From: Candidatus Heimdallarchaeota archaeon
Lineage (GTDB): Archaea; Asgardarchaeota; Heimdallarchaeia; Heimdallarchaeales; Heimdallarchaeaceae
Assembly (NCBI GenBank): GCA_030668825.1
Contig: DAOVET010000001.1
Location: 42,634 to 106,633, forward strand
Direction of reading: 5' to 3'
Length of the DNA: 64,000 nucleotides
Part shown: positions 1 through 64,000 of the stretch, one piece after another
How the letters are laid out: each line of letters starts with the position of its first letter
How positions within the stretch are numbered: the first letter of the stretch is position 1
The notes under the pieces: model-generated
Told to the model about the DNA's origin: nothing
What the model saw: only the letters and a program-made list of their open reading frames with translations
Databases searched by the model: none
Position numbers and translations under genes: made by a program

Positions 1-771
1 CTGGTAAAACCGTGGTCCATAACTTAGCTGATTATAATTTTGTAATGCTGAATGTTGCTGAAATGCATACTTTTGCTGTATTTTTTTGACTTCTTTCAGA
101 TAGAACTGGATGATGGATTTGATACCTTTACCCTCATCCTTGACAACAATTGGTCTGCTGCCAATGTTGTCTACATAAGTGATGAGGTTGGTTAATCCTA
201 GATCTATCGCTCCTAAATTATTTCCATTCACCTCAGTATCGGGAATAAGCTTACTATAGACAATCTCCACCGTATATCCTCTCCCTCGAGGAATAATTCT
301 GACTTCTTTGAGTTTGACAGTTTCTGAAAGTCGAGTTTTCGTAGAAAATGCTATTTTCTTCGGGAGAACTAGCTTTCTACCTATTATTCTAGCTTGCTGA
401 TTCGTGAAAATTGCTACTTGTTGGCCCTTCTTGGCTTTGTACTTGGGAGTACGAGGTTTTCCGATAAACATTTTTGGATTATTTTTGTATTCTATCCTTG
501 CTTGCTGAAAACTCTTCCAATTTCTGGTAAGTATTTTGAGGGTGTGTTGAGCTGTTTGAGCTGGAAGGTTTTTGTAGCATTTTTCCGTCTTCAGCTTACG
601 ATCTAGTTGCTGATACGACAAATATTGCTTCGTTTGACAATAATTTTGTTTGAACAGAAACATTGCCCGATTGTAGAGGTTCTTTGTTTGATGACACAGT
701 TGCTGAAGAGCAGGTGTTGGATTTGTTTCTATCACTTCTGTTCTCCATACATCTTGCGCCATTTTCTTCAT
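1..771 (-). CDS. tnpB: IS200/IS605-family RNA-guided endonuclease TnpB, 5' part (runs off window start; not in ORF track)
   Basis: Manual minus-strand translation from ATG 771 (or 762) is open to position 1: MKKMAQDVWRTEVIETNPTPALQQLCHQTKNLYNRAMF...KLKEVRIIPRGRGYTVEIVY...GAIDLGLTNL (RuvC-I Asp). It is collinear with the TnpB at 58383-59636. Confidence 0.9.
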   Translation of the reverse strand, partial: MKKMAQDVWRTEVIETNPTPALQQLCHQTKNLYNRAMFLFKQNYCQTKQYLSYQQLDRKLKTEKCYKNLPAQTAQHTLKILTRNWKSFQQARIEYKNNPKMFIGKPRTPKYKAKKGQQVAIFTNQQARIIGRKLVLPKKIAFSTKTRLSETVKLKEVRIIPRGRGYTVEIVYSKLIPDTEVNGNNLGAIDLGLTNLITYVDNIGSRPIVVKDEGKGIKSIIQFYLKEVKKIQQKYAFQQHSALQNYNQLSYGPRFYQ

Positions 772-895
772 TACTTTATTTTGTTTTGCTTATTTAAATC
801 CCAAAATTTCTTTTTTTGTTTAATGGTACAATAGCATCATTGTCTCCATAGAAACAATTATCAGCAACAACAGAATCTTGGGAGTAGTGAGCTAA

Positions 896-1423
896 GTGTC
901 AAAGAAAACATATCTTACTAACAAAATAGTTCTTATTGGTGACGCAAGAGTGGGAAAAACCTCACTTGTTCGAAGATTCGTATCAAATATGTTTGATCCA
1001 TCTTACAAGATTACTTTAGGTACAACAATAATGAAAAAAGTAGTTGATTACCTTTCTTACAATGTGACACTAGCGATCTGGGACGTAGGCGGCCAGGAGG
1101 TTTTTCGTCAAATAAGAAGCAAATATTTCTTTGGAAGTAAAGGTGCTTTAGCTATTTGTGATGCTTCCAACCTTGATTCTTTCAAGAATCTTTCTTCCTG
1201 GATTGCTTCTTTCAGTAACGAAGTTGGCGATAAACCTATCATTTTTTTAGCCAATAAATGTGATCTTAAGAATCAAGTTGTTTCTGAAGACCACTTAAAA
1301 CAACTTGTTCAAGATACTCCTAAATCTGAATTCATGTTTACTTCTGCTAAAGATGGTACTAACACTGAAAAAGCCTTTATCGACCTCACTCGTCTCATGG
1401 TTGCTGAAGAAGATATTATTTAA
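896..1423 (+). CDS. Rab/Ras-like small GTPase (intact; its 3' part may be island-supplied)
   Basis: G1 GDARVGKT, G2 Thr, G3 WDVGGQ, G4 NKCD, G5 SAK; GTG start; no C-terminal Cys prenylation motif. Confidence 0.95.
   Translation: MSKKTYLTNKIVLIGDARVGKTSLVRRFVSNMFDPSYKITLGTTIMKKVVDYLSYNVTLAIWDVGGQEVFRQIRSKYFFGSKGALAICDASNLDSFKNLSSWIASFSNEVGDKPIIFLANKCDLKNQVVSEDHLKQLVQDTPKSEFMFTSAKDGTNTEKAFIDLTRLMVAEEDII
1121..1164 (+). repeat. Direct repeat, left copy (candidate attL core)
   Basis: aaatatttctttggaagTaaaggtgctttagctatttgtgatgc; 43/44 identical to 20120-20163. Confidence 0.75.
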
Positions 1424-1424
1424 T

Positions 1425-2423
1425 TTATTCATGTTTTACTTTGTTATGCTTTTTTAGATATTCTTCTAATTTTTCTATTTTCTCTAGAAATCCTCTCTTC
1501 TTTTCCTCTTCTCTTTCCTCTCCCCTTAGATAAACATTCGGAAAACTTTCTTTTGTTTCTTTTATTATTTTCTCGTATGGTAAATCTACTTCTTCTTCAA
1601 TATACATTCTTATTTTTCCTGTTAGTGTGTCTAATATTGGTTCCACTTTGTTATAATCCAATACCCACTGCAAGTATTTTGCTCTTCTTAAATCTGCTAT
1701 TATTTCCCTACAGATATTTCTCAGTTTCTTCTTATTTGCTTGTTGTTTTTTCTTTTTCCTATATATCTCATCTAACATTACTGCTCTTATTATTCTTTCA
1801 TTTACTATGTGTTCACATTCCCCATATTCTCTTTCACTTAGCGTATCTCCTAAATCATAACAAAAAGTTAAATCATCCAACATTGAGATAAAGATTATCA
1901 ATTTCCTTGCAATTACACTTGTTTCATCCTTTACATCCACTCTTTGTTTTAGATTTTCATAAAATTGAACCAGTGTCCTCAGAATATCTCTTACAGTTTC
2001 TTCTTGTTGTTTTTTTTCAAACCTTCTTCCTTCTTTATTAAAATGCTTCAAATATATGCCTACCACAATACTAAACAGTATTTCTATTTCTGGATACTTT
2101 TGTATAAAATTCCCAGATTGTATTTTCATTTTTACACTGTTAGTTAATTTCTCAATTCTCTTATTATAATCGTCTTTCTTCTCTAATCCATATAATTCCA
2201 GTAATTCATTCTGAGCATCATTAGAAAGAATTTTTTCTGCTGTTTTAAAAAATTGGAATTCTTGTTCAATAATTGTAATGAGTTCTAAAAAATCCCAATT
2301 AAAATATCCTGTAGAAAAATAATCAATTTTTGTATATTGATGAGATACATTGTACTTTTCATCATTAATCATGATAAAATCCAGAAATTCTTGAATTATC
2401 TGTGATTCTTGGACTTTGTTCAT
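1425..2423 (-). CDS. Hypothetical helical, charged protein at left island border
   Basis: 332-aa ORF; its stop lies 1 bp from the GTPase stop (convergent); no motif recognised. Confidence 0.7.
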   Translation of the reverse strand: MNKVQESQIIQEFLDFIMINDEKYNVSHQYTKIDYFSTGYFNWDFLELITIIEQEFQFFKTAEKILSNDAQNELLELYGLEKKDDYNKRIEKLTNSVKMKIQSGNFIQKYPEIEILFSIVVGIYLKHFNKEGRRFEKKQQEETVRDILRTLVQFYENLKQRVDVKDETSVIARKLIIFISMLDDLTFCYDLGDTLSEREYGECEHIVNERIIRAVMLDEIYRKKKKQQANKKKLRNICREIIADLRRAKYLQWVLDYNKVEPILDTLTGKIRMYIEEEVDLPYEKIIKETKESFPNVYLRGEEREEEKKRGFLEKIEKLEEYLKKHNKVKHE

Positions 2424-2517
2424 TTTCCTCTTTCCTTGTAATAATATTCATATTCTATAGATTTAAGCTTTCTGTGGCAAAAAAAGAGTGGAGGAGTGAA
2501 AATGACTCACCATTTCT

Positions 2518-2940
2518 TCAATTTAGGAAGTGCCAATTTGTAGTAATCCATTTGAAGAAATCTCGTATCTTTGCTTTTTCTGGGAACGAGAAAACTAGAT
2601 TTAGTGCTTCTATTTTGATTTCATTGATTAACTTTGATAACCAATTCCCACCATCACCTAATGAGTATACACCTCTAGTGCTTTCCCATCCTGGAATAAT
2701 TCTACCTGAAGTTTTCTGTTGTCCAAATCTTATGTTTATTTCTACATCATTTATACGTATATTCCCATTCCAATCAATATCAATACGAGAAATACGATTG
2801 TTTGCTTGAATTGTACCAAAACTTATCCCATCTGGATAGAGCGAAATTTCTCTTCTTAAATATTGCATTGCATCATCACAGTTTCTCTGATAATCTGCTA
2901 ATATAAGAGCGAAAAGCTTCATCATTTCATCACAATTCAT
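2518..2940 (-). CDS. Hypothetical protein
   Basis: 140-aa ATG ORF with globular composition, same strand as neighbours. Confidence 0.65.
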   Translation of the reverse strand: MNCDEMMKLFALILADYQRNCDDAMQYLRREISLYPDGISFGTIQANNRISRIDIDWNGNIRINDVEINIRFGQQKTSGRIIPGWESTRGVYSLGDGGNWLSKLINEIKIEALNLVFSFPEKAKIRDFFKWITTNWHFLN

Positions 2941-2995
2941 TCTTTTTAAACAAATAAGTTATAAAAAATTATTATCTTAATATAAAGAGGATTTG

Positions 2996-3592
2996 TTAGT
3001 CTTTTTGAAAACGATTGTAAATAGGCTTCAAAAGAGGAACAAATAAGAGAAGAGAAAGCATCATAAAAGAAGTTGAATCTGGATTTGGACGCAGTTCAAA
3101 CAAAACCAACCATGCCGAACTATGGTCTTCATCTGTCGCTAGTGGTATGTTTTCTGTAAAAGTTAATAGGCAACGAACATTACAAGTCCCCCAATTTGAA
3201 TTATAATTAATAGTTAGGTCTTGTGTAATATAGCTACCAACAGTTGTGAATTCCTCGCTATAGGTTTTTGTTTCAATGTTACCAATTGTATAAATATCTA
3301 TAGTTAAACCTATGTTTTTTATTCCTTGTACATTGCTTCCAAGCGCTCCAAGTTCTATAATGATTTTACCTTCCGCTTTCTGATTATGATTCAGAGAAAC
3401 ATCATCAAAAGAAGGCTTAATTAAAATCTCTGTCCCACGAGTGGTTGTTACAGTATGTACTTCAAAGGTAAGCGCAGAAGGATATGAAACAGCTGAGAAA
3501 ATAAATAGTAAGCCAATGAACAGAATTTTAATCTTTTTATTCAAATGTAATTCACCGCAAATACAAAGGAAGTAAATATATTTAAAGTGCAC
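2996..3592 (-). CDS. Secreted/membrane-anchored protein
   Basis: Basic then hydrophobic signal-like segment (KKIKILFIGLLFIFSAVS), beta-rich body, C-terminal hydrophobic helix; true start probably ~16 codons downstream. Confidence 0.7.
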   Translation of the reverse strand: MHFKYIYFLCICGELHLNKKIKILFIGLLFIFSAVSYPSALTFEVHTVTTTRGTEILIKPSFDDVSLNHNQKAEGKIIIELGALGSNVQGIKNIGLTIDIYTIGNIETKTYSEEFTTVGSYITQDLTINYNSNWGTCNVRCLLTFTENIPLATDEDHSSAWLVLFELRPNPDSTSFMMLSLLLFVPLLKPIYNRFQKD

Positions 3593-3609
3593 TATAAGTT
3601 ACTTTACAT

Positions 3610-3843
3610 ATGCGAATGAGTAACGAAGGTAAAATCATTTTCAATCACATGGGAATAGAATATAGAGAATGCATAATAGAACAATGTATGTGGAACGTCA
3701 ATTGGGAAGAACTACGATTGGCAGAAGAGACAGCGGGAAGACCTCTACCAAAAAAATTCGAGGGAAGGGTGTGTAATTGTGTTCCAGAGAATCCTATAGG
3801 TATTTTAGAAGCTTCTAAAGTACGATGCAATCCAGAAGGTTAA
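3610..3843 (+). CDS. Small Cys-containing hypothetical protein
   Basis: 77 aa with 5 Cys; ATG start. Confidence 0.45.
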   Translation: MRMSNEGKIIFNHMGIEYRECIIEQCMWNVNWEELRLAEETAGRPLPKKFEGRVCNCVPENPIGILEASKVRCNPEG

Positions 3844-3881
3844 AAAGGTTAATTATCAACTGTAGAATTCATTTTCTATCT

Positions 3882-4118
3882 TTATATAAAATCTTCTAAT
3901 CCTAATTGTTTCTTCGGTCTCATAAAATCCTTCAGTTCCTTATCCTTTTGGTCAATGAACCATTGTTTGATGAGCTTGGTTTCAGGATCAACAACAGACT
4001 TAGGTATCCAGATAGGATTATCAACAAAACCATCAATAAGAGCTAGAAAGGCTTTCTCTGTCTCAATATCTACTTTACCTAACTTAAAGTCTGAATACTT
4101 ACTCCGATTCTCGTCCAT
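3882..4118 (-). CDS. Small virus-like protein with C-terminal PIP-box-like motif
   Basis: ETEKA...WIPKS pattern seen in small phage/viral proteins; ends QLGLEDFI (QxxLxxF). Confidence 0.6.
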   Translation of the reverse strand: MDENRSKYSDFKLGKVDIETEKAFLALIDGFVDNPIWIPKSVVDPETKLIKQWFIDQKDKELKDFMRPKKQLGLEDFI

Positions 4119-4272
4119 ATTAAAAAGAAAGAGGAGATTTCAGTTTATAATGATAGAGCAAAGATGTATATTAAGTTGGATATTTTTTCTCCTTTTTGCA
4201 TTTACTTGAATAATCTAAACAAATAACTTTATTGTATTCAATTTCCAATATCTTAGATATTATGGGAAATTT

Positions 4273-4926
4273 CTATCTCTTGTTTGAATTTTTCTTTCGG
4301 ATTGCGAAAATCACAGTACATATCAACAAAATGGATAATAGTGGTAATGCAAAAGAAACATTTGTTTGTTCAGTAGGATAATAGTCAAATTCAATGTAAG
4401 TGACATTCATATTACCTGAATTCATCTTTATTAAAGCAGGTAGTTCTAGAGTAGTTATGTTATTTACAAAATAACCTGTATTTATTGGTCTCCAGAGAGT
4501 ATAATTTCCATCCTCGGGTTGAGATAAACCCGATTGATTAATATAAAATTTCACGTAACTATGTTCAACAGTGATTCCTGGAGCATAAGAATAGTGCATT
4601 ATTGTTGCATGAGCTATCATCAATGGATCAATTACCAGTGTTTGGTTACTAAGGGTTGCATTTATGAAGACTTTAGGATAAAAATCTGATAACTCAACTA
4701 CTGTTTGATTTTCCTCAGCTCTATTCAGAATTTCTACAGTAACACCGATACCAAATAGAGTAGAATTTGGTTTATTATATAGATTAGTAATTACAGCAAT
4801 TTCACTAACTTCTGATACTCTTGAAGCAATAACAGGAAGATTACCAGAAACTGATAAATTGATTGAAGAAACACATATGTATGCAATTAATATTAAAGTA
4901 AGATATTTTCCTAGTGGTTTAATCAT
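4273..4926 (-). CDS. Surface protein with signal peptide and C-terminal TM anchor
   Basis: N-terminal hydrophobic signal, many NxS/T sequons, C-terminal TM plus RKKNSNKR tail. Confidence 0.8.
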   Translation of the reverse strand: MIKPLGKYLTLILIAYICVSSINLSVSGNLPVIASRVSEVSEIAVITNLYNKPNSTLFGIGVTVEILNRAEENQTVVELSDFYPKVFINATLSNQTLVIDPLMIAHATIMHYSYAPGITVEHSYVKFYINQSGLSQPEDGNYTLWRPINTGYFVNNITTLELPALIKMNSGNMNVTYIEFDYYPTEQTNVSFALPLLSILLICTVIFAIRKKNSNKR

Positions 4927-4995
4927 ACTTTTTCCTCCATTTAATCTTTTTAGCAGACGTACCTAATTAAAGTTAAGTACGAGGTTTAATAATTC

Positions 4996-6192
4996 TTACC
5001 TTGCTAGTCTCCCCTCCGTATATGCCTTTCCAAATGCTAAATAAGCATCTATATATCCATATCCAAATTTTTGATCAAAAGTGCTTCGCGAACTAGCATA
5101 GTATAAGATATCCAAAACTTTCTGGAGAGAAGGGTCAGTAGAAGAACCTATTCCATTGTGATAAGCTGTTATTATCAAAGCAATTGTTGCAGCCAAATAG
5201 GGAGTACTAAAACTGGTTCCAGCTCCATATTTCCAAATACCTCTATAGATTCCAAGTGATTGATCATAATATGCATCCGTTAATATAGGTATACCATTCC
5301 CTGGTTCTACCCAGTTTACAATATGATTACCTGTAGTATAAGATTTATACCAAGATGAAAACCAGGATTTATGATGTATCCATGAGTCGCTTCGATCTTC
5401 ATGATCTATTGAACCAACAGCATACCACTCAGAGTAATATGATTGATACATGTAATTATAACCCCAACGGTAATTAAGATAATTGTAATAGTTACCAGCT
5501 GCTGTAAGTAACATCACATTTTTAGTAATCAAACTTGCCCATTTTTGATGGATTGTTGTATCTTCAGTAAAATCAATTCTTGAGACCCAAGACCATGAAA
5601 CTATATCGATATCCTTTGATGCTTGATTATCATCTATCCATTCCCAAATTTCATATTGTCCATAAGTAAATCCATAGGGATCATATAACTCTTCCTCTTC
5701 ATTTTCCACATATAAATCGATAAAAATGACTTTTACATCTCTGGCGATGGAAGCTAGTACAGATATAACTGCAAATCCATGTCCATGAAACACTTGATTG
5801 TCTAGAAATGGATCATTAGGATTAGTAATGAATTTTATTTCATTATAACATCTGAAATCGTTTGTTAAGAACCCAACAATATCCACATTCGCTTCAGGAT
5901 TTTGTTCTAAAGCTTTCCATTCCAAATCAGTTAAACCATCATCAATTATTACGACAGTAACATAATCATCTATAGTAACTCCATGCTCATACACAATTAC
6001 ATCTGTTTCTGTATACTTATATGCTGCATCTTGAAGATTTCCAACTTTTACTGCTGGATTTATAACAGGATCACCAATTGCTCCGCATTTTAACCAATCT
6101 AACATTTTGAGTTGATTATTACACATATCAGGTAAAGGTGCCAATCCAATACATACTATCAAGCAAAAGGAAAGAATTTTTTCATATTTCAT
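4996..6192 (-). CDS. Secreted S8 (subtilisin-like) serine peptidase
   Basis: Catalytic triad motifs VVIIDDG, HGHG and GAGTSFSTP; oxyanion AAGN; C-terminal GYGYID; signal peptide. Confidence 0.88.
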   Translation of the reverse strand: MKYEKILSFCLIVCIGLAPLPDMCNNQLKMLDWLKCGAIGDPVINPAVKVGNLQDAAYKYTETDVIVYEHGVTIDDYVTVVIIDDGLTDLEWKALEQNPEANVDIVGFLTNDFRCYNEIKFITNPNDPFLDNQVFHGHGFAVISVLASIARDVKVIFIDLYVENEEEELYDPYGFTYGQYEIWEWIDDNQASKDIDIVSWSWVSRIDFTEDTTIHQKWASLITKNVMLLTAAGNYYNYLNYRWGYNYMYQSYYSEWYAVGSIDHEDRSDSWIHHKSWFSSWYKSYTTGNHIVNWVEPGNGIPILTDAYYDQSLGIYRGIWKYGAGTSFSTPYLAATIALIITAYHNGIGSSTDPSLQKVLDILYYASSRSTFDQKFGYGYIDAYLAFGKAYTEGRLAR

Positions 6193-6411
6193 TATTCTTG
6201 ACTCCTAGATAGTAATTTTATCAAATTCTAGATCCTCTTGTTTCCTTAAAAACCTGTCTTATTTTCAGATGCTGCAAATGTGTCGTAAATTTCCAATATT
6301 CTTTCTTTCATTTCTTTCAATGTTGTTTTTACCACCTTTATAAATCAAACTCCTGATAATAGTTCACCTACACTCCTTGTTTTACATCCCACTGAAAGTA
6401 AAAAAGGATAG

Positions 6412-6966
6412 TTGGTGAAAGAAGTGGGTAAGAACATGTATACAAGATTAAAAGAAGAAGTAAAGAAATATCTCTCCTCTTTTAAAAGGTTTCAAGAAGA
6501 ACTACAATCATTTAAAGAATTTAGAAGAAGTATTGATTTACCATCAGAGATGACAATAGATCTATCGGAAACTAAGGACCAGATGGAAGCTATTAGAAGA
6601 TATGAAGCAAGATTACAGAAAGGAAAAGATGATCCAACTTGGTTTACTCTCACTAAGATGGTTACTGATGTTTTTTTCGAGATGAAAAAAGAGTTTGAGG
6701 TATTCATGCAAGAACCTCAGTTTCTAGAAGGTAGAAAGTGTAAAAATCTAGTTGATTTAACTACTTATGTAGTTGGAGAATTACAAGAACTAGAAGTTAA
6801 GCTTTACTCCAAACACATGGATGAAGTAGATTGTTCTGTTTGTAACCAAAGTCATCTTATTCTTGATGAGAATAGAGCAGAACAGACATGTAAAAACTGT
6901 GGCATAGTAATTAGAGATAAGATATCCGAAGAGGAAATTAGTCTTAAATCACAACCTTTTTTCTGA
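6412..6966 (+). CDS. Coiled-coil protein with C-terminal TFIIB/TFB-type zinc ribbon
   Basis: CSVCNQSHLILDENRAEQTCKNCGIVIRDKI fits the TFB Zn-ribbon pattern CxxC..l.D....E..C..CG.V; no cyclin folds; probable ATG at 6436. Confidence 0.7.
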   Translation: MVKEVGKNMYTRLKEEVKKYLSSFKRFQEELQSFKEFRRSIDLPSEMTIDLSETKDQMEAIRRYEARLQKGKDDPTWFTLTKMVTDVFFEMKKEFEVFMQEPQFLEGRKCKNLVDLTTYVVGELQELEVKLYSKHMDEVDCSVCNQSHLILDENRAEQTCKNCGIVIRDKISEEEISLKSQPFF

Positions 6967-7030
6967 TAAAAACTTAAAAAGGATAAGGATAAATTCTACT
7001 AATCTTAATTATTACTTAAATAACGAATAT

Positions 7031-7609
7031 TTGGATGGAAAAATAATGACTATTGATGGTTATGATTTACAGGATGGTTTTACTAGAAATTATCATTCCT
7101 TTCAATTGACAGGAGAGCATACAAATACTACTTGGACACATAGAATCCTCGGTTACTTTGATAGACTGGGGAGAATGCTAGGATACGAAGTACAATTTGA
7201 AAAAGAAATATATGATTTAACTTGGTGGGATTATTCAATTAATCAAGAAAAAGGGAAGATTATTCTCCATGTCGAACATGAAAATTCAACAAATAAGAAT
7301 AAGATAATCGAAGAAACTTTAGAATACAAAATTCTAGATTCTGAAGCAAAAATAGCTCTTGCTATCTGTTATCCTAATAATTCTCAAGATTTTGATGAAA
7401 TTAAACTTTGGATTAAAAAGAATGTTAAAAAACGAATGAAAGCAGAAGAAGTAGCCATCATAGTAGATGGTTGTTGTTATGGAGAAGAACCATATCATTT
7501 TGCAGTTCACATGATTACGAAAAAGAAATCAGAACTATACCTTTATGACAAAATAACAGTAAATGAATATCATTGCTTAGAGTATAAGACAGAAGAAAAT
7601 TACGCGTGA
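7031..7609 (+). CDS. PD-(D/E)xK restriction-endonuclease-like protein
   Basis: GYEVQFE...YDLTW...ILHVEHEN catalytic-type pattern. Confidence 0.65.
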   Translation: MDGKIMTIDGYDLQDGFTRNYHSFQLTGEHTNTTWTHRILGYFDRLGRMLGYEVQFEKEIYDLTWWDYSINQEKGKIILHVEHENSTNKNKIIEETLEYKILDSEAKIALAICYPNNSQDFDEIKLWIKKNVKKRMKAEEVAIIVDGCCYGEEPYHFAVHMITKKKSELYLYDKITVNEYHCLEYKTEENYA

Positions 7610-7638
7610 TGGACGTATCGTGTAAAATTGTGAATTAT

Positions 7639-7869
7639 TCATTGATTTTGTATTCTCGCTTTTATTTTTTTTGTTTCTTCTTCAGATAAAATCTTATCTC
7701 TCTTCCCTAAACTACATTCTTTGCATGTTGTTGCTAGATTGTCTAGTGAATGTTCTTTTACTATTGACCAAGGTATAATATGGTCAACTTGTAATTCAAC
7801 TTCTGGAGCTGAACGACCACAAATTATACAAGAAAAATTATCTCGTTGTAGAACCTCAAATCTCAAACT
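7639..7869 (-). pseudogene. HNH endonuclease domain, in frame behind the stop of the upstream membrane-protein gene
   Basis: SLRFEVLQRDNFSCIICG...VDHIIPWS...NLATTCKECSLGK; no ATG of its own; directly follows TAA at 7870-7872 in the same frame. Confidence 0.75.
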
Positions 7870-8493
7870 TTAAGGAATTGAACTTTCATCATCTTTTTTG
7901 ATTTTTGCTGTAAATACAAAACCCCCTAAACATACAAAGAAAATTCCAAATGTTAAGAGAAAAGCACCAATAACCATCCACCACCATTCTAAGTCAAAAA
8001 CTAATATCCATAATCCAACAATAGAAGAATATAGTAAGTTCAAGTAAGTACGTCCTCTGAATATCAATCTGCAAAACAATTCCTTTCCATTCTTTGGAAT
8101 ACTATAACCTAGAATATATTTCCTGATTTCTTCATTATCAAATCCTTTTATTTGTAATCGAACAAAATGCAGAAGCACGTATTCTTTCATCTCTTCGTAC
8201 ATAGTTGTAAGATTAAAATAATTGCACCCAATAACAAAGATTCCAATAAAAATTACAAAACCAATCCGTAGATAAGGTTCATCATTTTGTGTTGAAGGAA
8301 AATCGATCTGAATGTAACTTGAACCAAAATACGCTCCTAATGAAATTATTGCTAACAATGATGGGAATACAGAAATAAATCTAAACTTTTGAGAATTTAG
8401 GAATTTAATTCTATTAAGAATCTGTTCATGAAGAGTCAGAAGTTGTTCTTGTGGAATATCATCGTTTTCTTTCTTATCATCTTTTTTTGTCAT
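7870..8493 (-). CDS. Multi-pass membrane protein (probable N-terminal part of a TM-HNH fusion)
   Basis: About four hydrophobic helices; ends SSIP* in frame with the HNH domain. Confidence 0.75.
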   Translation of the reverse strand: MTKKDDKKENDDIPQEQLLTLHEQILNRIKFLNSQKFRFISVFPSLLAIISLGAYFGSSYIQIDFPSTQNDEPYLRIGFVIFIGIFVIGCNYFNLTTMYEEMKEYVLLHFVRLQIKGFDNEEIRKYILGYSIPKNGKELFCRLIFRGRTYLNLLYSSIVGLWILVFDLEWWWMVIGAFLLTFGIFFVCLGGFVFTAKIKKDDESSIP

Positions 8494-8705
8494 TTTCTTT
8501 CATCGTAAACAGATAAATAGCACATATTTAAATCCCGATGTTTTTTTCACTAAATATAATAGATGTAAGAATTTTAATTTTTTTTCAATTTTCGGTATGT
8601 TTCTGATACTATACACTCCAATAATTCGTCAAAAACTACTTTTTATACTCAAATTTAAATAGAATAAAAAATAATTAAGATTGCTTTGAGTAATTCGTAT
8701 ATAAG

Positions 8706-9251
8706 TTGGGAAAAATCATGAATAACACTTCAAATAACAAAAGTGATGAACAACTACAATATGAATTAAAAAAACTAATAGACAAGTATAATAAATTCAA
8801 GAGAGACAAAGGTCGTTCAGGTTTAAATAAATTGAATGAAGCAGAAGTAAGAAAAGACTTCATTGATCCTTTCTTTGCAATTCTTGGGTGGAATATTCAT
8901 GATTCCTCAGAGTATGGTACTGAAGAACATATCAAAGGTGTAGGAAGAGCAGATATCATATTAAGAGATTCCAAGCTTATTTCCACAAAACCTCAAAGTC
9001 TTGTTTATGTTGAAGCAAAACGGTTTGGTATTCTTCATTCTAAACCACTTGATACTAAACAAGTTGATCTTTTGGGAAAATTTGTTCCTGATTGGACAGA
9101 AGAAGATAGACAAGCAACTAATTATGCAATGGCAAAAAACATAAGATGGGCAAGAATTAATGGAATATATCCTATTGTTGTCAGTCAAGAAATCAACAAT
9201 CAGATAATGGGTAAAATAACATTTGAAATTATTGCACATTCAGATATTTAA
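8706..9251 (+). pseudogene. Truncated type I HsdR-N / type IIG restriction-modification N-terminal nuclease domain
   Basis: NEAEVRKDFIDPFFAILGW...GRADIIL...VEAKR...QATNYA...IRWA; family resemblance stops at ~9152, and no methyltransferase or helicase domain follows. Confidence 0.7.
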
Positions 9252-9277
9252 TATTTTGTTAATTAGGTTCAGAAAAT

Positions 9278-11623
9278 TTATAATAAATTAGCTAAATCAT
9301 TTAATACCTCAAATTCTGAAAAATCGGTTCCAATTCTCTCCACTAATCTATATATCATTTCACTACTTGTGCTTTTTAATCTAATTTTTTCTCCAGCAAT
9401 TTCTTCTAAAACTTCTTCTAAAGAGCCCAATTTCCAAATAAATATATTATCTTCTAAAAGGAGTTTGGTAAAATCATTTAGAATTTGTTCATTTGCTAAA
9501 ACATTTTCTAGATTCTTATCAAGAAACTTAGATAATTCTTCTTGTTCTTTGAATTCATTTAGCATTTTTCCAAGAACAGAATCCTTGAAAGGTAAATATT
9601 TCTTTTTTGTATCCCCTTTAGTTTTGTTTGCAATTGGAAAAGCTGCATCTAGATCTACTACTATTAAGGCTTCAACCTCAAGTTTTTTTATTAGTTTCCA
9701 AACAATTGGAAGGTTTCTAATTCCATGTAATTCAATTATATCCCAACCATTTGATTCTAATTTGAAATTCTCAGGAAAATTAGTCCCCAGTTCTTCAACG
9801 AATAATTTATCGTTTGGTCCTTCTACAATCATAACTTTGTTAGAAAAGAGTAGTTTATTTACACTGTCGATTCTTTTTAGGAATTTACTTGCTTTACCTT
9901 CAGATGACTTTCTTTTTGATTCTTCTTCTTTGTCATCAATCTCAGATATGTTAAATCTTATTAGTTTTCCATATACACCTTTCCAGATTTGTGTTCTGAG
10001 AAAATCGTTAATGAAATATGGGGAATGAGTAATCAAAATATAAGTAGGAATAATCTCTTCATTTAGATAGTTCGATATTGTGTTAATCACTTTTCTTTGT
10101 AGTTGTGGATGTAATGCTCTTGCTGGCTCATCAATTATGATTGTTTTATCTCCTCTTTCAAATAAAGAAGTTAGAATCATTAAAGTTTCATAAGCTCCAC
10201 TTGGTGCTTCATGCATCTCTATTGGTACATTCATGCTATCTGTAAATTGAATTAAGGGAGCTCTTTCTATAACATTTTCTTCTATATCAGCCCATTTAAC
10301 ATTTTTTTGAATATCTTCATTATATCCTGTTGTTGATGTTGTTCTAATAACATCCCCAATTATAAGTTTAGGATAATTTTCTGTTACTCTAATTGGTTCT
10401 TCTTTTACATAAACATCAAATTTCATTTTGAAAAGATTCTCAAATTCTTTCTTTAAATCATAAAATCTCTTTCGTTCATTCTGTATAGAAGAATTTTTCC
10501 ATCTATAAAGTGTTTCAGATAATTGGTTTATGGTGAAATAGCTGATACCCGAATAATCTTCAGCAATAAGACCTCTATGTTCAGGTATAATAATTGTTCT
10601 GTTTTTAAAGAGTTTTTTAATAATGTTGCAAAAAATAATATGAGAACCTTCATTTTCAATCGGATAAAACGCTTTAATTTTTTGAAATACTTCATATGAA
10701 AGATTTTTAATTTCACCCTTTCCATACTTTAGATTCAGATTTGGTAAAGTTATCTTATAGGAAATATCTGCATCAAATGTACTTTCAAGCATTTTGTTTA
10801 CAACATTAGGAGAAATTTTAGCATCATCTTTTCTCAAAAAAATATGCATTGCTTTTAGTAAACTTAGATTAACATCACTGTTCTTCTCATTACTTAAACC
10901 ATCATAATCTATTAGATAGCATCTAGATTTCTGAAAAACAGATATTGAAGGTATCAATCTAGTAACATCTGCTTTAAGATTAACTTTTATTTTCTTAAAT
11001 AGTTGACCGATATTAGAATGCATATCATTTGATAAAAGAATCCTCTTGAATTCTAATAGTCTATTACCTTTCAAAAAACCAAGTTTAAAAGTAAAATCAG
11101 ACTTTTCAAGGGTTTCTTTAAATTTCTCAAAGTTATTTTTATCCAGTTTTGAAAAAAGTTGATTTCTTTTTTCTTGAATTTTCAGCACTGGGGTTTGTTT
11201 AGTCTCAGGCAATTTAAGATTTAAAATATTTTTATTAAATTCATATAGATTATTGATTTCGTTATCATCAATATCAAATATAATTTCTCTGATGAACATT
11301 TCCTTGAAATCATTAAATCTGTTTGATTCTTCCATCTCTTCTATTTCTCTATAGATACTCACGCATAATATTGAACCAAGTAGTTCCTGCTCAAATTTTG
11401 ATAGTTCAAGTTCTATGTTTAGGTTAATATCTGGATCATATTTACCTAAATCTACAGAGTTTTTTTCTAAACACAAACCCACCAGTTTAATAGCTCTTAC
11501 TACATTGGTTTTTCCAGATCCATTAGGTCCAACTATGAAGTTGTTTCCGTTGTTAAAAGTGATTTCTTGGGTATCTTCTCCATAAGACAGGAAATTCCTG
11601 AGTTGGAGTGATGTAATTTTCAT
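9278..11623 (-). CDS. OLD-family ATP-dependent nuclease (ABC ATPase + TOPRIM)
   Basis: Walker A GPNGSGKT, signature PSG, Walker B/D-loop IIIDEPARALHP, H-loop ITHSPY, TOPRIM VEGPND and VDLD. Confidence 0.88.
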   Translation of the reverse strand: MKITSLQLRNFLSYGEDTQEITFNNGNNFIVGPNGSGKTNVVRAIKLVGLCLEKNSVDLGKYDPDINLNIELELSKFEQELLGSILCVSIYREIEEMEESNRFNDFKEMFIREIIFDIDDNEINNLYEFNKNILNLKLPETKQTPVLKIQEKRNQLFSKLDKNNFEKFKETLEKSDFTFKLGFLKGNRLLEFKRILLSNDMHSNIGQLFKKIKVNLKADVTRLIPSISVFQKSRCYLIDYDGLSNEKNSDVNLSLLKAMHIFLRKDDAKISPNVVNKMLESTFDADISYKITLPNLNLKYGKGEIKNLSYEVFQKIKAFYPIENEGSHIIFCNIIKKLFKNRTIIIPEHRGLIAEDYSGISYFTINQLSETLYRWKNSSIQNERKRFYDLKKEFENLFKMKFDVYVKEEPIRVTENYPKLIIGDVIRTTSTTGYNEDIQKNVKWADIEENVIERAPLIQFTDSMNVPIEMHEAPSGAYETLMILTSLFERGDKTIIIDEPARALHPQLQRKVINTISNYLNEEIIPTYILITHSPYFINDFLRTQIWKGVYGKLIRFNISEIDDKEEESKRKSSEGKASKFLKRIDSVNKLLFSNKVMIVEGPNDKLFVEELGTNFPENFKLESNGWDIIELHGIRNLPIVWKLIKKLEVEALIVVDLDAAFPIANKTKGDTKKKYLPFKDSVLGKMLNEFKEQEELSKFLDKNLENVLANEQILNDFTKLLLEDNIFIWKLGSLEEVLEEIAGEKIRLKSTSSEMIYRLVERIGTDFSEFEVLNDLANLL

Positions 11624-11844
11624 AAATATTTTAGTCTCAACTTAATTTATAAATCATACGATTGAATGTTCATTTAAAATTCTAATCAATCAGATTCTAT
11701 GATTGGTTGGTTTAAAGAAAGAATCTATCTCCACTTTATTGATTTCCAAATTTTTAATATCAATTTCTCTGCTAAACATAAATAGTACTACTACGAAGAT
11801 CAATATACAGTAAGAATCAAATAAAAAGTGTAAATTCTGATGTT

Positions 11845-12216
11845 CTAATACTGTCTTTTTCTATTAAGAAAGTTTGCTTCTACTTCTGCTTCTATCTCTT
11901 CTCTTATCTTCTCCTCCATTCTTTCAGCCCATTTATTGAAGAGATACTTAAATGGTAACACTTCTATTAAGAATAATAGTAAGAATATTCCAGAACCTAT
12001 TACTCCCAATATTCTCAATAATATCATCCATATTGCTTCCCCCAAAACTGTCTTCTCAAAATAGAATGCTGCTGCTGTTCCGCAAATAAACACTACTGCT
12101 CCTATGAACGCACCTAATCTATCTTCCCAGCTAAATACTTTTTCTCTCTCTCTTCTTATCCTTTCTGCGTATCTCTTTAATTCAGTATTTTTTATTATCA
12201 TATAAACCCAAACCAT
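11845..12216 (-). CDS. Small two-TM membrane protein
   Basis: Two hydrophobic helices flanked by charged segments. Confidence 0.6.
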   Translation of the reverse strand: MVWVYMIIKNTELKRYAERIRREREKVFSWEDRLGAFIGAVVFICGTAAAFYFEKTVLGEAIWMILLRILGVIGSGIFLLLFLIEVLPFKYLFNKWAERMEEKIREEIEAEVEANFLNRKRQY

Positions 12217-12318
12217 ATCTTTTTTTCATCTTTCTACTCATCTCTGCAGGATGTGTTTCTTCTATTATTATCACCATCCACATGACGAAAAATACTGTCA
12301 AATATCCCATTATCTCTA

Positions 12319-12633
12319 TCAACTTATCCCCTCCACTAACAGCTCCCCTATTGTCCTCTCTGTCATCTCAAAGAAGCTCATTATCCCCTCACTCTCATGG
12401 ATCAGTTCATGTAGTTTCTTTAGTTTCACTTCCCTTCCCAGATTATCCTCGAAAGCTATCTCATAACTCCATGCTCTCTTCTCCCTCTCTTCTATCATCC
12501 ACTCCTTCTGTTCTTCAAAGAAGTTCTTCAGGAAGAATTGTAATCCATATACTGTCGTTATCTTCTGTCTTGTTAGTTCTATCCTTCCCTCTTTCCCTTC
12601 TACATAGATTACAAAGACCATATTCCAGTTCAT
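12319..12633 (-). CDS. Hypothetical protein
   Basis: 104-aa Glu-rich ORF on the purine-rich strand, like its neighbours. Confidence 0.45.
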   Translation of the reverse strand: MNWNMVFVIYVEGKEGRIELTRQKITTVYGLQFFLKNFFEEQKEWMIEEREKRAWSYEIAFEDNLGREVKLKKLHELIHESEGIMSFFEMTERTIGELLVEGIS

Positions 12634-13032
12634 TTTGCTCTATTTTGCTTATCAGAACTTTGGTTTATAAAGTAGGGAAAGTTTTTTTCTCGAGTTTTTA
12701 AATCAATTTACAGATTAGTGGTTGAAGCTGGCACAAACCCTTGAAATTCATATATCTAAAAAATATAACTCATCACACTTTAGCTGGCTTCGACCCACTC
12801 TTTTCTTCTCTCAATCTCCTTCATCAGTTACTTATGGAAGCAAAATTAAAAATCTGGGTTTTAGATTGATAAAATAGAGAAAATTAGTGAATTTTTCAAC
12901 CTTCCTCTCAAACACCTGAAAAAAATAGACTTCTAACTTATCTCACATTTAGTATTTCTATATCCTTATTTTATTTCGATAGAGGAAAATCAAAAATGCA
13001 AAAATCAAACAAACTATTCTTGTTCAAGTATA

Positions 13033-14700
13033 CTATCTTCTTCTTTTAGAACTAAATCGGGAATAACCAAATACAATTAGTGGGATTAGTACAATTAAAG
13101 AAAGAAACGAGTAGTAAATATTATTATTCCTATAAACTGGAGGTTCAGAAAGAGGATAAAGATCTTGTGCATTTGCAAATCCATCAATATAATAGCTACC
13201 AACTACCACAAAATAGTCTGACCAATAATTTCCTTCCTCATTTTCTTCATCATACCAGAGATTATCTCCATCATCTCTCGCTTGGGAAGTACCGTAATAC
13301 TGGTTGTTATTGTAAAAGGAATTATGGTGAACAAGATTGTTGACTGAATCTTCATCTAAAAATACTCCCCAAAAATAATTATTAGTTAAAGTATTGTAAG
13401 TAATAGAGATATTTGATGAGTTTTCAAGCACTAACCCATGATTATTATTGCTTAAAATATTATTTTCGATTAATGAATTACTTGTTTGCACAAGTAGAAT
13501 CCCTTGTTTTTTATTGAAACTACAGTTATTGTTCATGATGGTTATTCTATCACTAAATTTAACATGTATTCCTATTAATGTTTGATCCAAGACTTGATTT
13601 TTTATCATGAATTCAGAGCAATTGGAAATAAATAGCTGACCATAGATTGGTTTTGTTATTTTCAAATTATTTTGGTTTGTAAAATAACCGTACTCTTTTC
13701 CATTTATCATATTGTTGTACACTGTGTAAGTATGATAATCTGCTGGATTTAATTCGTAAAAATAATAGTCACACTCTGTTAATGTATTCCCAATAAATTC
13801 AGAAAATTCTGAATCCCTTACATATATACCATTAGACTCGGTAGTAATTTCATTATTTATAACAGAGACATTTCCACTATATACTACTGTTAATCCTATT
13901 CCTCCTCCAAAACAGTAATTGTCTGTTACTACAGAATCATTTGAATGAGATAATCGAATGTTAAACTGAACATTATTGAAACAAGAGTTATTTGCAACTA
14001 AAGCTGCTCTAGATGTATGAAGATATATCCCTCCTAAATAAGAATTGTTATGAAGAGAATTGCTAACAACGGTAGCGAAGAAACTGCTACCAAGAAGTAA
14101 TCCTCCTTTGAAATTATCTGAAATATTATTACCATAGATATAACTAGAATTACAATTATTAAGGAAAATACCTCCTTCATTACTCTTTGTACATGTATTA
14201 TTTACGATTCTAATATTTGGTGAAAATATTACATGGATACCATAGCGTAAACCTTCATTACATGTATTTTTGATGAGCTCTATACCTTCTGCTTTACTGA
14301 TCTCCATCCCAGATTTTTGATAATTCTGACACAAATTTTCCTTAATTTTGATACTGTTAGGTGCTACATTTAGAATATAGATACTGTAGTTATCACCATC
14401 CAGAAAACAATTTTGGATCAGGAAGCATTTGGTAGTATAAGATATTGATATACACGCTTCTTCGGTTGTAGTAATGTTAAGATTCTCTATACGGTAAGGA
14501 TCTACAGCTGTTCCTTCTCCTGGTAAGCTGTAAAGAGAGATATTGGTATCAGATTGTATGACAATAGGTATCGAGATTATATATGAATTAGAATTTAAAT
14601 TTCCACTATCTGTGGTAGCTGTAGTAATTTCTATACTCCAACTTTTCATTAGAATTAAACTGAAACACACCACTACTAGTAACCCTTTCTGATATTTCAT
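13033..14700 (-). CDS. NosD-like right-handed beta-helix surface protein
   Basis: Repeated GIxL...N.I.NN parallel beta-helix units, C-terminal GNYWSDY...D.YPL motif, signal peptide, TM anchor plus basic tail. Confidence 0.88.
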   Translation of the reverse strand: MKYQKGLLVVVCFSLILMKSWSIEITTATTDSGNLNSNSYIISIPIVIQSDTNISLYSLPGEGTAVDPYRIENLNITTTEEACISISYTTKCFLIQNCFLDGDNYSIYILNVAPNSIKIKENLCQNYQKSGMEISKAEGIELIKNTCNEGLRYGIHVIFSPNIRIVNNTCTKSNEGGIFLNNCNSSYIYGNNISDNFKGGLLLGSSFFATVVSNSLHNNSYLGGIYLHTSRAALVANNSCFNNVQFNIRLSHSNDSVVTDNYCFGGGIGLTVVYSGNVSVINNEITTESNGIYVRDSEFSEFIGNTLTECDYYFYELNPADYHTYTVYNNMINGKEYGYFTNQNNLKITKPIYGQLFISNCSEFMIKNQVLDQTLIGIHVKFSDRITIMNNNCSFNKKQGILLVQTSNSLIENNILSNNNHGLVLENSSNISITYNTLTNNYFWGVFLDEDSVNNLVHHNSFYNNNQYYGTSQARDDGDNLWYDEENEEGNYWSDYFVVVGSYYIDGFANAQDLYPLSEPPVYRNNNIYYSFLSLIVLIPLIVFGYSRFSSKRRR

Positions 14701-14754
14701 TTTATCACTCTTGTTTTATCTTCTAAATCTCACTTATTCACAATTTATTCTGAA

Positions 14755-16476
14755 TTATCTCAATTTCTTTTCTTGATTATTGAATCTTTTTTTCCTAATT
14801 GTTATTTGGAAATAACCATAAATCATCAGAGGAATAATAACAGCAAACGAGAAAAAAGCATAGTAAATATTCTTATTTCTATAAACTGGGTGTTCAGAAA
14901 GAGGATAAGGATCTACAACACCAGCAAAACCGTCTATACTGTAGTTTCCAACTCCTGAATAGTCTTCCCAGTAGTTCCCCTCCTCTTTTTTCTCATCATA
15001 CCAGAGATTATCTCCATCATCTTTTGCTTGGGATGTACCATAGAAGTTGTTGTTTATGAAAACGTTATGGTGTATTGAGTTATTAGCAGAACCACCACCT
15101 AATACCACTCCCCATAATCCGCTATTTGTTATCACATTGTATGTGATCTCATTGTATGAGGATTGCTCTAATAAGATTCCATACAACCCATTATATTCTG
15201 AAGTGTTGTTAATTATATTCACTCGTTCAGATTTAAATAAATAGACTCCACTTCTGCTATTAAACTTGAAAACTGATTTTGAAATAGATATGTCCTCGCA
15301 ATAATATAGACTTACTCCTGTAGAAAAACTACTTATCAACTGGTTCTTAATTTTGATGTTATTACAATTTACAAGATGTAACTGATTAAAGATTGCTTCT
15401 GAAAGAGTAAGGTCATTTTCATCAACAAAATACCCGAAAAGTTTGTCATTAACGTAATTGGAAGTTACGTAGTACTTCCTGAAATCTTCCACAGTTGATT
15501 CGTATATTCTAAACCCACAATCATAAAGCATATTATTGCTGATTATTGAGTATTCCGCATCCTTTAGATATATACCTGTATTACTCCCTGCACAGATATT
15601 GTCAGAAACAGTCACGTTACCGCCTAAAACAACAATAATCCCATATATTTCACCAGAACAAATGTTTCTTGTTACTAAAGAGAAATTTGAGCTGTGGATA
15701 TCTAAATTAGGTTGCCGATTATTATAACAGATATTATCAGAAACTGTCGATGTATAACACCTAAGTAATCTTATCCCTCCATGTAAATCATTTAAGTAAC
15801 AGCGATTATGCATAATAAGAGAATTCGTACAATCATCCAACACAATCCCTCCTTTTTTATTCTCATAACAAGTATTGTTTTTAACTATGCTTTCAGAACT
15901 TTTATCTATAAACATCCCGACCCAGCTGTTATCAAAACAAGTATTAAGCTCGATTTGACAATTTGGTGAATCTTTGATATGTATACCAAAATAGCTATTT
16001 GAGTAACAGGTGTTATTAATTATCAGTGAGTTTGATGAATTATAAATACGAATTCCTCGTATAGAATTACCAATACAAATGTTGTTTTCAATTTTTGCAG
16101 TTTCATTTTTAACTGATTCTATTACAATACCATTTACAGATGCGTTTACAAAACAATTTTGAATTAGAAAGTGTTTAGTTGTATTGTAAACATAAATTCC
16201 CCTTTCTTTTGTTGTAGTTATATTGAGATTTTCAATTATGAAAGGATTTACAGCTGTTCCATCACCTAGAAATCCATAATCTGTGAAATTAGAGTCATTT
16301 GTAATAACGATTGGTAATGAGTCAATATAGGAAAGAAAAGGTTGATAAGCTTCTTTAGAAGGAAATCTATAACATGTATTCTGAAATTCAGTTTCTTTAG
16401 ATTCTACTGAGGTAAACATTGACAGTAACAAAATACAAAAAATTGTAACTGTTACATTCTTTCTCATATAACCCAT
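14755..16476 (-). CDS. NosD-like right-handed beta-helix surface protein (tandem paralog)
   Basis: Same architecture as 13033-14700; shares GTSQA.DDGDNLWYDE..EEGNYW. Confidence 0.88.
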   Translation of the reverse strand: MGYMRKNVTVTIFCILLLSMFTSVESKETEFQNTCYRFPSKEAYQPFLSYIDSLPIVITNDSNFTDYGFLGDGTAVNPFIIENLNITTTKERGIYVYNTTKHFLIQNCFVNASVNGIVIESVKNETAKIENNICIGNSIRGIRIYNSSNSLIINNTCYSNSYFGIHIKDSPNCQIELNTCFDNSWVGMFIDKSSESIVKNNTCYENKKGGIVLDDCTNSLIMHNRCYLNDLHGGIRLLRCYTSTVSDNICYNNRQPNLDIHSSNFSLVTRNICSGEIYGIIVVLGGNVTVSDNICAGSNTGIYLKDAEYSIISNNMLYDCGFRIYESTVEDFRKYYVTSNYVNDKLFGYFVDENDLTLSEAIFNQLHLVNCNNIKIKNQLISSFSTGVSLYYCEDISISKSVFKFNSRSGVYLFKSERVNIINNTSEYNGLYGILLEQSSYNEITYNVITNSGLWGVVLGGGSANNSIHHNVFINNNFYGTSQAKDDGDNLWYDEKKEEGNYWEDYSGVGNYSIDGFAGVVDPYPLSEHPVYRNKNIYYAFFSFAVIIPLMIYGYFQITIRKKRFNNQEKKLR

Positions 16477-16640
16477 GCAAAATCCTCTTCACTCAAAATA
16501 AGGCAGATATTAATTTTTAAAGATTTTGACTGCATTTTAATTAATTTCCTTTTTCGAATACTATTATAAGTGTTTAAGATATATTATTCTAGATAAAAAG
16601 ACGGTTCAAACATATAGAAGACTTATCTAAAGGTGAAAGA

Positions 16641-18092
16641 TTGAAAACCAAATTCAAAGTGGCTATAATTGCCGGAGCAATAATAGGGCTCGTAAGTATA
16701 ACTATCCCTACTGTTTTTTTTCTAATACAACCTCCAGAGATAACCAATGGTAATAATGACAATAAGAGTATTGATAATGTTATTTACCCAAATCCGCTTT
16801 TTTACCGAGGAACAATTTCAGATATGATGCTTGAAAGTGACGACAGAGTACAGTTTATTGTAGGTAGCTATAATGCCACCTATGTCACCTATCCTCATTC
16901 ACCTGCTTATATAATTTTAGATCACAAAAATCAAACGTGTACATATAAAGAGATGTTCCCAGGAATTACTTCAGGAAATATGCATCAACTAAAAATAGGT
17001 TTAGGTCCAAATAATGAGTCAATTGCTTATAATTTTTTTACCAATCCTTTCGGTTATCTAGTGGCATACTTGTACAAAACAAATACTCTTGGGAGATGGA
17101 TATTCTATCCTGCACTTTCTGATAAACCCATGCCTTACGGTGGTTTTAATAGGAGAAGTGTGTATAACTGGAATTTTATGCCTTCAGGAAAAATAAATCT
17201 CGCTTTCTTATATCAAGGAACTTATAATACACCTGCAATCTATAATGAAACAACAGATAGTTTTTTCTTCTTGAGCGATGTTTTTGAGGAAATTAAAGAT
17301 CAAGTAATTCTTAACAGGTATGGAGACTTTGCAGTTGTAGATTCAAATATTTTCTACTTTTGGTCAGAATATATAAATGAGTACAACTTTCATCCTTATC
17401 TAGCTATTAAATGGCAGGGAGAAGGATGGCAACTAACAAGAATAGGAAATGAATCAGAAACATATATGCCCATCAGTATTATTCCTCAGAAAAATGTAGT
17501 GAATATTTTTTATCATGATTCTGGTAAAAGCAGTTTGAATAGTAGACTCTATCACACCCAGATTTATAATTCTACTAGTAATACTACAACACTTCTACAC
17601 CAATTTGATGGGAGAACTGTTTTTCGTCAAGATTCTGTATGTGCTCTCTCTCAAAATGAGTATGTGTTCTTGTATACTAAAGGGTCGTATGTACTAAATG
17701 CACAAAGAGATCTGTTTATGGGTTATTATGATGGTAAAGAATTCTATGAATTTATGCTTACAGATACTCCACAACTTCTTGAACATCGAGCACATTGTGA
17801 ATTAGGGGAGAATTACATTCATTTGGCTTGGGAAACTAGTATAGACAAAGGAACTGGAATCTATGACCCAATGCAGACTAATCTTTTCTATAATAGAATA
17901 TCCTTAAAGGAAATAAGACTGTCAAAAGAAACTGTTATAATACCATCAATGATAACCATAAAGAATGAAAACCATAGAACAAAGCTCTTTAACGATTGGA
18001 CTTTCTTAAAACTTACTATCTATATTGCTCTGTCCATCAAAATCCTTTTTTTTCCAGTAAAATTCTTGTGTGAGATACAGGGATTCTTATGA
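16641..18092 (+). CDS. Membrane-anchored extracellular protein (beta-rich, possibly propeller-like)
   Basis: N-terminal TM, Tyr/Asn-rich beta-type body; preceded by aaggtga RBS-like motif. Confidence 0.7.
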   Translation: MKTKFKVAIIAGAIIGLVSITIPTVFFLIQPPEITNGNNDNKSIDNVIYPNPLFYRGTISDMMLESDDRVQFIVGSYNATYVTYPHSPAYIILDHKNQTCTYKEMFPGITSGNMHQLKIGLGPNNESIAYNFFTNPFGYLVAYLYKTNTLGRWIFYPALSDKPMPYGGFNRRSVYNWNFMPSGKINLAFLYQGTYNTPAIYNETTDSFFFLSDVFEEIKDQVILNRYGDFAVVDSNIFYFWSEYINEYNFHPYLAIKWQGEGWQLTRIGNESETYMPISIIPQKNVVNIFYHDSGKSSLNSRLYHTQIYNSTSNTTTLLHQFDGRTVFRQDSVCALSQNEYVFLYTKGSYVLNAQRDLFMGYYDGKEFYEFMLTDTPQLLEHRAHCELGENYIHLAWETSIDKGTGIYDPMQTNLFYNRISLKEIRLSKETVIIPSMITIKNENHRTKLFNDWTFLKLTIYIALSIKILFFPVKFLCEIQGFL

Positions 18093-19784
18093 AATTATTA
18101 TTGTTTTCATTAAATTGGTTTGAACTAAGAAATATTCAGGGTCTGTATTGTCGTTATAACAAGTGAGCACAAAATTAATTGTAGAATCTACAATAAATGA
18201 AGTGTTGAGAAAACCTCTAATTTGATAATTACCTGATTTTTGGAGCACAAAAGAGTAACCTCGTGATCTATTTAAGATTAAGTATTCCAATTGCGGTTCT
18301 TCTGCAATGATTTCAATATAACTAAATAATCTAAATGTGTCAAATAACAAATTATTGTCACTATCTATAACTATAGAATCGACTCTAATAATATCTGCAC
18401 GCATAAAATCTGGAACATTGTGGTAAATATATTGGAAATTAATTTCCATTACAAAAGTAGAATTTTCATATAATTCTACTTCTTTAATCGTTATTGATGA
18501 ATTACTAGACCAATTCATACCATAAGCATCAGCAATTTCAAAGTTGTTGACAGTCCAACCATCACAAACTTCTTCTCCTTGGATGATCAAATTACTAGGA
18601 AGCCCTAGAACTAAAATTATTAGAATAAAGGAGATTGCTTTTTCAATTTTTATCTTTTTGGAATAATTAATTGGAACGATTTTATCCACTTCTTTAACAA
18701 TCTTATCCTCTTCTTCAGTCTGATCAGTTTTTTTTCTCATTTTTAGTTTATGTATTAGAAATAGCAAACTCGAAGATAGTATCAATGGAATTATAAATAA
18801 TAAAAGAACCATAATAAAACCTGCTAGAAATTCGCTTGAAATTGCAGAAATGTCCAAATTGAGATATGATTCTAGAATAAGGGATAAGAGTAAATTGTGA
18901 AATAACAAATCGCTCCAGAAAAATATTGTAAACAAGGTTATAGCTATAAAAAATATACTAGCTATCGAAAGTGAAATAATTTTAATTTTTCGTGATTTTG
19001 CTATTAAAGGTTCCTTAATCTTGCTTTGTAGTTTTGAAAGTATTAAAAAGATCCCACTTGTCACAAAAATATAAGCTAAGTAGATACCCAAAGGACCAAC
19101 TTTTCCAGTAATAGGTAAAGTAAAAAGACAAGCAGAACCGAACATTCCAACTAAGCTAAAAGTATAAATCCCATAGAATGGAATAAATGCAATTGTTTGA
19201 TCAACTAGTTCTTCTTTACTATTTGTCCCCTTATGTTCACTTGAGCTCCTTGTTTTTTTCGTAGAAATAATTAAGATCACCCCTTTTAGAAACAACAATA
19301 AAGGAGTAATAAATATTAAGAACAAGAAAAGAACATTCAAATTATTAGTATAACTATTTGCTCCACCAAGAAACATTATAGCTCCCCCTGCCCCATGAGA
19401 CGAGTATTGTATGTGAGCTATTAGTCTTACTAGCTCATCTATATGATATATTGCGAAAAAAACACTAAATAATCCCACTTTTCTTGGGTAGAGTCTAGAG
19501 AGAAGGAAACCAGTGAGTACAAGAATTGCACTTAATATATAATTGGCTAAAGTGTTTTTTTCATTTGAAATATATGCGTCTATCTCGACCCAATTATATT
19601 CTATTGTTCCATTAGCTGAAGATATATCCTGAATTTGAATCGTTTGATCATATAGTGTTAACTTTGATACTCTTATAGTTGCAATAAGTATAAAACCAAC
19701 AATTATCAAAACAGAGAGTATTAAAACAATATAATCCCAACATTTATTCTTGGAAATGTAAAAATGCATTCTTGTTTTCCTCAT
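18087..19784 (-). CDS. Polytopic membrane protein with C-terminal extracellular domain
   Basis: 565 aa with about 9 hydrophobic segments. Confidence 0.75.
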   Translation of the reverse strand: MRKTRMHFYISKNKCWDYIVLILSVLIIVGFILIATIRVSKLTLYDQTIQIQDISSANGTIEYNWVEIDAYISNEKNTLANYILSAILVLTGFLLSRLYPRKVGLFSVFFAIYHIDELVRLIAHIQYSSHGAGGAIMFLGGANSYTNNLNVLFLFLIFITPLLLFLKGVILIISTKKTRSSSEHKGTNSKEELVDQTIAFIPFYGIYTFSLVGMFGSACLFTLPITGKVGPLGIYLAYIFVTSGIFLILSKLQSKIKEPLIAKSRKIKIISLSIASIFFIAITLFTIFFWSDLLFHNLLLSLILESYLNLDISAISSEFLAGFIMVLLLFIIPLILSSSLLFLIHKLKMRKKTDQTEEEDKIVKEVDKIVPINYSKKIKIEKAISFILIILVLGLPSNLIIQGEEVCDGWTVNNFEIADAYGMNWSSNSSITIKEVELYENSTFVMEINFQYIYHNVPDFMRADIIRVDSIVIDSDNNLLFDTFRLFSYIEIIAEEPQLEYLILNRSRGYSFVLQKSGNYQIRGFLNTSFIVDSTINFVLTCYNDNTDPEYFLVQTNLMKTIIIS

Positions 19785-19949
19785 TCTTGATTAGATGTTA
19801 TAAGTACAAACGCGCTCTTAAAAATTCTTTGGAACATTGCTATAGCGCAAAACATAGAATCCATTTTATCATTCTCGCCCTTCAAATTATCATAAAACTA
19901 GTGGAGTAGCAATGATATATGAAATTCTATCTTTTTACAAGTAATATAA

Positions 19950-20079
19950 ATTGACACCGGTGGACAGGGGATGTTTACCTATCTCCGTCCCAAATACTAC
20001 TCTTGACATCCCTGTTATCATCTGCGGTAACAAATTTGACCTTAACGAAGCTCGTACTCTTGATAAAGATACTATTTAA
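19950..20079 (+). pseudogene. Relic of a third small GTPase (G3 and G4 fragments joined by a deletion/frameshift)
   Basis: 19950-20003 reads IDTGGQGMFTYLRPKYYS then stop; 20002-20079 in the next frame reads LDIPVIICGNKFDLNEARTLDKDTI*. Confidence 0.8.
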
Positions 20080-20092
20080 ATTATATTCGTCT

Positions 20093-20422
20093 CAAGAAGT
20101 TTTCAGACAAATCAGAAGTAAATATTTCTTTGGAAGCAAAGGTGCTTTAGCTATTTGTGATGCCTCTAATTCTGAATCTTTTAAGAATATCCCCTCGTGG
20201 GTTGAATCTTTTAAAAAGGAAGTGGGAGATAAGCCTATCATTTTTCTAGCAAATAAATGTGATTTGAAGGATCAACAAGTCACTGAGGATGACATGAAAC
20301 AATTGGTTAAGGATTACAGTAACACTGAATATCTGTATTCCTCTGCAAAAGATGGAACAAATGCTGAAAAAGCTTTCATCAACTTAACCAGACTTATGGT
20401 TGCTGAAGAAGATATAGTATAG
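20093..20422 (+). pseudogene. Orphan 3' half of the Rab-like GTPase (lacks G1, G2 and DxxG)
   Basis: QEVFRQIRSKYFFG...NKCD...SAK...VAEEDIV; 84/109 aa identical to the region encoded at 1094-1420. Confidence 0.9.
20120..20163 (+). repeat. Direct repeat, right copy (candidate attR core)
   Basis: 43/44 identical to 1121-1164. Confidence 0.75.
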
Positions 20423-20606
20423 TTATTTGAATAATTCTCTTAATCCGTTTGAGCTTCTTTCTTTATAAGGTTCAAAGCAAGAGTGATTTCCCAAAAAAAC
20501 CTAATTCTTATAGTTTATCCATAAATTTCTGAAAATCACTAATCTAAGAAACCTTTTTATTATTGAAGGAGAGTTTTATTTTTGAGAATCTAAAAGGCGA
20601 ACAACA

Positions 20607-22427
20607 ATGAAAAAAAGTATCCTAATTTTTATCTGTCTTTTTCTTTTCTTACCTTCTATTACTCAAATTAATGCTCAAAATCCAGATCCATTTTTCTCTC
20701 TTTCTTTCCTAACTCCAAATACTTCAACTGAAAGAATTGAATGGTCAGAGCTAATAGCTCAAGAGCTTGGACAAATAGGTGTTGAAGTTAATTTGAACAA
20801 TATTACTGGCTGGTCTGGAATTGGTTCCAGAACTTGGGGTTATCCATTAATTGATTATGACTACATACCACCTTATGATGAAGGCGGCTACGATGTATTA
20901 TTTATGGGATGGAATGATTATTTTGATTGGAATCCCGAAGCCTGGTTTGCTTCAGAAAGTATAGTACCTTATGGTGATAATTTCTATCAATACAACAATA
21001 CTCAGTTTGACCAAAAACTAACTGAATATCTTTTAGAAGCTAATATCACTACTAGAATTGAAAAAGGGAAAGAACTACAAGGTATTATTTATGAAGATCA
21101 ACCCGCTATAGGAATTGTATACTTAAAACATGTCTATGGATTCAATGAAAATATAGTAGGTATGGATACTACTCTGTTCGGTCAAGCTTCTGATCAAACT
21201 CAGTTTTGGGATGTTCCGAGTGATCACAATCTTACTTTTGTTTCTCCCACAGTTTTTTACGACAATAATATCTTTCGTGCCAGTTCATACTTTGATGCAC
21301 AATGGATGCAAGCTGTTTATGGTTCTTTATTAAGAAGATCTCAAAATTCTCATCTTTTTGAACCTGAAATTGCAAAAAATATTTCATATACTCCAATAAT
21401 CAACGATGAAATCAACATTACAGTTTTCCTTGATCCAAATGCTAAATTCAGTGATTTAAGTCCAGTATTACCCTCTGATGTAAAATACAGCTATGAATTA
21501 TATATGACTCCCGAAGTAAATTCAGATCGTTACGGAGAATTTGCTTTTGGCTATTTTGAAAGCCTTGATTCAATTGAAATAATTGGACCAGATGTTTCTG
21601 GAGGACAATTATTATTCAAAATGAAAGTAATAGATTACTATTGGATGAATGCTTTTGATGCTGGTATTATAGATAAGAGTGAAGTTGAACCTCTTATCTC
21701 AACCTATGGTTATAATATCTTCTGGGAACCTCCAGGCACAGGTAACGTAGGTTGGTCTCTTGTCAAATCCTGCGGACCATTTGTTGTAGACAAATATAAT
21801 CCTACACTAAATATCGTAAACCTAAAAACACAACCGTACTGGGTAAATCTAATAGCTTCAGGTGGAAGTCCTGCAAAACTCTCCGAGTTAAATTTCAAAC
21901 ATATTCCTACAAAAGAGGCTGCATTTGGGGAATTGTTAACTGGAGAAGCTGATATAATAGACCGTTACTACTATTACCCCTTAAGTATTTTTGAAGATTT
22001 TTCTGGAATTATTGGTATAAAAGCAAAATCTCTGAGTCACCAACAATTAGCTATCAATATGAAACACCCAATAATTGGAACAGGAGAGTTGACACCAATT
22101 GGATTAGCTGGAGCAGCTAGAAATATTAGAAAAGCAATAAGTTGTTCAATCCCACGAGATTATATAGCCGCTAATGCTACATCTCAATCTCAATATAATT
22201 ATAGTTATGATCCAGGAATCCTTCCTATTTCTGAAGCAATAGTTGGATTTCTTGATAGTCTTCAGCCTTATCCTTATGATATAAATATGGCAAGGTTATT
22301 TATGGAACTAGCCGGATATGTTATCACAATAAAAGAATTCAGCAACATAAATATTTTCTTAATAACAGTTGTAGGTTTATGTTCTATACTACTAATAAGA
22401 AGGAGAAAGAATAGTAAAAATTGTTAG
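20607..22427 (+). CDS. ABC transporter substrate-binding protein, family 5 (peptide/nickel-type), membrane anchored
   Basis: AKFSD..PV..SDVKYSY, GPF, IRKAIS..I.R and YDINMAR motifs; signal peptide and C-terminal TM plus basic tail. Confidence 0.85.
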   Translation: MKKSILIFICLFLFLPSITQINAQNPDPFFSLSFLTPNTSTERIEWSELIAQELGQIGVEVNLNNITGWSGIGSRTWGYPLIDYDYIPPYDEGGYDVLFMGWNDYFDWNPEAWFASESIVPYGDNFYQYNNTQFDQKLTEYLLEANITTRIEKGKELQGIIYEDQPAIGIVYLKHVYGFNENIVGMDTTLFGQASDQTQFWDVPSDHNLTFVSPTVFYDNNIFRASSYFDAQWMQAVYGSLLRRSQNSHLFEPEIAKNISYTPIINDEINITVFLDPNAKFSDLSPVLPSDVKYSYELYMTPEVNSDRYGEFAFGYFESLDSIEIIGPDVSGGQLLFKMKVIDYYWMNAFDAGIIDKSEVEPLISTYGYNIFWEPPGTGNVGWSLVKSCGPFVVDKYNPTLNIVNLKTQPYWVNLIASGGSPAKLSELNFKHIPTKEAAFGELLTGEADIIDRYYYYPLSIFEDFSGIIGIKAKSLSHQQLAINMKHPIIGTGELTPIGLAGAARNIRKAISCSIPRDYIAANATSQSQYNYSYDPGILPISEAIVGFLDSLQPYPYDINMARLFMELAGYVITIKEFSNINIFLITVVGLCSILLIRRRKNSKNC

Positions 22428-22482
22428 AGAATAATGATATCCATATTATAGAAAAAGGACCTAGCTTAGTGTAGCGATTTAG

Positions 22483-22962
22483 CTAATCATCTATTTCTAT
22501 TTCTTTTCTTAATTGATACAATGCGAGTGTTATTTCTCCTAAGCAACCCAGTTCATTCCCTTTATCAAAGTAAACTGAAATGCCTTTATCTAGCTCTTGT
22601 TTAGTTAAACCAGGTTCAGATCCACCAAATATTAGCAAAATATTTTTTCCTTTATTATAAGAAGCAGCTATTTTTTCTGGATTAAAGATTTCTTTTGAAA
22701 AAGGTTGTTTGATAAAGAGATAAACCTCATCAGGTTGGCACAATTCAACAGAATCATCAATATCTTGCAAATATAGAAGGTTAGCTTTTTTTGAATGAAC
22801 TAGCTTTTGTGCAACTGGTACTCCACTTGTTGCAGCAGTTCCTGATGCCTTAGAAAGGACTATATCTCTTGCCCCTAATCCCAATGCTATTTTGACGAAT
22901 TCTCTACAGTAATTAACACTACTGAAATTGTGTAATTGAACAATTATTTTCCCGGAGCTCAT
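22483..22962 (-). CDS. Archaeal SPOUT/SpoU-like protein (DUF2122-type)
   Basis: LHNFSS...SKASGTAATSGVP.AQKL and FGGSEPGLT..EL motifs. Confidence 0.7.
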   Translation of the reverse strand: MSSGKIIVQLHNFSSVNYCREFVKIALGLGARDIVLSKASGTAATSGVPVAQKLVHSKKANLLYLQDIDDSVELCQPDEVYLFIKQPFSKEIFNPEKIAASYNKGKNILLIFGGSEPGLTKQELDKGISVYFDKGNELGCLGEITLALYQLRKEIEIDD

Positions 22963-23060
22963 TGTTTAGAGAAAATCGTGCCACTAAAAAAGGATAGCTA
23001 TTCCTCTTTTAGTATTCTACGACAATTTTTAAAAACAAAGATGTAAAATAAACATTAATT

Positions 23061-23135
23061 GCCCCGATAGTATAGCGGCTAGTATTGTGGATTGTGGCTC
23101 CATAGAGGCAGGTTCGAATCTTGCTCGGGGCACCA
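23061..23135 (+). tRNA. tRNA-His (GTG), intronless, CCA encoded
   Basis: Acceptor GCCCCGA/TCGGGGC; anticodon arm GTGGA-TTGTGGC-TCCAT; T arm GCAGG-TTCGAAT-CTTGC; ends ACCA; TTTTAAAA ~30 bp upstream and a T-run downstream. Confidence 0.93.
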
Positions 23136-23214
23136 GCTTTTTTTTTATTAACTCTGTAGTAAATGAGGAAGATTTAAAGAAGAGTTATCATTGATACAAT
23201 ATCAAGGTGAAAAT

Positions 23215-23685
23215 ATGCCGTGGGTTGATGAAGTCATCATGGGTGGAACTTTTGACCATCTTCATCAAGGGCACAAGGCACTTTTGGAAGCCGCTTTAAG
23301 TTTTGGAAAATTAATCCGTATTGGTTTAACTAATGATAAATTTGCTAAGAGTCTTAGACGGTCTGATCGAAATTTGGACTTAATGCAAACATTTGATATA
23401 AGAAAAAGAGAATTGCAAAAATATCTGGAAAAAAGAGGTTGTACAGATTTTGAAATTATTGAAATTGATCATAGATATGGTTTCGCTTTGGATGCAAAAA
23501 ATGCTGAAGGAATAGTAGTAACAGAAGAAACCTATCCAACGGCTGTTGATATCAATAAACTTAGACCATTAAGTGGTATGGATCAATTACTAATTTTGGT
23601 GATTCCTTTTGTTTATGATGAACAAGGAATAATTATAAGCTCAAGAAGAATAAGACAACAACTAGCTGAAGTTAAAGAGAATTAG
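23215..23685 (+). CDS. coaD: Archaeal-type phosphopantetheine adenylyltransferase
   Basis: GGTFDHLHQGH, IGLTND, IVVTEET and ISSRRIR motifs; ATG at 23215 after aaggtga. Confidence 0.85.
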   Translation: MPWVDEVIMGGTFDHLHQGHKALLEAALSFGKLIRIGLTNDKFAKSLRRSDRNLDLMQTFDIRKRELQKYLEKRGCTDFEIIEIDHRYGFALDAKNAEGIVVTEETYPTAVDINKLRPLSGMDQLLILVIPFVYDEQGIIISSRRIRQQLAEVKEN

Positions 23686-23705
23686 AAAAGTTTGTTTTGG
23701 AATTT

Positions 23706-24236
23706 TTAATCTCTAGCTTCAATTCCCTGAAGAATTTCCTCTCCCATTACAATAAATGCATTTCCAACATTGATTCCATTTTTAGCAGAAGTTTCAATAA
23801 AACCGATACATCCAGAATCTTTTGCGTACTTCTTACCTTCTTCTGTAGAAACATCTCGCAAATCTTCAAGATCATTTTTGTTACCTACAAGCATGAGCAT
23901 AATTCGAGGACTCTCTGTTCTGGCTTCTCGAATCCAAGTATCCAGATTTTCAAAGGACTGGCGACGAGTAATATCATAAGTTACTAATGCTCCTAAACTG
24001 CCTTTAAAGAAAATTTGACGCATTGATGCGAACCTATCTTGTCCAGCAATATCCCAAAGCTGCAAACAAATTCGAGTATCTTTAATTGTCTCAAATCGGC
24101 TGTAGGGTTCCATTCCTATTGTCATGAGGTATCCTGACTGAAATTTATTATGAATGAATCTCTGGACTAAACTTGTCTTCCCTACTGCACCGTCTCCTAG
24201 TAAAAGAATCTTGAATGTATACTTGTAGCTTGCCAT
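23706..24236 (-). CDS. Rab-like small GTPase
   Basis: GDGAVGKT, WDIAGQDRF, GNKND, ETSAK. Confidence 0.95.
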   Translation of the reverse strand: MASYKYTFKILLLGDGAVGKTSLVQRFIHNKFQSGYLMTIGMEPYSRFETIKDTRICLQLWDIAGQDRFASMRQIFFKGSLGALVTYDITRRQSFENLDTWIREARTESPRIMLMLVGNKNDLEDLRDVSTEEGKKYAKDSGCIGFIETSAKNGINVGNAFIVMGEEILQGIEARD

Positions 24237-24445
24237 TTACTATTCAAAAGACTCGATAACCTTATTGTTTATAATTATTTTGATGTTTCCCGTCTTGTTC
24301 TTTGAAATAATAATCTAATAATTTAAATCAGTGCTGCATTCAACAGTAGAATCACGCATTTCTCAACAATGATTAACAAGTTGATGTTTCATGTCACATT
24401 GAAGAAACTTTTTAACGCTTTGAATTTTTCTAATTTTAGTCCAAA

Positions 24446-26383
24446 ATGATAGACTCAAACAATCTAGATTTTAAAAAATTAGGCTTTCATGCGGGTTTGG
24501 AAGTTCACCATCATATAAAATCTAAACGTAAACTTTTTTGTAATTGTCCCACTATTCTTGAGGAAGATCCAGAAAATATGGAATACAGTTTTTATAGATA
24601 TTTTCGACCAGTTCTTGGCGAGATGGGAGACTTCGACCCAGGTATGCTTGTAGAATTCGAAAAAGGGTACAAAGTAATTTATCTTGCTAATGAAAGAAAT
24701 ACTTGCACTTATGAAATGGATGAAACCCCTCCGTTTTTCCCCGATATGGAAGCTATTGAGAAGGGTTATATTCTCTCCGAATACTTCCATTGTACATCAT
24801 TTGCTGAAGAAATTGTGGTAAATAGAAAACAGTATTTGGATGGTTCTATTACCACTGGATTTCAGAGAACTTTTATTTCCGCAAGAGATGGTTGGGTACC
24901 TGTAAATGGTAAGAAAGTTCGAATAACGAATTTGTATATTGAAGAAGATGCAGCACGCAGAGTTAATTGGGATGATACTTCTAGTCGAACAGTGTACTTT
25001 AACCTAGATAGGTTGGGTTTTCCTCTAACTGAAGTAATTACAGAGTATACAGATGTTGAAACTCCCGAGGAATTGATAGAAACAGCAAAACAGATTGGAC
25101 GAGTTTTAAGAATAAGTAAAATTGGACGAAGAGGTTTGGGTACAGCTCGACAAGATGTAAATATTAGTATTACTGGTGGAAACCGAGTTGAGATTAAGGG
25201 AGTTCAAGATTTAGATCTGTTTGATTTAATGTGTCGTAATGAAGTAGTAAGACAGCATACTCTGATAGAAATAAAGGAGGAAATGCTTAAACGAGGAATT
25301 ACTAAAGATGATTTCGAACACACATACGTTGATGTTTCTCATCTTTTCGAATCTGAAACTAAATACTTTGCAGTTATTTGTCCAAAAATGAAAGGACTAT
25401 TTGGACTCGAAGTTCAGCTTAACAAAGATTTTGGCTTGGAAATTTTTGAAAAAAGTATGTTAATATCTGGTGTTCATAGAGCGGATCAATACCATAGTGA
25501 TGAATTTGAGGATGAATCCATTAGAAGAAATTCAGATTATCCTAGTAAATTGGAAATCGACAAGCAACTCTATGAGAAACTATGTTCAATTCTAAATCCG
25601 AAGGAAAATGATGCATTTGTTGTTGTGAAAGGCTCAGAAAAACAATCTATGCACGCTTTAAAGAAAATTATAGAAAGAATAAAGATGGCACTGGATGGAG
25701 TTCCACAAGAAACCAGAAGATTTATTCGAAATGGTAACTCTGAATTTCTAAGAGTCATTCATGGAAAGGATAGAATCTACCCAGACACTGATACTCCCCC
25801 TGTTGTAATCTCTTTAGATAAAATTGAAAAGATAACTAGAAATATAGGAAGACGACCTTGGGAGGTTTTTGAGGAACTTAATTCAAAATATGGTTTCAGC
25901 CAAAATAAAGTTGATCTTCTCATTCGAGATGAGCAACTGGACAGTTTCTACAGATTTACTGCAGAGCTTAACATGAACGCTCATTTAGCTTATAAGCTTC
26001 TGATTGATATCCCAAGAGAAAATAGAAGAAAAGATGTTATTATCAATGAAGAAATAATAGAAAGAATTGCAGATTTGTTAGCATCAGAGACTATTATACC
26101 CGAACAATTAGATCAAGTTATTTCGCTTCTCTCTAAAAACAAACATCTAACAGAAGAAGAACTAATAGATCAACTAAATATCAAAGAAATATCAAATGAA
26201 GAATTGGCAACAATTGTTAAACAAAAAATAGATTTTATTGGAAAGGATAAAATACAAACATCAGAAGATGAACAAAGATATCTCCCAAAGATTGTTGCTC
26301 TAGTTTTAAAAGAATGTAACTATTCAATCAAAGGACAAACGGTAGTGAATCTTGTTAATTCATTCATAAAGGAGGTAATCTAG
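24446..26383 (+). CDS. gatE: Glu-tRNA(Gln) amidotransferase subunit E
   Basis: GLEVH..KLFC.CP, RKQYLDGS..TGFQRT, EEDAAR, LDRLG.PL.E, RQDVN.SI, YPDTD.PP; adjacent to gatD. Confidence 0.95.
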   Translation: MIDSNNLDFKKLGFHAGLEVHHHIKSKRKLFCNCPTILEEDPENMEYSFYRYFRPVLGEMGDFDPGMLVEFEKGYKVIYLANERNTCTYEMDETPPFFPDMEAIEKGYILSEYFHCTSFAEEIVVNRKQYLDGSITTGFQRTFISARDGWVPVNGKKVRITNLYIEEDAARRVNWDDTSSRTVYFNLDRLGFPLTEVITEYTDVETPEELIETAKQIGRVLRISKIGRRGLGTARQDVNISITGGNRVEIKGVQDLDLFDLMCRNEVVRQHTLIEIKEEMLKRGITKDDFEHTYVDVSHLFESETKYFAVICPKMKGLFGLEVQLNKDFGLEIFEKSMLISGVHRADQYHSDEFEDESIRRNSDYPSKLEIDKQLYEKLCSILNPKENDAFVVVKGSEKQSMHALKKIIERIKMALDGVPQETRRFIRNGNSEFLRVIHGKDRIYPDTDTPPVVISLDKIEKITRNIGRRPWEVFEELNSKYGFSQNKVDLLIRDEQLDSFYRFTAELNMNAHLAYKLLIDIPRENRRKDVIINEEIIERIADLLASETIIPEQLDQVISLLSKNKHLTEEELIDQLNIKEISNEELATIVKQKIDFIGKDKIQTSEDEQRYLPKIVALVLKECNYSIKGQTVVNLVNSFIKEVI

Positions 26384-27775
26384 ATGGTAGAAGAAAATAC
26401 TATTTATGATCCAGAGGGATATAGAGGAACCTTAAGAGAACGTTTGATTAAGGATAAAATCAGAACTTGGAGCAAAGTTTCTGTGAAAAAGGGTGAGGCA
26501 CATTACGAGGGACTTTTACTTCCTCGAAGCCAGCATACAGATGATGATTACGTTACACTTAAAGTAGATACTGGATACAATCTAGGTATATTAGTTGATG
26601 AGGAAACAGATATCCAAGAAATTGGTTATCAGAAAGGTCATTATAAGCTTCCTCACGTTGATGTAGAATTCAAGAAAGAACTTCCAAATGTTACTCTTCT
26701 AGGAACAGGTGGAACAGTTGCTTCAAGATTAGATTACCGCACTGGAGCAGTACTACCAGCTTTTACTCCCGAAGAGTTATTTTCAGCGGTTCCAGAATTG
26801 ACCTCTACCGTCAATCTGACTCCTAAAACTCTCTATCAGATTCTAAGTGAAAATTTCAGACCTGAATATTGGGTTAAAACAGCAGAATCAATAGCTAAGG
26901 AAATAGAATCAGGAGCTAATGGTATAATCATTGGTCATGGAACTGATACAATGTGCGTCACTGGTTGTGCACTGGCTTATTTCTTAAGAAATCTACCAGT
27001 ACCCGTTGTTCTTGTAGGTAGTCAAAGAAGTTCAGATCGACCATCATCCGATGGACCTAGAAATATTCTCTACGCTGCACAACTAGCTGGTTATGAGAAT
27101 TTTGCTGAAGTTGTCATATCAATGCATGGTACTCCTAGTGACAGTTATAATCTGGTTCATAGAGCCACTCGATGCAGAAAAATGCACTCAGCACGTCGTG
27201 ATACCTTTCGAAGTTTGAGTGACATACCTTTAGGTAAAATAGATGATAGTGGTACTACCTGGTTCAAGGATGATATTAAAACTCGTTCAAATCCAGAAGA
27301 TTTCTATCTTGATGCTAAGATTGATAGTCGAGTTGGAATGCTCTATTTTTATCCAGGCATGAATCCCGATCTTTTAGAATCTATGGTTGACTTAGGATAT
27401 CATGGGGTTATAGTAATAGGTACTGGATTGGCACATGTAGGAACAGATGTTTATCCTGCCTTAGAGAGATGTAAAGAAGAAGAAATACCTGTAGTAATGG
27501 TAGTTGAACCATTGTATGGTTTTGCACAGTTACGTGTCTATGAGACAGGAAGAGATATGCTAGCACGGGGAGTCATCGAAGGAGAAAATATGCTTCCATC
27601 AGCTGCATATACCAAATTAATCTGGGCACTTGGACATACTAGAAATCTTGAAGAAGTAAGAGACATCATGCTTACTCCTATAGCCGGAGAAATAACAAAT
27701 AGAGAAAGTCCTAGAGGTTTTATGATAATGCAAGGAATTGAACCAGGGATAGACCAGATACTGAAGAATCTTTAA
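26384..27775 (+). CDS. gatD: Glu-tRNA(Gln) amidotransferase subunit D
   Basis: TGGTVASRLDYRTGAV, HGTDTM, GSQRSSDRPSSD and RKMHS.RRD.F motifs; ggagg RBS. Confidence 0.95.
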   Translation: MVEENTIYDPEGYRGTLRERLIKDKIRTWSKVSVKKGEAHYEGLLLPRSQHTDDDYVTLKVDTGYNLGILVDEETDIQEIGYQKGHYKLPHVDVEFKKELPNVTLLGTGGTVASRLDYRTGAVLPAFTPEELFSAVPELTSTVNLTPKTLYQILSENFRPEYWVKTAESIAKEIESGANGIIIGHGTDTMCVTGCALAYFLRNLPVPVVLVGSQRSSDRPSSDGPRNILYAAQLAGYENFAEVVISMHGTPSDSYNLVHRATRCRKMHSARRDTFRSLSDIPLGKIDDSGTTWFKDDIKTRSNPEDFYLDAKIDSRVGMLYFYPGMNPDLLESMVDLGYHGVIVIGTGLAHVGTDVYPALERCKEEEIPVVMVVEPLYGFAQLRVYETGRDMLARGVIEGENMLPSAAYTKLIWALGHTRNLEEVRDIMLTPIAGEITNRESPRGFMIMQGIEPGIDQILKNL

Positions 27776-27835
27776 TATCCCTTCCTTTTGTTATGTTCCA
27801 AAGCTTTTTAGATTTCAACAAAATCTGTCTTAACA

Positions 27836-29188
27836 ATGCTCATTAGCAACTACGATATACGGCTATTTTACAGATGCCCAATGTTATTTTATCTAAGTAA
27901 GTTTGGTCCTGAGCAGGAAAAAGATGTACATCCCATTTTGGGAAGAAGTAGAGATAGATCTAAACATCATATAACCTCAGAAGAAGAAATAAGAGAAAAA
28001 GCTGAGCAAACAAAGGCAAGAATGATCCAAGGAAAATCTCAAATTAGTCAGGGCTGGATTCTAGCAGAAAATTTATCCTCCAGAATTGATCGTTTGAAAA
28101 AGATAGACTTGGAAGGTTCTTTTGGTTCGTATTCATATATCCCAATTCTATTAAGAAATGTAAAATATTTAAGAAAACCAATAATTATGGAAGGAGTTTA
28201 TGCTGCTTATGTTTGTTCACTCTTTCAAGAAGCTAAAATCGATTATTTTCAGATTTATAGAGATAATGAATATGAAACTCATTCGACAGAGAATTTGATA
28301 GATGAATTAAAAGAAGATATAGATAAAATCAACAAAATACTTGCTGGTGAGTTAAAGATATCTCCAAATTATACAAGAAGTTGTAGAGTATGTGAATGGA
28401 GAAAGTATTGCAAAAAGCTTGTTGCTGATAGTTTGGATGTCACATTAATTAGTGGAATTGGAAAACGTATTAAAAAGCAGCTACTTGATTATGGAATTAC
28501 TGATGTTCCAAGTTTAGCTCAAGCAGATTTAACTGATTTAAAAATGGAAAATGTAAGTAAGAAAGAACTAGAATATCTTGTACTTCAGGCTCAATCGTTA
28601 GTAGATAAAAAAGAAAAAATAAGAGACAAAATTGTTTTTCCTTCTTCTTCCTACGAACTTTATGTAGATATAGAGGGGTCTTCTCATCATAACTTTGTTT
28701 GGATTATTGGTTGTCTGCTAAGGAAAGGAACTGAACATAGATACCTTCATTTCTTAGCTGAATCGCCACAAAAAGAGGAACAAATGTTTAGATCATTTTT
28801 GAAGTTTCTAGAAGAACTAGATGGTGATTTCACACTCTACCATTGGTCATTAGCTGAACCACAATACTTTCAGAATTTAGCATCTAAATACTCAATTAAA
28901 TCAAAAAGGATAGCTGCCCTGATACACAGCTCCTTTGACTTATTTCCAGTTTTCAAGAATAAAATAATACTTCCTGTATATACCTACACTTTGAAAGATG
29001 TTGCAAACTGGCTAGGTTTTGAATGGTTTGATCCACTAGTCGATGGAGCCACTAGTATAATACTTTTCGACAAATGGTATTTACATAATGACAGAGAAGC
29101 TCTGCATAAAGCTATCTCTTACAACTCTGACGATTGCAAGGCTTTACTCATTATCAAAGATTATCTGACCAAAAAAATCTCACAGTAA
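27836..29188 (+). CDS. TM0106-family RecB/Cas4-like protein with HhH and C-terminal RNase H-like domain
   Basis: N-terminal CP, CxxCxWxxxC cluster, LISGIG HhH, YVDIEG...YTLKDVA..LGFEW...YNSDDC. Confidence 0.85.
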   Translation: MLISNYDIRLFYRCPMLFYLSKFGPEQEKDVHPILGRSRDRSKHHITSEEEIREKAEQTKARMIQGKSQISQGWILAENLSSRIDRLKKIDLEGSFGSYSYIPILLRNVKYLRKPIIMEGVYAAYVCSLFQEAKIDYFQIYRDNEYETHSTENLIDELKEDIDKINKILAGELKISPNYTRSCRVCEWRKYCKKLVADSLDVTLISGIGKRIKKQLLDYGITDVPSLAQADLTDLKMENVSKKELEYLVLQAQSLVDKKEKIRDKIVFPSSSYELYVDIEGSSHHNFVWIIGCLLRKGTEHRYLHFLAESPQKEEQMFRSFLKFLEELDGDFTLYHWSLAEPQYFQNLASKYSIKSKRIAALIHSSFDLFPVFKNKIILPVYTYTLKDVANWLGFEWFDPLVDGATSIILFDKWYLHNDREALHKAISYNSDDCKALLIIKDYLTKKISQ

Positions 29189-29228
29189 AAGGTTTCTTCT
29201 ACGATAACAGGAAAATTCAAAACATATC

Positions 29229-29414
29229 CGTTTCAAGGGTTCAAATAGAGAAAGAAGAGGCCAAATACTCAAGTTTGTCCCTAAAAACAAAGAAGCATCA
29301 CTTACAGATTTAAGAAAACTTCTAAGTACAAATAAAACTCATCTGGACGCAATTTTAGAGGAAATGATTAAAGAGGGACTTCTAACCAAAACTAAAGGTA
29401 ATTACTCTGTCTAG
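29229..29414 (+). pseudogene. Start-less remnant resembling the C-terminus of MutY-like adenine glycosylases
   Basis: Manual translation RFKGSNRERRGQILKFV...LEEMIKEGLL...YSV*; in-frame stop a few codons upstream, no start codon. Confidence 0.55.
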
Positions 29415-29473
29415 TGGGTAATTATTTCCTTTAGCAAAAACATATATTAGCTGGTAGATTAGAGTGATATGAA

Positions 29474-30001
29474 ATGAGAGCTTTATACTTAGGACGTTTT
29501 AATCCTCCTCATAAGGGACATATCTATTCATTAGAGTATATATTAAATCAGCCAGATATTGATGAAATAATCATCCTTATTGGAAGTGGAGAAAAAGCTT
29601 ATTCACTAAAGAATCCTTTCACCGGTGGGGAGAGATATGAAATGGTTGTAACAATGGTCAAGGAACATTTCAACTATGATCAATTCTTTATTTCTGCAAT
29701 TCCAGATATTAATCGAAACACAATCTGGCCGGCGAATGTTATAGACCTAATTCCAAGTTTTGATGTAATCTTCACAAATAATTCTCTTGTTCAAGAGCTG
29801 TTTACAGACTTAAGTAACAAAGAAGTAAGAGAAATTCCTCTCAACAAAAGAGAAGAATTAAGTGGAAAAATTATAAGAGAAAAAATGATTAAGGGAGAGA
29901 ACTGGCAGCAAGCCATTCCTGATGAACTTCTTCCACTTATTGAGAAATATCAAGGGATTAAGAGAATTCAATCTTTGGCAACTAAAGATGAAATTAAATA
30001 A
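29474..30001 (+). CDS. nadM: Nicotinamide-nucleotide adenylyltransferase
   Basis: GRFNPPHKGH, IGS...NPFTGGER, SGKIIR. Confidence 0.9.
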   Translation: MRALYLGRFNPPHKGHIYSLEYILNQPDIDEIIILIGSGEKAYSLKNPFTGGERYEMVVTMVKEHFNYDQFFISAIPDINRNTIWPANVIDLIPSFDVIFTNNSLVQELFTDLSNKEVREIPLNKREELSGKIIREKMIKGENWQQAIPDELLPLIEKYQGIKRIQSLATKDEIK

Positions 30002-30040
30002 TCACACAAATCTTTTATTCATTTTATCTAATGTTAATCT

Positions 30041-30655
30041 ATGAATGTAGATGATGCAATTCGTAATAGAAGATCTATAAGAAAATACAAGGAAAAACCT
30101 CTTACAAAAGAACAAATAGTAGAAATCCTTGACGCAGGAAATAGAGCTCCCTCTGCAAAAAATCGTGTTCAGTGGAGATTTCATGTTTTTCAAGACGAAG
30201 CCAAAGCTAAATTGATACAAGTTTGTAGAGAAGGATTTGAAAAGCTTCCAAAGATACCCCTCATGGCTTCCGCAGCTAATTCTTATAATATTATGGAACA
30301 AGCTCCAGTAGTGATTCTTGTATTACAGACATGCGAATGGGGAGGAATCAGTGCAGAAATTCAGTCTGTATCAGCTGCAATACAGAATATGTTATTGAAA
30401 GCGCATAGTATGGGTTTGGGAACAGTCTGGATAAATGATGTTCTTTTTGTTGAGAATGCAATTCTCGATTTCCTTGATTTTGAAAAAGAGGAATCAGAGT
30501 TTAAGGAAATGCTTTTAGATTTTGGTCGAAAAACTGGTGAGGTAATAGGTTATTCAGGTCCACTGATTGCAGCTATAGCCTTAGGGCATCCTAATGAAAA
30601 TCCAAAACGAGATCCTAGAAAAACTGTAGAGGAAGTTACTATTTGGCATGAATAG
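30041..30655 (+). CDS. Nitroreductase family protein
   Basis: RRSIRKY, APSAKN..W.F, AIQNMLLKAHSMGLGTVW. Confidence 0.92.
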   Translation: MNVDDAIRNRRSIRKYKEKPLTKEQIVEILDAGNRAPSAKNRVQWRFHVFQDEAKAKLIQVCREGFEKLPKIPLMASAANSYNIMEQAPVVILVLQTCEWGGISAEIQSVSAAIQNMLLKAHSMGLGTVWINDVLFVENAILDFLDFEKEESEFKEMLLDFGRKTGEVIGYSGPLIAAIALGHPNENPKRDPRKTVEEVTIWHE

Positions 30656-30695
30656 AAAAATTCAAGGTGATTATCGAATCACACTTGACAGTTTT

Positions 30696-32192
30696 CTACC
30701 AATTTCGTAAGACATCAATGATTAATCTAACAGCTGGACCTTTGCTACCTTTAGGATTGTAGTCTTTATCACCACTTTGTTCCATTGCACCTGCTATATC
30801 TAGATGAGCCCATGGAACATCCATAGTAAATTTACTTAGAAACCTTGCTGCTGTTATTGAGCCACCAGGTCTTCCCCCTGTGTGTTTAAAGTCTGCTAGA
30901 TCACTTTTTAGCTGTTCATCGTAATCTTCCCACAAGGGCATTCTCCAAATTTTATCACCACTAGATTTGGAAGCTTCTTCTAGCTTATCAACTACGAAAT
31001 CATGATTGGAAAAGTATCCTACTGCATGCTCACCTAAAGCTATCATCATCGCTCCAGTTAATGTTGCAAAATCGAACATAGCCTTTGGTTCATAATGTTT
31101 AGCCGCATAGGTTAATGCATCATTCAGAACCATTCGTCCTTCAGCATCAGTATTGATGACTTCAATTGTGTGACCACTATAGCTTGTTATTATATCTCCA
31201 GGATGGTAAGCTGTTCCAGAAGGCATATTGTCTGTTGCTGGTACAATCCCTACTACATGCAGGTTAATATCTAATTTGGCTATTGCTTCCATAGCTGCAA
31301 TCACTACTGCACCACCTGTCATATCAGCTTTCATTTTTTCCATATTTTGACCAGGTTTGAGACTTATGCCACCACTGTCAAAGGTGATTGCTTTACCAAT
31401 TAATGCAACTGTTTCGACTCCTTGTTTGTCAGCACCATGTTCCATGATTATAAATTTAGGTGGTTCCTTTGTTCCTCTTGCAACAGCTAGAAAACTTGTC
31501 AGGCCTATTTCTTTGATTTTTTCTCTATCGAAAATAGTTGTTTTAATTCCCGTTTCTTTTTCCATTCGTAGGGCTTCATCGGCAAGTTTGGTTGGAGTGA
31601 TATAATTAGCAGGACCCCATGCCAATGTTCTACATAGGTTAACGGAATCAGCGATTATTTTCCCACTTTCAGCTCCTTTCTTCATAATGTCTTCTTCAAC
31701 TGTTTCGCTGAAAATCTGCAGTTCGTCGATTTTCTTATATTTTTCAAGTTTTTCTGTTTTGTAAGTAATATTTTGGAAACTTCCCATAATCATGCCTTGA
31801 ACGATAGCTTCTGTTGTTTCAACAATATCCAGTTTTTCTCTTGAAAAGAAATCAAGATTGACTCCTAGTTTCTTTATACCAAGATCTCTAGCTTCTCTTG
31901 AAGAATTACCTAATGCTTTTCGAACTGTTTCTACAGTTAGCTTTTCTTCCTTTCCTAAACCTACTAGGAGAAGTCTTTTGGTAGGGATTGATCCTTGTGT
32001 GTATACCAAGGATATTTGTCCTGGTTTTCCTTTGAAATCACCGAGATCTAAAATTTCACAAACAGTTTCATTTAATTCTTTAAGCATAACATCTTCTTTT
32101 GCTGCTTCTAAAACCCCTAGAATGACTAGAGGTAAGTCATTTTCCTTTAGATTAATCCTTTTTACATCAACTTTCATGATGACCACATTCAA
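30696..32192 (-). CDS. pepA: Leucyl aminopeptidase (M17)
   Basis: GKAITFDSGG..LK, MKADM, NTDAEGR, ATLTGA, HLDIAG. Confidence 0.95.
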   Translation of the reverse strand: MNVVIMKVDVKRINLKENDLPLVILGVLEAAKEDVMLKELNETVCEILDLGDFKGKPGQISLVYTQGSIPTKRLLLVGLGKEEKLTVETVRKALGNSSREARDLGIKKLGVNLDFFSREKLDIVETTEAIVQGMIMGSFQNITYKTEKLEKYKKIDELQIFSETVEEDIMKKGAESGKIIADSVNLCRTLAWGPANYITPTKLADEALRMEKETGIKTTIFDREKIKEIGLTSFLAVARGTKEPPKFIIMEHGADKQGVETVALIGKAITFDSGGISLKPGQNMEKMKADMTGGAVVIAAMEAIAKLDINLHVVGIVPATDNMPSGTAYHPGDIITSYSGHTIEVINTDAEGRMVLNDALTYAAKHYEPKAMFDFATLTGAMMIALGEHAVGYFSNHDFVVDKLEEASKSSGDKIWRMPLWEDYDEQLKSDLADFKHTGGRPGGSITAARFLSKFTMDVPWAHLDIAGAMEQSGDKDYNPKGSKGPAVRLIIDVLRNW

Positions 32193-32252
32193 ATAAGGTA
32201 GACAAAGGGGATTAAAAACAGTTTTTGTTTAACGATAGAATGTTGTTTAAAT

Positions 32253-32264
32253 TCTTGTACAAGA
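32253..32264. promoter_or_regulatory. Perfect 12-bp palindrome in divergent promoter region (candidate operator)
   Basis: tcttgtacaaga, with a second tgtacaa at 32277-32283. Confidence 0.35.
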
Positions 32265-32339
32265 TTTAATAATGGCTGTACAAAACATTTTATTATAAGA
32301 GTCTTTGAGCATGAGCTTCTCGAAGTAAGTACACTTCAG

Positions 32340-33041
32340 ATGATGAAAATGAGTGATGAAAAAATATTGAGTAAAGCAATCTCAAGAAACTTAAAAAGTA
32401 GTTTCATTAAATGGCTAGCTATTGGTTTTGGTATAGCAGTTGTTACAGGAGGGATTGTGGGAATTGGAGTATACTTTGGTATTCAAGACCCAACTACACC
32501 AAATCCTGAAGTAGACTCATTCTCAACACAATTGGCTGAATCAGTATATGCTTTGATATCCAATGTAGTACATGTGGAAATCATTGGAAATGCGACAGCT
32601 CAGATAAATAGTCGAATGATAAGTGCAACTTTTGATAGAGTTGGTGATAATGTTACCTACTCATGGGCTGTTACAGGATATGCCATTGATCCAATAGAGG
32701 AAGTCAACTTTGTACTCACAACAAATCAAGTAAACCAAATAGGTCAAGGATTATTAGAATCAATTAATAATACTGAAAAAGTAGGAATTTGGGGAGTTGA
32801 CACCTATTCATCAGGAGGAGAGCAACCTAATATGAAATGGATAACAGAGTTGTATCTTGAAAACAGTACTGTTATCTATTTGTATGTCAACATGGAAAGT
32901 TTAGTTCTATTCCAATCAACAACTTGGACTGGAGATTATCAAGCCCCTATTAACATGATTGGAGCAACAGTTCTTGAACCAGAAAGTGCTTTTGATGAAT
33001 ATATATCCGTTTTAAGTACTTTATTCGCTCCATACTTCTGA
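32340..33041 (+). CDS. Single-TM membrane-anchored hypothetical protein
   Basis: N-terminal TM helix followed by an extracellular-type domain. Confidence 0.75.
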   Translation: MMKMSDEKILSKAISRNLKSSFIKWLAIGFGIAVVTGGIVGIGVYFGIQDPTTPNPEVDSFSTQLAESVYALISNVVHVEIIGNATAQINSRMISATFDRVGDNVTYSWAVTGYAIDPIEEVNFVLTTNQVNQIGQGLLESINNTEKVGIWGVDTYSSGGEQPNMKWITELYLENSTVIYLYVNMESLVLFQSTTWTGDYQAPINMIGATVLEPESAFDEYISVLSTLFAPYF

Positions 33042-33057
33042 AATTGGTGAAACCTGA

Positions 33058-33531
33058 ATGACTGAGAAGAATGATGAAGATATAATCTCTTCTTTAACTG
33101 GAACAGCTTTACGCGTATTTGTATATGCATTAAAGAAAGCTAAAGATGTTGGAGTTAGAGAAACTCAAAGAGATTTAGGATTTAAATCAGCTAGTCATTC
33201 TCAATATCACCTTCAAAGATTAGAACAACTTGGACTCCTTGAAAAAAATAAGAACAATAGATATGATTTAAAAGAACAATATGAAAACTTGCGAAGTCTA
33301 AGAATAGGCATTCTTACAGAAATTTATGTGTTTAAAGGATGGATGATACCTTCTTTAGGACTTTTTTCAGGATTTTTGGCAAGCAGCTTGATTATTTCAA
33401 TACTGTTCTACTTCCTGCTGACTCCTTTAGCGGCAATAATATTCAGTTCTGTTGCACTATCTATGAGTTCTATTTATTCAGGATATAGAGCAATTAAAGT
33501 TATCAAATCTTTCAAACAGAGTGAAGAGTAA
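33058..33531 (+). CDS. Winged-helix transcription regulator with two C-terminal TM helices
   Basis: GVRETQRDLGFKSASHSQYHLQRLEQLGLL wHTH followed by two hydrophobic helices. Confidence 0.8.
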   Translation: MTEKNDEDIISSLTGTALRVFVYALKKAKDVGVRETQRDLGFKSASHSQYHLQRLEQLGLLEKNKNNRYDLKEQYENLRSLRIGILTEIYVFKGWMIPSLGLFSGFLASSLIISILFYFLLTPLAAIIFSSVALSMSSIYSGYRAIKVIKSFKQSEE

Positions 33532-33544
33532 GAATTCACTTCTG

Positions 33545-34012
33545 TTATTTTTCTTCTAATATATTTTTTACATGCTCTAGAGCTTTTTTGTTGTCTTCCC
33601 ACTTGAGCAGTTTCATTGCTTCTTCAAAAGAACACCATTTCCATTGATCATGCTCTTTTGGATCAATACTAGGTAAATCAGGTTGATTGATTCTTGCCAC
33701 AAAAACATATTCAGGAATATCTTTAACACCTTCAGGATAATCCTTGTTGTATTTTTCTTCTATTTTAATATTATATGAAAAATCAGTCTGAAAAATAAAG
33801 TTCGGTATATAACTTGTCTCTTCTAACAATTCTCTTTTGGCTGCATCTAGCAAATCTTCTCCTTTTTCAGGGGCTCCAGTTACTCCTTGCCAGAAACCAC
33901 CAATGCTTTCAATTCTTTTAAGCAGAAGATATTCCCAAAGATCATCTTTTTCTCTTACAGGATAAACCAGTACTTGTTCTGGAATTCTCATTAATATTAA
34001 AAATTCCCTCAC
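33545..34012 (-). CDS. NUDIX hydrolase (NudB-like)
   Basis: FWQGVTG..E.GE....AA.RELLEET Nudix box; EH..WKW. Confidence 0.9.
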   Translation of the reverse strand: MREFLILMRIPEQVLVYPVREKDDLWEYLLLKRIESIGGFWQGVTGAPEKGEDLLDAAKRELLEETSYIPNFIFQTDFSYNIKIEEKYNKDYPEGVKDIPEYVFVARINQPDLPSIDPKEHDQWKWCSFEEAMKLLKWEDNKKALEHVKNILEEK

Positions 34013-34050
34013 CTATAAAATAAGTTTCATTTTGCACATTTACTAAAAGT

Positions 34051-34917
34051 TCACCCCTTTTCTTCTTTCCTTTTTTCTATAAATCTATAAACAGCTCCCC
34101 ACATATAGTTATCTTCTCTTTCTTTAACTTCAAGATTATTGGTGTGCATCCATTTCTGTAAGGATTCCTTGGTAACATCGTCATACTTAGAGTCAATCTT
34201 ACCATCATAAAAACCATCAATTGTCAAAACTTCCTTGATGGTTTTCATAACATCTCCCCCTAGCTTAACTTTATCATCAGGATCATCTCGCTTAAGCAGT
34301 GAAAGGTCATAAAGTTCAAACACTCTTCGTAATTCCTTAATGGGGTGCTCGTGCTCATCAACTCTTACATTGATGTATCTATCAGTTCCTCCATCATATG
34401 CCCCTTCTTCTTTAACAATTAGAATTGCAGCTGATTGTTTACCTCTACTATCTCCTCCTGCATCCTGACCTTCTTCCAAAGCTGCTAGAAATTTTTCAAC
34501 AAGATCCCCAGATGTTTCTCTATAGGCATGAGACATTGCTAAAACAGTATCTTCAGAAACAAGTATATTCCCTTGACATGAATAGTTTTCACCAATTACA
34601 TGTCCAGCCCAATCAAAGCATTTATTACCTGTAAATGAAGCAACGTTTCCAAAAGAGTCAACTATACCAACTTGTCTATGTTCTCTTTTCTCATCATGTT
34701 GAGTGATTATTTTGATTGTCTCTTCAGCTGTCATACCTTGTTCCAATAAGGCTAAGCTTTTTGGACCATAACTTGTGTTCGTCCATGCTTGTGTAGCTAC
34801 TGCTCCAACATTCGCTTTGGCAAATGGAACAATGCTTCCAACTGCAATGAATTTTGACTGCACTGCTACTCCCCATTCTTTCTTCTCAGGATCATAAGCA
34901 ACTATTGAAAATGTCAT
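34051..34917 (-). CDS. DUF1028 (Ntn-hydrolase-like) protein
   Basis: MTFSIVA.D....WGVAVQSKF.AVG, GAVATQA, AGGD.RG.QSAA; probable start at 34917. Confidence 0.88.
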   Translation of the reverse strand: MTFSIVAYDPEKKEWGVAVQSKFIAVGSIVPFAKANVGAVATQAWTNTSYGPKSLALLEQGMTAEETIKIITQHDEKREHRQVGIVDSFGNVASFTGNKCFDWAGHVIGENYSCQGNILVSEDTVLAMSHAYRETSGDLVEKFLAALEEGQDAGGDSRGKQSAAILIVKEEGAYDGGTDRYINVRVDEHEHPIKELRRVFELYDLSLLKRDDPDDKVKLGGDVMKTIKEVLTIDGFYDGKIDSKYDDVTKESLQKWMHTNNLEVKEREDNYMWGAVYRFIEKRKEEKG

Positions 34918-35140
34918 TTTTCTCAAATAAAGATTGAATCTGTTCATATTAAGTTTTATCCAGAGAAAAACAAAATTCAAAGGAAATTGTACGGAAATAA
35001 TACGATAGCAATTCGCTTTTTGTCGGGATTATGTTGTCGTCTAGAACGTTCTCACAGCTTTAAAGCTAAATATACGTAAAAAAATCTAGTTATCTAGGTG
35101 AAAATTTAATATTTTACAAAAAAATGAGAGAGAGAAAGCT

Positions 35141-35539
35141 TTATTCGTTGATTCTAGGTTCACTAATAATCTGTATAGAATTTCCTTCTGAGTCTTTAAT
35201 ATTAAAATACGATACCATCTTAGGTATGTCAACAATATCTGTTGTTTCTATACTTTTACCTTCAAAGTATTTCTTATTTGCTTTTAGATCTGGGACATTA
35301 AAAGTAAGTACTCCTGAGTTGGGGAGATATTCATGATCTTTTTCAACAAGATTCAGCCCTAGCTTTGCAACCTTACCAGGAAGGAAAAATTCACACCAAC
35401 CAGCTTCAGGACCCATATACCAAGATATCTCAAAATTGAATGTGTCTTTATAGAATTTCTTAGCTCTCTCTATATCTGTGACTTTAATTTGGAAATAAAT
35501 TTCCTTAATAGGAACAGGATATTCTCTTTCGTCAATCAT
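35141..35539 (-). CDS. VOC/glyoxalase family protein
   Basis: VTDIERAKKFY...F, F.V.DL, F.IKDSEGN.I. Confidence 0.88.
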   Translation of the reverse strand: MIDEREYPVPIKEIYFQIKVTDIERAKKFYKDTFNFEISWYMGPEAGWCEFFLPGKVAKLGLNLVEKDHEYLPNSGVLTFNVPDLKANKKYFEGKSIETTDIVDIPKMVSYFNIKDSEGNSIQIISEPRINE

Positions 35540-35668
35540 GAGTGAATTCTAAGTTTTCAGTTTAATAAGTATTAATATTAAACAAATAGTTACTAATTTA
35601 TAACTCTACTGCAATCTAACGGCAATTTGCTGAAGAAAGTTTAAATAGGTTTACTCATCCGACACTGT

Positions 35669-36244
35669 ATGTCGAACTCAAACATAATATACAAAGTTCA
35701 AAAAGCTATGATGGGCTCAAAATATAACATTTTTGAAATAGATTCAGAAGAAATAATATACACAGCTGTTGTAACACCACTCATTTCTAAGTTGTTCCCT
35801 AAAATTACTGTAAAGGATCATACAGGAGCAACAATCGGTACTTTGAAATCAAATCCGCTCAAATCAAAATGGACATTAACTCTAGAAGATGGAGAAGATG
35901 CAATTATTAATGTTCCAGTCATCACAATGTTCGGGATTCATTTTTCAATTGAAATAGGTGGAGTTACTTACAAAGCTCCTCATGTAAGGTGGGATTATAC
36001 AGCAGTAGATGAACAAGGAAACCCTGGGTTCACTATAAATAAAATGCTTTTAGAGTATTTACGAAATACTTTTCATGCACAAACAAGTGGTATCCAAAAT
36101 CCTCTATACGCTATTTGCACATCCATAGTAATGGATTATCGTTTCTACAAAGGCAGCTGGTTATCATTTAAATTCTTCAAGCTATTCAGGAATTCAAAAC
36201 CAACAAGAAGAGCATATCGTCGTCACAGAAAGAGTCAGCAGTAG
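35669..36244 (+). CDS. LURP-one/Tubby-C-like protein
   Basis: Y.V.K.....KYNIF, I.VKD..G..IG.LK, WDY...DE.G and terminal buried helix with D. Confidence 0.55.
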   Translation: MSNSNIIYKVQKAMMGSKYNIFEIDSEEIIYTAVVTPLISKLFPKITVKDHTGATIGTLKSNPLKSKWTLTLEDGEDAIINVPVITMFGIHFSIEIGGVTYKAPHVRWDYTAVDEQGNPGFTINKMLLEYLRNTFHAQTSGIQNPLYAICTSIVMDYRFYKGSWLSFKFFKLFRNSKPTRRAYRRHRKSQQ

Positions 36245-36330
36245 TTCTTCTTTCACTTATTTTTTTCTCAAAGTAATTTTTTTCTCAAAAAAAGGTAAAG
36301 GCATATTAATGTCACAATTCATTAAAGTTC

Positions 36331-36774
36331 ATGGAAATTGAAGATATTATTGAATACTTTAAAACCCAACCTTTGATGTATCTTGCAACTGTAGATGGCA
36401 ACCAACCTAAAGTAAGACCAATGGCTTTAATCTATCATAAGGATACATGCTGGTTTGTTAGCATTGCAGGAAGAAAAAAGATTAAGGAAATTGAAACTAA
36501 TGATAACGTTGAATTTGCAATTAACCCACAAGATAGGGAAGATTTGAGCACAATAAGAGGTGCTGGAAGAGCAATTTTAATAGATGATCAAGAAATAAGA
36601 CAAGATTTAGCTAATGCTATTCCTTGGTTTGATGAATATTGGGAATCAGCAGAAGATCCTAGATTTTTCCTCTATAAAATTGATTTAGAACAAGTAAGCG
36701 TGCAAATTCCTGTAAAAAGAGACATATATATATTCAACATTAAAACAGGAAAAACAGAGGTAAGACCAGAATAA
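36331..36774 (+). CDS. Pyridoxamine 5'-phosphate oxidase-like FMN-binding protein
   Basis: YLATVDGNQPKVRPM, K..EI..N.NVE. Confidence 0.88.
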   Translation: MEIEDIIEYFKTQPLMYLATVDGNQPKVRPMALIYHKDTCWFVSIAGRKKIKEIETNDNVEFAINPQDREDLSTIRGAGRAILIDDQEIRQDLANAIPWFDEYWESAEDPRFFLYKIDLEQVSVQIPVKRDIYIFNIKTGKTEVRPE

Positions 36775-36790
36775 ATGGCTGTTGATAAAA

Positions 36791-37687
36791 CTATTTTTTC
36801 CAATCTAAGTGGATTTCACGTCGAGGGGGAGCTCTTAGAAACTCTTGTTCAGGATGTCCAATTATGAAAACTCCATGAACATTGTGATTTTTTGGTATCC
36901 CTAGTTGTTTTCTTGTTTTTTTACTCCTCCAAAGATATTCTTGAGCAAAACCATTCCAACATGTTCCCAAACCCATTGAATGAGCTGCTAGCATTCCATG
37001 AGTTATAGCAATTCCCGCATCTGAAGCTGTCATCTTTGAATAAGGTGGTGCATGTAAAATAATAACACACGGAGCGTTGAAAAAGATTTGATCAACACCT
37101 TTACTTCTTCTATCAAAAAATCTATCCAAACTTATTTTAGTTTTTGGACTAAGTAATCTTTTTCGTAATAATCCACTAGTGAATGGAACTACAAGGTACT
37201 TTAATTTAAGATACTTCTTTGCTCTAACCATTAAAGTAGCAACTTTGTCAGATAAGAAATCAATATCTTCTTTCTTAGAAAGAACAATGTAGTAACGATT
37301 TTGTCTATTACTTGCACTTGGGGAAAATCTCATAGCTTCAAGAATTTGTGTAATTTCTTCTTCTGAAAGAGGTTGTTGTTTGAAAATCCTAGTTGACCTT
37401 CTACTACGTGAGAATTTCATAAATTCTTCATAAGATAGTAACTGTGAAGGATTCTTGGCTTCTTCAAAATTATATGGCTGATCTGCTCCTTCATAGAGTA
37501 TTGCCTCTGTCGGGCAAATAGCTATACAATGTCCGCATCTAAAACAAAATCTCAACGGATCCTCAAAATGTATCTCTTTTTCCATATTGTCTTTTCTTTC
37601 AACTGAGAATAATTCAACAGTACAAGATGCTATGCATTCCTCACATTTGATACATTTTTCTTTGTCTATTCCAAGAATTTTTAGCAT
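36791..37687 (-). CDS. Nitroreductase with N-terminal 2x[4Fe-4S] ferredoxin domain
   Basis: CxxCxxCxxxC and CxxCxxCxxxCP; RRSTR.F, SPSASN.Q, GLGTCW. Confidence 0.92.
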   Translation of the reverse strand: MLKILGIDKEKCIKCEECIASCTVELFSVERKDNMEKEIHFEDPLRFCFRCGHCIAICPTEAILYEGADQPYNFEEAKNPSQLLSYEEFMKFSRSRRSTRIFKQQPLSEEEITQILEAMRFSPSASNRQNRYYIVLSKKEDIDFLSDKVATLMVRAKKYLKLKYLVVPFTSGLLRKRLLSPKTKISLDRFFDRRSKGVDQIFFNAPCVIILHAPPYSKMTASDAGIAITHGMLAAHSMGLGTCWNGFAQEYLWRSKKTRKQLGIPKNHNVHGVFIIGHPEQEFLRAPPRREIHLDWKK

Positions 37688-37829
37688 TTATATCTGAAAC
37701 AAGGAAAAAAATACTAGTATATATCTTTAACAGAAAGAGAGAAAAAAAATCTTTATGGTAATCAATTTTGTATTTTCTCCATTACTAAACACTTATCAGT
37801 TTCTAGAACTAGAAAAACCCAATAATTAG

Positions 37830-39341
37830 TTGATGATTATGTTAGAACAATATGATAAGCTTCTTAAGAGAATGAAGGAGTTAAGGGTAATTGGGCAGAT
37901 AGCCCAGCTCCTGGGATGGGATCAACAAGTCATGATGCCCAAAGGTTCAGTTATGCAGAGAAGTGAGCAACAAGCATTTGTAGCCACATTGGCTCATAGC
38001 AAGCAAACAGATCCTGAAGTCGGAAAGATGCTTAAGAAAATTAAGGAACATCCTGATTATGACACTTTAGGTTATCAAGAAAAAAGAAACATTTACCTAA
38101 TTCAAAGAGATTATGACAGAGCAATTAAAATACCACCAGAATTTGTTGAGGAATACACAAAAGCTTCAGTTATTTCTGTTGAAAAGTGGAAGGAAGCCAG
38201 AACAAACGATGATTTCAGTGTCTTTAAACCCTATTTAGAAAAAATGTTTGAGCTGACAAAAAAGTATGCAAACTTCCTAAATCCTGACTTACCAGCTTAT
38301 GAAGTCCTACTAGATTTATACGAGCCTGGAATGACAACTGAACAATACAATAAGATTTTTGATCCTCTAAAGAATGCAACAGTGGAATTACTAGAAAAGA
38401 TTAATCAGTCTGGAAAAAAACCTGATCTATCTCTAATCAGAAGAGAAGTTCCTTTGGAATTACAACAGAAATTATCTATAGATCTGATGAATCTATTGAA
38501 TTTTGATATGGATAGAGGAAGAATCGATGTATCTGCTCATCCCTTTACTGGAGGAGAATATGATGATATTAGAATTACTACCAGATACTCGCTTGATGAT
38601 TTTACAGGATCATTGTTTGCTGTAATGCATGAAACTGGACATGGTTGTTATGAACAGAACTTACCTGATGATCTTCGTTATCAACCTATTGGAAATTATT
38701 GTTCAATGGGTGTTCATGAATCTCAATCTCGTTTCTATGAAAATATAATTGGAAGGAGCAAATCATTTTGGTGGTTCTATTTGGAGAAATTCAAGGAACT
38801 TATGGGGGATATCTTTAGTGATGCAACCTATGATGATTTTATCCTGGCTATTAATGCTGTACAACCATCTCTCATTAGAGTTGAAGCCGATGAAGTTACA
38901 TACAACTTGCATATCATTCTACGCTTTGAAATAGAAAGGGATCTTTTTGAAGGAAAAATCAAGATTGATGAACTTCCAGAGGCATGGAACAAGAAAATGA
39001 AAGAGATGTTAGGTGTAAATGTCGATAAGATAAGTAATGGTGTAATCCAAGATATTCACTGGAGCGGTGGATCTTTTGGTTATTTCCCAACATATACCTT
39101 AGGTAATGTGTATGGTGCTCAATTCTCTGCTAAACTTGTGAAAGATATCCCGGATTGGAACGTGAAACTAGAAAAAGGTGATATCAAATCTTTAACCGAC
39201 TGGTTAACTGAAAATATTCATCACAAAGGTAATCTTTTCGACCCTCCAGAACTGGTTAAGGAAGTAACAGGAGAGCTACCTGATCCCAAATATCTGATTC
39301 AGCATTTGAACGATAAATATTCTTATTTGTATGGTTTCTAG
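37830..39341 (+). CDS. Carboxypeptidase M32 (Taq-type)
   Basis: HPF, IRITTRY, HETGH, HESQ, IRVEADE, QDIHW, GYFPTY. Confidence 0.95.
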   Translation: MMIMLEQYDKLLKRMKELRVIGQIAQLLGWDQQVMMPKGSVMQRSEQQAFVATLAHSKQTDPEVGKMLKKIKEHPDYDTLGYQEKRNIYLIQRDYDRAIKIPPEFVEEYTKASVISVEKWKEARTNDDFSVFKPYLEKMFELTKKYANFLNPDLPAYEVLLDLYEPGMTTEQYNKIFDPLKNATVELLEKINQSGKKPDLSLIRREVPLELQQKLSIDLMNLLNFDMDRGRIDVSAHPFTGGEYDDIRITTRYSLDDFTGSLFAVMHETGHGCYEQNLPDDLRYQPIGNYCSMGVHESQSRFYENIIGRSKSFWWFYLEKFKELMGDIFSDATYDDFILAINAVQPSLIRVEADEVTYNLHIILRFEIERDLFEGKIKIDELPEAWNKKMKEMLGVNVDKISNGVIQDIHWSGGSFGYFPTYTLGNVYGAQFSAKLVKDIPDWNVKLEKGDIKSLTDWLTENIHHKGNLFDPPELVKEVTGELPDPKYLIQHLNDKYSYLYGF

Positions 39342-39407
39342 TAAACCATTACTCTCATTTTTTGTAAAAAGCACGTTTTTTAATAAGTTTGTTTTGAATG
39401 TTAATTA

Positions 39408-40115
39408 ATGAATGACGAATATACTCCTCTAAATGTTGTTGCTGTTTTTGCTCATCCTGATGACGAAGCAGGTGCTGTTGGAACATTAATGAATCACAGC
39501 GATCGTGGGGATAATGTCTATGTTGTTTTACTAACTCATGGTGAAAATGCTTCTTCTTTGCAAGGAACACATGATGAAATAACCCTGATTAGACAAGGAC
39601 ATGTAAATAAAATAGAGAAAATAGTTGGAGCGCAATACAGATTACTTGACTTACCGGATTCTGGTGTATTTCCATCTGTAGAAAATGCAAAAAAACTTGC
39701 TCGTATTTTTAAACAACTTAAACCAGATATTGTTATTACTTGGGGAAAATCACATAATATTGGTACAGGTCATCCTGATCATAGATATACTCATGACATT
39801 ACATTAGACGCTATATCGTATGCAAGATACAATGATGATGGGGACAACTTAACCCCTAATAGAAAATCAATCAGTCTCTATACACCAATGATAAGTTTAG
39901 ATTCATCTAGTGATAATTGTGTATATGTAGATGTAACTCACCAACAGGATAGAATAATGAAATTCTTTGATGTTTATGAAGAAGCTTACGGTGAATGGCC
40001 AGTTAGAGCATTTAAGATTGCAGGAATGCTTATGATTGGAAGAGTTGCATTTGCAAAATATGGAGAAGCCTTCAAGAAATTTACTTGGCGCAAAGCGTTA
40101 AATCATCTTGATTAA
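39408..40115 (+). CDS. PIG-L/LmbE family deacetylase
   Basis: AHPDDE, T.GE and HPDH motifs. Confidence 0.9.
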   Translation: MNDEYTPLNVVAVFAHPDDEAGAVGTLMNHSDRGDNVYVVLLTHGENASSLQGTHDEITLIRQGHVNKIEKIVGAQYRLLDLPDSGVFPSVENAKKLARIFKQLKPDIVITWGKSHNIGTGHPDHRYTHDITLDAISYARYNDDGDNLTPNRKSISLYTPMISLDSSSDNCVYVDVTHQQDRIMKFFDVYEEAYGEWPVRAFKIAGMLMIGRVAFAKYGEAFKKFTWRKALNHLD

Positions 40116-40119
40116 GCTT

Positions 40120-42528
40120 TTATTTTTCAAATACAAGATAGTTTGATTTTTCTTCACCGAAAATTGTTATTTCTCCTAATTCGATATATTTTCTCTTTTT
40201 TCCTTCTCGACTTATTTTGAAATACCATGTGTTTTTTGCTTTCTTTTCTCCTTGGATTTTAACAATCTCATAGTCTCCTTTTGAAAATTCAAGAGAATCT
40301 CCATCATCTAGATAGATCTCTCCTTCAGCTGTAGAATCTGTTGGAGAATCTGTTGGATATACTCTAAGAGAAATTTTAGAGTTGTATATCTCTCCTGTAT
40401 GTTGAATCGGTTTTTCAATGTAAGGTATTATTGAACCTTCCTTAACAAACAATGGTGTCACATCTAATGGAACATCAATTTCATGTACTTTACCACCTTC
40501 AAAAACAAGTTCTCCACAGAAACTATACCACCTTCCATGAGGAAGATAAACATCTCGTTTCCTTCTACCTCTCTTAAGAATTGGTGCTAAAAGTAAACTG
40601 TCTCCAAACAGATATTCAGTTTCTGACCATTCAGCAATTTGAGCTATTGGATCATTTGGGTAATCTATCCATAAAGCTCGAAAAACTGGAATGCCAGTTA
40701 AGCAAGTTTGTCTGACACTTGTGTAGATATAAAGCATCAAGGAATATCTTAATTGAATTGTTTTTCTGATAATATCTTCTGTTTTCTTTCCAAAAACCCA
40801 TGGTTCTTGAGAGCACTTCTTGTTAATTGTATGATTTCTGAAATATGGATACAGACATCCAGCTTGATACCAGCGAATAAGGAGCTCAGCTCCTGGTTTT
40901 CCTGCAAATCCTCCAATATCTGGACCTATCATTAATTGACCAGAAGCAGCCATATTTAACAACATAGGAATCGAAATTTGTAAATGGTCCCAGTTGGAGA
41001 TATTGTCACCCGTCCAAGTCCCTGCATACCTATGAGTTCCCAAATAAGCTGATCTGGAGTTGATATAGATTCGCTTGTTTGGTAACAGTTTTTCTAATCC
41101 TTCATAAGCTGCTTTTGCCATTAAATGACCATACTCATTATGCACATCTTTGTGTAAACGAGGTTTACCTTCATTTGGATGGATAACATCATCATCTATT
41201 GTTCCTTTTTCGTTAAAAAGAGATGGATCGTTCATATCAATCCAAAAACCACTAATGCCTACATTTGTTAGAGCAAAAAAGTGACTACCAAACCATTCAC
41301 GAGTTTTTATCTGAGTAAAATCAGGAAAATGACAATCACCAGGCCATACTGGACCAATAAATACCGAACCATCGGGATTTAAGCAGAAATGACCTTCTTT
41401 AATTCCTTCTTTATAAATTTTATATTTAGGATCTACTTTAACTCCTGGATCTGTAATGGCCATTAAACGAAAACCTTGTTCCAGAAGATCTTTTGATAAT
41501 TTCTTAGGATTAGGAAAATGAGTTTTGTTCCAAGTAAAAATTCGGTATTCATTCATGTAGTCGATATCCAAATGTATGTAATCACATGGGATATTCCTGT
41601 TTCGAAATTCTGAAGCTAGTTTTCTTACTTCTGATTCTGGATAATAAGACCAACGACTTTGATGATGACCGAGGGCAGAAATTGGAGGAAATGGAGCTTT
41701 TCCGAGAAGATCAGCTAATTTTGAAAACACCTTATTTACTGTTGGACCAACAATAAGATAATAATTGATTCCTCCCCCATTAACATAGTATTTTGTTGAA
41801 CAATCTTCATTGTCACCTATCTTGATTTGGCTACGATTTGGATTATCAAATACAATAGCATAGCAGAATCCGTTTGATCGAACTACTATTTGCACAGGTT
41901 GAGATTGATATAATTTTGAATCATCTGTGTTATATAAAAACGAATCAGTATTCCAGAAGGAAATTGTCTCACCCTTCTTATCTAGTGGTCTTCCTTTTTC
42001 CCCAAATCCATAATAATTCTCACACCCAACTTCTGGTAATTTTTCTATCTTATACCAGTCTTCTTCATGATAACTAGGAAATTCTTCAGCAAATAGTTGG
42101 AATCCAAATCCATCTTTAAAGACAATTTGACCTTTTTCCTTGTCTATCTCAGTAACAAGAAATACAATTGGTCCTGACTCCTGGCTAATTGTAATTTTCT
42201 CTTTCTCTTCCGTGGTTACTAAAGCTGGAGGGTTTTTACTTTCAAGTATAATTGCATCAGTTTGTGGAATATCTGATAAATTCTTAGAAATTCGAATATT
42301 TATAATTCCATTAGCTACAGATTTGATCTGAAATTCCCCATCCTCTAAGGATGCCTCAAAATCATATTTACGAGCTTTACTGGAAACAATATTATTCATT
42401 TTTTTCCATTTTGATTCATCTTTAGGCAAAACCACCTTATTATACTCTAACATTTTCCTTCTGAAGACATTATTTATTGCGAATTTCACCATCCAAAATG
42501 GAATTTTTCCAACAATATCTGAAGACAT
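40120..42528 (-). CDS. Glycoside hydrolase family 31 (alpha-glucosidase-like)
   Basis: YGFGE, HLDIDYM, WIDMND (nucleophile), WTGDN (acid/base), GPDIGGF, RNH. Confidence 0.93.
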   Translation of the reverse strand: MSSDIVGKIPFWMVKFAINNVFRRKMLEYNKVVLPKDESKWKKMNNIVSSKARKYDFEASLEDGEFQIKSVANGIINIRISKNLSDIPQTDAIILESKNPPALVTTEEKEKITISQESGPIVFLVTEIDKEKGQIVFKDGFGFQLFAEEFPSYHEEDWYKIEKLPEVGCENYYGFGEKGRPLDKKGETISFWNTDSFLYNTDDSKLYQSQPVQIVVRSNGFCYAIVFDNPNRSQIKIGDNEDCSTKYYVNGGGINYYLIVGPTVNKVFSKLADLLGKAPFPPISALGHHQSRWSYYPESEVRKLASEFRNRNIPCDYIHLDIDYMNEYRIFTWNKTHFPNPKKLSKDLLEQGFRLMAITDPGVKVDPKYKIYKEGIKEGHFCLNPDGSVFIGPVWPGDCHFPDFTQIKTREWFGSHFFALTNVGISGFWIDMNDPSLFNEKGTIDDDVIHPNEGKPRLHKDVHNEYGHLMAKAAYEGLEKLLPNKRIYINSRSAYLGTHRYAGTWTGDNISNWDHLQISIPMLLNMAASGQLMIGPDIGGFAGKPGAELLIRWYQAGCLYPYFRNHTINKKCSQEPWVFGKKTEDIIRKTIQLRYSLMLYIYTSVRQTCLTGIPVFRALWIDYPNDPIAQIAEWSETEYLFGDSLLLAPILKRGRRKRDVYLPHGRWYSFCGELVFEGGKVHEIDVPLDVTPLFVKEGSIIPYIEKPIQHTGEIYNSKISLRVYPTDSPTDSTAEGEIYLDDGDSLEFSKGDYEIVKIQGEKKAKNTWYFKISREGKKRKYIELGEITIFGEEKSNYLVFEK

Positions 42529-42579
42529 TAATTGTACAATTAACTAAGAATTCAAAAATTTATCTAGAGAAAACTGAAT

Positions 42580-43110
42580 TTAAGTGAAAATATATACTAA
42601 TAATCCTATCAAAAATGCGGTAAGAGTAATTGACGCTGCTGTAAATGAGCTTGCGGGAAGAATTCTCAGATCAATTGTGAATTTAGGGTAAAATGGAGCT
42701 AAAGGTTTCATTTTACCAGACAACAAATCCAGCAGAAAATGCCCTAAATAGCAACAAGAAGCAAGAATTGCAAGTTCAGGATATGGTCCTTTTATCCCGA
42801 ATATAAGATAACTTATTCCTCCAACAACTACCACCCCAAAGGGTTCATGTAACCAAGTATGATAAATGAAATCATCTCTTTCATCGAGTGTTGTGAAATA
42901 TACTTTGATTAATTTTGGAATATTCCATATTTTGATTCCTTTGAAATTTTTTCGATAATAAAAAACATGATCGTAGTCTACGAGAATTCCAAAAACAAAC
43001 ATAACAATGAGAAGTAACCAAATAGGTATATCATGATAGAATTGAACAAATATCAACCCAATTAGAACAGAAACACTACCGTGAGTCACAGCATCCATTA
43101 TGCATTTCAA
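42580..43110 (-). CDS. Membrane-bound metal-dependent hydrolase (YdjM-like)
   Basis: TH, D.DH, HTWLH and GH..LD motifs with TM helices. Confidence 0.75.
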   Translation of the reverse strand: MKCIMDAVTHGSVSVLIGLIFVQFYHDIPIWLLLIVMFVFGILVDYDHVFYYRKNFKGIKIWNIPKLIKVYFTTLDERDDFIYHTWLHEPFGVVVVGGISYLIFGIKGPYPELAILASCCYLGHFLLDLLSGKMKPLAPFYPKFTIDLRILPASSFTAASITLTAFLIGLLVYIFT

Positions 43111-43183
43111 TTAAATGATAGTTAAAAATTTTCTCATCAACCTTTTCTCAAAGTTTATTTAAAAGGAAGGTAATATTACTTTA

Positions 43184-43645
43184 ATGGATTGCAGTACGTT
43201 TGATAAAATTGTATCTACACCTTCTTTAGGAGATTCAGCTAGACGGGAAGCACTTCAAGATTTAATAAAAAACGGCTGCTTAACTTCTCTCTTTGGGCAT
43301 GCTCAAACCTCTTCAAGGATTGATTGGGTAAGAAATTATTCACTTTTAGCTCTTACTAAATTTGCTTCAGTTAATACAGCTGCTGAGGATATTGCAATTA
43401 CTTTACAAGACGATGAAGTGTTACTAGATTATTCATTAGACAAGGAAAAACTAAAACTAAAAGCTGCAAAATTACTTTTTCTTTTCATAACTCTTGAAAA
43501 TAAGCCAAGAAAGTTCAAAAAAATTGCTCTAATTGGATTGATAGTTGGAGAACATTGGGACTATTGTTATGAACTGGGAGAGGATCCAAATATAGAAGAG
43601 TGGATTCAACGAACTATTCAATCAGCTCTTAAAACAAAAAAATAG
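43184..43645 (+). CDS. Hypothetical helical protein
   Basis: 153-aa ATG ORF filling the intergenic space. Confidence 0.7.
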   Translation: MDCSTFDKIVSTPSLGDSARREALQDLIKNGCLTSLFGHAQTSSRIDWVRNYSLLALTKFASVNTAAEDIAITLQDDEVLLDYSLDKEKLKLKAAKLLFLFITLENKPRKFKKIALIGLIVGEHWDYCYELGEDPNIEEWIQRTIQSALKTKK

Positions 43646-43659
43646 AGAAAAAAAGGAAA

Positions 43660-46317
43660 TTAGATAACTAATAGTGCTTTTTCCTTTGTAAGTTGTTCAG
43701 CTTCAGCTGCAGCCTCATTGAAAATTGATATTTGAAATCTATTATGGAAGGGTGATATTTTTGAGGCCCATTCAGAAATTTTGTAAAAAGGTTTAGCCAT
43801 GAAGCGGAATCCTTTTACCATTTCTGTTGCTGTCTTTAGTTCTCCTAACGTGTTGTCATCAAAAGCTCCAAACCAACTTGCAATGAAAGCATAAAGATAT
43901 AACCCAAATATTGTTCCTACTAGCAAAATCACAACCGAAGTGATGATTTCTCCTTGCCAAATTAATTGGAATAATCCTTCAAGGATACCAAATAGAATTG
44001 CAGCTGAAATCAGGGGAGCGATAATTCCTTGCCAATAAAGATCCTTCCATTTGAATTTGAAATAATCATTCCTCCTAATCTGCCACCACATAAAGATGTT
44101 TTTGATAATTAAAGCAGGGAAGTAAGCAAACATAATAGCAATCATAGGAGAACCAAACGTTGCTGCAAACCACCCGTTGAGCGGTATAAATACAGCCAGT
44201 AAACTAGCTCGTATTACTTGTTCTATCACCCAGCTTATAGCTGCCCAACCTGGTCTGTCTGATCCTGCGAAAAGCCAATCTCCTAGCCATGAGAAATATC
44301 CAATTGAGTGAAAGAATAAGAACCAGATGATTAAAGTACCAGCACTTGCCCATTCAGCACCTGCTCCACCTGCTATGAATCTCCATCCAATAGCCGCAAG
44401 GGCAGCGACAAGATACCAATCAAAGTACGCACTCCATTTAAGAGAACTGACTGTATAATATCTCGTTAATACTGGTTTCTTTGCATGGTAGGATTCAGAT
44501 ATTGCAGGTAAGAAACCTTGAGCAAAAAGACCTACTAACATTACAATCATTGCAAAGTTCCAAGCTATAGAGAAGAAACCTTGTTGTTGCGTGTAATTTG
44601 GTAAGAATTTTGATAATAGGAACAACTGAATAAACCAGCCTAAAGGTGGCAAAATAGCTCCCATCATCCATTTCACACCAAATTTTAATGCCTCTTTAAT
44701 TTCTGCCTTCGTAAAATCAATTCTGAAGATCGTTTTCAATGAGAATCCCAATTTCTTAAAGAAGAGCAACCCAACAAAAAACGATACAATTTGAATAACA
44801 TAGAATCCAACACTATACCCAATGGCACCCGCTAATCCATCACCAAACATTGGGTTTCGTCCTAATGTATATCTGAATAGTACAATAATTCCATATTGGA
44901 TCGTTATGTTGAAGACTGCGTAGAGTAGTAAATTCAATATTTGATAGATGTCTATCCGGTTCATTGCTTGGAAGAGATACATAAATACTAGAAAGAACGC
45001 AGGCCATTGGAAAAATGCATGTGTAACAAAAAGCCATGACATATGGGCTAAGAATGTGTGTGGGAATACAATTGAACCGATAAATGAAATTATGAATAGT
45101 TGTGCAACCCCTGACACCATTTGGAACCAAACAAACAATTGTACATATTTGATTGCTTGCTCAGGTCGTTTTACTCTATGTTCGCTGAAGAACTTTACAA
45201 GAATAACGGAAGTACCTAAGTCAAAGAATAACCATAGCGCTTCAAAGAATCTAATTGTAAAATCGTAAAATCCTACCGCTTGAGGACTTGGAAGAATGAT
45301 TAAAGGAAAAACTAATGCTGACATAACTGCATTTGGTAGGATGATGAGAAGTCCTGCAAATAACTGCACCAAAAATCCACCCAATTGTCTATGCATACCA
45401 ACTTCTTCCCATCCTGCAGCTTTCTCCTCTTCTTTACTCATTTCTTTTAAATCGCTTTTCTTAATTGGATTTTTCTTCGAATATTTCTTTGCAAAAATGA
45501 AACCAACTATCGTAGCGATACTTGTCAATAAAACAGCTACTCCCAGAATTATAGTTTCATTTGTATGAGGAACTGGAGAATAATCCCAGTTAGCATAACT
45601 TCTGACTGGATCTCCGATTGATGATTTCATAGTTAAATATAACATATAATTGAAAAAAGGCCATTCAACTAACTCTTTGTTGAAATCCATACTTGGGAAG
45701 AAATTGAATACGAAATGTTTGTCATTTCCTGAAGTAGTGATTAGTGCTAGATTGGGGTCATCACTTGTATCTGAAGTTTCAATAAGAGTAGTTCCTTCAA
45801 GCTTGATATTAGTATAGTTTGTAATAGTAGGCACTGAATTCCATTGAATGTTTTCTAAGATGGGATGAGGATCTCCAATAAACGTTTCAGATACCGGAAC
45901 AGGTAGAGAATAATTTCCACTAGTAATTGTTCCGTTTATACTTGAAGCTAATCCAAGAGAAATTAACAAAGTAGCATTGGAAGCGAGATTTGTGTAGATA
46001 AATACCGCAATGCCACCAGGAAAAGCTCCCAGCAAATTGATCTCTGCTGTGGTAGGAGTATAATCTAAAATAACAATACTATCATAACTACTAATGTCTG
46101 ATCCAATTGTATTACTCTCTGTAATCACAAACATTGGATCCAGGGATAATCTTGCAAGTAGAGCTTCTTCAATGTCTTCACCTACTACCAGAACTTCTAT
46201 TGATGTCTGTGCTTGAATTTGTGTAGTAACAATACTAAGGGTAAGGACAGATAAAAGACAAAGAAGCATTAATAGAATGAATTTCTTCTTCATAATAATA
46301 CCATATTCAAGCAACAA
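43660..46317 (-). CDS. Large membrane protein: extracellular N-terminal domain plus MOP/flippase-like multi-TM domain
   Basis: Signal peptide, ~220-aa extracellular domain, then ~13-14 TM helices with FDLGT...KFFSE and F.PAISESY patterns. Confidence 0.7.
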   Translation of the reverse strand: MLLEYGIIMKKKFILLMLLCLLSVLTLSIVTTQIQAQTSIEVLVVGEDIEEALLARLSLDPMFVITESNTIGSDISSYDSIVILDYTPTTAEINLLGAFPGGIAVFIYTNLASNATLLISLGLASSINGTITSGNYSLPVPVSETFIGDPHPILENIQWNSVPTITNYTNIKLEGTTLIETSDTSDDPNLALITTSGNDKHFVFNFFPSMDFNKELVEWPFFNYMLYLTMKSSIGDPVRSYANWDYSPVPHTNETIILGVAVLLTSIATIVGFIFAKKYSKKNPIKKSDLKEMSKEEEKAAGWEEVGMHRQLGGFLVQLFAGLLIILPNAVMSALVFPLIILPSPQAVGFYDFTIRFFEALWLFFDLGTSVILVKFFSEHRVKRPEQAIKYVQLFVWFQMVSGVAQLFIISFIGSIVFPHTFLAHMSWLFVTHAFFQWPAFFLVFMYLFQAMNRIDIYQILNLLLYAVFNITIQYGIIVLFRYTLGRNPMFGDGLAGAIGYSVGFYVIQIVSFFVGLLFFKKLGFSLKTIFRIDFTKAEIKEALKFGVKWMMGAILPPLGWFIQLFLLSKFLPNYTQQQGFFSIAWNFAMIVMLVGLFAQGFLPAISESYHAKKPVLTRYYTVSSLKWSAYFDWYLVAALAAIGWRFIAGGAGAEWASAGTLIIWFLFFHSIGYFSWLGDWLFAGSDRPGWAAISWVIEQVIRASLLAVFIPLNGWFAATFGSPMIAIMFAYFPALIIKNIFMWWQIRRNDYFKFKWKDLYWQGIIAPLISAAILFGILEGLFQLIWQGEIITSVVILLVGTIFGLYLYAFIASWFGAFDDNTLGELKTATEMVKGFRFMAKPFYKISEWASKISPFHNRFQISIFNEAAAEAEQLTKEKALLVI

Positions 46318-46385
46318 CTCTAACTAGTATATATCTCTTATTGAAAAAAATTGAGCACATCTACTCTAATTTGAGCAATTAACTT

Positions 46386-46817
46386 TCATGGGGAGTAATC
46401 TACTACATATCCTTCTGCTTCTAGAAAATCTTTATAGCTAGAAAGAATCGCGTTTCTAAGAAAAGCTACAGTTTCTGCATTAAGAGAATAAACCATTATT
46501 TCTCTTAGAGTTAAGAAGAATTTTATCAAAATCTCATCAAAAGCTTTCATTCTTTCATTTGCATGAATGAATCTGAATTCATTTATTGGACGACCTTTCT
46601 CTTTTTCCCACTCTCGGCATGTCTGTTTTAGAACCGTCTCAATTCCAGCTCTATTCGTGCTTGGCATAGCATTCATAACACATTCGAGGAGCTTTTCAAA
46701 GATTTCCAACTGTCCCTTATTGAGCATAATCTTTCTTGATTTAATCTTAATCGCATTGAGTTTTCCTTGTTCAAGCTCAAAACTTATACTCATTATAATG
46801 TAAATTTGCTTGCTCAT
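46386..46817 (-). CDS. Hypothetical protein
   Basis: 143-aa ORF; start uncertain. Confidence 0.6.
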   Translation of the reverse strand: MSKQIYIIMSISFELEQGKLNAIKIKSRKIMLNKGQLEIFEKLLECVMNAMPSTNRAGIETVLKQTCREWEKEKGRPINEFRFIHANERMKAFDEILIKFFLTLREIMVYSLNAETVAFLRNAILSSYKDFLEAEGYVVDYSP

Positions 46818-46923
46818 CTATAAATTTTTTCGAAGTATATGCTATTTCACAAAAAAAAAGATTGAAAATTTATCTAAATATCACATGACAAACAATTTTA
46901 AATTACAAGCACCAATCTATTGT

Positions 46924-47469
46924 ATGACTGTTCATTTTCCCAAACCAGGTGATCATTCTGAAGAAGTATTTGCTCTAGTGAACAGAAGACTAGAACAGGG
47001 GGATATTGACCAAGTTATAATAGCTACAACCTCAGGAAACACTGCTTTAAAAGCAGTTAAAGCCTTTGCAGGAGTTAAGTTAATAGCTGTCACTCATCAA
47101 GCTGGATTTCGAGAAATTGGTGAAATGGAAATTCCTGTTGAAACAATTCAAGAACTAGAATCTAAAGATGTAAAGGTTGTAACAGCTACTCATGTTTTAG
47201 CTGGTGTTGATAGAGCAGTTAGGAAAAAACATGGTACGTGGTTAACAGCTGAAATTATGGCTGAGACTCTGAGAATATTTGGTCAAGGTACTAAGGTTTG
47301 TGCAGAAATTGTTGTTATGGCGGCAGATGCTGGTGTCATTTCCATGAATGATGTAATCGTTATTGGAGGAACAGGAAGAGGAGCTGATACTGCATGGGTT
47401 GTAACCCCTGCTCATTCTAATACTTTTTTCCACATGAAAATGAAAGAATTGTTATGTAAACCAGAATGA
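46924..47469 (+). CDS. Pyruvate kinase C-terminal (alpha/beta) domain-like protein
   Basis: F.KPG, IATTSG.TA, VTH..GF, FGQG.KVC.EI.VMAADAG, GGTGRGADTA; probable start at 46924. Confidence 0.85.
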   Translation: MTVHFPKPGDHSEEVFALVNRRLEQGDIDQVIIATTSGNTALKAVKAFAGVKLIAVTHQAGFREIGEMEIPVETIQELESKDVKVVTATHVLAGVDRAVRKKHGTWLTAEIMAETLRIFGQGTKVCAEIVVMAADAGVISMNDVIVIGGTGRGADTAWVVTPAHSNTFFHMKMKELLCKPE

Positions 47470-47487
47470 ATCAGTTGGCGTGAAGAA

Positions 47488-48201
47488 ATGGAGTTTAACA
47501 CCACTCAAGTAGATTGGATACGTGACCTAGTTGCTCTTCTAGTTATTATTGTAACTGTGAACTCTATTTTTTTGCTTAAAGCGGTAGGATGTAAAAGGTG
47601 GCAGATTAGAAAGATAGGACATATGATTTTGCATACAGTTGTTGCATTCTTTCCATATTTCTTCGATAATTTATTTGATATTTATGTGTCAGTTCTTTTA
47701 GCTCTAGGGCTTTTCTTATTTCTTTCAGCTATCCCACAAGTTCGGTATCTTCAGAGAATATTCAAGATGTGTTCAAGAGAGGAAAGTAATTCATGGGAAT
47801 TATTTTTTAACTCAATATTTACTGGTATAACACTCTTAGTCCTTCTTTGGCTCTTCAAAGATCAAGCTCTTTTGTTTGTTTTTACAGCAGCATATCTAAC
47901 CATGAGTTTAGGTGATGGATTAGGGGAAATGATAGGGCGACCTTTTGGTAAAATTAAATACAAAATATTTTCAGAGAAAAGCTTGGAAGGGTCTTTTGCA
48001 GTTTTTGTAGGAACAGCTATTGCAATTACAATCTCTCTTGCAGTTAATTCAATGATTATGTTACCAGGAGTATGGTGGAAAATTCTTGTAACATCTGTAG
48101 TCGGAGTAGCTGTTGAAGCTTTGAGTTACAAATTCCTTGATAATGCTACACTTCCAGGAATTACGGCGTTAATGCTCTATTTATTCTTCGTTCTAATATG
48201 A
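47488..48201 (+). CDS. Dolichol/phytol kinase-like (CTP-dependent) membrane protein
   Basis: RKIGH, GDGLGEMIGRPFG, KSLEGS, DN..LP. Confidence 0.85.
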   Translation: MEFNTTQVDWIRDLVALLVIIVTVNSIFLLKAVGCKRWQIRKIGHMILHTVVAFFPYFFDNLFDIYVSVLLALGLFLFLSAIPQVRYLQRIFKMCSREESNSWELFFNSIFTGITLLVLLWLFKDQALLFVFTAAYLTMSLGDGLGEMIGRPFGKIKYKIFSEKSLEGSFAVFVGTAIAITISLAVNSMIMLPGVWWKILVTSVVGVAVEALSYKFLDNATLPGITALMLYLFFVLI

Positions 48202-48765
48202 AGAATTTTTCTTAGCATTAAGAAGATAGGTGGATTTAGTCAACCTCTCCCATTCTACTGTAAAATTATATTTCTTACATATTTCTTCGAGACTTTTAGG
48301 TGAAAGAAACTTGCTTCCAAATAGTAATAATTTTTCAAAGAAAATAAGAAAGCGTGTTTTCCAGTGGTCTGGATCAAATTCTCTTACCATTAAGTGACCT
48401 GAAGTGCTTAGTATTTCATAACATTGTTCAATTGTTTCATCTTGCTTATGTATGTGATGTAAAGTGTCATTAGCAAAAATCTGAGGAATTGACCCTTTTC
48501 GAAAAGGCAAAGCTTCACTTACACCTTGTACTATCATAATAGTAGTAGATTTCTTTTTAGCTTGATTTATCATCTCAAAGGATCTATCTAAAAGAATACA
48601 ACCATTAACATATTCTTCAAATGCTACAGCTAATCTTCCTGTTCCACCACCTAAATCTAATATGACTTCATTATGAATTAGTGTTAGATTATCTAAAATT
48701 GTACTTAGGTCAAAACCTTTTATGATTTTATCATATCTTTTAGCAATCCTAGAAAATAAATCCAT
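48193..48765 (-). CDS. Class I SAM-dependent methyltransferase (UbiE-like)
   Basis: F..IA.RYD, ILDLGGGTG, E.LPF, LHH. Confidence 0.9.
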   Translation of the reverse strand: MDLFSRIAKRYDKIIKGFDLSTILDNLTLIHNEVILDLGGGTGRLAVAFEEYVNGCILLDRSFEMINQAKKKSTTIMIVQGVSEALPFRKGSIPQIFANDTLHHIHKQDETIEQCYEILSTSGHLMVREFDPDHWKTRFLIFFEKLLLFGSKFLSPKSLEEICKKYNFTVEWERLTKSTYLLNAKKNSSY

Positions 48766-48818
48766 AAATTAAAAAAATGCACTCACATATAAATGAATGT
48801 AAAAAGAAGAAGTGAAGT

Positions 48819-49796
48819 TTAGCAAATTTCTGTTGGCCATTCTTCATCCTTATACCAATAGGGTTTTCTTATCATTCCAAAAGCGTTGTGAGCTGCAATT
48901 GCCCCCTGAGCTACTGCAATAACAATCAATTGATATTTTGAAGCAATATCTCCTATAGCAAAGACTCCAGGAACGTTTGTTCTCATCTCTCTATCAACAA
49001 GTACATATTTTCCATCTGTTTCTAAGCCGATTTCTTCAAAAATCTCTAAACTAGTTTTTAGACCAACAGCTAAAACACATTTATCAATTTCTACAACCTT
49101 TTCTTCTTTTGTTTCAACTTGTTCAAGTATTGCTTTTTCTAAGTTTTCTTCACCCTCTAAAGCTTTCAATTGATGTAAGTAGATTATTTCTGCTAAATCA
49201 TTGTCTACGATTTCCTGAACTGTTGTTTCAGCTGCTCTGAAACTATCTCTTCGGTGACACAGATAGATCTTTTTAGCTAAACCTGAAATTGTTCTAACAG
49301 CATCAATAGCTGTATCTCCTCCACCAACAACTAGAACGGTGCTTCCTTTGAAGCGATCAGGATCTGTAACGAAATTGTACAATCCTCTATCTTTTCTTTT
49401 GAACTTATTTTCTCCTGGAACACCTAATTCAGCAGGTCTTGAACCAGTAGCAATAACTATACTTCTAAAATTATAGCTGCTTTCATTTGTTACGATTGTG
49501 AGAGCATCATCCTTTTTCTCAACTTTAACAACTCTCTCGTCAATAATTTCGGCATCTACTTCTTTAGATTGAATAACAAATTCATCAATTAGTCTTTTTG
49601 CCAAAATACTAGGGTTACCTGGATAATTTTCAACTATTTTTCGACCATAAAGTGTAGTAACTATACCACCCAACCTACCTCCTTCAAAGACAGTTACTTT
49701 AAGTCCTTTATAGGCAGCAATGATAGCACAACCCATACCACCTACTCCCCCACCTACGATCCCAAGATCTCCATGAAACATATCATCTGATGACAT
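48819..49796 (-). CDS. Thioredoxin-reductase-fold FAD/NAD(P) oxidoreductase lacking CxxC (ferredoxin-NADP reductase type)
   Basis: GGGVGG, IATG, VGGGDTA.D, HRR..FRA, TNVPGVFAIGD; YNFVTD at the usual CxxC position. Confidence 0.85.
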   Translation of the reverse strand: MSSDDMFHGDLGIVGGGVGGMGCAIIAAYKGLKVTVFEGGRLGGIVTTLYGRKIVENYPGNPSILAKRLIDEFVIQSKEVDAEIIDERVVKVEKKDDALTIVTNESSYNFRSIVIATGSRPAELGVPGENKFKRKDRGLYNFVTDPDRFKGSTVLVVGGGDTAIDAVRTISGLAKKIYLCHRRDSFRAAETTVQEIVDNDLAEIIYLHQLKALEGEENLEKAILEQVETKEEKVVEIDKCVLAVGLKTSLEIFEEIGLETDGKYVLVDREMRTNVPGVFAIGDIASKYQLIVIAVAQGAIAAHNAFGMIRKPYWYKDEEWPTEIC

Positions 49797-49899
49797 AAGA
49801 GCTGAAAATCGTTCTTATTAATAATCTTTATGAACTCGACATGTTTGGAGTAATAAAATAATAACCTTGTAGGATTAATTTTCCTCTAATTGTTGAGAA

Positions 49900-50727
49900 G
49901 TGGTCGTTTTGGAAAACAAATATGCTCAGAATTTGGAATTTTATAACGATTCTCCTGTTTGTATTTTGATTTTTCATGGACTATCTGCTACTCCTTTTGA
50001 TATGAAACATCTAGCAGAATCGCTTTCGAAACAAGGATATGATGTATTCGTGCCAATAATACCTTATCATGGAATTTCTTTTGACCATCTTCTTGAGCTA
50101 AAAGACCCCACAGAACTTTATGAATGGGGAAAGGCATTAATTTTTCAAAAAAAACAAGAATATGATAAGCTTATTGTTCTTGGGTTCTCTTTAGGGGCAG
50201 GGATGACTTTTGTAGCTGAGACTAGTAATCCAACAGCTGATGCTTATATCGGGATAAGCACTGGCGGAATATTCTCTTGGATGTTAAGGTTGTTCTCATT
50301 TGTCTATAGGTTCATTAAAATCAAATCAATTCCTTTTTCTTTACCAAGTGACTACGACAAAACGTTGGTTGATGAAGAATATCTAGAATGGAAAATGGAA
50401 AATATGAACAAAATGCCAATGAGCATTTTGGTCCATGCAGTTCGTCATTCCAAGCATTTGAAGAAGGTAGTTAACAAACTAGTTACGCCTGTTTTAATCA
50501 TTAATGGAGTCAAAGACTTGACAACTAGTAAGAAAGCTACTACTTATGTTGTTAAGAATGCTTCTTCAAAAATAAGGAAAGGATTTCTTGTGAAGGGTGG
50601 TGGTCATTTGCTCCTGAGTACTGGATTTTTTGACATAATTTTTGAAGAAATAATAACTTTCATCCATCAAGTTCTAGAAAATGATCAAAAAGAAGTTGAA
50701 TATCTAGGAGAACTCTCTCTAAAATAG
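49900..50727 (+). CDS. Alpha/beta hydrolase (carboxylesterase-like)
   Basis: FHG, GFSLG nucleophile elbow, G.KD, GGH. Confidence 0.88.
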   Translation: MVVLENKYAQNLEFYNDSPVCILIFHGLSATPFDMKHLAESLSKQGYDVFVPIIPYHGISFDHLLELKDPTELYEWGKALIFQKKQEYDKLIVLGFSLGAGMTFVAETSNPTADAYIGISTGGIFSWMLRLFSFVYRFIKIKSIPFSLPSDYDKTLVDEEYLEWKMENMNKMPMSILVHAVRHSKHLKKVVNKLVTPVLIINGVKDLTTSKKATTYVVKNASSKIRKGFLVKGGGHLLLSTGFFDIIFEEIITFIHQVLENDQKEVEYLGELSLK

Positions 50728-50760
50728 ATGAATTTACATTTTCAACGAATTTTTCTTATT

Positions 50761-50780
50761 TTGTGTTAAACCTAACACAA
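50761..50780. promoter_or_regulatory. Inverted repeat upstream of DUF3160 cluster (operator or terminator candidate)
   Basis: ttgtgtta-aacc-taacacaa, perfect 8-bp arms. Confidence 0.35.
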
Positions 50781-50833
50781 GAATAGTTAATAATTCACAA
50801 ATAGTATACTTTAGCTAAAGTACAGGGATATTA

Positions 50834-53020
50834 ATGGCAATGTTCAGTAAAAAAATCATAGTAATTGCAAGTACTAGCTTGTGTGGTGTTCTTGCTATAA
50901 CAGGTCTTTTAATTTCTTTACCTTATATTATGAATCCAAGGGAAAAAATAGATTTTCACCCAGATCCACTGCTAGATGGAACAGCATCTACTTACCAAAT
51001 CAAAGAAACAGTTAGTACTTCGTTTGGTTCTTATTCTCCTCTTCATATTGATATTACACCCAATATAAAACCAACAATAATTGGTAATAACTTGGGAAAT
51101 GTAGACAAACAAGGACTAGAAGTTACTCCCCAGATGAAGGAATTCTTAGAAACGTTTGGTTTTGTGATTGTTGATGAGGGATATGAAGATATCTATCACA
51201 TTTATGAAGGAAAAGAAATTCCTAAGTTTATAACTACTGATTTATGCTTGCATGCTTATCATGTTCTTTATGATATTAGTTTGCGAATTTTAGAAGGAGA
51301 AAGGTTCTTCTTTGATTTCGAAACTATGTTACTAGCTCTTCGAGATGCTCAAATTGCACTTAACTCAACAGCTTCAGAAATATCTGTTCAAGAAGCATTA
51401 AACAAAAATGTTGCCTATCTTTCTGTCATGCTTTATCTTCTTAATGAGACTAGTACAATTCCAGTAGAAGTTGAAGCACTAACAATTGCAGAACTTACCC
51501 TGATGAATGATAGTGTAAGAGATTATTCAGCTATATTTGGATATGAGGAAGATTATACTCAGTATAAAGTAAGGGGGCATTATACTAGAAATGAACTTCT
51601 TGGGAATTATTTCAAAGCGATGATGTATGCTGGAAGAATGAGTTTTCTTACCCAAAGTCCTCAGGGAGACCCAGAAATGGGTATCAATCATACAAGGATG
51701 GCACTTCTGCTTATTTCAAGTTTCAATGAGACAATTTCAACTTCTAATGTTTGGGAATATTGGGATCGTATTTACGAGCCAACTGTCTTTTATGTAGGTG
51801 CAAGTGATGATCTTACAGCTGAGGAATACTATCAAATATGGCAAAATAATGGTGCTCCTTCTGGTGATGCATTGTCAGAAAGAAGCTTAATTGAAGTAAT
51901 AATCGAGGAGATTCAGTCTTATAGAAAACCAAAAATCAACTCTATGTTTGTTTATGATGATCAAGAAGTAGGAAACGTCACACAGGGATTCAGATTTATG
52001 GGTCAACGATTTATTCCTGATTCTTATATTTTCCAACAACTTGTCCATGATGAAGTATATAACAGATTTATGCCTACCGGATTAGATGTTTTTTCTGTTT
52101 TTGGAAGCCCAAGAGCTGATTATTTTATGGAAAATGAAAATCAGCTTTATCCTGGATATGATGAACAAATAAGCAAACTCAGACAGGAATTTGGTAATCT
52201 TACTGATTATGATTGGACACAGAATCTTTATTGGCTGTGGTTGTTTTCACTCTTCCCACTTCTTGATCCAGCATCCGAAGGATATCCTGGATTTATGCTT
52301 AGTGATGCGTGGACTGACAAATCCTTAATGACAGCTTCAAGCTCTTGGGCAGAATTAAGACATGATACAATTCTTTATGCTAAGCAATCTTATACTGTAG
52401 AAGCAGTAAGTATTCCAAAGACATATCCTGGTTATGTTGAGCCCTATCCTGAAGTTTATGCGAGACTTGCTAGTTTGGTAAGACTGATGATAAATGGATT
52501 AAGTGAAAGAGGTTTACTCCTTGAAAGTTTTGCTCTCAAACTTACAGAGATAGCAGAAGTCTTTGAGAATCTACAGATGATTAGCGTCAAAGAACTAGAA
52601 AATGAACCATTAACTGATCAAGATATTGGCTATATAAATGGCGTTGCTACAATTATAGAACGTCTAGCAAGTTATGATGATCCAGAATATGAAGAATGGG
52701 TTAGTGCTGCGGATGATAGGATGGCAGTAATAGCCGATGTACATACTGACCCAAATACAGGAATGGTCTTAGAGGTGGGAACTGGAAATCCTTTTGTTAT
52801 TTATGTAATCGTTCAAGATCACAGAGGAAATCTTAGATTAGCAAGAGGAGGAACCTTTTCCTACTACGAATTTGAACAACCTATGACAGAAAGATTAACC
52901 GATGAAGAATGGCAGGATATGTTAGACAATAACCCACCACCATTGCCTGAATGGATGATACTAACCATGCCTTTTGCTTGTGTGAATGCTGTTTCACATG
53001 TATCAAGGAAAGAAAACTAG
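50834..53020 (+). CDS. DUF3160 domain protein, copy 1 (N-terminal TM anchor)
   Basis: FITTD..LH.YH, EDY.QY..RGHY, YF.AMM, MGQRF..DS, SW.ELRHDTILYAKQ, GYVEP.PE.Y, ADVHT, SYYEF, RLTDEEW. Confidence 0.88.
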   Translation: MAMFSKKIIVIASTSLCGVLAITGLLISLPYIMNPREKIDFHPDPLLDGTASTYQIKETVSTSFGSYSPLHIDITPNIKPTIIGNNLGNVDKQGLEVTPQMKEFLETFGFVIVDEGYEDIYHIYEGKEIPKFITTDLCLHAYHVLYDISLRILEGERFFFDFETMLLALRDAQIALNSTASEISVQEALNKNVAYLSVMLYLLNETSTIPVEVEALTIAELTLMNDSVRDYSAIFGYEEDYTQYKVRGHYTRNELLGNYFKAMMYAGRMSFLTQSPQGDPEMGINHTRMALLLISSFNETISTSNVWEYWDRIYEPTVFYVGASDDLTAEEYYQIWQNNGAPSGDALSERSLIEVIIEEIQSYRKPKINSMFVYDDQEVGNVTQGFRFMGQRFIPDSYIFQQLVHDEVYNRFMPTGLDVFSVFGSPRADYFMENENQLYPGYDEQISKLRQEFGNLTDYDWTQNLYWLWLFSLFPLLDPASEGYPGFMLSDAWTDKSLMTASSSWAELRHDTILYAKQSYTVEAVSIPKTYPGYVEPYPEVYARLASLVRLMINGLSERGLLLESFALKLTEIAEVFENLQMISVKELENEPLTDQDIGYINGVATIIERLASYDDPEYEEWVSAADDRMAVIADVHTDPNTGMVLEVGTGNPFVIYVIVQDHRGNLRLARGGTFSYYEFEQPMTERLTDEEWQDMLDNNPPPLPEWMILTMPFACVNAVSHVSRKEN

Positions 53021-53058
53021 TCAAAAAGTAAAAATATCAAATAATAATACTGTATACA
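53008..53058 (+). repeat. 51-bp exact direct repeat (gene end plus spacer), copy 1
   Basis: gaaagaaaactagtcaaaaagtaaaaatatcaaataataatactgtataca; identical at 55265-55315. Confidence 0.85.
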
Positions 53059-53078
53059 TTAGTTAATTTGGGATTTAC

Positions 53079-55277
53079 ATGTTGGTACTGAATAAAAAGA
53101 TGAAGATTATTGTTGGTTCAGGCATTATCATAATTTTGATTGCAGCAAGTTTGGGAATTGTTCTCCCCATAGTTATTAATCCAAAGATGACAATAAACTG
53201 GAATCCAGATCCTCTAATTGATGAAACAGCATCCACTTATCAAATTAAGGATTCAGTTTTAACGTCCTTTGGTTCTTATAATCCACTTCACCTAAATTTC
53301 ACACCTTCTATCAAACCTACTCTAATAAAAAGTAATCTAAGGAATGTTGATATGCAAGATTTGATCATCTCCTTGAACGTCAAACGATTGTTAGAAAATT
53401 ATGGTTTTGCTATTGTCGATGAAGGTTTTGAAGACATCTATGAGATTTATTCTGGAACGACAATACCCAAGTTTATTACCACAGATCTATGTCTACATGC
53501 ATATCATGTTCTATACGATATTAGCTTAAGAATTCTTGAAGCTGAAAGATTTTTTTCAGATTTTGAATCAATGCTGTTAGCGCTTCGTAACGCTCAAATC
53601 TCCCTAAATTCAACAGTTTCAGAAGTTTCAGTTCATGAAGCATTAAACAAAAACATAGCTTATTTATCTGTAATGCTTCATCTTCTTAATGAGACAAATA
53701 CTATTCCTTCAGAAGTGGAATCTCTTACTCTTGCTGAATTGAATTTGATTAATAATAGCATGATGAACCCTTCAGCAATTTTTGGATACATGGAAGATTA
53801 TACTCAATACATAGTAAGAGGTCATTATACTCGAAATGAAATTTTAGCAAATTATTTCCTAGCTATGATGTATGCTGGAAGAATGAGTTTTCTAACTCAA
53901 AGTCCCACTGGAGATCCTGTCATGGGTATCGAACAAACTAGGATGGCATTACTTCTAATCTCGAGTTTCAATGAAACAATTTCTTCTTCATCTGTTTGGG
54001 AATACTGGGATAGGCTTTATGAACCTACAGTGTTCTATGTAGGCGCTAGTGATGATCTTACAGCCGAAGAGTATTATCAGATCTGGCAGGATAATGGGGC
54101 TCCTGAAGGAGATACGCTAGCAAATGATACTACAATTGAAGGAATAGTTGAAGAGATAAAAACATATAGAAGACCAAAGATAAATTCGATGTTTGTCTAT
54201 GAGGATCAAGAAGTAGAAAATGTCACACTGGGATTCAGACTTATGGGACAAAGATTCATTCCAGATTCGTATATCTTTCAACAATTAGTTCACGACAAAG
54301 TAAAGGACAGAACAATGCCAACAGGTTTGGATGTGTTTTCTGTTTTTGGTAGTCCGAGAGCGGATTATTATATGAAAAATGAAAATCTAACTTATCCTGA
54401 ATATGGTGGTCAGATACTTAAACTAAGAGCAGAATTTAATAATCTAACAGATTACGATTGGACTCAAAATCTATATTGGCTTTGGTTGTACTCTTTCTTT
54501 CCATTATTAGAACCTGCTTCCGAAGGTTATCCCGGATTCATGTTGAACGATGCATGGACTAATAAGGCATTAATGACTGCAATGGGTTCGTGGGCTGAGT
54601 TAAGACATGACACGATCTTGTATGCTAAACAATCTTATACAATAGTACCTACTGGTGGACCCGCACCAAAAATTCCGAAAGGTTACATTGAACCTTATCC
54701 AGAAGTATATTCTCGTCTTGCTGCTTTAGTACGTTTAATGCAAAACGGTCTTGAATCAAGGGGTCTTCTAGCAGATAGTTTTAGTTACAAATTAGAAACA
54801 ATAGCTGATGTTTTTGAAAAGTTAACTGAACTTAGTATAAAGGAATTACAAAATGAACAGCTTACAAATGATGATATTTACTATATCAATAGAGTAGCAG
54901 AATATATAGAGGAAGCTGCAAGTTATGATGATCCAGAATATGATCCTTGGACTAGTGCGGCAGATGATAGAATGGCTGTAATAGCAGATGTTCATACTAA
55001 TCCTGATCCTGACTATGAAGAGGTCTTGGAAGTGGGAGTGGGTAATCCTTTTGTTATATATGTTATAAGTCAAGACCATCGAGGTAATCTTCGATTAACT
55101 AAAGGTGCAACCTTTTCCTATTATGAATTCATTCATCCTATGGAAAATAGATTAACAGATGAAGAATGGCAGGATATGCTAGACAATGACCCTCCACAAT
55201 TGCCTGAATGGATACTTCTCTCAATACCTTTGGCTTGTGTAAACGCTGTTCCACATATATCAAAGAAAGAAAACTAG
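53079..55277 (+). CDS. DUF3160 domain protein, copy 2
   Basis: Same motifs as copy 1. Confidence 0.88.
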   Translation: MLVLNKKMKIIVGSGIIIILIAASLGIVLPIVINPKMTINWNPDPLIDETASTYQIKDSVLTSFGSYNPLHLNFTPSIKPTLIKSNLRNVDMQDLIISLNVKRLLENYGFAIVDEGFEDIYEIYSGTTIPKFITTDLCLHAYHVLYDISLRILEAERFFSDFESMLLALRNAQISLNSTVSEVSVHEALNKNIAYLSVMLHLLNETNTIPSEVESLTLAELNLINNSMMNPSAIFGYMEDYTQYIVRGHYTRNEILANYFLAMMYAGRMSFLTQSPTGDPVMGIEQTRMALLLISSFNETISSSSVWEYWDRLYEPTVFYVGASDDLTAEEYYQIWQDNGAPEGDTLANDTTIEGIVEEIKTYRRPKINSMFVYEDQEVENVTLGFRLMGQRFIPDSYIFQQLVHDKVKDRTMPTGLDVFSVFGSPRADYYMKNENLTYPEYGGQILKLRAEFNNLTDYDWTQNLYWLWLYSFFPLLEPASEGYPGFMLNDAWTNKALMTAMGSWAELRHDTILYAKQSYTIVPTGGPAPKIPKGYIEPYPEVYSRLAALVRLMQNGLESRGLLADSFSYKLETIADVFEKLTELSIKELQNEQLTNDDIYYINRVAEYIEEAASYDDPEYDPWTSAADDRMAVIADVHTNPDPDYEEVLEVGVGNPFVIYVISQDHRGNLRLTKGATFSYYEFIHPMENRLTDEEWQDMLDNDPPQLPEWILLSIPLACVNAVPHISKKEN

Positions 55278-55315
55278 TCAAAAAGTAAAAATATCAAATA
55301 ATAATACTGTATACA
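55265..55315 (+). repeat. 51-bp exact direct repeat, copy 2
   Basis: Identical to 53008-53058. Confidence 0.85.
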
Positions 55316-55336
55316 ATAGATTATTTGGGATTTATC

Positions 55337-57544
55337 ATGTTGGTACTGAATAAAAAAATGAAAATTATTGTTGGTTCAAGCATTATCACAATTTTGATCA
55401 CAGCATGTTTGGGAATTGTTCTTCCAATAGTTATTAATCCAAAGATGACAACAAGCTGGAATCCAGACCCTCTAATAGCTGGGACAGCGTCTACTTACCA
55501 AATTAGAGATGCAGTTAGTACTTCGTTTGGTTCTTATTCTCCTCTTCATATTGAATTTGCTCCCAATATACAACCAACAAAAATCGGTAATAACTTGGAA
55601 AATGTAGACAAACAAGGATTAACCATTACAACTCAAATGAAAGAATTCTTAGAAATGTATGGTTTTGTGATTGTTGATGAGGGATATGAAGATATCTATC
55701 AAATTTATGATGGCGATGTTTATGATGGCGAAGAAATTCCTAAGTTTATAACAACTGATTTATGTTTACATGCTTATCATGTTCTTTATGACATTAGTTT
55801 GCGAATTTTAGAAGGGGAAAGGTTCTTCTTTGATTTTGAAACTATGTTGCTAGCTCTTCGAGATGCTCAAATTGCTCTTAATTCAACAGCTTCAGAACTG
55901 TCTGTTCAAGAAGCATTAAACAAAAATATTGCTTATCTCTCTGTCATGCTATATCTTCTTAATGAGACAAATACCGTTCCTGTAGAAGTTGAAGCATTAA
56001 CAATCTCAGAACTTAGCTTGATGAATGATAGTGTCATAGAATATTCTGCTATATTTGGATATGAGGAAGATTATACTCAGTATAAAGTAAGGGGGCATTA
56101 TACTAGAAATGAACTCTTGGGGAACTATTTCAAGGCAATGATGTATGCTGGAAGAATGAGTTTTCTTACACAAAGTCCTGAGGGAGACCCAGAAATGGGT
56201 ATCGATCATACAAGGATGGCACTTCTACTTATTTCAAGTTTCAATGAGACAATTTCAACTTCTAATGTTTGGGAATATTGGGATCGTCTCTATGAACCAA
56301 CTGTCTTTTATGTTGGTGCAAGTGATGATCTCACTGCTGAGGAATACTACCAAATATGGCAAAACAATGGTGCTCCTTCTGGCGATACATTGTCAGATAG
56401 AATCTTAATTGAGACAATAATCGAGGAAATCCAGTCTTATAGAAAGCCAAGAATCAACTCTATGTTTGTATATGATGATCAGGAAGTTGAGAATGTGACA
56501 CAAAGTTTCAGATTAATGGGTCAGCGATTTATTCCTGATTCCTATATTTTCCAACAACTTGTCCATGATAAAGTAGATTACAGATCTATGCCCACTGGAT
56601 TAGATGTTTTTTCTGTTTTTGGAAGCCCGAGAGCTGACTATTTCATGGAAAATGAAAATCAGCTTTATCCAGGATATGATGATCAAATAAACAAGCTCAG
56701 AAAGGAATTTGGTAATCTTACTGATTATGATTGGACACAGAATCTTTATTGGTTATGGTTGTTTTCACTCTTCCCACTACTTGATCCCGCTACAGACGGA
56801 TATCCTGGATTCATGCTTAGTGATGCATGGACTGACAAATCCCTAATGACAGCTTCAGGTTCATGGGCAGAATTAAGACATGATACAATTCTTTATGCTA
56901 AACAATCCTATACTGTACTAATAGACTTTAGTCCAAAGACATATCCTGGTTATGTTGAACCTTATCCTGAAGTTTATGCGAGACTTGCTGCTTTAGTACA
57001 TTTCATGCAAAACGGTCTTGAATCAAGAGGTCTTCTCGTAGATAGTTTTAGTTACAAATTAGAAAAAATTGCTGATGTTTTTGAAAAATTAACAGAACTT
57101 AGTATAAAGGAATTACAAAATGAACAACTTACAGATGAAGATATTTACTATATCAATAGTGTAGCAGAATATATAGAGGAAGCTGCGAGTTATGATGACC
57201 CAGAATATGATCCTTGGACTAGTGCAGCAGATGATAGAATAGCAGTTATTGCAGATGTTCATACTGATCCTAATCCAGACACTGAACTTGTATTAGAAGT
57301 AGGAGTGGGTAATCCTTTTGCAATATATGTTGTAGTTCAAGATCATCAAGGTAATCTTCGATTAACCAAAGGTGCAACCTTTTCCTATTATGAATTCACT
57401 CAACCTATGGAAAACAGATTAACAGATGAGGAGTGGCAAGATATGTTGGATACTAACCCTCCAAACCTTCCTGACTGGATACTTCTCTCAATACCTTTGG
57501 CTTCTGTAAATGTTATGCCAACAATGTCTAGTAAAGAAAAATAA
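55337..57544 (+). CDS. DUF3160 domain protein, copy 3 (mosaic of copies 2-1-2)
   Basis: Same motifs; ATG at 55337 matches the start of copy 2 (MLVLNKKMK). Confidence 0.88.
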   Translation: MLVLNKKMKIIVGSSIITILITACLGIVLPIVINPKMTTSWNPDPLIAGTASTYQIRDAVSTSFGSYSPLHIEFAPNIQPTKIGNNLENVDKQGLTITTQMKEFLEMYGFVIVDEGYEDIYQIYDGDVYDGEEIPKFITTDLCLHAYHVLYDISLRILEGERFFFDFETMLLALRDAQIALNSTASELSVQEALNKNIAYLSVMLYLLNETNTVPVEVEALTISELSLMNDSVIEYSAIFGYEEDYTQYKVRGHYTRNELLGNYFKAMMYAGRMSFLTQSPEGDPEMGIDHTRMALLLISSFNETISTSNVWEYWDRLYEPTVFYVGASDDLTAEEYYQIWQNNGAPSGDTLSDRILIETIIEEIQSYRKPRINSMFVYDDQEVENVTQSFRLMGQRFIPDSYIFQQLVHDKVDYRSMPTGLDVFSVFGSPRADYFMENENQLYPGYDDQINKLRKEFGNLTDYDWTQNLYWLWLFSLFPLLDPATDGYPGFMLSDAWTDKSLMTASGSWAELRHDTILYAKQSYTVLIDFSPKTYPGYVEPYPEVYARLAALVHFMQNGLESRGLLVDSFSYKLEKIADVFEKLTELSIKELQNEQLTDEDIYYINSVAEYIEEAASYDDPEYDPWTSAADDRIAVIADVHTDPNPDTELVLEVGVGNPFAIYVVVQDHQGNLRLTKGATFSYYEFTQPMENRLTDEEWQDMLDTNPPNLPDWILLSIPLASVNVMPTMSSKEK

Positions 57545-57602
57545 CTCTTTTTCTTTTCTCTATTGTTTTGAAATTTTAACAAATAATATATATGATGTTT
57601 GT

Positions 57603-58310
57603 ATGATTAAGATAATAAGTATTGTACAGGGCTATGAGGAACCTCATTTGGAGAAGAACGAACTATTGACGAAAATCCAGAGTAAAATACCTAATTTTAG
57701 AGATTTGGCTATTTTTAATCAGAGTTATATCCGTCCTAATGTTATCTATCGGTCAGCATCCCCTATAGAACATCAATCTCCAGAATTACTACAAGATTTC
57801 AAAGATTTGGGGATTGGAAGCATAATTGATTTAAGATCAGCAGTAGAAATTGGTTATGCTTCATATGATGATGACTTTGTTAATAGTTTCAATTATTATT
57901 GGGTTCATATCGATATATCTATGCCTCCAGAAGTACTTCTAAGGGAAGGAAAAACCGAATTATCATTCTACAAGCAATTCTGTTGGTATACTCTGTACTA
58001 CAACAAAGCACAAATTCGAAGAATTTTCAATATTTTATCTCAAGAAGAAAATTATTCGACTATCATTCATTGTTTTGCAGGAAGAGACAGGACTGGTATA
58101 ACTTCATGCTTGATATTGTTGTTACTAAATGCTCCTGAACCAAATATTATCCAAGATTATCTCGAAACTGATGAATACACTTTAAGTGAAGATATGGAGT
58201 ATATTTTTGACAAAGTGGAAGAAGAAGGTGGAATAAAGAAATATCTTTTGAGTTGTGGTTTGCAGGAAGATACTTTGGAAAGAATGATAACTCAACTTCG
58301 TCCATACTGA
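57603..58310 (+). CDS. Tyrosine/dual-specificity protein phosphatase (PtpB/IphP-like)
   Basis: NFRDL, IYRSA, IIDLRS..E, P-loop HCFAGRDRTG, I..DY..T; start uncertain (57603 or later). Confidence 0.88.
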   Translation: MIKIISIVQGYEEPHLEKNELLTKIQSKIPNFRDLAIFNQSYIRPNVIYRSASPIEHQSPELLQDFKDLGIGSIIDLRSAVEIGYASYDDDFVNSFNYYWVHIDISMPPEVLLREGKTELSFYKQFCWYTLYYNKAQIRRIFNILSQEENYSTIIHCFAGRDRTGITSCLILLLLNAPEPNIIQDYLETDEYTLSEDMEYIFDKVEEEGGIKKYLLSCGLQEDTLERMITQLRPY

Positions 58311-58324
58311 GTATTAGAAAGATG

Positions 58325-58440
58325 ATGAGTATAGCCATCTTATCTTCTTAGATAAGAAATAGTTGAATGTCTTCCTTAGAGTTCATGATAGATCTTCTAT
58401 ACTCACTCTAAGTGGATACATCACATATCCTCCTACCCCG
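58325..58440 (-). ncRNA. Putative TnpB omega/reRNA scaffold overlapping the tnpB 3' end
   Basis: Complementary segments 58375-58382/58405-58412, 58327-58334/58397-58404 (interleaved, pseudoknot), 58338-58345/58350-58357 and hairpin 58414-58430. Confidence 0.6.
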
Positions 58441-59636
58441 TTCACATTCCGTTGAGGGAGTGCTTTCGGATCGCTTTTGAGTAAAATATTGAATGCAGCA
58501 TTAACATCAGCATTGATGAGAAAACCTTGAGCAGATTGAAATAAACCTCGAGTTATTCGTCGCCCAACATACTTTTGTCGTTCTTGTGGGAATTCATTAT
58601 CAAGAAAACTACACTTCGATGTGTAGCTCTCTGGAATGAGCTCAACTTTTATTCCTTTCTCCTCAGCTTTGTACTTTAACATGTTGATAATCTTCATGAA
58701 TGGTAGTGATACAAATAATTGTGTAGTTTTCTTTTGAAAATGTAATTTCTGTTTCCACATCTTATTATAACCTATCATTATTTCATGAAGGTCTCGCTCT
58801 AGCCATAAGTTTACAAGATATCGAGTGAGTTTATGGATTGCATCCTTCAGTTTCTTTCTCCACTTTTCTCTCAATTCATAGTATGCACATCCATAATTGA
58901 GTTTATCTTTCATTTTCAATTGGTTTCTTTGCTGCTGGACATATTGTTCGCGTAATTGTGTTTGTTTTTTCAAATAATATTGTATAATTGATTTTATGCC
59001 CTTCCCTGAGTCCTTTATAACAATCGGTTGATTTCCAAGGTTATCCACAAAGGTCACAAGGTTAGTCATCCCTATATCAATAGCTCCTTTCCTTAAAGCT
59101 CTCTTTCTCATTTTGGGGAGAGTTTTCACATAAACTATTTCGATTGTATAACCTACTCTTCTAGGTATAATCCTTACTTCCTTCAATTTAGTTTGTGAAG
59201 TTAATCTGGTTTTATAATAGAATCCAACTTTTTTTGGAAAAATGAGCCATCCATTAACTATTTTTGTTTGTTTGTTAGTAAAAATAGCTACAACTTCACC
59301 ATTCTTTGCTTTATAATTGGGAGGATGCGGTTTTGTAAAAAATACCTTAGGATTGGTTTCCCACTCTTTTAGTGCTAGAAAATAACCCTTCCAATTCCTG
59401 CATAGAAGCTTAAGTGTATGTTGTGAAGTGTGAACAGGAAGGACTTTATAACATTCTTCCTCTTTGAGTAAACTGTTAAGGTTGTAGTAAAAAAGGAGTT
59501 TATTTTCTTGTTCTAAAGATGCTTTTATCAGAAAGTTTGCTCGATTATAGAGATTTTTGACTTGATGACAAAGCTTACTCAGAATAGGATGATATCTTAC
59601 CTCTATACATTCTACACGAGGGACTATAGCCATCAA
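58383..59636 (-). CDS. tnpB: IS200/IS605-family TnpB (no tnpA; IS1341-like), rearranged RuvC-II
   Basis: RuvC-I GAIDIG, IMIGYN (Gly at canonical Glu), ESYTSKCS, RGLF, RuvC-III NADVNAAFNI. Confidence 0.92.
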   Translation of the reverse strand: MMAIVPRVECIEVRYHPILSKLCHQVKNLYNRANFLIKASLEQENKLLFYYNLNSLLKEEECYKVLPVHTSQHTLKLLCRNWKGYFLALKEWETNPKVFFTKPHPPNYKAKNGEVVAIFTNKQTKIVNGWLIFPKKVGFYYKTRLTSQTKLKEVRIIPRRVGYTIEIVYVKTLPKMRKRALRKGAIDIGMTNLVTFVDNLGNQPIVIKDSGKGIKSIIQYYLKKQTQLREQYVQQQRNQLKMKDKLNYGCAYYELREKWRKKLKDAIHKLTRYLVNLWLERDLHEIMIGYNKMWKQKLHFQKKTTQLFVSLPFMKIINMLKYKAEEKGIKVELIPESYTSKCSFLDNEFPQERQKYVGRRITRGLFQSAQGFLINADVNAAFNILLKSDPKALPQRNVNGVGGYVMYPLRVSIEDLS

Positions 59637-59746
59637 TATAATACATTAGGATTGACTATAAAAACCACAATAATATATGATCATAAGGCTGGAATTAAAA
59701 GATGGGCTCTACTTTCAAAATGACAAAGAGACAAAAAGATAATTAA

Positions 59747-60043
59747 ATGTTCGTTGTTTATTTATTGTCGGATATGGTTTTCAAGAAGAATGATAAGACT
59801 GACTACAGACGCGACATGTCTTATGATGATGAATTGAATCTTAACGTCAAAGGACATTTTACAAGACATTCTCTTGAACTTAGGGAATTAGAAGTTCAAT
59901 CTAGAGAATACCAAAGACTAGCAGAGAAACTACTGAGAGAGGGGCAAGTAACAGCTGTAAAGGAAGTTAATAGAAAAAGAGCTAAGTGTATGAAAAGAAT
60001 ATCTGAACTTAGGGAAATAGTTCTAAAACTTCAAGATTCATGA
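59747..60043 (+). CDS. Small coiled-coil protein, possible ESCRT-III/PspA-like helical hairpin
   Basis: LRELEVQSREYQRLAEKLLREGQVTAVKEVNRKRAKCMKRISEL; start uncertain (59747, 59774 or 59816). Confidence 0.6.
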   Translation: MFVVYLLSDMVFKKNDKTDYRRDMSYDDELNLNVKGHFTRHSLELRELEVQSREYQRLAEKLLREGQVTAVKEVNRKRAKCMKRISELREIVLKLQDS

Positions 60044-60118
60044 GTTTTTCAATAATTGGATATATTTATAATCTTCCTTGATAGATTTAGCTTTAGAATT
60101 ATCTACAAGTGATAAATT

Positions 60119-61291
60119 ATGAGTGAAAGATTTTGTACTAATTGTGGCACTAACTTAACAGGTGAAGCTGTTTTTTGCCACATGTGTGGAGCAAGTATAC
60201 AAGATGTTCAAGGAGTTCCTACAGCTATGCCTATTAAGACAGATCCTCATCCTGGACCAGTTAAGAAATACGGGCCAGCTCGCCCTTATAGGCCTGTCAG
60301 ACAAAGACCTAAATTCCTTGGATTTGTGTTTGGAATGATTGCGTTAATGGTAGTTCCATTCATCATCATGGGTATCTTTGGAGCAATTAATTTTACAGAT
60401 ATTGGAACTTTAGACTTTGAAGTTAACTCATTAGCTTTTCCTAATATGGATTTAGAGATTGATAATGATGTAGGTTCTGTTGATATAACCTATGATGCTA
60501 CATTGACTAAATTGATGGTAGCTACATTAGAAGTGAGAGGACGACTTGGAGCAGATTTAGCAGATGCGAGGAATTTTGTTAGTACGGCGGATGGTTCAGA
60601 TCATATTACTGTAAGTTTTAACTCAGGACAGCGTAGTTTTTGGTTTTGGGATAAAACGGTGTTTGATTATGATATAGATATAAAATTACATCCCTCAGTA
60701 AATGCAAATTATACAGTAGATACAGATACAGGAACTATTACAGTTTCCACAAATGGAATTGATATGTTAAACTTCTCGAATATTAATATGATAACTAATA
60801 CTGGTAAAATATTCATGAACCTTGTAGGTTCCACCAATACATCCATTCAGGAGCTGGAGTTACATACAGATACTGGAAGAGTAGATTTAAACCTAGGCGA
60901 ACAAACCTATCTAAATACAAATGAAGTTATAATTGAAACTGATACAGGTGGTATTTCCTTAACTTATGAGGATTTAATTGTTCCTGGTGACATTGTTTGG
61001 GACATCCAGACAGAAACTGGAAGTATAACATTATCAATTACCCAGAATCTTATTCTTCCTTATGAATATGCAGCTGTGTTTCATGTAGATGCTGATACAG
61101 GTAGTATTAATTGTGTTTTCAATTTCAATTCAACTGTAGGCTATAATATTTATGCAGATACAGCAACTGGAAATATTGACCTACCTGGTTCTGGAGACTA
61201 CTATGAAAATTCCGCTTATTCTACTGCTGAAAACATATACAGATTCACACTAACTACTGATACTGGAAATGTAATCGTAACAGCATTTTAA
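60119..61291 (+). CDS. Zinc-ribbon + TM + DUF4097-like beta-repeat membrane protein
   Basis: FCTNCG...FCHMCG, Pro-rich linker, TM helix, repeated (T/A)DTG.I units. Confidence 0.85.
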   Translation: MSERFCTNCGTNLTGEAVFCHMCGASIQDVQGVPTAMPIKTDPHPGPVKKYGPARPYRPVRQRPKFLGFVFGMIALMVVPFIIMGIFGAINFTDIGTLDFEVNSLAFPNMDLEIDNDVGSVDITYDATLTKLMVATLEVRGRLGADLADARNFVSTADGSDHITVSFNSGQRSFWFWDKTVFDYDIDIKLHPSVNANYTVDTDTGTITVSTNGIDMLNFSNINMITNTGKIFMNLVGSTNTSIQELELHTDTGRVDLNLGEQTYLNTNEVIIETDTGGISLTYEDLIVPGDIVWDIQTETGSITLSITQNLILPYEYAAVFHVDADTGSINCVFNFNSTVGYNIYADTATGNIDLPGSGDYYENSAYSTAENIYRFTLTTDTGNVIVTAF

Positions 61292-61316
61292 GCAAATTAC
61301 AAATTTTTTTGGGGTG

Positions 61317-61495
61317 CTACAAAGCATCTATTATTTCTTTTACAATAGAAACTGTTTCATAGACAGCCTTGTCACAAGATTTTATTCTTTTAGGATTTTC
61401 CAAGTCAACTGAACCATCTGGTAAAATGAAACCATGTATTATTTCTCTATAGTAGAGAGTTCATACTTCTTCCCTGAATCTTTCTTTAAACCTTT
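61317..61495 (-). pseudogene. Degraded gene remnant, possibly C-GCAxxG-C-C family C-terminus
   Basis: Manual translation RFKERFREEV*TLYYREIIHGF...KSCDKAVYETVSIVKEIIDAL*; internal stop, no start codon. Confidence 0.3.
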
Positions 61496-61522
61496 TAATC
61501 AAATAATAAATTGAATCTTTAT

Positions 61523-62146
61523 CTAGTCCTTTCTCATGTAATATTCAGTTAAATGCTGAGCCTCATTGAATTTGACTATAGAGATTTTTCCATTTTCATA
61601 TAGTTTTACGTGACTAATAGAACATGGTTTAACATAAAAATCCCAATAATGTGAAGGATGCGTTTCAGTTAAATAAACAAAAATCAAATTGATAACTGCT
61701 CCATGTGTAACTAATGCTATAGTTTTTTCTGTTTGTTTCCTTAATCTCAAAAATAATCTGTGGAGCCTGTCTAGTACTTGATAAAATGTTTCTCCTCCTG
61801 GTATTAAAACATCATTTGGATTGGTTTTCCACTGCTTTTGTAGTTCTTTAGTAAAAACATCTTTACCCTTTTGTCCTTCCCACTCTCCAAATGAGATGTC
61901 CAGTAAAAATGGCTCTTCTACAATTTCTGCTTTATTTTGGTTTTGAAGTATTTTTTCAGCTGTAACCTTTGTTCTAGATAGTTTACTGTGATATATTTTC
62001 TCAATAGGAATTTTTGTAAGTTTTTTGCTTACTTCCTCAGCATGTTGTATTCCAAAATCAGACAGAGGAATATCTTTTCTCCCTCGTATTCTTTCTTCAC
62101 CCACATTAAATGCAGTTTCTCCATGTCGAATGATGTAAATGTCCAT
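61523..62146 (-). CDS. Histidine phosphatase (phosphoglycerate mutase family)
   Basis: RHGET..N, S.L.R...TA, FGEWEG, PGGE, VTHG. Confidence 0.92.
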   Translation of the reverse strand: MDIYIIRHGETAFNVGEERIRGRKDIPLSDFGIQHAEEVSKKLTKIPIEKIYHSKLSRTKVTAEKILQNQNKAEIVEEPFLLDISFGEWEGQKGKDVFTKELQKQWKTNPNDVLIPGGETFYQVLDRLHRLFLRLRKQTEKTIALVTHGAVINLIFVYLTETHPSHYWDFYVKPCSISHVKLYENGKISIVKFNEAQHLTEYYMRKD

Positions 62147-62255
62147 AGTATCACTTCTTCTTTATATTTTGAGGAAAAGTATTAGACTTCTTGAATTTTT
62201 CTCAAAGTAGCTTCCATCCATAAAATTCTTAATATACCAATTTTATGAGGGATTA

Positions 62256-63071
62256 ATGCAAGAAAAAATGAACAAAGAATGGATGGATGAGTTCGAAAAG
62301 AACTACTCTCTCTACAAAAAAGAATGGGATTTTCACTACAATCAAGTAAAAGCGTTTATTTTGTCTTGTTTACCAATGAAAACTAATCATTGGGGATTTA
62401 TTGGTGTTACAAACAGAGTTCCTGAAATAGGTGATAAAATTCTTAATCGAGTTGCGAATATCTCTCTTCTAGATATCAATCATGAAGCATTAAAACGAGC
62501 TAGGATTCACCTCGCTTCAGTTTATGATTTCAAAACTGTAGAAGTTCATACATTTGATACTACTATGGGATTCGTAACTTCAGTATGTGAAATTTTTGAT
62601 AAATTTGAACAAGGGGAATTACCAGAGAAAAAGCTACTTGATTCATTTACTAATATTGAACCTCCTGAAATCACATATCAAGGTGAAAGATATGATCTAG
62701 TAACCCATTTAGGAATAATGGATTATTATTTGATGCCACTATTTACTAAATACTGTCCTAGATTCAATAAACAGTATGATTCATTCTTTGAAATAATGCA
62801 AAAGCTAAATGATGAAGCTGCAAGAATTTCTATTCAAGTTCTAAAACAAATGCTCAATAAAAATGGGCAATTGATAATCTCTACACCAACTGAACGTTCC
62901 CCTGAAGGGGACGCATGCAAAAGATCATTATTCTGGTTAAATTCCATAGAAGACCATATCGAATCTGCTGGTTTAGTCATAAATAAAAAATCTACTCATC
63001 AATGGGAAGAATATCCAGTAAAAGGTGGTCATTCCCACACAATTTTGAATGTATGTTGCAAAAAAGAATAA
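62256..63071 (+). CDS. Hypothetical protein, possible divergent class I methyltransferase fold
   Basis: LLDIN..AL..AR, YDLV, L.KNGQLIISTP; glycine-rich motif I not clear. Confidence 0.55.
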   Translation: MQEKMNKEWMDEFEKNYSLYKKEWDFHYNQVKAFILSCLPMKTNHWGFIGVTNRVPEIGDKILNRVANISLLDINHEALKRARIHLASVYDFKTVEVHTFDTTMGFVTSVCEIFDKFEQGELPEKKLLDSFTNIEPPEITYQGERYDLVTHLGIMDYYLMPLFTKYCPRFNKQYDSFFEIMQKLNDEAARISIQVLKQMLNKNGQLIISTPTERSPEGDACKRSLFWLNSIEDHIESAGLVINKKSTHQWEEYPVKGGHSHTILNVCCKKE

Positions 63072-63082
63072 GTAGAGGAGGA

Positions 63083-63109
63083 GTATGAGAGAATGGCTAA
63101 CTCTCATAC
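63083..63109. terminator. Hairpin between convergent genes
   Basis: gtatgagag-N9-ctctcatac, perfect 9-bp arms. Confidence 0.45.
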
Positions 63110-63111
63110 AA

Positions 63112-64000
63112 TTAAGCAATTCTTTTTCTTCTAAAGACCAAAACTAAGCCTGTTAAGGCAAACAGAGTGATTGCTGAAACAATAAGGAGCTCATTTCTAG
63201 ACAGACCGGGCAGTTCCACCCAAAATCTTGACCCTAAAGAGCCCCATCCCGTTATTAATCCTTCAATACCTACTTTGGGATCATGAATGATTTCATCTCC
63301 CTTTGGATAATTAAGATATATTATATTCTTTTCTGAATCTGTTTCAAGAGGAGAAGTTAATACTTCCTGTCCAACCCCATCTATTGTTGCTGTTTTGAGC
63401 CATGAGAAGAAACATGTGTAATCCCCATAACTAATTTCCACTTCTTGCTCATCTGAAGATCTACCATCTTCTTCATCCTCTGTTGTTTCATCTTCGTCAT
63501 ATTCGACATCAAATTCAGATTCTAACTCAATTTTTAGTGCAAGAGATGAATTAATCTCAGTGAAACTAAAATTATTGATTTCAATGTCAAATTTAAACTG
63601 TGAAGGAGCAATAATTAAATCATTGACAACTGCAAATTCACCTGAAACATACATAGTTGAAGAGAAAACTCCATCAGTTGTTTCAATGGAAAAGGTATGT
63701 ACAGTTTCATTGTTTTTTGTTTCAACGGCATAAACTAATGTTTTGTAACTATTGATCTGATATATGCTTTCTACACTATCAACTAAAGCATCATAAATCC
63801 CATCTTCATTTTCATCAATGAATTCAACGATTTCAGGTATTGTAACTTTAAAAGAAATTTCTGTTTCATTTGTTTCCGAATCCTTTTCGAACTCAAATAT
63901 GAATTCTAATCCTTCAGAAGTAGCTTTCATCTCAGCCATGAACCTATTGTAAAGTTCATCTGAAGATAATTTTGATTCAATTTTCGCATCATCATCATCA
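63112..64000 (-). CDS. Acidic surface protein with C-terminal TM anchor (5' end outside window)
   Basis: Frame stays open upstream of 63939 to the window edge; Glu/Asp-rich; IIHDP.VG motif; TM plus RRKRIA tail. Confidence 0.8.
   Translation of the reverse strand, partial: DDDDAKIESKLSSDELYNRFMAEMKATSEGLEFIFEFEKDSETNETEISFKVTIPEIVEFIDENEDGIYDALVDSVESIYQINSYKTLVYAVETKNNETVHTFSIETTDGVFSSTMYVSGEFAVVNDLIIAPSQFKFDIEINNFSFTEINSSLALKIELESEFDVEYDEDETTEDEEDGRSSDEQEVEISYGDYTCFFSWLKTATIDGVGQEVLTSPLETDSEKNIIYLNYPKGDEIIHDPKVGIEGLITGWGSLGSRFWVELPGLSRNELLIVSAITLFALTGLVLVFRRKRIA

Follow-up and report, generated by a model that had tools for sequence, protein, structure and literature searches.

A foreign island of about 19 kb sits within a Ras/Rab-like small GTPase gene, here GTPase A, of a Candidatus Heimdallarchaeota archaeon, in the stretch of 64,000 nucleotides that was analysed (the window). 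It probably (roughly 70%) entered this gene by a site-directed process at the Trp-Asp (W-D) codons of the G3 motif, the resulting chimeric gene being kept and the right end of the island being remodelled. The arrangement is of the type known from prophage e14 in the icd gene of Escherichia coli, in a new variant.

The chimeric GTPase gene and its truncated copy

GTPase A (896-1423, plus strand, GTG start) is an intact, chimeric gene encoding 175 amino acids. Its product matches the Ras profile PF00071 over positions 1-160 of 162 (E 6.5e-37) and displays the motifs G1 to G5 (G1 GxxxxGK[ST], G3 DxxGQ, G4 NKxD, G5 SAK), as a Ras/Rab-like GTPase with a full G domain does. The native 5' part (896-1078, plus strand) encodes G1, G2 and strand β3, while the island-borne, divergent A-type 3' part (1079-1423, plus strand) begins at the W-D codons of G3 and ends with the stop codon, its left limit being placed to within about 10 nt. 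At the far end of the island lies A' (20093-20422, plus strand), the displaced 3' part, an open frame that begins at the Gln of DxxGQ and has no G1-G3. The stretch 20003-20422 matches the Ras profile only at positions 58-160 and is therefore a fragment.

The initial annotation had described the 3' half of the GTPase gene as present twice, 18,999 bp apart, with the right copy truncated; repeat and profile searches agree. The direct repeat (1094-1393 and 20093-20392, at this spacing) is gapless and 75% identical, and 250 of 330 nt are identical between 1094-1423 and 20093-20422. Recomputation returned the same protein identity of A and A' (84 of 109 residues, 77%) and the same block of 43 identical nt out of 44 (1121-1164 and 20120-20163, plus strand). 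Among the roughly 30 Ras-like loci of the genome, A and A' are mutual closest relatives; no other paralogue exceeds 39% identity, so their likeness is not due to chance.

Unoccupied sites and origin of the two halves

The GTPase A orthologue has the same synteny in 24 genomes of the genus. A and the DUF2122 gene stand on one contig, with the island absent between them, in 13 of the 15 same-genus genomes that were fetched, and in 10 of these 13 at most 63 bp separate GTPase A from the next native gene. Four metagenome contigs also display an empty A site. Together with the two genomes that have an empty site at a second locus, B (see below), these are the unoccupied sites that accompany an insertion of the e14/icd type. 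In the window, the native right flank (20607-24236) retains its synteny with relatives: an SBP_bac_5 gene (20607-22427, plus strand), a DUF2122 gene (22483-22962, minus strand), a tRNA (23061-23132, plus strand), a cytidylyltransferase-like ORF (23191-23685, plus strand) and GTPase C (23706-24236, minus strand). The empty locus predicted by the initial annotation, a single GTPase directly followed by a family-5 SBP gene, is found in contig G012:C163, whose order is exactly A-SBP5-DUF2122; the layout that would have spoken for simple duplication, a pair of full-length paralogues flanking conserved genes, is absent from all 15 genomes examined. In genome G024 the same architecture as in the window is seen at A over two contigs, and the DNA upstream of its A' is non-homologous.

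The two halves of GTPase A have different histories, as separate trees had been expected to reveal. The 5' half is 94% identical at the nucleotide level to G009, G012 and G013 (dS 0.24-0.27) and sits inside the native clade (support 94/95). The 3' half is 76-77% identical to native alleles (dS 1.3-1.5, dN/dS 0.10-0.12) and forms a long branch (0.26) outside this clade, dense differences from the native alleles beginning by gene position 186-189. Within the native clade (96/94), A' clusters with G009 (97/91); its nucleotide identities are 98% to G009, 94% to G012 and 92% to G013. The 3' half of the empty locus is thus closer to 20093-20422 (92-98%) than to its counterpart in the intact gene (76-77%), as had been anticipated. 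Judged from these comparisons, A' is the native 3' half, whereas the intact gene ends in a divergent A-type allele.

The island cargo (1424-19952, about 18.5 kb) has a G+C content of 30.45%, as compared to a genome mean of 33.3%, and none of 207 genome windows of equal size is as low. Two co-oriented copies on one contig might suggest that the GTPase gene was duplicated locally, that one copy then lost its 5' part, and that other genes gathered between the two afterwards. This is highly improbable: the relatives have one copy without intervening genes, the intact copy joins a native 5' part to a synonymously saturated 3' part whereas the orphan is 98% identical to the gene of a sister species, and the intervening DNA is compositionally foreign.

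An assembly chimera, in which two strains would have been joined at the 44-nt block, deserves mention since all genomes examined are metagenome bins, the Logan unitigs are interrupted near 1075-1160, and the samples also contain other alleles. However, the switch from native to foreign sequence (gene positions 186-189) precedes the identical block (226-270), and the same chimeric arrangement was assembled independently in G024 and, from another metagenome, as protein P0003. Moreover, a contig of run X5, sampled separately in the study that also includes two possible-source samples, bridges the right junction (18329-20164), and another spans the stop of A into the island (1345-2650). An artefact of this kind can be given hardly any weight.

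Cargo of the island

Elsewhere, the cargo is encountered only as fragments, in G024, G012, G009, G013 and G006. The gene adjoining the substitute half (1425-2423, minus strand) encodes a 332-residue all-α repeat protein with no match in Pfam, PHROGs or PADLOC; it belongs to a very small protein family, present in 5 of 31 family genomes. The confident model of its 419-residue homologue from G013 (pLDDT 84.8) exhibits a helical repeat with zinc ribbons at the N-terminus, and no PDB entry matches it at E≤0.001; according to this model, the conserved protein would be a helical-repeat fold and not a recombinase. The following gene (2518-2940, minus strand, 140 residues) has homologues in the B islands of G013 (89% identical) and G016 (67%); its AF2 model was unusable.

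Further cargo genes, all on the minus strand, encode a subtilase (S8 peptidase; 4996-6192, PF00082, E 4.3e-10), a small HNH endonuclease of 75 residues (7639-7866, PF01844, E 1.2e-11, with weak PtuB-like matches), and two paralogous NosD/β-helix surface proteins of 555 and 573 residues (13033-16476, PF05048 and PF13229), which harbor the internal repeats D2 and D3. A defence-type protein of 781 residues (9278-11623, minus strand) is an OLD/GajA-like ATPase-TOPRIM nuclease (PF20469, PF13304; PADLOC Old E 8.6e-23, GajA E 5.9e-18). A Gabija system pairs GajA with a GajB helicase; no UvrD-like partner was seen among the neighbouring ORFs, and the protein looks like an OLD nuclease of a stand-alone class. 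The gene families common to the A and B islands are those of the 332/419-residue and 140-residue proteins, a 217/228-residue protein (67%) and the S8 peptidase.

A related island in paralogue B

Paralogue B carries a related island in two genomes, and its halves follow the native/foreign pattern seen at A. In G013, a full-length B is followed by a 9-kb island and then by B', which starts at G3; G024 has the same junction with an island of 2.4 kb, while the B site is empty in G009 and G012. B' is 96% identical to native alleles. The full-length B is 97-98% identical to them in columns 1-187 and 78-79% from column 221 on; columns 188-220 are 67-73% identical, and the foreign tract starts about 33 nt upstream of the B' start. 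To note, this offset speaks against a conservative single-point crossover. G004 has an intact B with a homologue of the 419-residue gene after it; no B' was detected there.

The right end of the island

The initial annotation had missed a broken remnant just 5' of A', fragB (19953-20102, plus strand). Three-frame translation reveals that it starts at the D codon of WDTGGQ, ends in the codons of LKKF, and has lost about 95 nt internally after about 20003 and a single nt after 20076. It belongs to an island-type allele of paralogue B: its identity is 82% with the full-length B genes of G013 and G024 and 65-72% with native B and B'. The DNA upstream of fragB is unrelated. Downstream, fragB and A' meet at an 11-nt microhomology, TCAAGAAGTTT (20092-20102, plus strand), and a contig of run X13 follows fragB to 20102 and then runs on as an intact B gene. 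The right junction in the window is a microhomology fusion of A' to the remnant of an island-type B gene. This is consistent with a second insertion, of the B type, at the retained G3 site and a later deletion.

Clustering of junctions at the G3 motif

Counted from the first base of the W codon, the junctions fall at 0 (A' of G024), +3 (fragB) and +4 (B' of G013 and G024). Three non-homologous junctions therefore fall on the W-D codons of WDxGGQ, no more than 4 nt apart, in GTPase genes of 525-588 nt; by our own estimate, uniformly placed junctions would cluster in this way with a chance of roughly (9/500)^2. Together with the recurrence at B, this clustering leads us to infer a site-directed process. 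A scan for orphan GTPase halves, suggested by the initial annotation for Asgard genomes at large, returned five 5'-truncated remnants starting at G3 among 14 genomes, and none in the four genomes of other genera. The phenomenon was seen in three closely related species only, and the truly independent events are therefore few, perhaps three or four.

The same junctions may have arisen without site specificity. Homology-facilitated illegitimate recombination couples one homologous anchor to a microhomology joint, and in silent-cassette systems an expressed gene can recombine with a silent copy that lacks its 5' part; under neither would junctions be expected to recur at one motif in two paralogues. 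DNA of a divergent congener, in which these genes natively follow the GTPase, could have entered via a homologous anchor in the conserved 5' half and an illegitimate microhomology joint, the clustering at G3 being a coincidence or a reflection of local conservation. The microhomology at 20092-20102, the B conversion tract that starts upstream of the joint, the arrangement in G004, the mosaic A alleles of G024 and P0005, and the lack of a recombinase among the genes found are all in line with this scenario. It nevertheless has to accommodate the three junctions within 4 nt; the nucleotide conservation of A extends to about position 270, and a crossover limited by homology would not stop at 184-189; an island-type fragB starting at G3 after unrelated DNA is not predicted either. 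On balance we regard it as unlikely.

Search for a recombinase, an attachment core and excision

No integrase, transposase or other recombinase was found in 1424-19952 or in the B island of G013 with Pfam (all ORFs of at least 100 residues and selected smaller ones), PHROGs (ten ORFs between 1425 and 12216) and PADLOC (nine window ORFs between 1425 and 12216, and the 520-residue ORF of the G013 island). For the tyrosine recombinase profile PF00589, which was positive in 14 of 14 control genomes, nothing exceeded the cut-off in G000, G013, G024, G016 and G004, and the small serine recombinases present are encoded at unrelated conserved loci. The two A junctions have no identical core, since the copies differ there. 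The 44-nt block, proposed earlier as recombination junction, was rejected as a specific att core: it is conserved in all orthologues and located 27 nt inside the junctions. Neither an excised joint (about 1090 to about 20090) nor a circle (20092 to 1094) was detected in the Logan contigs of four public runs (X5, X10, X12 and X13), a weak check since contigs drop rare variants, and IMG/VR returned no relative.

These results bear on a classical integrative element with its own tyrosine or serine integrase, in which an attP containing a GTPase 3' half would have recombined with the G3 site, and which would still be excisable and switch the allele. The geometry, an insertion within a gene with a frame-keeping duplicate end and a displaced native fragment, is exactly that described for e14 in icd with icdC (PMC13626634); the junctions are tightly clustered; and fragB, island DNA followed by an island-type 3' half from G3, resembles an attP-type or tandem-integration junction. 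Against this stand the results of all the searches above, from the missing integrase and common core to the missing circle, empty-site joint and IMG/VR relative, as well as the B foreign tract reaching 33 nt upstream of the duplication boundary. Such an element is therefore doubtful. From the integrative element proposed initially, the inserted island with a substitute half is retained on the strength of the empty sites and trees, and its self-mobility is not, no integrase having been found; allele switching by integration and excision gained no backing from the four runs, nor was any evidence found of programmed switching.

The preferred reading, a site-directed insertion with a remodelled right end, can be outlined as follows. 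An accessory island of about 19 kb with low G+C, acquired horizontally, entered the conserved GTPase A at the W-D of WDxGGQ. Its left end is a divergent, functional-looking A-type 3' half, in frame with the native 5' half, so that the cell retains one complete chimeric GTPase. The native 3' half became a promoterless orphan at the right end of the island, beside the native downstream genes, and a parallel insertion took place at paralogue B in sister species. The agent may be a trans-acting recombinase; alternatively, an island-bearing allele may have served to repair a targeted break. At the right end, a B-type insertion into the retained G3 site would have been followed by a deletion across the 11-nt microhomology, fusing fragB to A'. 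As it encodes no recombinase and its right end is remodelled, the copy in the window is most likely no longer mobile. The insertion, the empty sites, the native and foreign halves, the recurrence at B and the positions of the junctions are observed, whereas the site-directed nature of the process, the sequence of events at the right end and the present immobility are deduced from them.

Comparison with known systems and implications

The cryptic prophage e14 supplies the 3' end of E. coli icd, a conserved protein-coding gene, with the displaced icdC pseudogene at its far end; its loss recombines icd and icdC and changes the allele. It has its own site-specific recombination system, is excised upon SOS induction, and brings a short substitute end that is nearly identical (PMC13626634). 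Likewise, the intact GTPase A gene runs into the island and a displaced C-terminal fragment lies at the far end. In contrast, the island replaces about 115 codons, two thirds of the GTPase, at 77% amino-acid identity, lacks an integrase, leaves no trace of excision in contigs, and belongs to islands that struck two paralogues at the same motif. Islands inserted at the 5' end of dusA or, as SGI1, at the 3' end of trmE keep these genes functional (PMC4482086 and PMC8409611). They share with the GTPase islands a variable cargo and a conserved gene as insertion site with retained function, but those described there have a dedicated integrase beside att and a single target gene; the GTPase islands have neither, and target a motif common to paralogues.

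Closer to this host, a recent account describes a Tn7-like element that interrupts a methylase gene on a Heimdallarchaeota contig and brings along a replacement of 75% identity (bioRxiv 10.1101/2025.07.27.667033). Both cases feature an Asgard host and compensation for the interrupted gene; the Tn7-like element provides a whole second gene and a TniQ-targeted Tn7 module, whereas the GTPase island provides an in-frame 3' part only and no transposition genes. The Heimdallarchaeum mobile elements HeimV1, HeimV2 and aloposons, from the same archaeal group, are also integrated and variable in cargo; they have identifiable integrases and integrate in tRNA genes, none being reported in a GTPase gene in the cited part of their description (PMC8813620).

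It may tentatively be suggested that the DNA encoding WDxGGQ is a shared attachment or cleavage site for non-autonomous Heimdallarchaeaceae islands, each with a matching paralogue half, the agent being a novel recombinase or nuclease in a lineage that has no detectable tyrosine recombinase; we hold this to be possible rather than probable. Islands would then land in more than one paralogue, and fragB would be a B-type end in an A site. If this were true, it would amount to a modular swapping of the GTPase half from switch II to the C-terminus together with linked genes, an exon-shuffling-like diversification of GTPases in the closest archaeal relatives of eukaryotes.

The GTPase gene A and its truncated copy

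The window corresponds to C20:42634-106633 of a bin of 2.76 Mb and 138 contigs (G000); all genomes considered here are metagenome bins. Its positions 896-1423 encode a complete Ras-family GTPase, gene A (PF00071, E 6.5e-37), and a co-oriented repeat of the 3′ part of A, named A′, is found 18,999 bp downstream, at 20093-20422. The repeat reported in the initial annotation is thus borne out: the two copies are identical at 250/330 nucleotides and 84/109 amino acids, and share one 43/44-nt block. A′ starts at the Gln of G3 (WDxGGQ) and lacks G1, G2 and DxxG. G000 contains ~30 Ras-like loci, the next closest being at most 39% identical to A. Database entries of relatives are named Rab family GTPases of Candidatus Heimdallarchaeaceae, and matching DNA is present in cold-seep and marine-sediment metagenomes.

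Empty sites in related genomes

Synteny was established from a search of 40 relatives and the comparison of 20 regions, covering 15 genomes. The gene order in the genus comprises ORFs of 1924, 781 and 287 amino acids, A, a DUF2122 gene on the opposite strand, a cytidylyltransferase-like gene, the GTPase gene C, also on the opposite strand, and a GatE-like gene. In 13 of the 15 genomes the island is absent and A and DUF2122 lie on one contig, separated by at most 63 bp in 10 genomes and by 1.0-1.3 kb in G001 and G020. The order in G012:C163 is A, a family-5 solute-binding-protein gene (SBP5) and DUF2122, exactly the empty locus that had been predicted, in which the GTPase is directly followed by SBP5. 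G009 is uninformative on this site, as its contig stops 19 bp past A, while G024 has an occupied site, split over two contigs. Four metagenome contigs (L055-L058) display A followed by DUF2122, and a metagenome scan for further occupied sites recovered, among close relatives, empty sites only. In the window, the native left flank extends up to A and the native right flank resumes from A′.

The surroundings of A are themselves variable. The SBP5 gene (20607-22427) is an indel; G000 and G012:C163 alone have it behind the GTPase. Unrelated DNA of 0.9-1.5 kb is located between A and DUF2122 in G001 and G020, and between DUF2122 and the cytidylyltransferase gene in G016, G019 and G021; the whole A-to-cytidylyltransferase stretch is a hot spot for insertions. 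Between the 287-aa gene and A, a 418-aa TnpB/OrfB_IS605-like ORF occupies window positions 1-771 on the minus strand and reaches upstream to C20:42149. It is also present left of A in G009 (96% amino-acid identity) and in no other genome compared, and represents an IS event separate from the island. Two short contigs, G012:C94 and G012:C11, both open with an A-like gene from its residue 18 on, with 76-77% identity, and continue with DUF2122 at 76-79%; they probably originate from a second population in this bin.

Native and foreign halves of A

The origin of each half was assessed by codon-colinear alignment, identities, NG86 distances and maximum-likelihood trees, all of which agree. Nucleotides 1-183 of A are 94% identical to the orthologues of G009, G012 and G013 (dS 0.24-0.27) and group within their clade (support 94/95). 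Nucleotides 199-525 are only 76-77% identical to the same genes (dS 1.3-1.5, dN/dS 0.10-0.12) and form a long branch (0.26) outside the native clade, their depth of divergence being that between subclades of the genus. The separate 5′ and 3′ trees that had been proposed place the two parts of A inside and outside the native clade, respectively. A′ exhibits 98%, 94% and 92% identity to G009, G012 and G013 and groups with G009 (97/91) within the native clade (96/94). As had been anticipated, the 3′ half of the empty-site genes is closer to 20093-20422 (92-98%) than to the 3′ part of intact A (76-77%). Since identities, distances and trees agree, A combines, as a chimera, a native front with a back that was brought by the island and evolved within a working gene, and A′ is the displaced native back.

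By positions 186-189 of the gene the sequence has switched from native to foreign, which places the switch upstream of the 44-nt block. This block, through which junctions had been suggested to run, is conserved in all orthologues and is consequently not a specific core. A JGI metagenome protein (P0003) has a chimeric make-up like that of A, another (P0045) is a further truncated copy, and a mosaic structure is seen in P0005 and in the G024 gene. The latter (G024:C127) is of island type at G3, native-like at ~nt 271-435 and again of island type at its 3′ end, which suggests gene conversion between both copies or with other alleles. To the G009:C104 allele, A′ is far closer (dS 0.049) than the 5′ half of A (dS 0.27), while the A′ of G024 groups with G013. 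Either the occupied sites arose from different native backgrounds, or recent interspecies recombination took place.

A second target, locus B

A second GTPase paralogue, B, is organized in the same way. The empty B site of G009 and G012 comprises a CDC48-like gene, a 283-aa ORF, B and a 386-aa ORF. In G013:C101, full-length B is followed by homologues of the island's 332-aa gene (61%) and 140-aa gene (89%), ~7 kb of cargo with another S8 peptidase, the 5′-truncated copy B′ starting from TGGQ, and the native flank. G024:C21 shares the B′ junction of G013, with no more of the cargo than its two final genes. The identity of B′ to the single-copy B genes is 96%. Against these genes, full-length B has 97-98% identity in columns 1-187, then 67-73% in columns 188-220, and 78-79% from column 221 onwards. 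The native/foreign logic is accordingly that of A, except that the foreign tract begins ~33 nt upstream of the B′ start point. The A and B islands have common gene families; for instance, one cargo gene of the B island in G013 has 67% identity to the 228-aa gene adjoining A′ in G024.

Junctions at the G3 motif

Directly upstream of A′, positions 19953-20102 (fragB) are a remnant of another GTPase, whose relatives led to locus B. With position 0 set at the first base of the WDxGGQ W codon, the orphan sequences start at 0 for the A′ of G024, at +3 for fragB and at +4 for the B′ of G013 and G024. The island-side DNA of these three junctions displays no mutual homology; treating fragB and B′ as a single junction was rejected, as the DNA upstream of each is not homologous. 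Outside contig ends, Pfam scans of 12 relatives and a tblastn survey of G000 identified seven 5′-truncated Ras remnants, five of which begin at G3 (A′ and fragB in G000, A′ and B′ in G024, B′ in G013); those of G016:C91 and G009:C129 begin at profile positions 72 and 92. None was found in four genomes of other genera.

fragB is preceded by unrelated island DNA and is of island type, being 82% identical to full-length B of G013/G024 as compared to 65-72% to native B and B′. It carries an internal ~95-nt deletion and a 1-nt deletion. Its last 11 nt (20092-20102) are compatible with both B (codons LKKF) and A (GQEVF), and a contig from public run X13 continues along fragB to 20102 and then into an intact B gene. 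In the simplest reading, which we infer from this arrangement, a B-type end would have entered the G3 site kept by A′, and a later deletion across the 11-nt microhomology would have removed the rest of the B-type insertion.

Island content

The island (1424-19952) has a G+C content of 30.45%, against a genome mean of 33.3%, and none of 207 equal-size windows is as low. It encodes a 332-aa protein of unknown family, a 140-aa protein, an S8 peptidase, a TFIIB-type zinc-ribbon protein, a 75-aa HNH endonuclease, a restriction-enzyme-like N-terminal domain, an OLD/GajA-like nuclease, two NosD/β-helix proteins and several membrane or secreted proteins. Pfam, PHROGs (ten island ORFs within 1425-12216) and PADLOC revealed no integrase, transposase or viral hallmark in it. 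IMG/VR returned matches to GTPase A at 26% identity only, and Rfam a single tRNA in window 1-24500.

The 332-aa gene is present in 5 of 31 family genomes. An exhaustive HMMER search with its 419-aa homologue found 23 members among 1.8 billion representative proteins, none of them informative, and the ESM Atlas gave no usable match to the 332-aa protein. The confident model of the homologue is a zinc-ribbon and helical-repeat protein whose fold is not recombinase-like; Foldseek against the PDB returned generic helical-repeat matches, none with E<=0.001. The AlphaFold model of the 140-aa protein (pLDDT 41.5) is unusable. Relative to the GTPase, the 332/419-aa gene has a convergent orientation in G000 and G013 (G013:C101) and is co-directional in G004 and G016 (G004:C72, G016:C91); in the window, no convincing inverted repeats flank it. 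A ~270-nt stretch (3879-4154) recurs at 81-90% identity in at least seven places in G013, and also in G012 and G024. It has no Rfam match and is a dispersed repeat of small size, either MITE-like or a very short conserved gene. A contig of public run X5 (depth 16.8) runs up to 8589 and, after 23 other letters, resumes from 1227 within the island-type 3′ half of A; it might represent a rearranged form of the island, a tandem copy or a 7.4-kb part that has circularized.

Mechanism

The arrangement of A, island and A′ has the geometry of e14 in icd with icdC and would suit a classical, still-active integrative element. Several observations argue against such an element. No recombinase was found in either island, and no PF00589 tyrosine-recombinase match, Xer-type enzymes included, passes the Pfam cut-off in G000, G013, G024, G016 and G004 (0/5 genomes, 87-91% completeness), as compared to 14/14 control genomes. 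Small serine recombinases occur at unrelated conserved loci, the two island ends have no shared core, and the conversion tract at B does not start at the B′ boundary. The proposed check for an excised or circular junction found none in Logan contigs of four runs, which, for contigs, is not evidence of absence. Of the initial proposal, the replacement C-terminal half supplied by the island stands on identities, trees and empty sites; a self-mobile element that switches alleles is not supported.

One serine recombinase, on contig C90, was considered as it lies ~1 kb from a seemingly truncated Ras match. This GTPase is full length, of a divergent family and at a locus conserved in relatives, and the recombinase is hence unrelated. 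The cluster (G000:C90:26213-28577), also found in G013, G024 and G012, comprises a 231-aa P-loop GTPase, two small ORFs and the 243-aa serine recombinase.

The data are explained in part by homologous recombination on one side alone, combined with an illegitimate joint: this accounts for the microhomology and the offset B tract, but leaves unexplained three junctions within 4 nt, as well as fragB. For this reason a site-directed event at the W-D codons is favoured. Its agent might be a recombinase supplied in trans; alternatively, a targeted break may have been repaired using an island-bearing allele, the far side being closed by end-joining. The island copy in the window would be a decayed, non-autonomous remnant. 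The independent events are few, as occupied sites are confined here to three closely related species. Assembly gaps affect the middle of the G024 island, between contigs C127 and C143, and the B locus of G000, between C89 and C3; the sequencing runs were compared with the window as assembled contigs.

A full-text literature search, supplementary files being outside its scope, found no report of islands inside GTPase genes. Two sources describe integration of Heimdallarchaeum elements at tRNA genes (PMC8813620) and a Tn7-like element that replaces a methylase (bioRxiv 10.1101/2025.07.27.667033).

Implications for small GTPase evolution

Conserved insertion targets form a short list, mostly tRNA genes and a few housekeeping enzymes, to which a protein-motif-coding sequence is now added. 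This raises the question of the responsible enzyme in genomes without a detectable tyrosine recombinase. No eukaryotic-signature family is more expanded in Asgard archaea than the small GTPases, and the present findings bear on how they diversified. The natural alleles described here can be shown to be chimeric: an N-terminal half of native type (P-loop, switch I) is joined at G3 to a C-terminal half with saturated synonymous divergence, and the join is still under purifying selection. This join falls at the edge of a horizontally acquired island and is met again, at the same motif, in a second paralogue, which provides a concrete and testable mechanism by which GTPases could exchange domain halves.

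Follow-up and report, generated by a model that had tools for sequence, protein, structure and literature searches.

A segment at positions 19,950 to 20,092 of a 64,000-nucleotide stretch from a Candidatus Heimdallarchaeota archaeon (the whole stretch is referred to as the window) is very probably dead DNA, namely the decayed, island-type 3' tail of a Ras-like GTPase gene (X) at the edge of an island inserted in another small GTPase gene (T). The window is part of a 106-kb contig of an assembly (G000) of 2.76 Mb with 90.6% completeness, and it was compared with other genomes of the genus.

The island inserted in GTPase T

The gene T is intact in the window and encodes a small GTPase of 175 amino acids. 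The features of this locus are as follows.

896 to 1423, plus strand: small GTPase T, intact, 175 aa with a GTG start; Pfam Ras match (E 6.5e-37) over profile positions 1-160 of 162
1079 to 1096, plus strand: G3 box of T (codons W62, D63, V64, G65, G66 and Q67, with D63 at 1082), where T switches from host-type to island-type in an alignment of 10 T sequences
1094 to 1423, plus strand: replacement T tail, island-borne; 76% identical (248/327) to the orphan tail, with the left-junction tail of G024 as its top match in the genus (84%)
1424 to 19885, no strand assigned: island body, encoding an S8 peptidase, a TFIIB-type zinc-ribbon protein, an HNH protein, an OLD-type ATPase-nuclease, two NosD/beta-helix proteins and two large membrane proteins (Pfam)
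20093 to 20422, plus strand: orphan T 3' part, the original host tail, from Q67 to the stop (109 codons); Pfam Ras match (E 6.1e-19) over profile positions 58-160

The 5' part of T (896-1075) shows 94-96% DNA identity to the uninterrupted alleles of G012, G009, G018 and G013, whereas the 3' part (1094-1420) shows only 75-77% identity to the same four alleles. The orphan contains no internal stops and is 92-98% identical to uninterrupted T tails, matching the allele of G009 at 321 of 327 bases. This pattern of identity in the 5' part, the 3' part and the orphan indicates that about 18.7 kb of DNA entered T at W62-D63-x-G-G-Q67, bringing in a new tail and displacing the old one. The locus of G012 is collinear on both sides and contains an uninterrupted T; this empty site identifies the 18.7-kb island as a true insertion. 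The target is present as direct repeats at both junctions (1094-1423 and 20093-20422, 76% identical), and the T junctions and the empty site have about CTGGGA in common. The T gene of G000 is, from these comparisons, a hybrid of a host 5' part and an island-borne 3' part. A T orphan is also present in G024, where it begins five codons earlier than that of G000, at the W codon.

Several other features were observed in and around the island. Part of the island cargo at 8706-11623 is a 781-aa ATPase that carries a TOPRIM nuclease domain of OLD type (E 2.6e-12) and adjoins a small open reading frame with a weak HSDR_N match; judged by these domains, the ATPase and its neighbour look like defence cargo. 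The minus-strand region 7642-8493 encodes a 207-codon membrane-anchored protein and, beyond a single in-frame stop, an HNH domain of 76 codons (Pfam HNH, E 1.2e-11), and is either a broken gene or two abutting open reading frames. At the left end of the window, positions 1-840 contain an open-ended open reading frame of 257 aa (1-771, minus strand) with a weak match to OrfB_IS605 (TnpB-like, E 0.0015). This reading frame lies in a 1.37-kb stretch just upstream of T that is missing from the collinear G012 locus, and the stretch probably represents a small insertion sequence. Between the T locus and a DUF2122 gene, an SBP_bac_5 solute-binding gene (20607-22427) is found in G000 and G012 and is not there in G024 and G001. 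The uninterrupted T allele of locus L005 (G018:C24) is a mosaic, in which about 70 G3-proximal bases are island-type and the rest is host-type. Such a mosaic would be the expected pattern if an island were lost via recombination between its two tails.

The relic and its parent paralog X

Two peptides had been read between the island and the orphan in the first-pass annotation, and direct translation yields both. Positions 19950-20003 encode IDTGGQGMFTYLRPKYYS, followed by TGA, and positions 20002-20079, in a frame shifted by +1 relative to the first peptide, encode LDIPVIICGNKFDLNEARTLDKDTI, followed by TAA. The G3 motif DxxGQ with switch II (DTGGQGMF from 19953) and the G4 motif NKxD (GNKFD in the second peptide) are both present. 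The features are as follows.

19886 to 19952, no strand assigned: flank left of the relic, 67 bases; G011 and G018 have the adjacent 565-aa gene without it
19953 to 20003, plus strand: relic part A, X codons 74-90 with the G3 box and switch II; 88-89% identical to host-type or orphan X and 78-80% to left-junction X genes
20004 to 20102, plus strand: relic part B, X codons 122-155 with the G4 box and beyond; contains a 1-base deletion, and its last 11 bases (20092-20102) are common to T

The relic DNA is single-copy in the G000 genome, and sequence comparison bears out the earlier reading that it is unlike either GTPase of the window. Matches at E <= 0.01 were found in 17 of the 24 other genomes of the genus. 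The top DNA matches to 20001-20092 among these 24 genomes show 85% (E 1.6e-22), 83% and 82% identity, with E values ranging from 1e-18 to 1e-22. This homology across the genus rules out a chance open reading frame. Pfam Ras is the sole family matched by the second peptide (25 residues; profile positions 104-125, E 0.033), with a score of 14.2 bits that lies below the PF00071 gathering cut-off of 21.6; the first peptide is too short for a Pfam scan. Because the Pfam score is below the cut-off, the Ras-family membership of the relic is based on its DNA homology to full-length X genes (E to 1.6e-22). The same homology identifies the source as a third, different Ras-like GTPase, as had been supposed, and the search for a parent that the first-pass annotation called for ended, by comparison within the genus, at the 195-codon GTPase X. 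This Ras-like paralog has about 36% protein identity to T and is full-length in 20 of the 25 genus genomes.

The relic is not an intact gene. It retains X codons 74-90 and 122-155 only, contains a frameshift and stops, and is missing the G1 P-loop and G5. Its two halves match one gene, X, in which they lie 95-100 bases apart. The gap, previously put at about 30 codons, is real and measures precisely 95 bases (X codons 91-121 plus 2 bases), a length that accounts for the shift of frame. A 1-base deletion near the relic end produces the TAA at 20077. The relic had been taken to end 13 bp before the orphan, but homology to X continues past the TAA, through these 13 bp to 20092, and includes the first 10 bases of the orphan. 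The frame of the T orphan is itself open upstream through the relic (19955-20422, plus strand; 155 codons between stops, including a TTG at 20003), so that a gene caller could report a 139-aa GTPase without G1 and G2. No match near gathering scores was obtained with Rfam on 19600-20500.

The gene X is also a target of islands. In G013, G018 and G024, an intact X gene is accompanied by an orphan X tail that starts at codon 74. Relative to the island-free allele of G012, codons 1-73 of the intact X genes of these three genomes are 91-95% identical and codons 78-195 are 75-78% identical, and the X orphans are 89-97% identical. The three orphans share one left flank and therefore count as one event. 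The X left junction, the X right junction and the empty site have only about ATACAGG in common. The X island of G024 is 2.2 kb long and contains two secreted-protein genes only, without a P0001-like gene (P0001 is the first gene of the T island, see below). The X locus of G000 itself is split over the ends of contigs C3 and C89, and its 5' half is unassembled. A 325-aa island-type gene on contig C1 of G000 was considered as a sign of an X island and set aside as uninformative in view of its host context.

Alignment with the X orphans places the left edge of the relic at the G3 box, as had been claimed. The edge reads AAATT followed by GACACCGG and lies 1-2 bases from the edge of the X orphans, with an unrelated flank. 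The sequence CTGGGA, which is kept at the T-type junction of G024, is absent from this edge. Homology of the adjacent island DNA to G011:C128 and G018:C604 ends at about 19885, to the left of the 67-base flank. Weak matches to the flank in G010:C63 and G015:C98 were rejected, as they adjoin no GTPase fragment.

Two kinds of X tail, host-type and island-borne, can be compared with the relic. Part B (99 bases) has 84-87% identity to the island-borne X tails, those found at the left junctions of G024, G013 and G018, compared with 71-75% to host-type X tails, among which G000's own X tail on contig C3 stands at 73%. Part A leans the other way, with 42 of 48 matched bases for host-type X and 41 of 51 for the left-junction type. 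The relic may accordingly be read in two ways, either as a mosaic or as a sequence whose 51 bases of part A would be too few to judge. No known X tail comes closer than 87% identity, so the actual source is not among the sequences compared. A parent within G000 itself was considered and rejected; the top peptide match there is the X tail at the C3 end (62.5% over 24 aa), which is host-type and shows the 73% DNA identity given above. These comparisons bear on a host origin, under which the relic would be the remnant of a tandem GTPase duplicate or an ectopic copy of the resident X. The paralogs are very similar in DNA at G3, as such an origin would have it, but X sequence is absent from the interval between T and the gene that follows it at the empty site of G012, and part B is closer to island-borne tails than to the resident X tail. 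A host origin is very improbable.

At its right end the relic passes directly into the orphan. The X sequence runs into the T orphan through TCAAGAAGTTT, which is the sole 11-mer common to both genes (X of G024 compared with T of G009). The context is ...CGTC-TCAAGAAGTTT-GATTAT in X and ...GAGG-TCAAGAAGTTT-TCAGAC in T, and the two copies correspond to X codons 152-155 and T codons 66-70, respectively. The simplest explanation of the joint would be that DNA between two direct 11-base repeats was deleted. The T orphan of G000 begins at Q67 because the microhomology joint lies in TCAAGAAGTTT. The first-pass annotation had stressed that both fragments start at DxxGQ; this stands for the relic, whose edge is at G3, while the start of the T orphan is set by the 11-base joint and the coincidence is in part an artefact.

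The same junction could have been made by the insertion itself, through homologous recombination of DNA arriving from another strain in the 5' part of T, with the far end joined at the 11-base microhomology (homology-facilitated illegitimate recombination) and no site-specific step. We regard this as quite improbable. It would leave unexplained why the X orphans, the relic edge and the T orphan of G024 fall within about 10 bases at G3 with unrelated flanks, and chance would have to place the joint no more than about 15 bases from where the new tail begins to diverge. The perfect 11-base microhomology, the failure to find an integrase and the pristine T orphan, as after a recent event, are the observations that agree with it.

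Fragment edges at G3 and the shared backbone

A survey of GTPase fragments was carried out with a custom profile over 50,023 open reading frames of G000, with Pfam Ras in six genus genomes (127 and 113 matches), and with X and T-flank queries in all 25 genus genomes. Fragments cut by contig ends were left out (G000:C3 and C16; G008:C39; G018:C459, C636, C460 and C619; G024:C122; G012:C94 and C11; and the first GTPase of L054). Ten fragments were not at contig ends. Six of the ten begin at G3, and none begins upstream of it. The six G3 starts are the T orphan and the relic of G000, the T orphan of G024 and the X orphans of G013, G018 and G024. The four later starts are a fragment of the G016 type (X codon 92), G004:C93 (about codon 105-112), a fragment of G023 (codon 127) and a T relic of G001 (about codon 151). 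No 5' GTPase fragments were found in the genus survey, and no short 3' fragment from G3 was found in three genomes of other genera (G025, G026 and G030; 84 Ras matches).

This tabulation of breakpoints, which had been proposed with the first-pass annotation, agrees with its suggestion of a recurrent target. G3 is a recurrent insertion point in two paralogs, as seen from the T orphans of G000 and G024, the X orphans of G013, G018 and G024, and the relic with its own flank. Independent edges at G3 are few, about three (the X orphans, the relic and the T orphan of G024), and they lie within about 10 bases of one another. By a rough estimate, the chance of three such edges in genes of about 550 bases would be near 3e-4.

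Other loci of the genus contain related structures. In G001 (L016, G001:C5, 5001-6805), an intact T is followed by one 382-codon secreted-protein open reading frame and then by a 21-residue C-terminal T relic. In G023 (L057, G023:C169, 1250-2323), an intact X is followed by 75 bases and then by an X fragment from G4 to the stop. Both loci are scars similar in kind to the relic. Contig breaks exactly at G3 were also observed. The metagenome contig L054 starts (bases 1-20) at TGGQ of an X-type gene, and G018:C636 (L061, bases 1-175) ends right after WDLAGQ of a third paralog. Such breaks may reflect population differences at G3 junctions, or only repeats.

The islands in T and in X share a backbone. 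Two genes of this backbone were identified next to the T tail of the window.

1425 to 2423, minus strand: P0001, 332 aa, all-helical; convergent with the T tail, 1 base from its stop, and the first gene of the backbone
2518 to 2940, minus strand: C-terminal remnant of an island protein of 520 aa; 137 aa align at 89% identity with residues 384-520 of its G013 counterpart

Homologues of P0001 occur at 6 places in 5 of the 25 genus genomes, and a GTPase tail lies alongside in 5 of the 6 places. The T gene of G024 contains the same island type, with a P0001 homologue at the left junction that is 85% identical. In G013, the P0001 homologue lies beside an X tail, shows 61% protein identity to that of G000 and has the 520-aa gene as its neighbour. 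The T island of G000 and the X island of G013 are 85% identical in DNA from about 1434 onward (the 3' end of P0001). Among the G000 T, G024 T and G013 X islands, homologous DNA starts 10-50 bases past the stop codons of the tails; the tail is hence an exchangeable module on a shared backbone. The metagenome contig L054 contains tail-plus-P0001 modules in tandem.

The proteins of the backbone belong to small families. P0001 has no match in Pfam, PHROGs or NCBIfam. Its family comprises 8 proteins among 5.8 billion, including two relatives with 88% identity (P0002 and P0003), and a profile search gave only 12 representatives among 1.84 billion, whose Pfam matches are zinc ribbons or noise. Scans of genome and metagenome collections gave three loci each only, and no relatives of P0001 were found in viral contigs. 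The AlphaFold model of P0001 is poor (mean pLDDT 58), and a Foldseek search of the PDB with this model gave no match at E <= 0.001. The family of the 520-aa protein consists of 4 proteins that carry no annotation. The protein atlas gave no usable match for P0001 or the 520-aa protein.

Origin of the relic, mechanism and meaning

The explanation that we favour as a whole, and hold with some confidence, combines a decayed X docking tail, an island family that enters G3, arrival with the island and a deletion. The island family enters GTPase genes at the G3 box (the W-D-x-G-G-Q codons) and supplies a copy, about 25% diverged, of everything downstream, so that the gene stays whole, and the old tail is pushed to the far island end as an orphan. 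The relic is very probably the front section of such a replacement tail for X, extending from G3 to a point some 20 codons beyond G4. This X tail would have belonged to the island either as a docking module of its backbone that predates the present one or is an alternative to it, or because an X-type sister element had fused with the island, and it would already have been decaying on arrival. A deletion between two copies of TCAAGAAGTTT would then have removed the DNA between the relic and the T orphan. Arrival of the X tail with the island is the preferred history, although its probability is about even. It is preferred on account of the backbone common to X islands, the pristine T orphan compared with the decayed relic, and the X-type left edge that lacks CTGGGA. 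Since the T and X islands are one backbone with swapped tails, arrival with the island is at least as likely as an earlier integration. Several observations count against the favoured explanation. Besides the failure to find a recombinase (see below), the small X island of G024 with its two secreted-protein genes, the leaning of part A towards host-type X, the 87% identity of the closest X tail and the small number of independent G3 edges, the right end of the T island of G024 is without a relic, and neither a free or circular element nor an island with both tails intact was seen.

The first-pass annotation had attributed the relic to a separate earlier integration at the T site. A third-GTPase relic, its edge at G3, a target that spans two paralogs and an island-type X tail are all retained from that interpretation; the separate event itself is only one of several histories that fit, and the pristine T orphan beside the decayed relic agrees poorly with it. 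In this history, an earlier X-tailed element would have entered T at G3, the present island would then have entered the same box and pushed the older tail inward, and the body of the earlier element would later have been deleted. The tandem modules on L054 and the deletion scars at the same loci in G001 and G023 provide precedents, the 11-base repeat is a ready path for deletion, the distal part of the relic is of island-borne type, and the 67-base flank lies outside the module of the neighbouring gene. Nevertheless, the T tail would have been orphaned first, and of the two it is the T orphan that has stayed intact, at 98% identity to a working allele, whereas the X relic is heavily decayed. 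A chimeric T/X gene would also be needed, and none is present among the matches listed in the 25-genome X survey. The left edge of the relic, moreover, does not have the CTGGGA of the T-type junction of G024. We consider this history unlikely, if worth keeping in view.

Recombinases were searched for at several levels. None was found with Pfam, PHROGs and NCBIfam in the island's 16 open reading frames of at least 123 aa, or with Pfam in 18 of the 19 leftover island open reading frames of at least 45 codons. With Pfam, the 9-kb X island of G013 and the L052 island yielded neither an integrase nor a transposase. The whole G000 assembly (2.76 Mb, 90.6% complete) gave no match to PF16795 or to PF00589 (Phage_integrase; E <= 0.1), and an Xer-like recombinase was likewise not recognised in it by the PF00589 search. 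Three small serine recombinases are encoded in the assembly, all on other contigs. Because no recombinase was found, it is from the edges only that we infer site-specific recombination at G3 by some enzyme, and the paralog switch, the deletion and the order of events are inferences as well.

Genomic islands that target tRNA genes insert in the 3' part of the gene, for which they bring a substitute end. Further examples are islands that target dusA and the island SGI1, which is inserted at the 3' end of trmE (PMC4482086; 10.1101/2021.06.18.448947). The present islands resemble such islands (tRNA, trmE, dusA) in having an empty site in a relative, an element-borne end that keeps the gene whole, a displaced end that forms a diverged direct repeat at the far junction, and the same insertion point in several genomes. 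They differ in that the target is the mid-gene G3 box of a Ras-like GTPase, so that about 60% of the protein is replaced, and in that one backbone is found in two paralogs. Moreover, no tyrosine or serine integrase was found in the islands, and the two junctions and the empty site share no more than about 5-7 bases.

In cdiA and rhs loci, orphan C-terminal modules lie downstream of the main gene. As in these loci, the working gene here has the newest tail, and older 3' fragments that start from a conserved motif lie downstream. A particular neighbour (P0001-like) tends to adjoin each tail, although the X island of G024 has none, and may parallel the cognate partner genes of those arrays; to judge from L054, modules may stack in tandem. 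Unlike cdiA and rhs, the main gene here is an ordinary Ras-like GTPase; the sequences suggest no toxin and indicate no immunity function, and homologous exchange by itself would give less sharp fragment edges than those observed.

Mobile elements of Asgard archaea have been described that insert site-specifically, and small GTPase genes have been noted in mobile-like regions, according to three reports (PMC8813620, PMC11529989, 10.1101/2025.07.27.667033). In these reports, a Tn7-like element in a methylase gene replaces the function of the gene that it disrupts (PMC8813620, PMC11529989, 10.1101/2025.07.27.667033). The elements described there come from the same host group, the Heimdall lineage. 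Their targets differ from those of the present islands, being tRNA genes, nrdD or a methylase gene, and their gene content includes integrases or Tn7 proteins. Full-text literature searches and term-matched passages of PMC8813620, PMC11529989 and 10.1101/2025.07.27.667033 gave no account of GTPase genes as Asgard insertion targets.

Two paralogs in one genus have been cut repeatedly at one box, and each insertion swaps about 60% of the protein for a copy that is about 25% different. To judge by the relic, tails of both paralogs have been linked with a single island lineage. Such an association points to a docking system that can move between paralogs and to a recombination machinery. In practical terms, automated gene prediction will yield truncated GTPases at these junctions, and G3 is a place where assemblies may break. 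Among the eukaryotic signature proteins that are hallmarks of Asgard archaea are the small Ras-like GTPases, and the islands bear on how their families diversify. We put forward, as a speculative proposal whose chances are rather slim, that islands with no known recombinase dock at G3, swap the region from switch II to the C-terminus and can change their docking tail between paralogs. If this is true, the driver would be a new kind of site-specific recombinase, for which P0001 and the 520-aa family are candidates, and mobile DNA would shuffle GTPase halves at a fixed joint, which would amount to cassette exchange in a protein family that was later expanded in eukaryotes.
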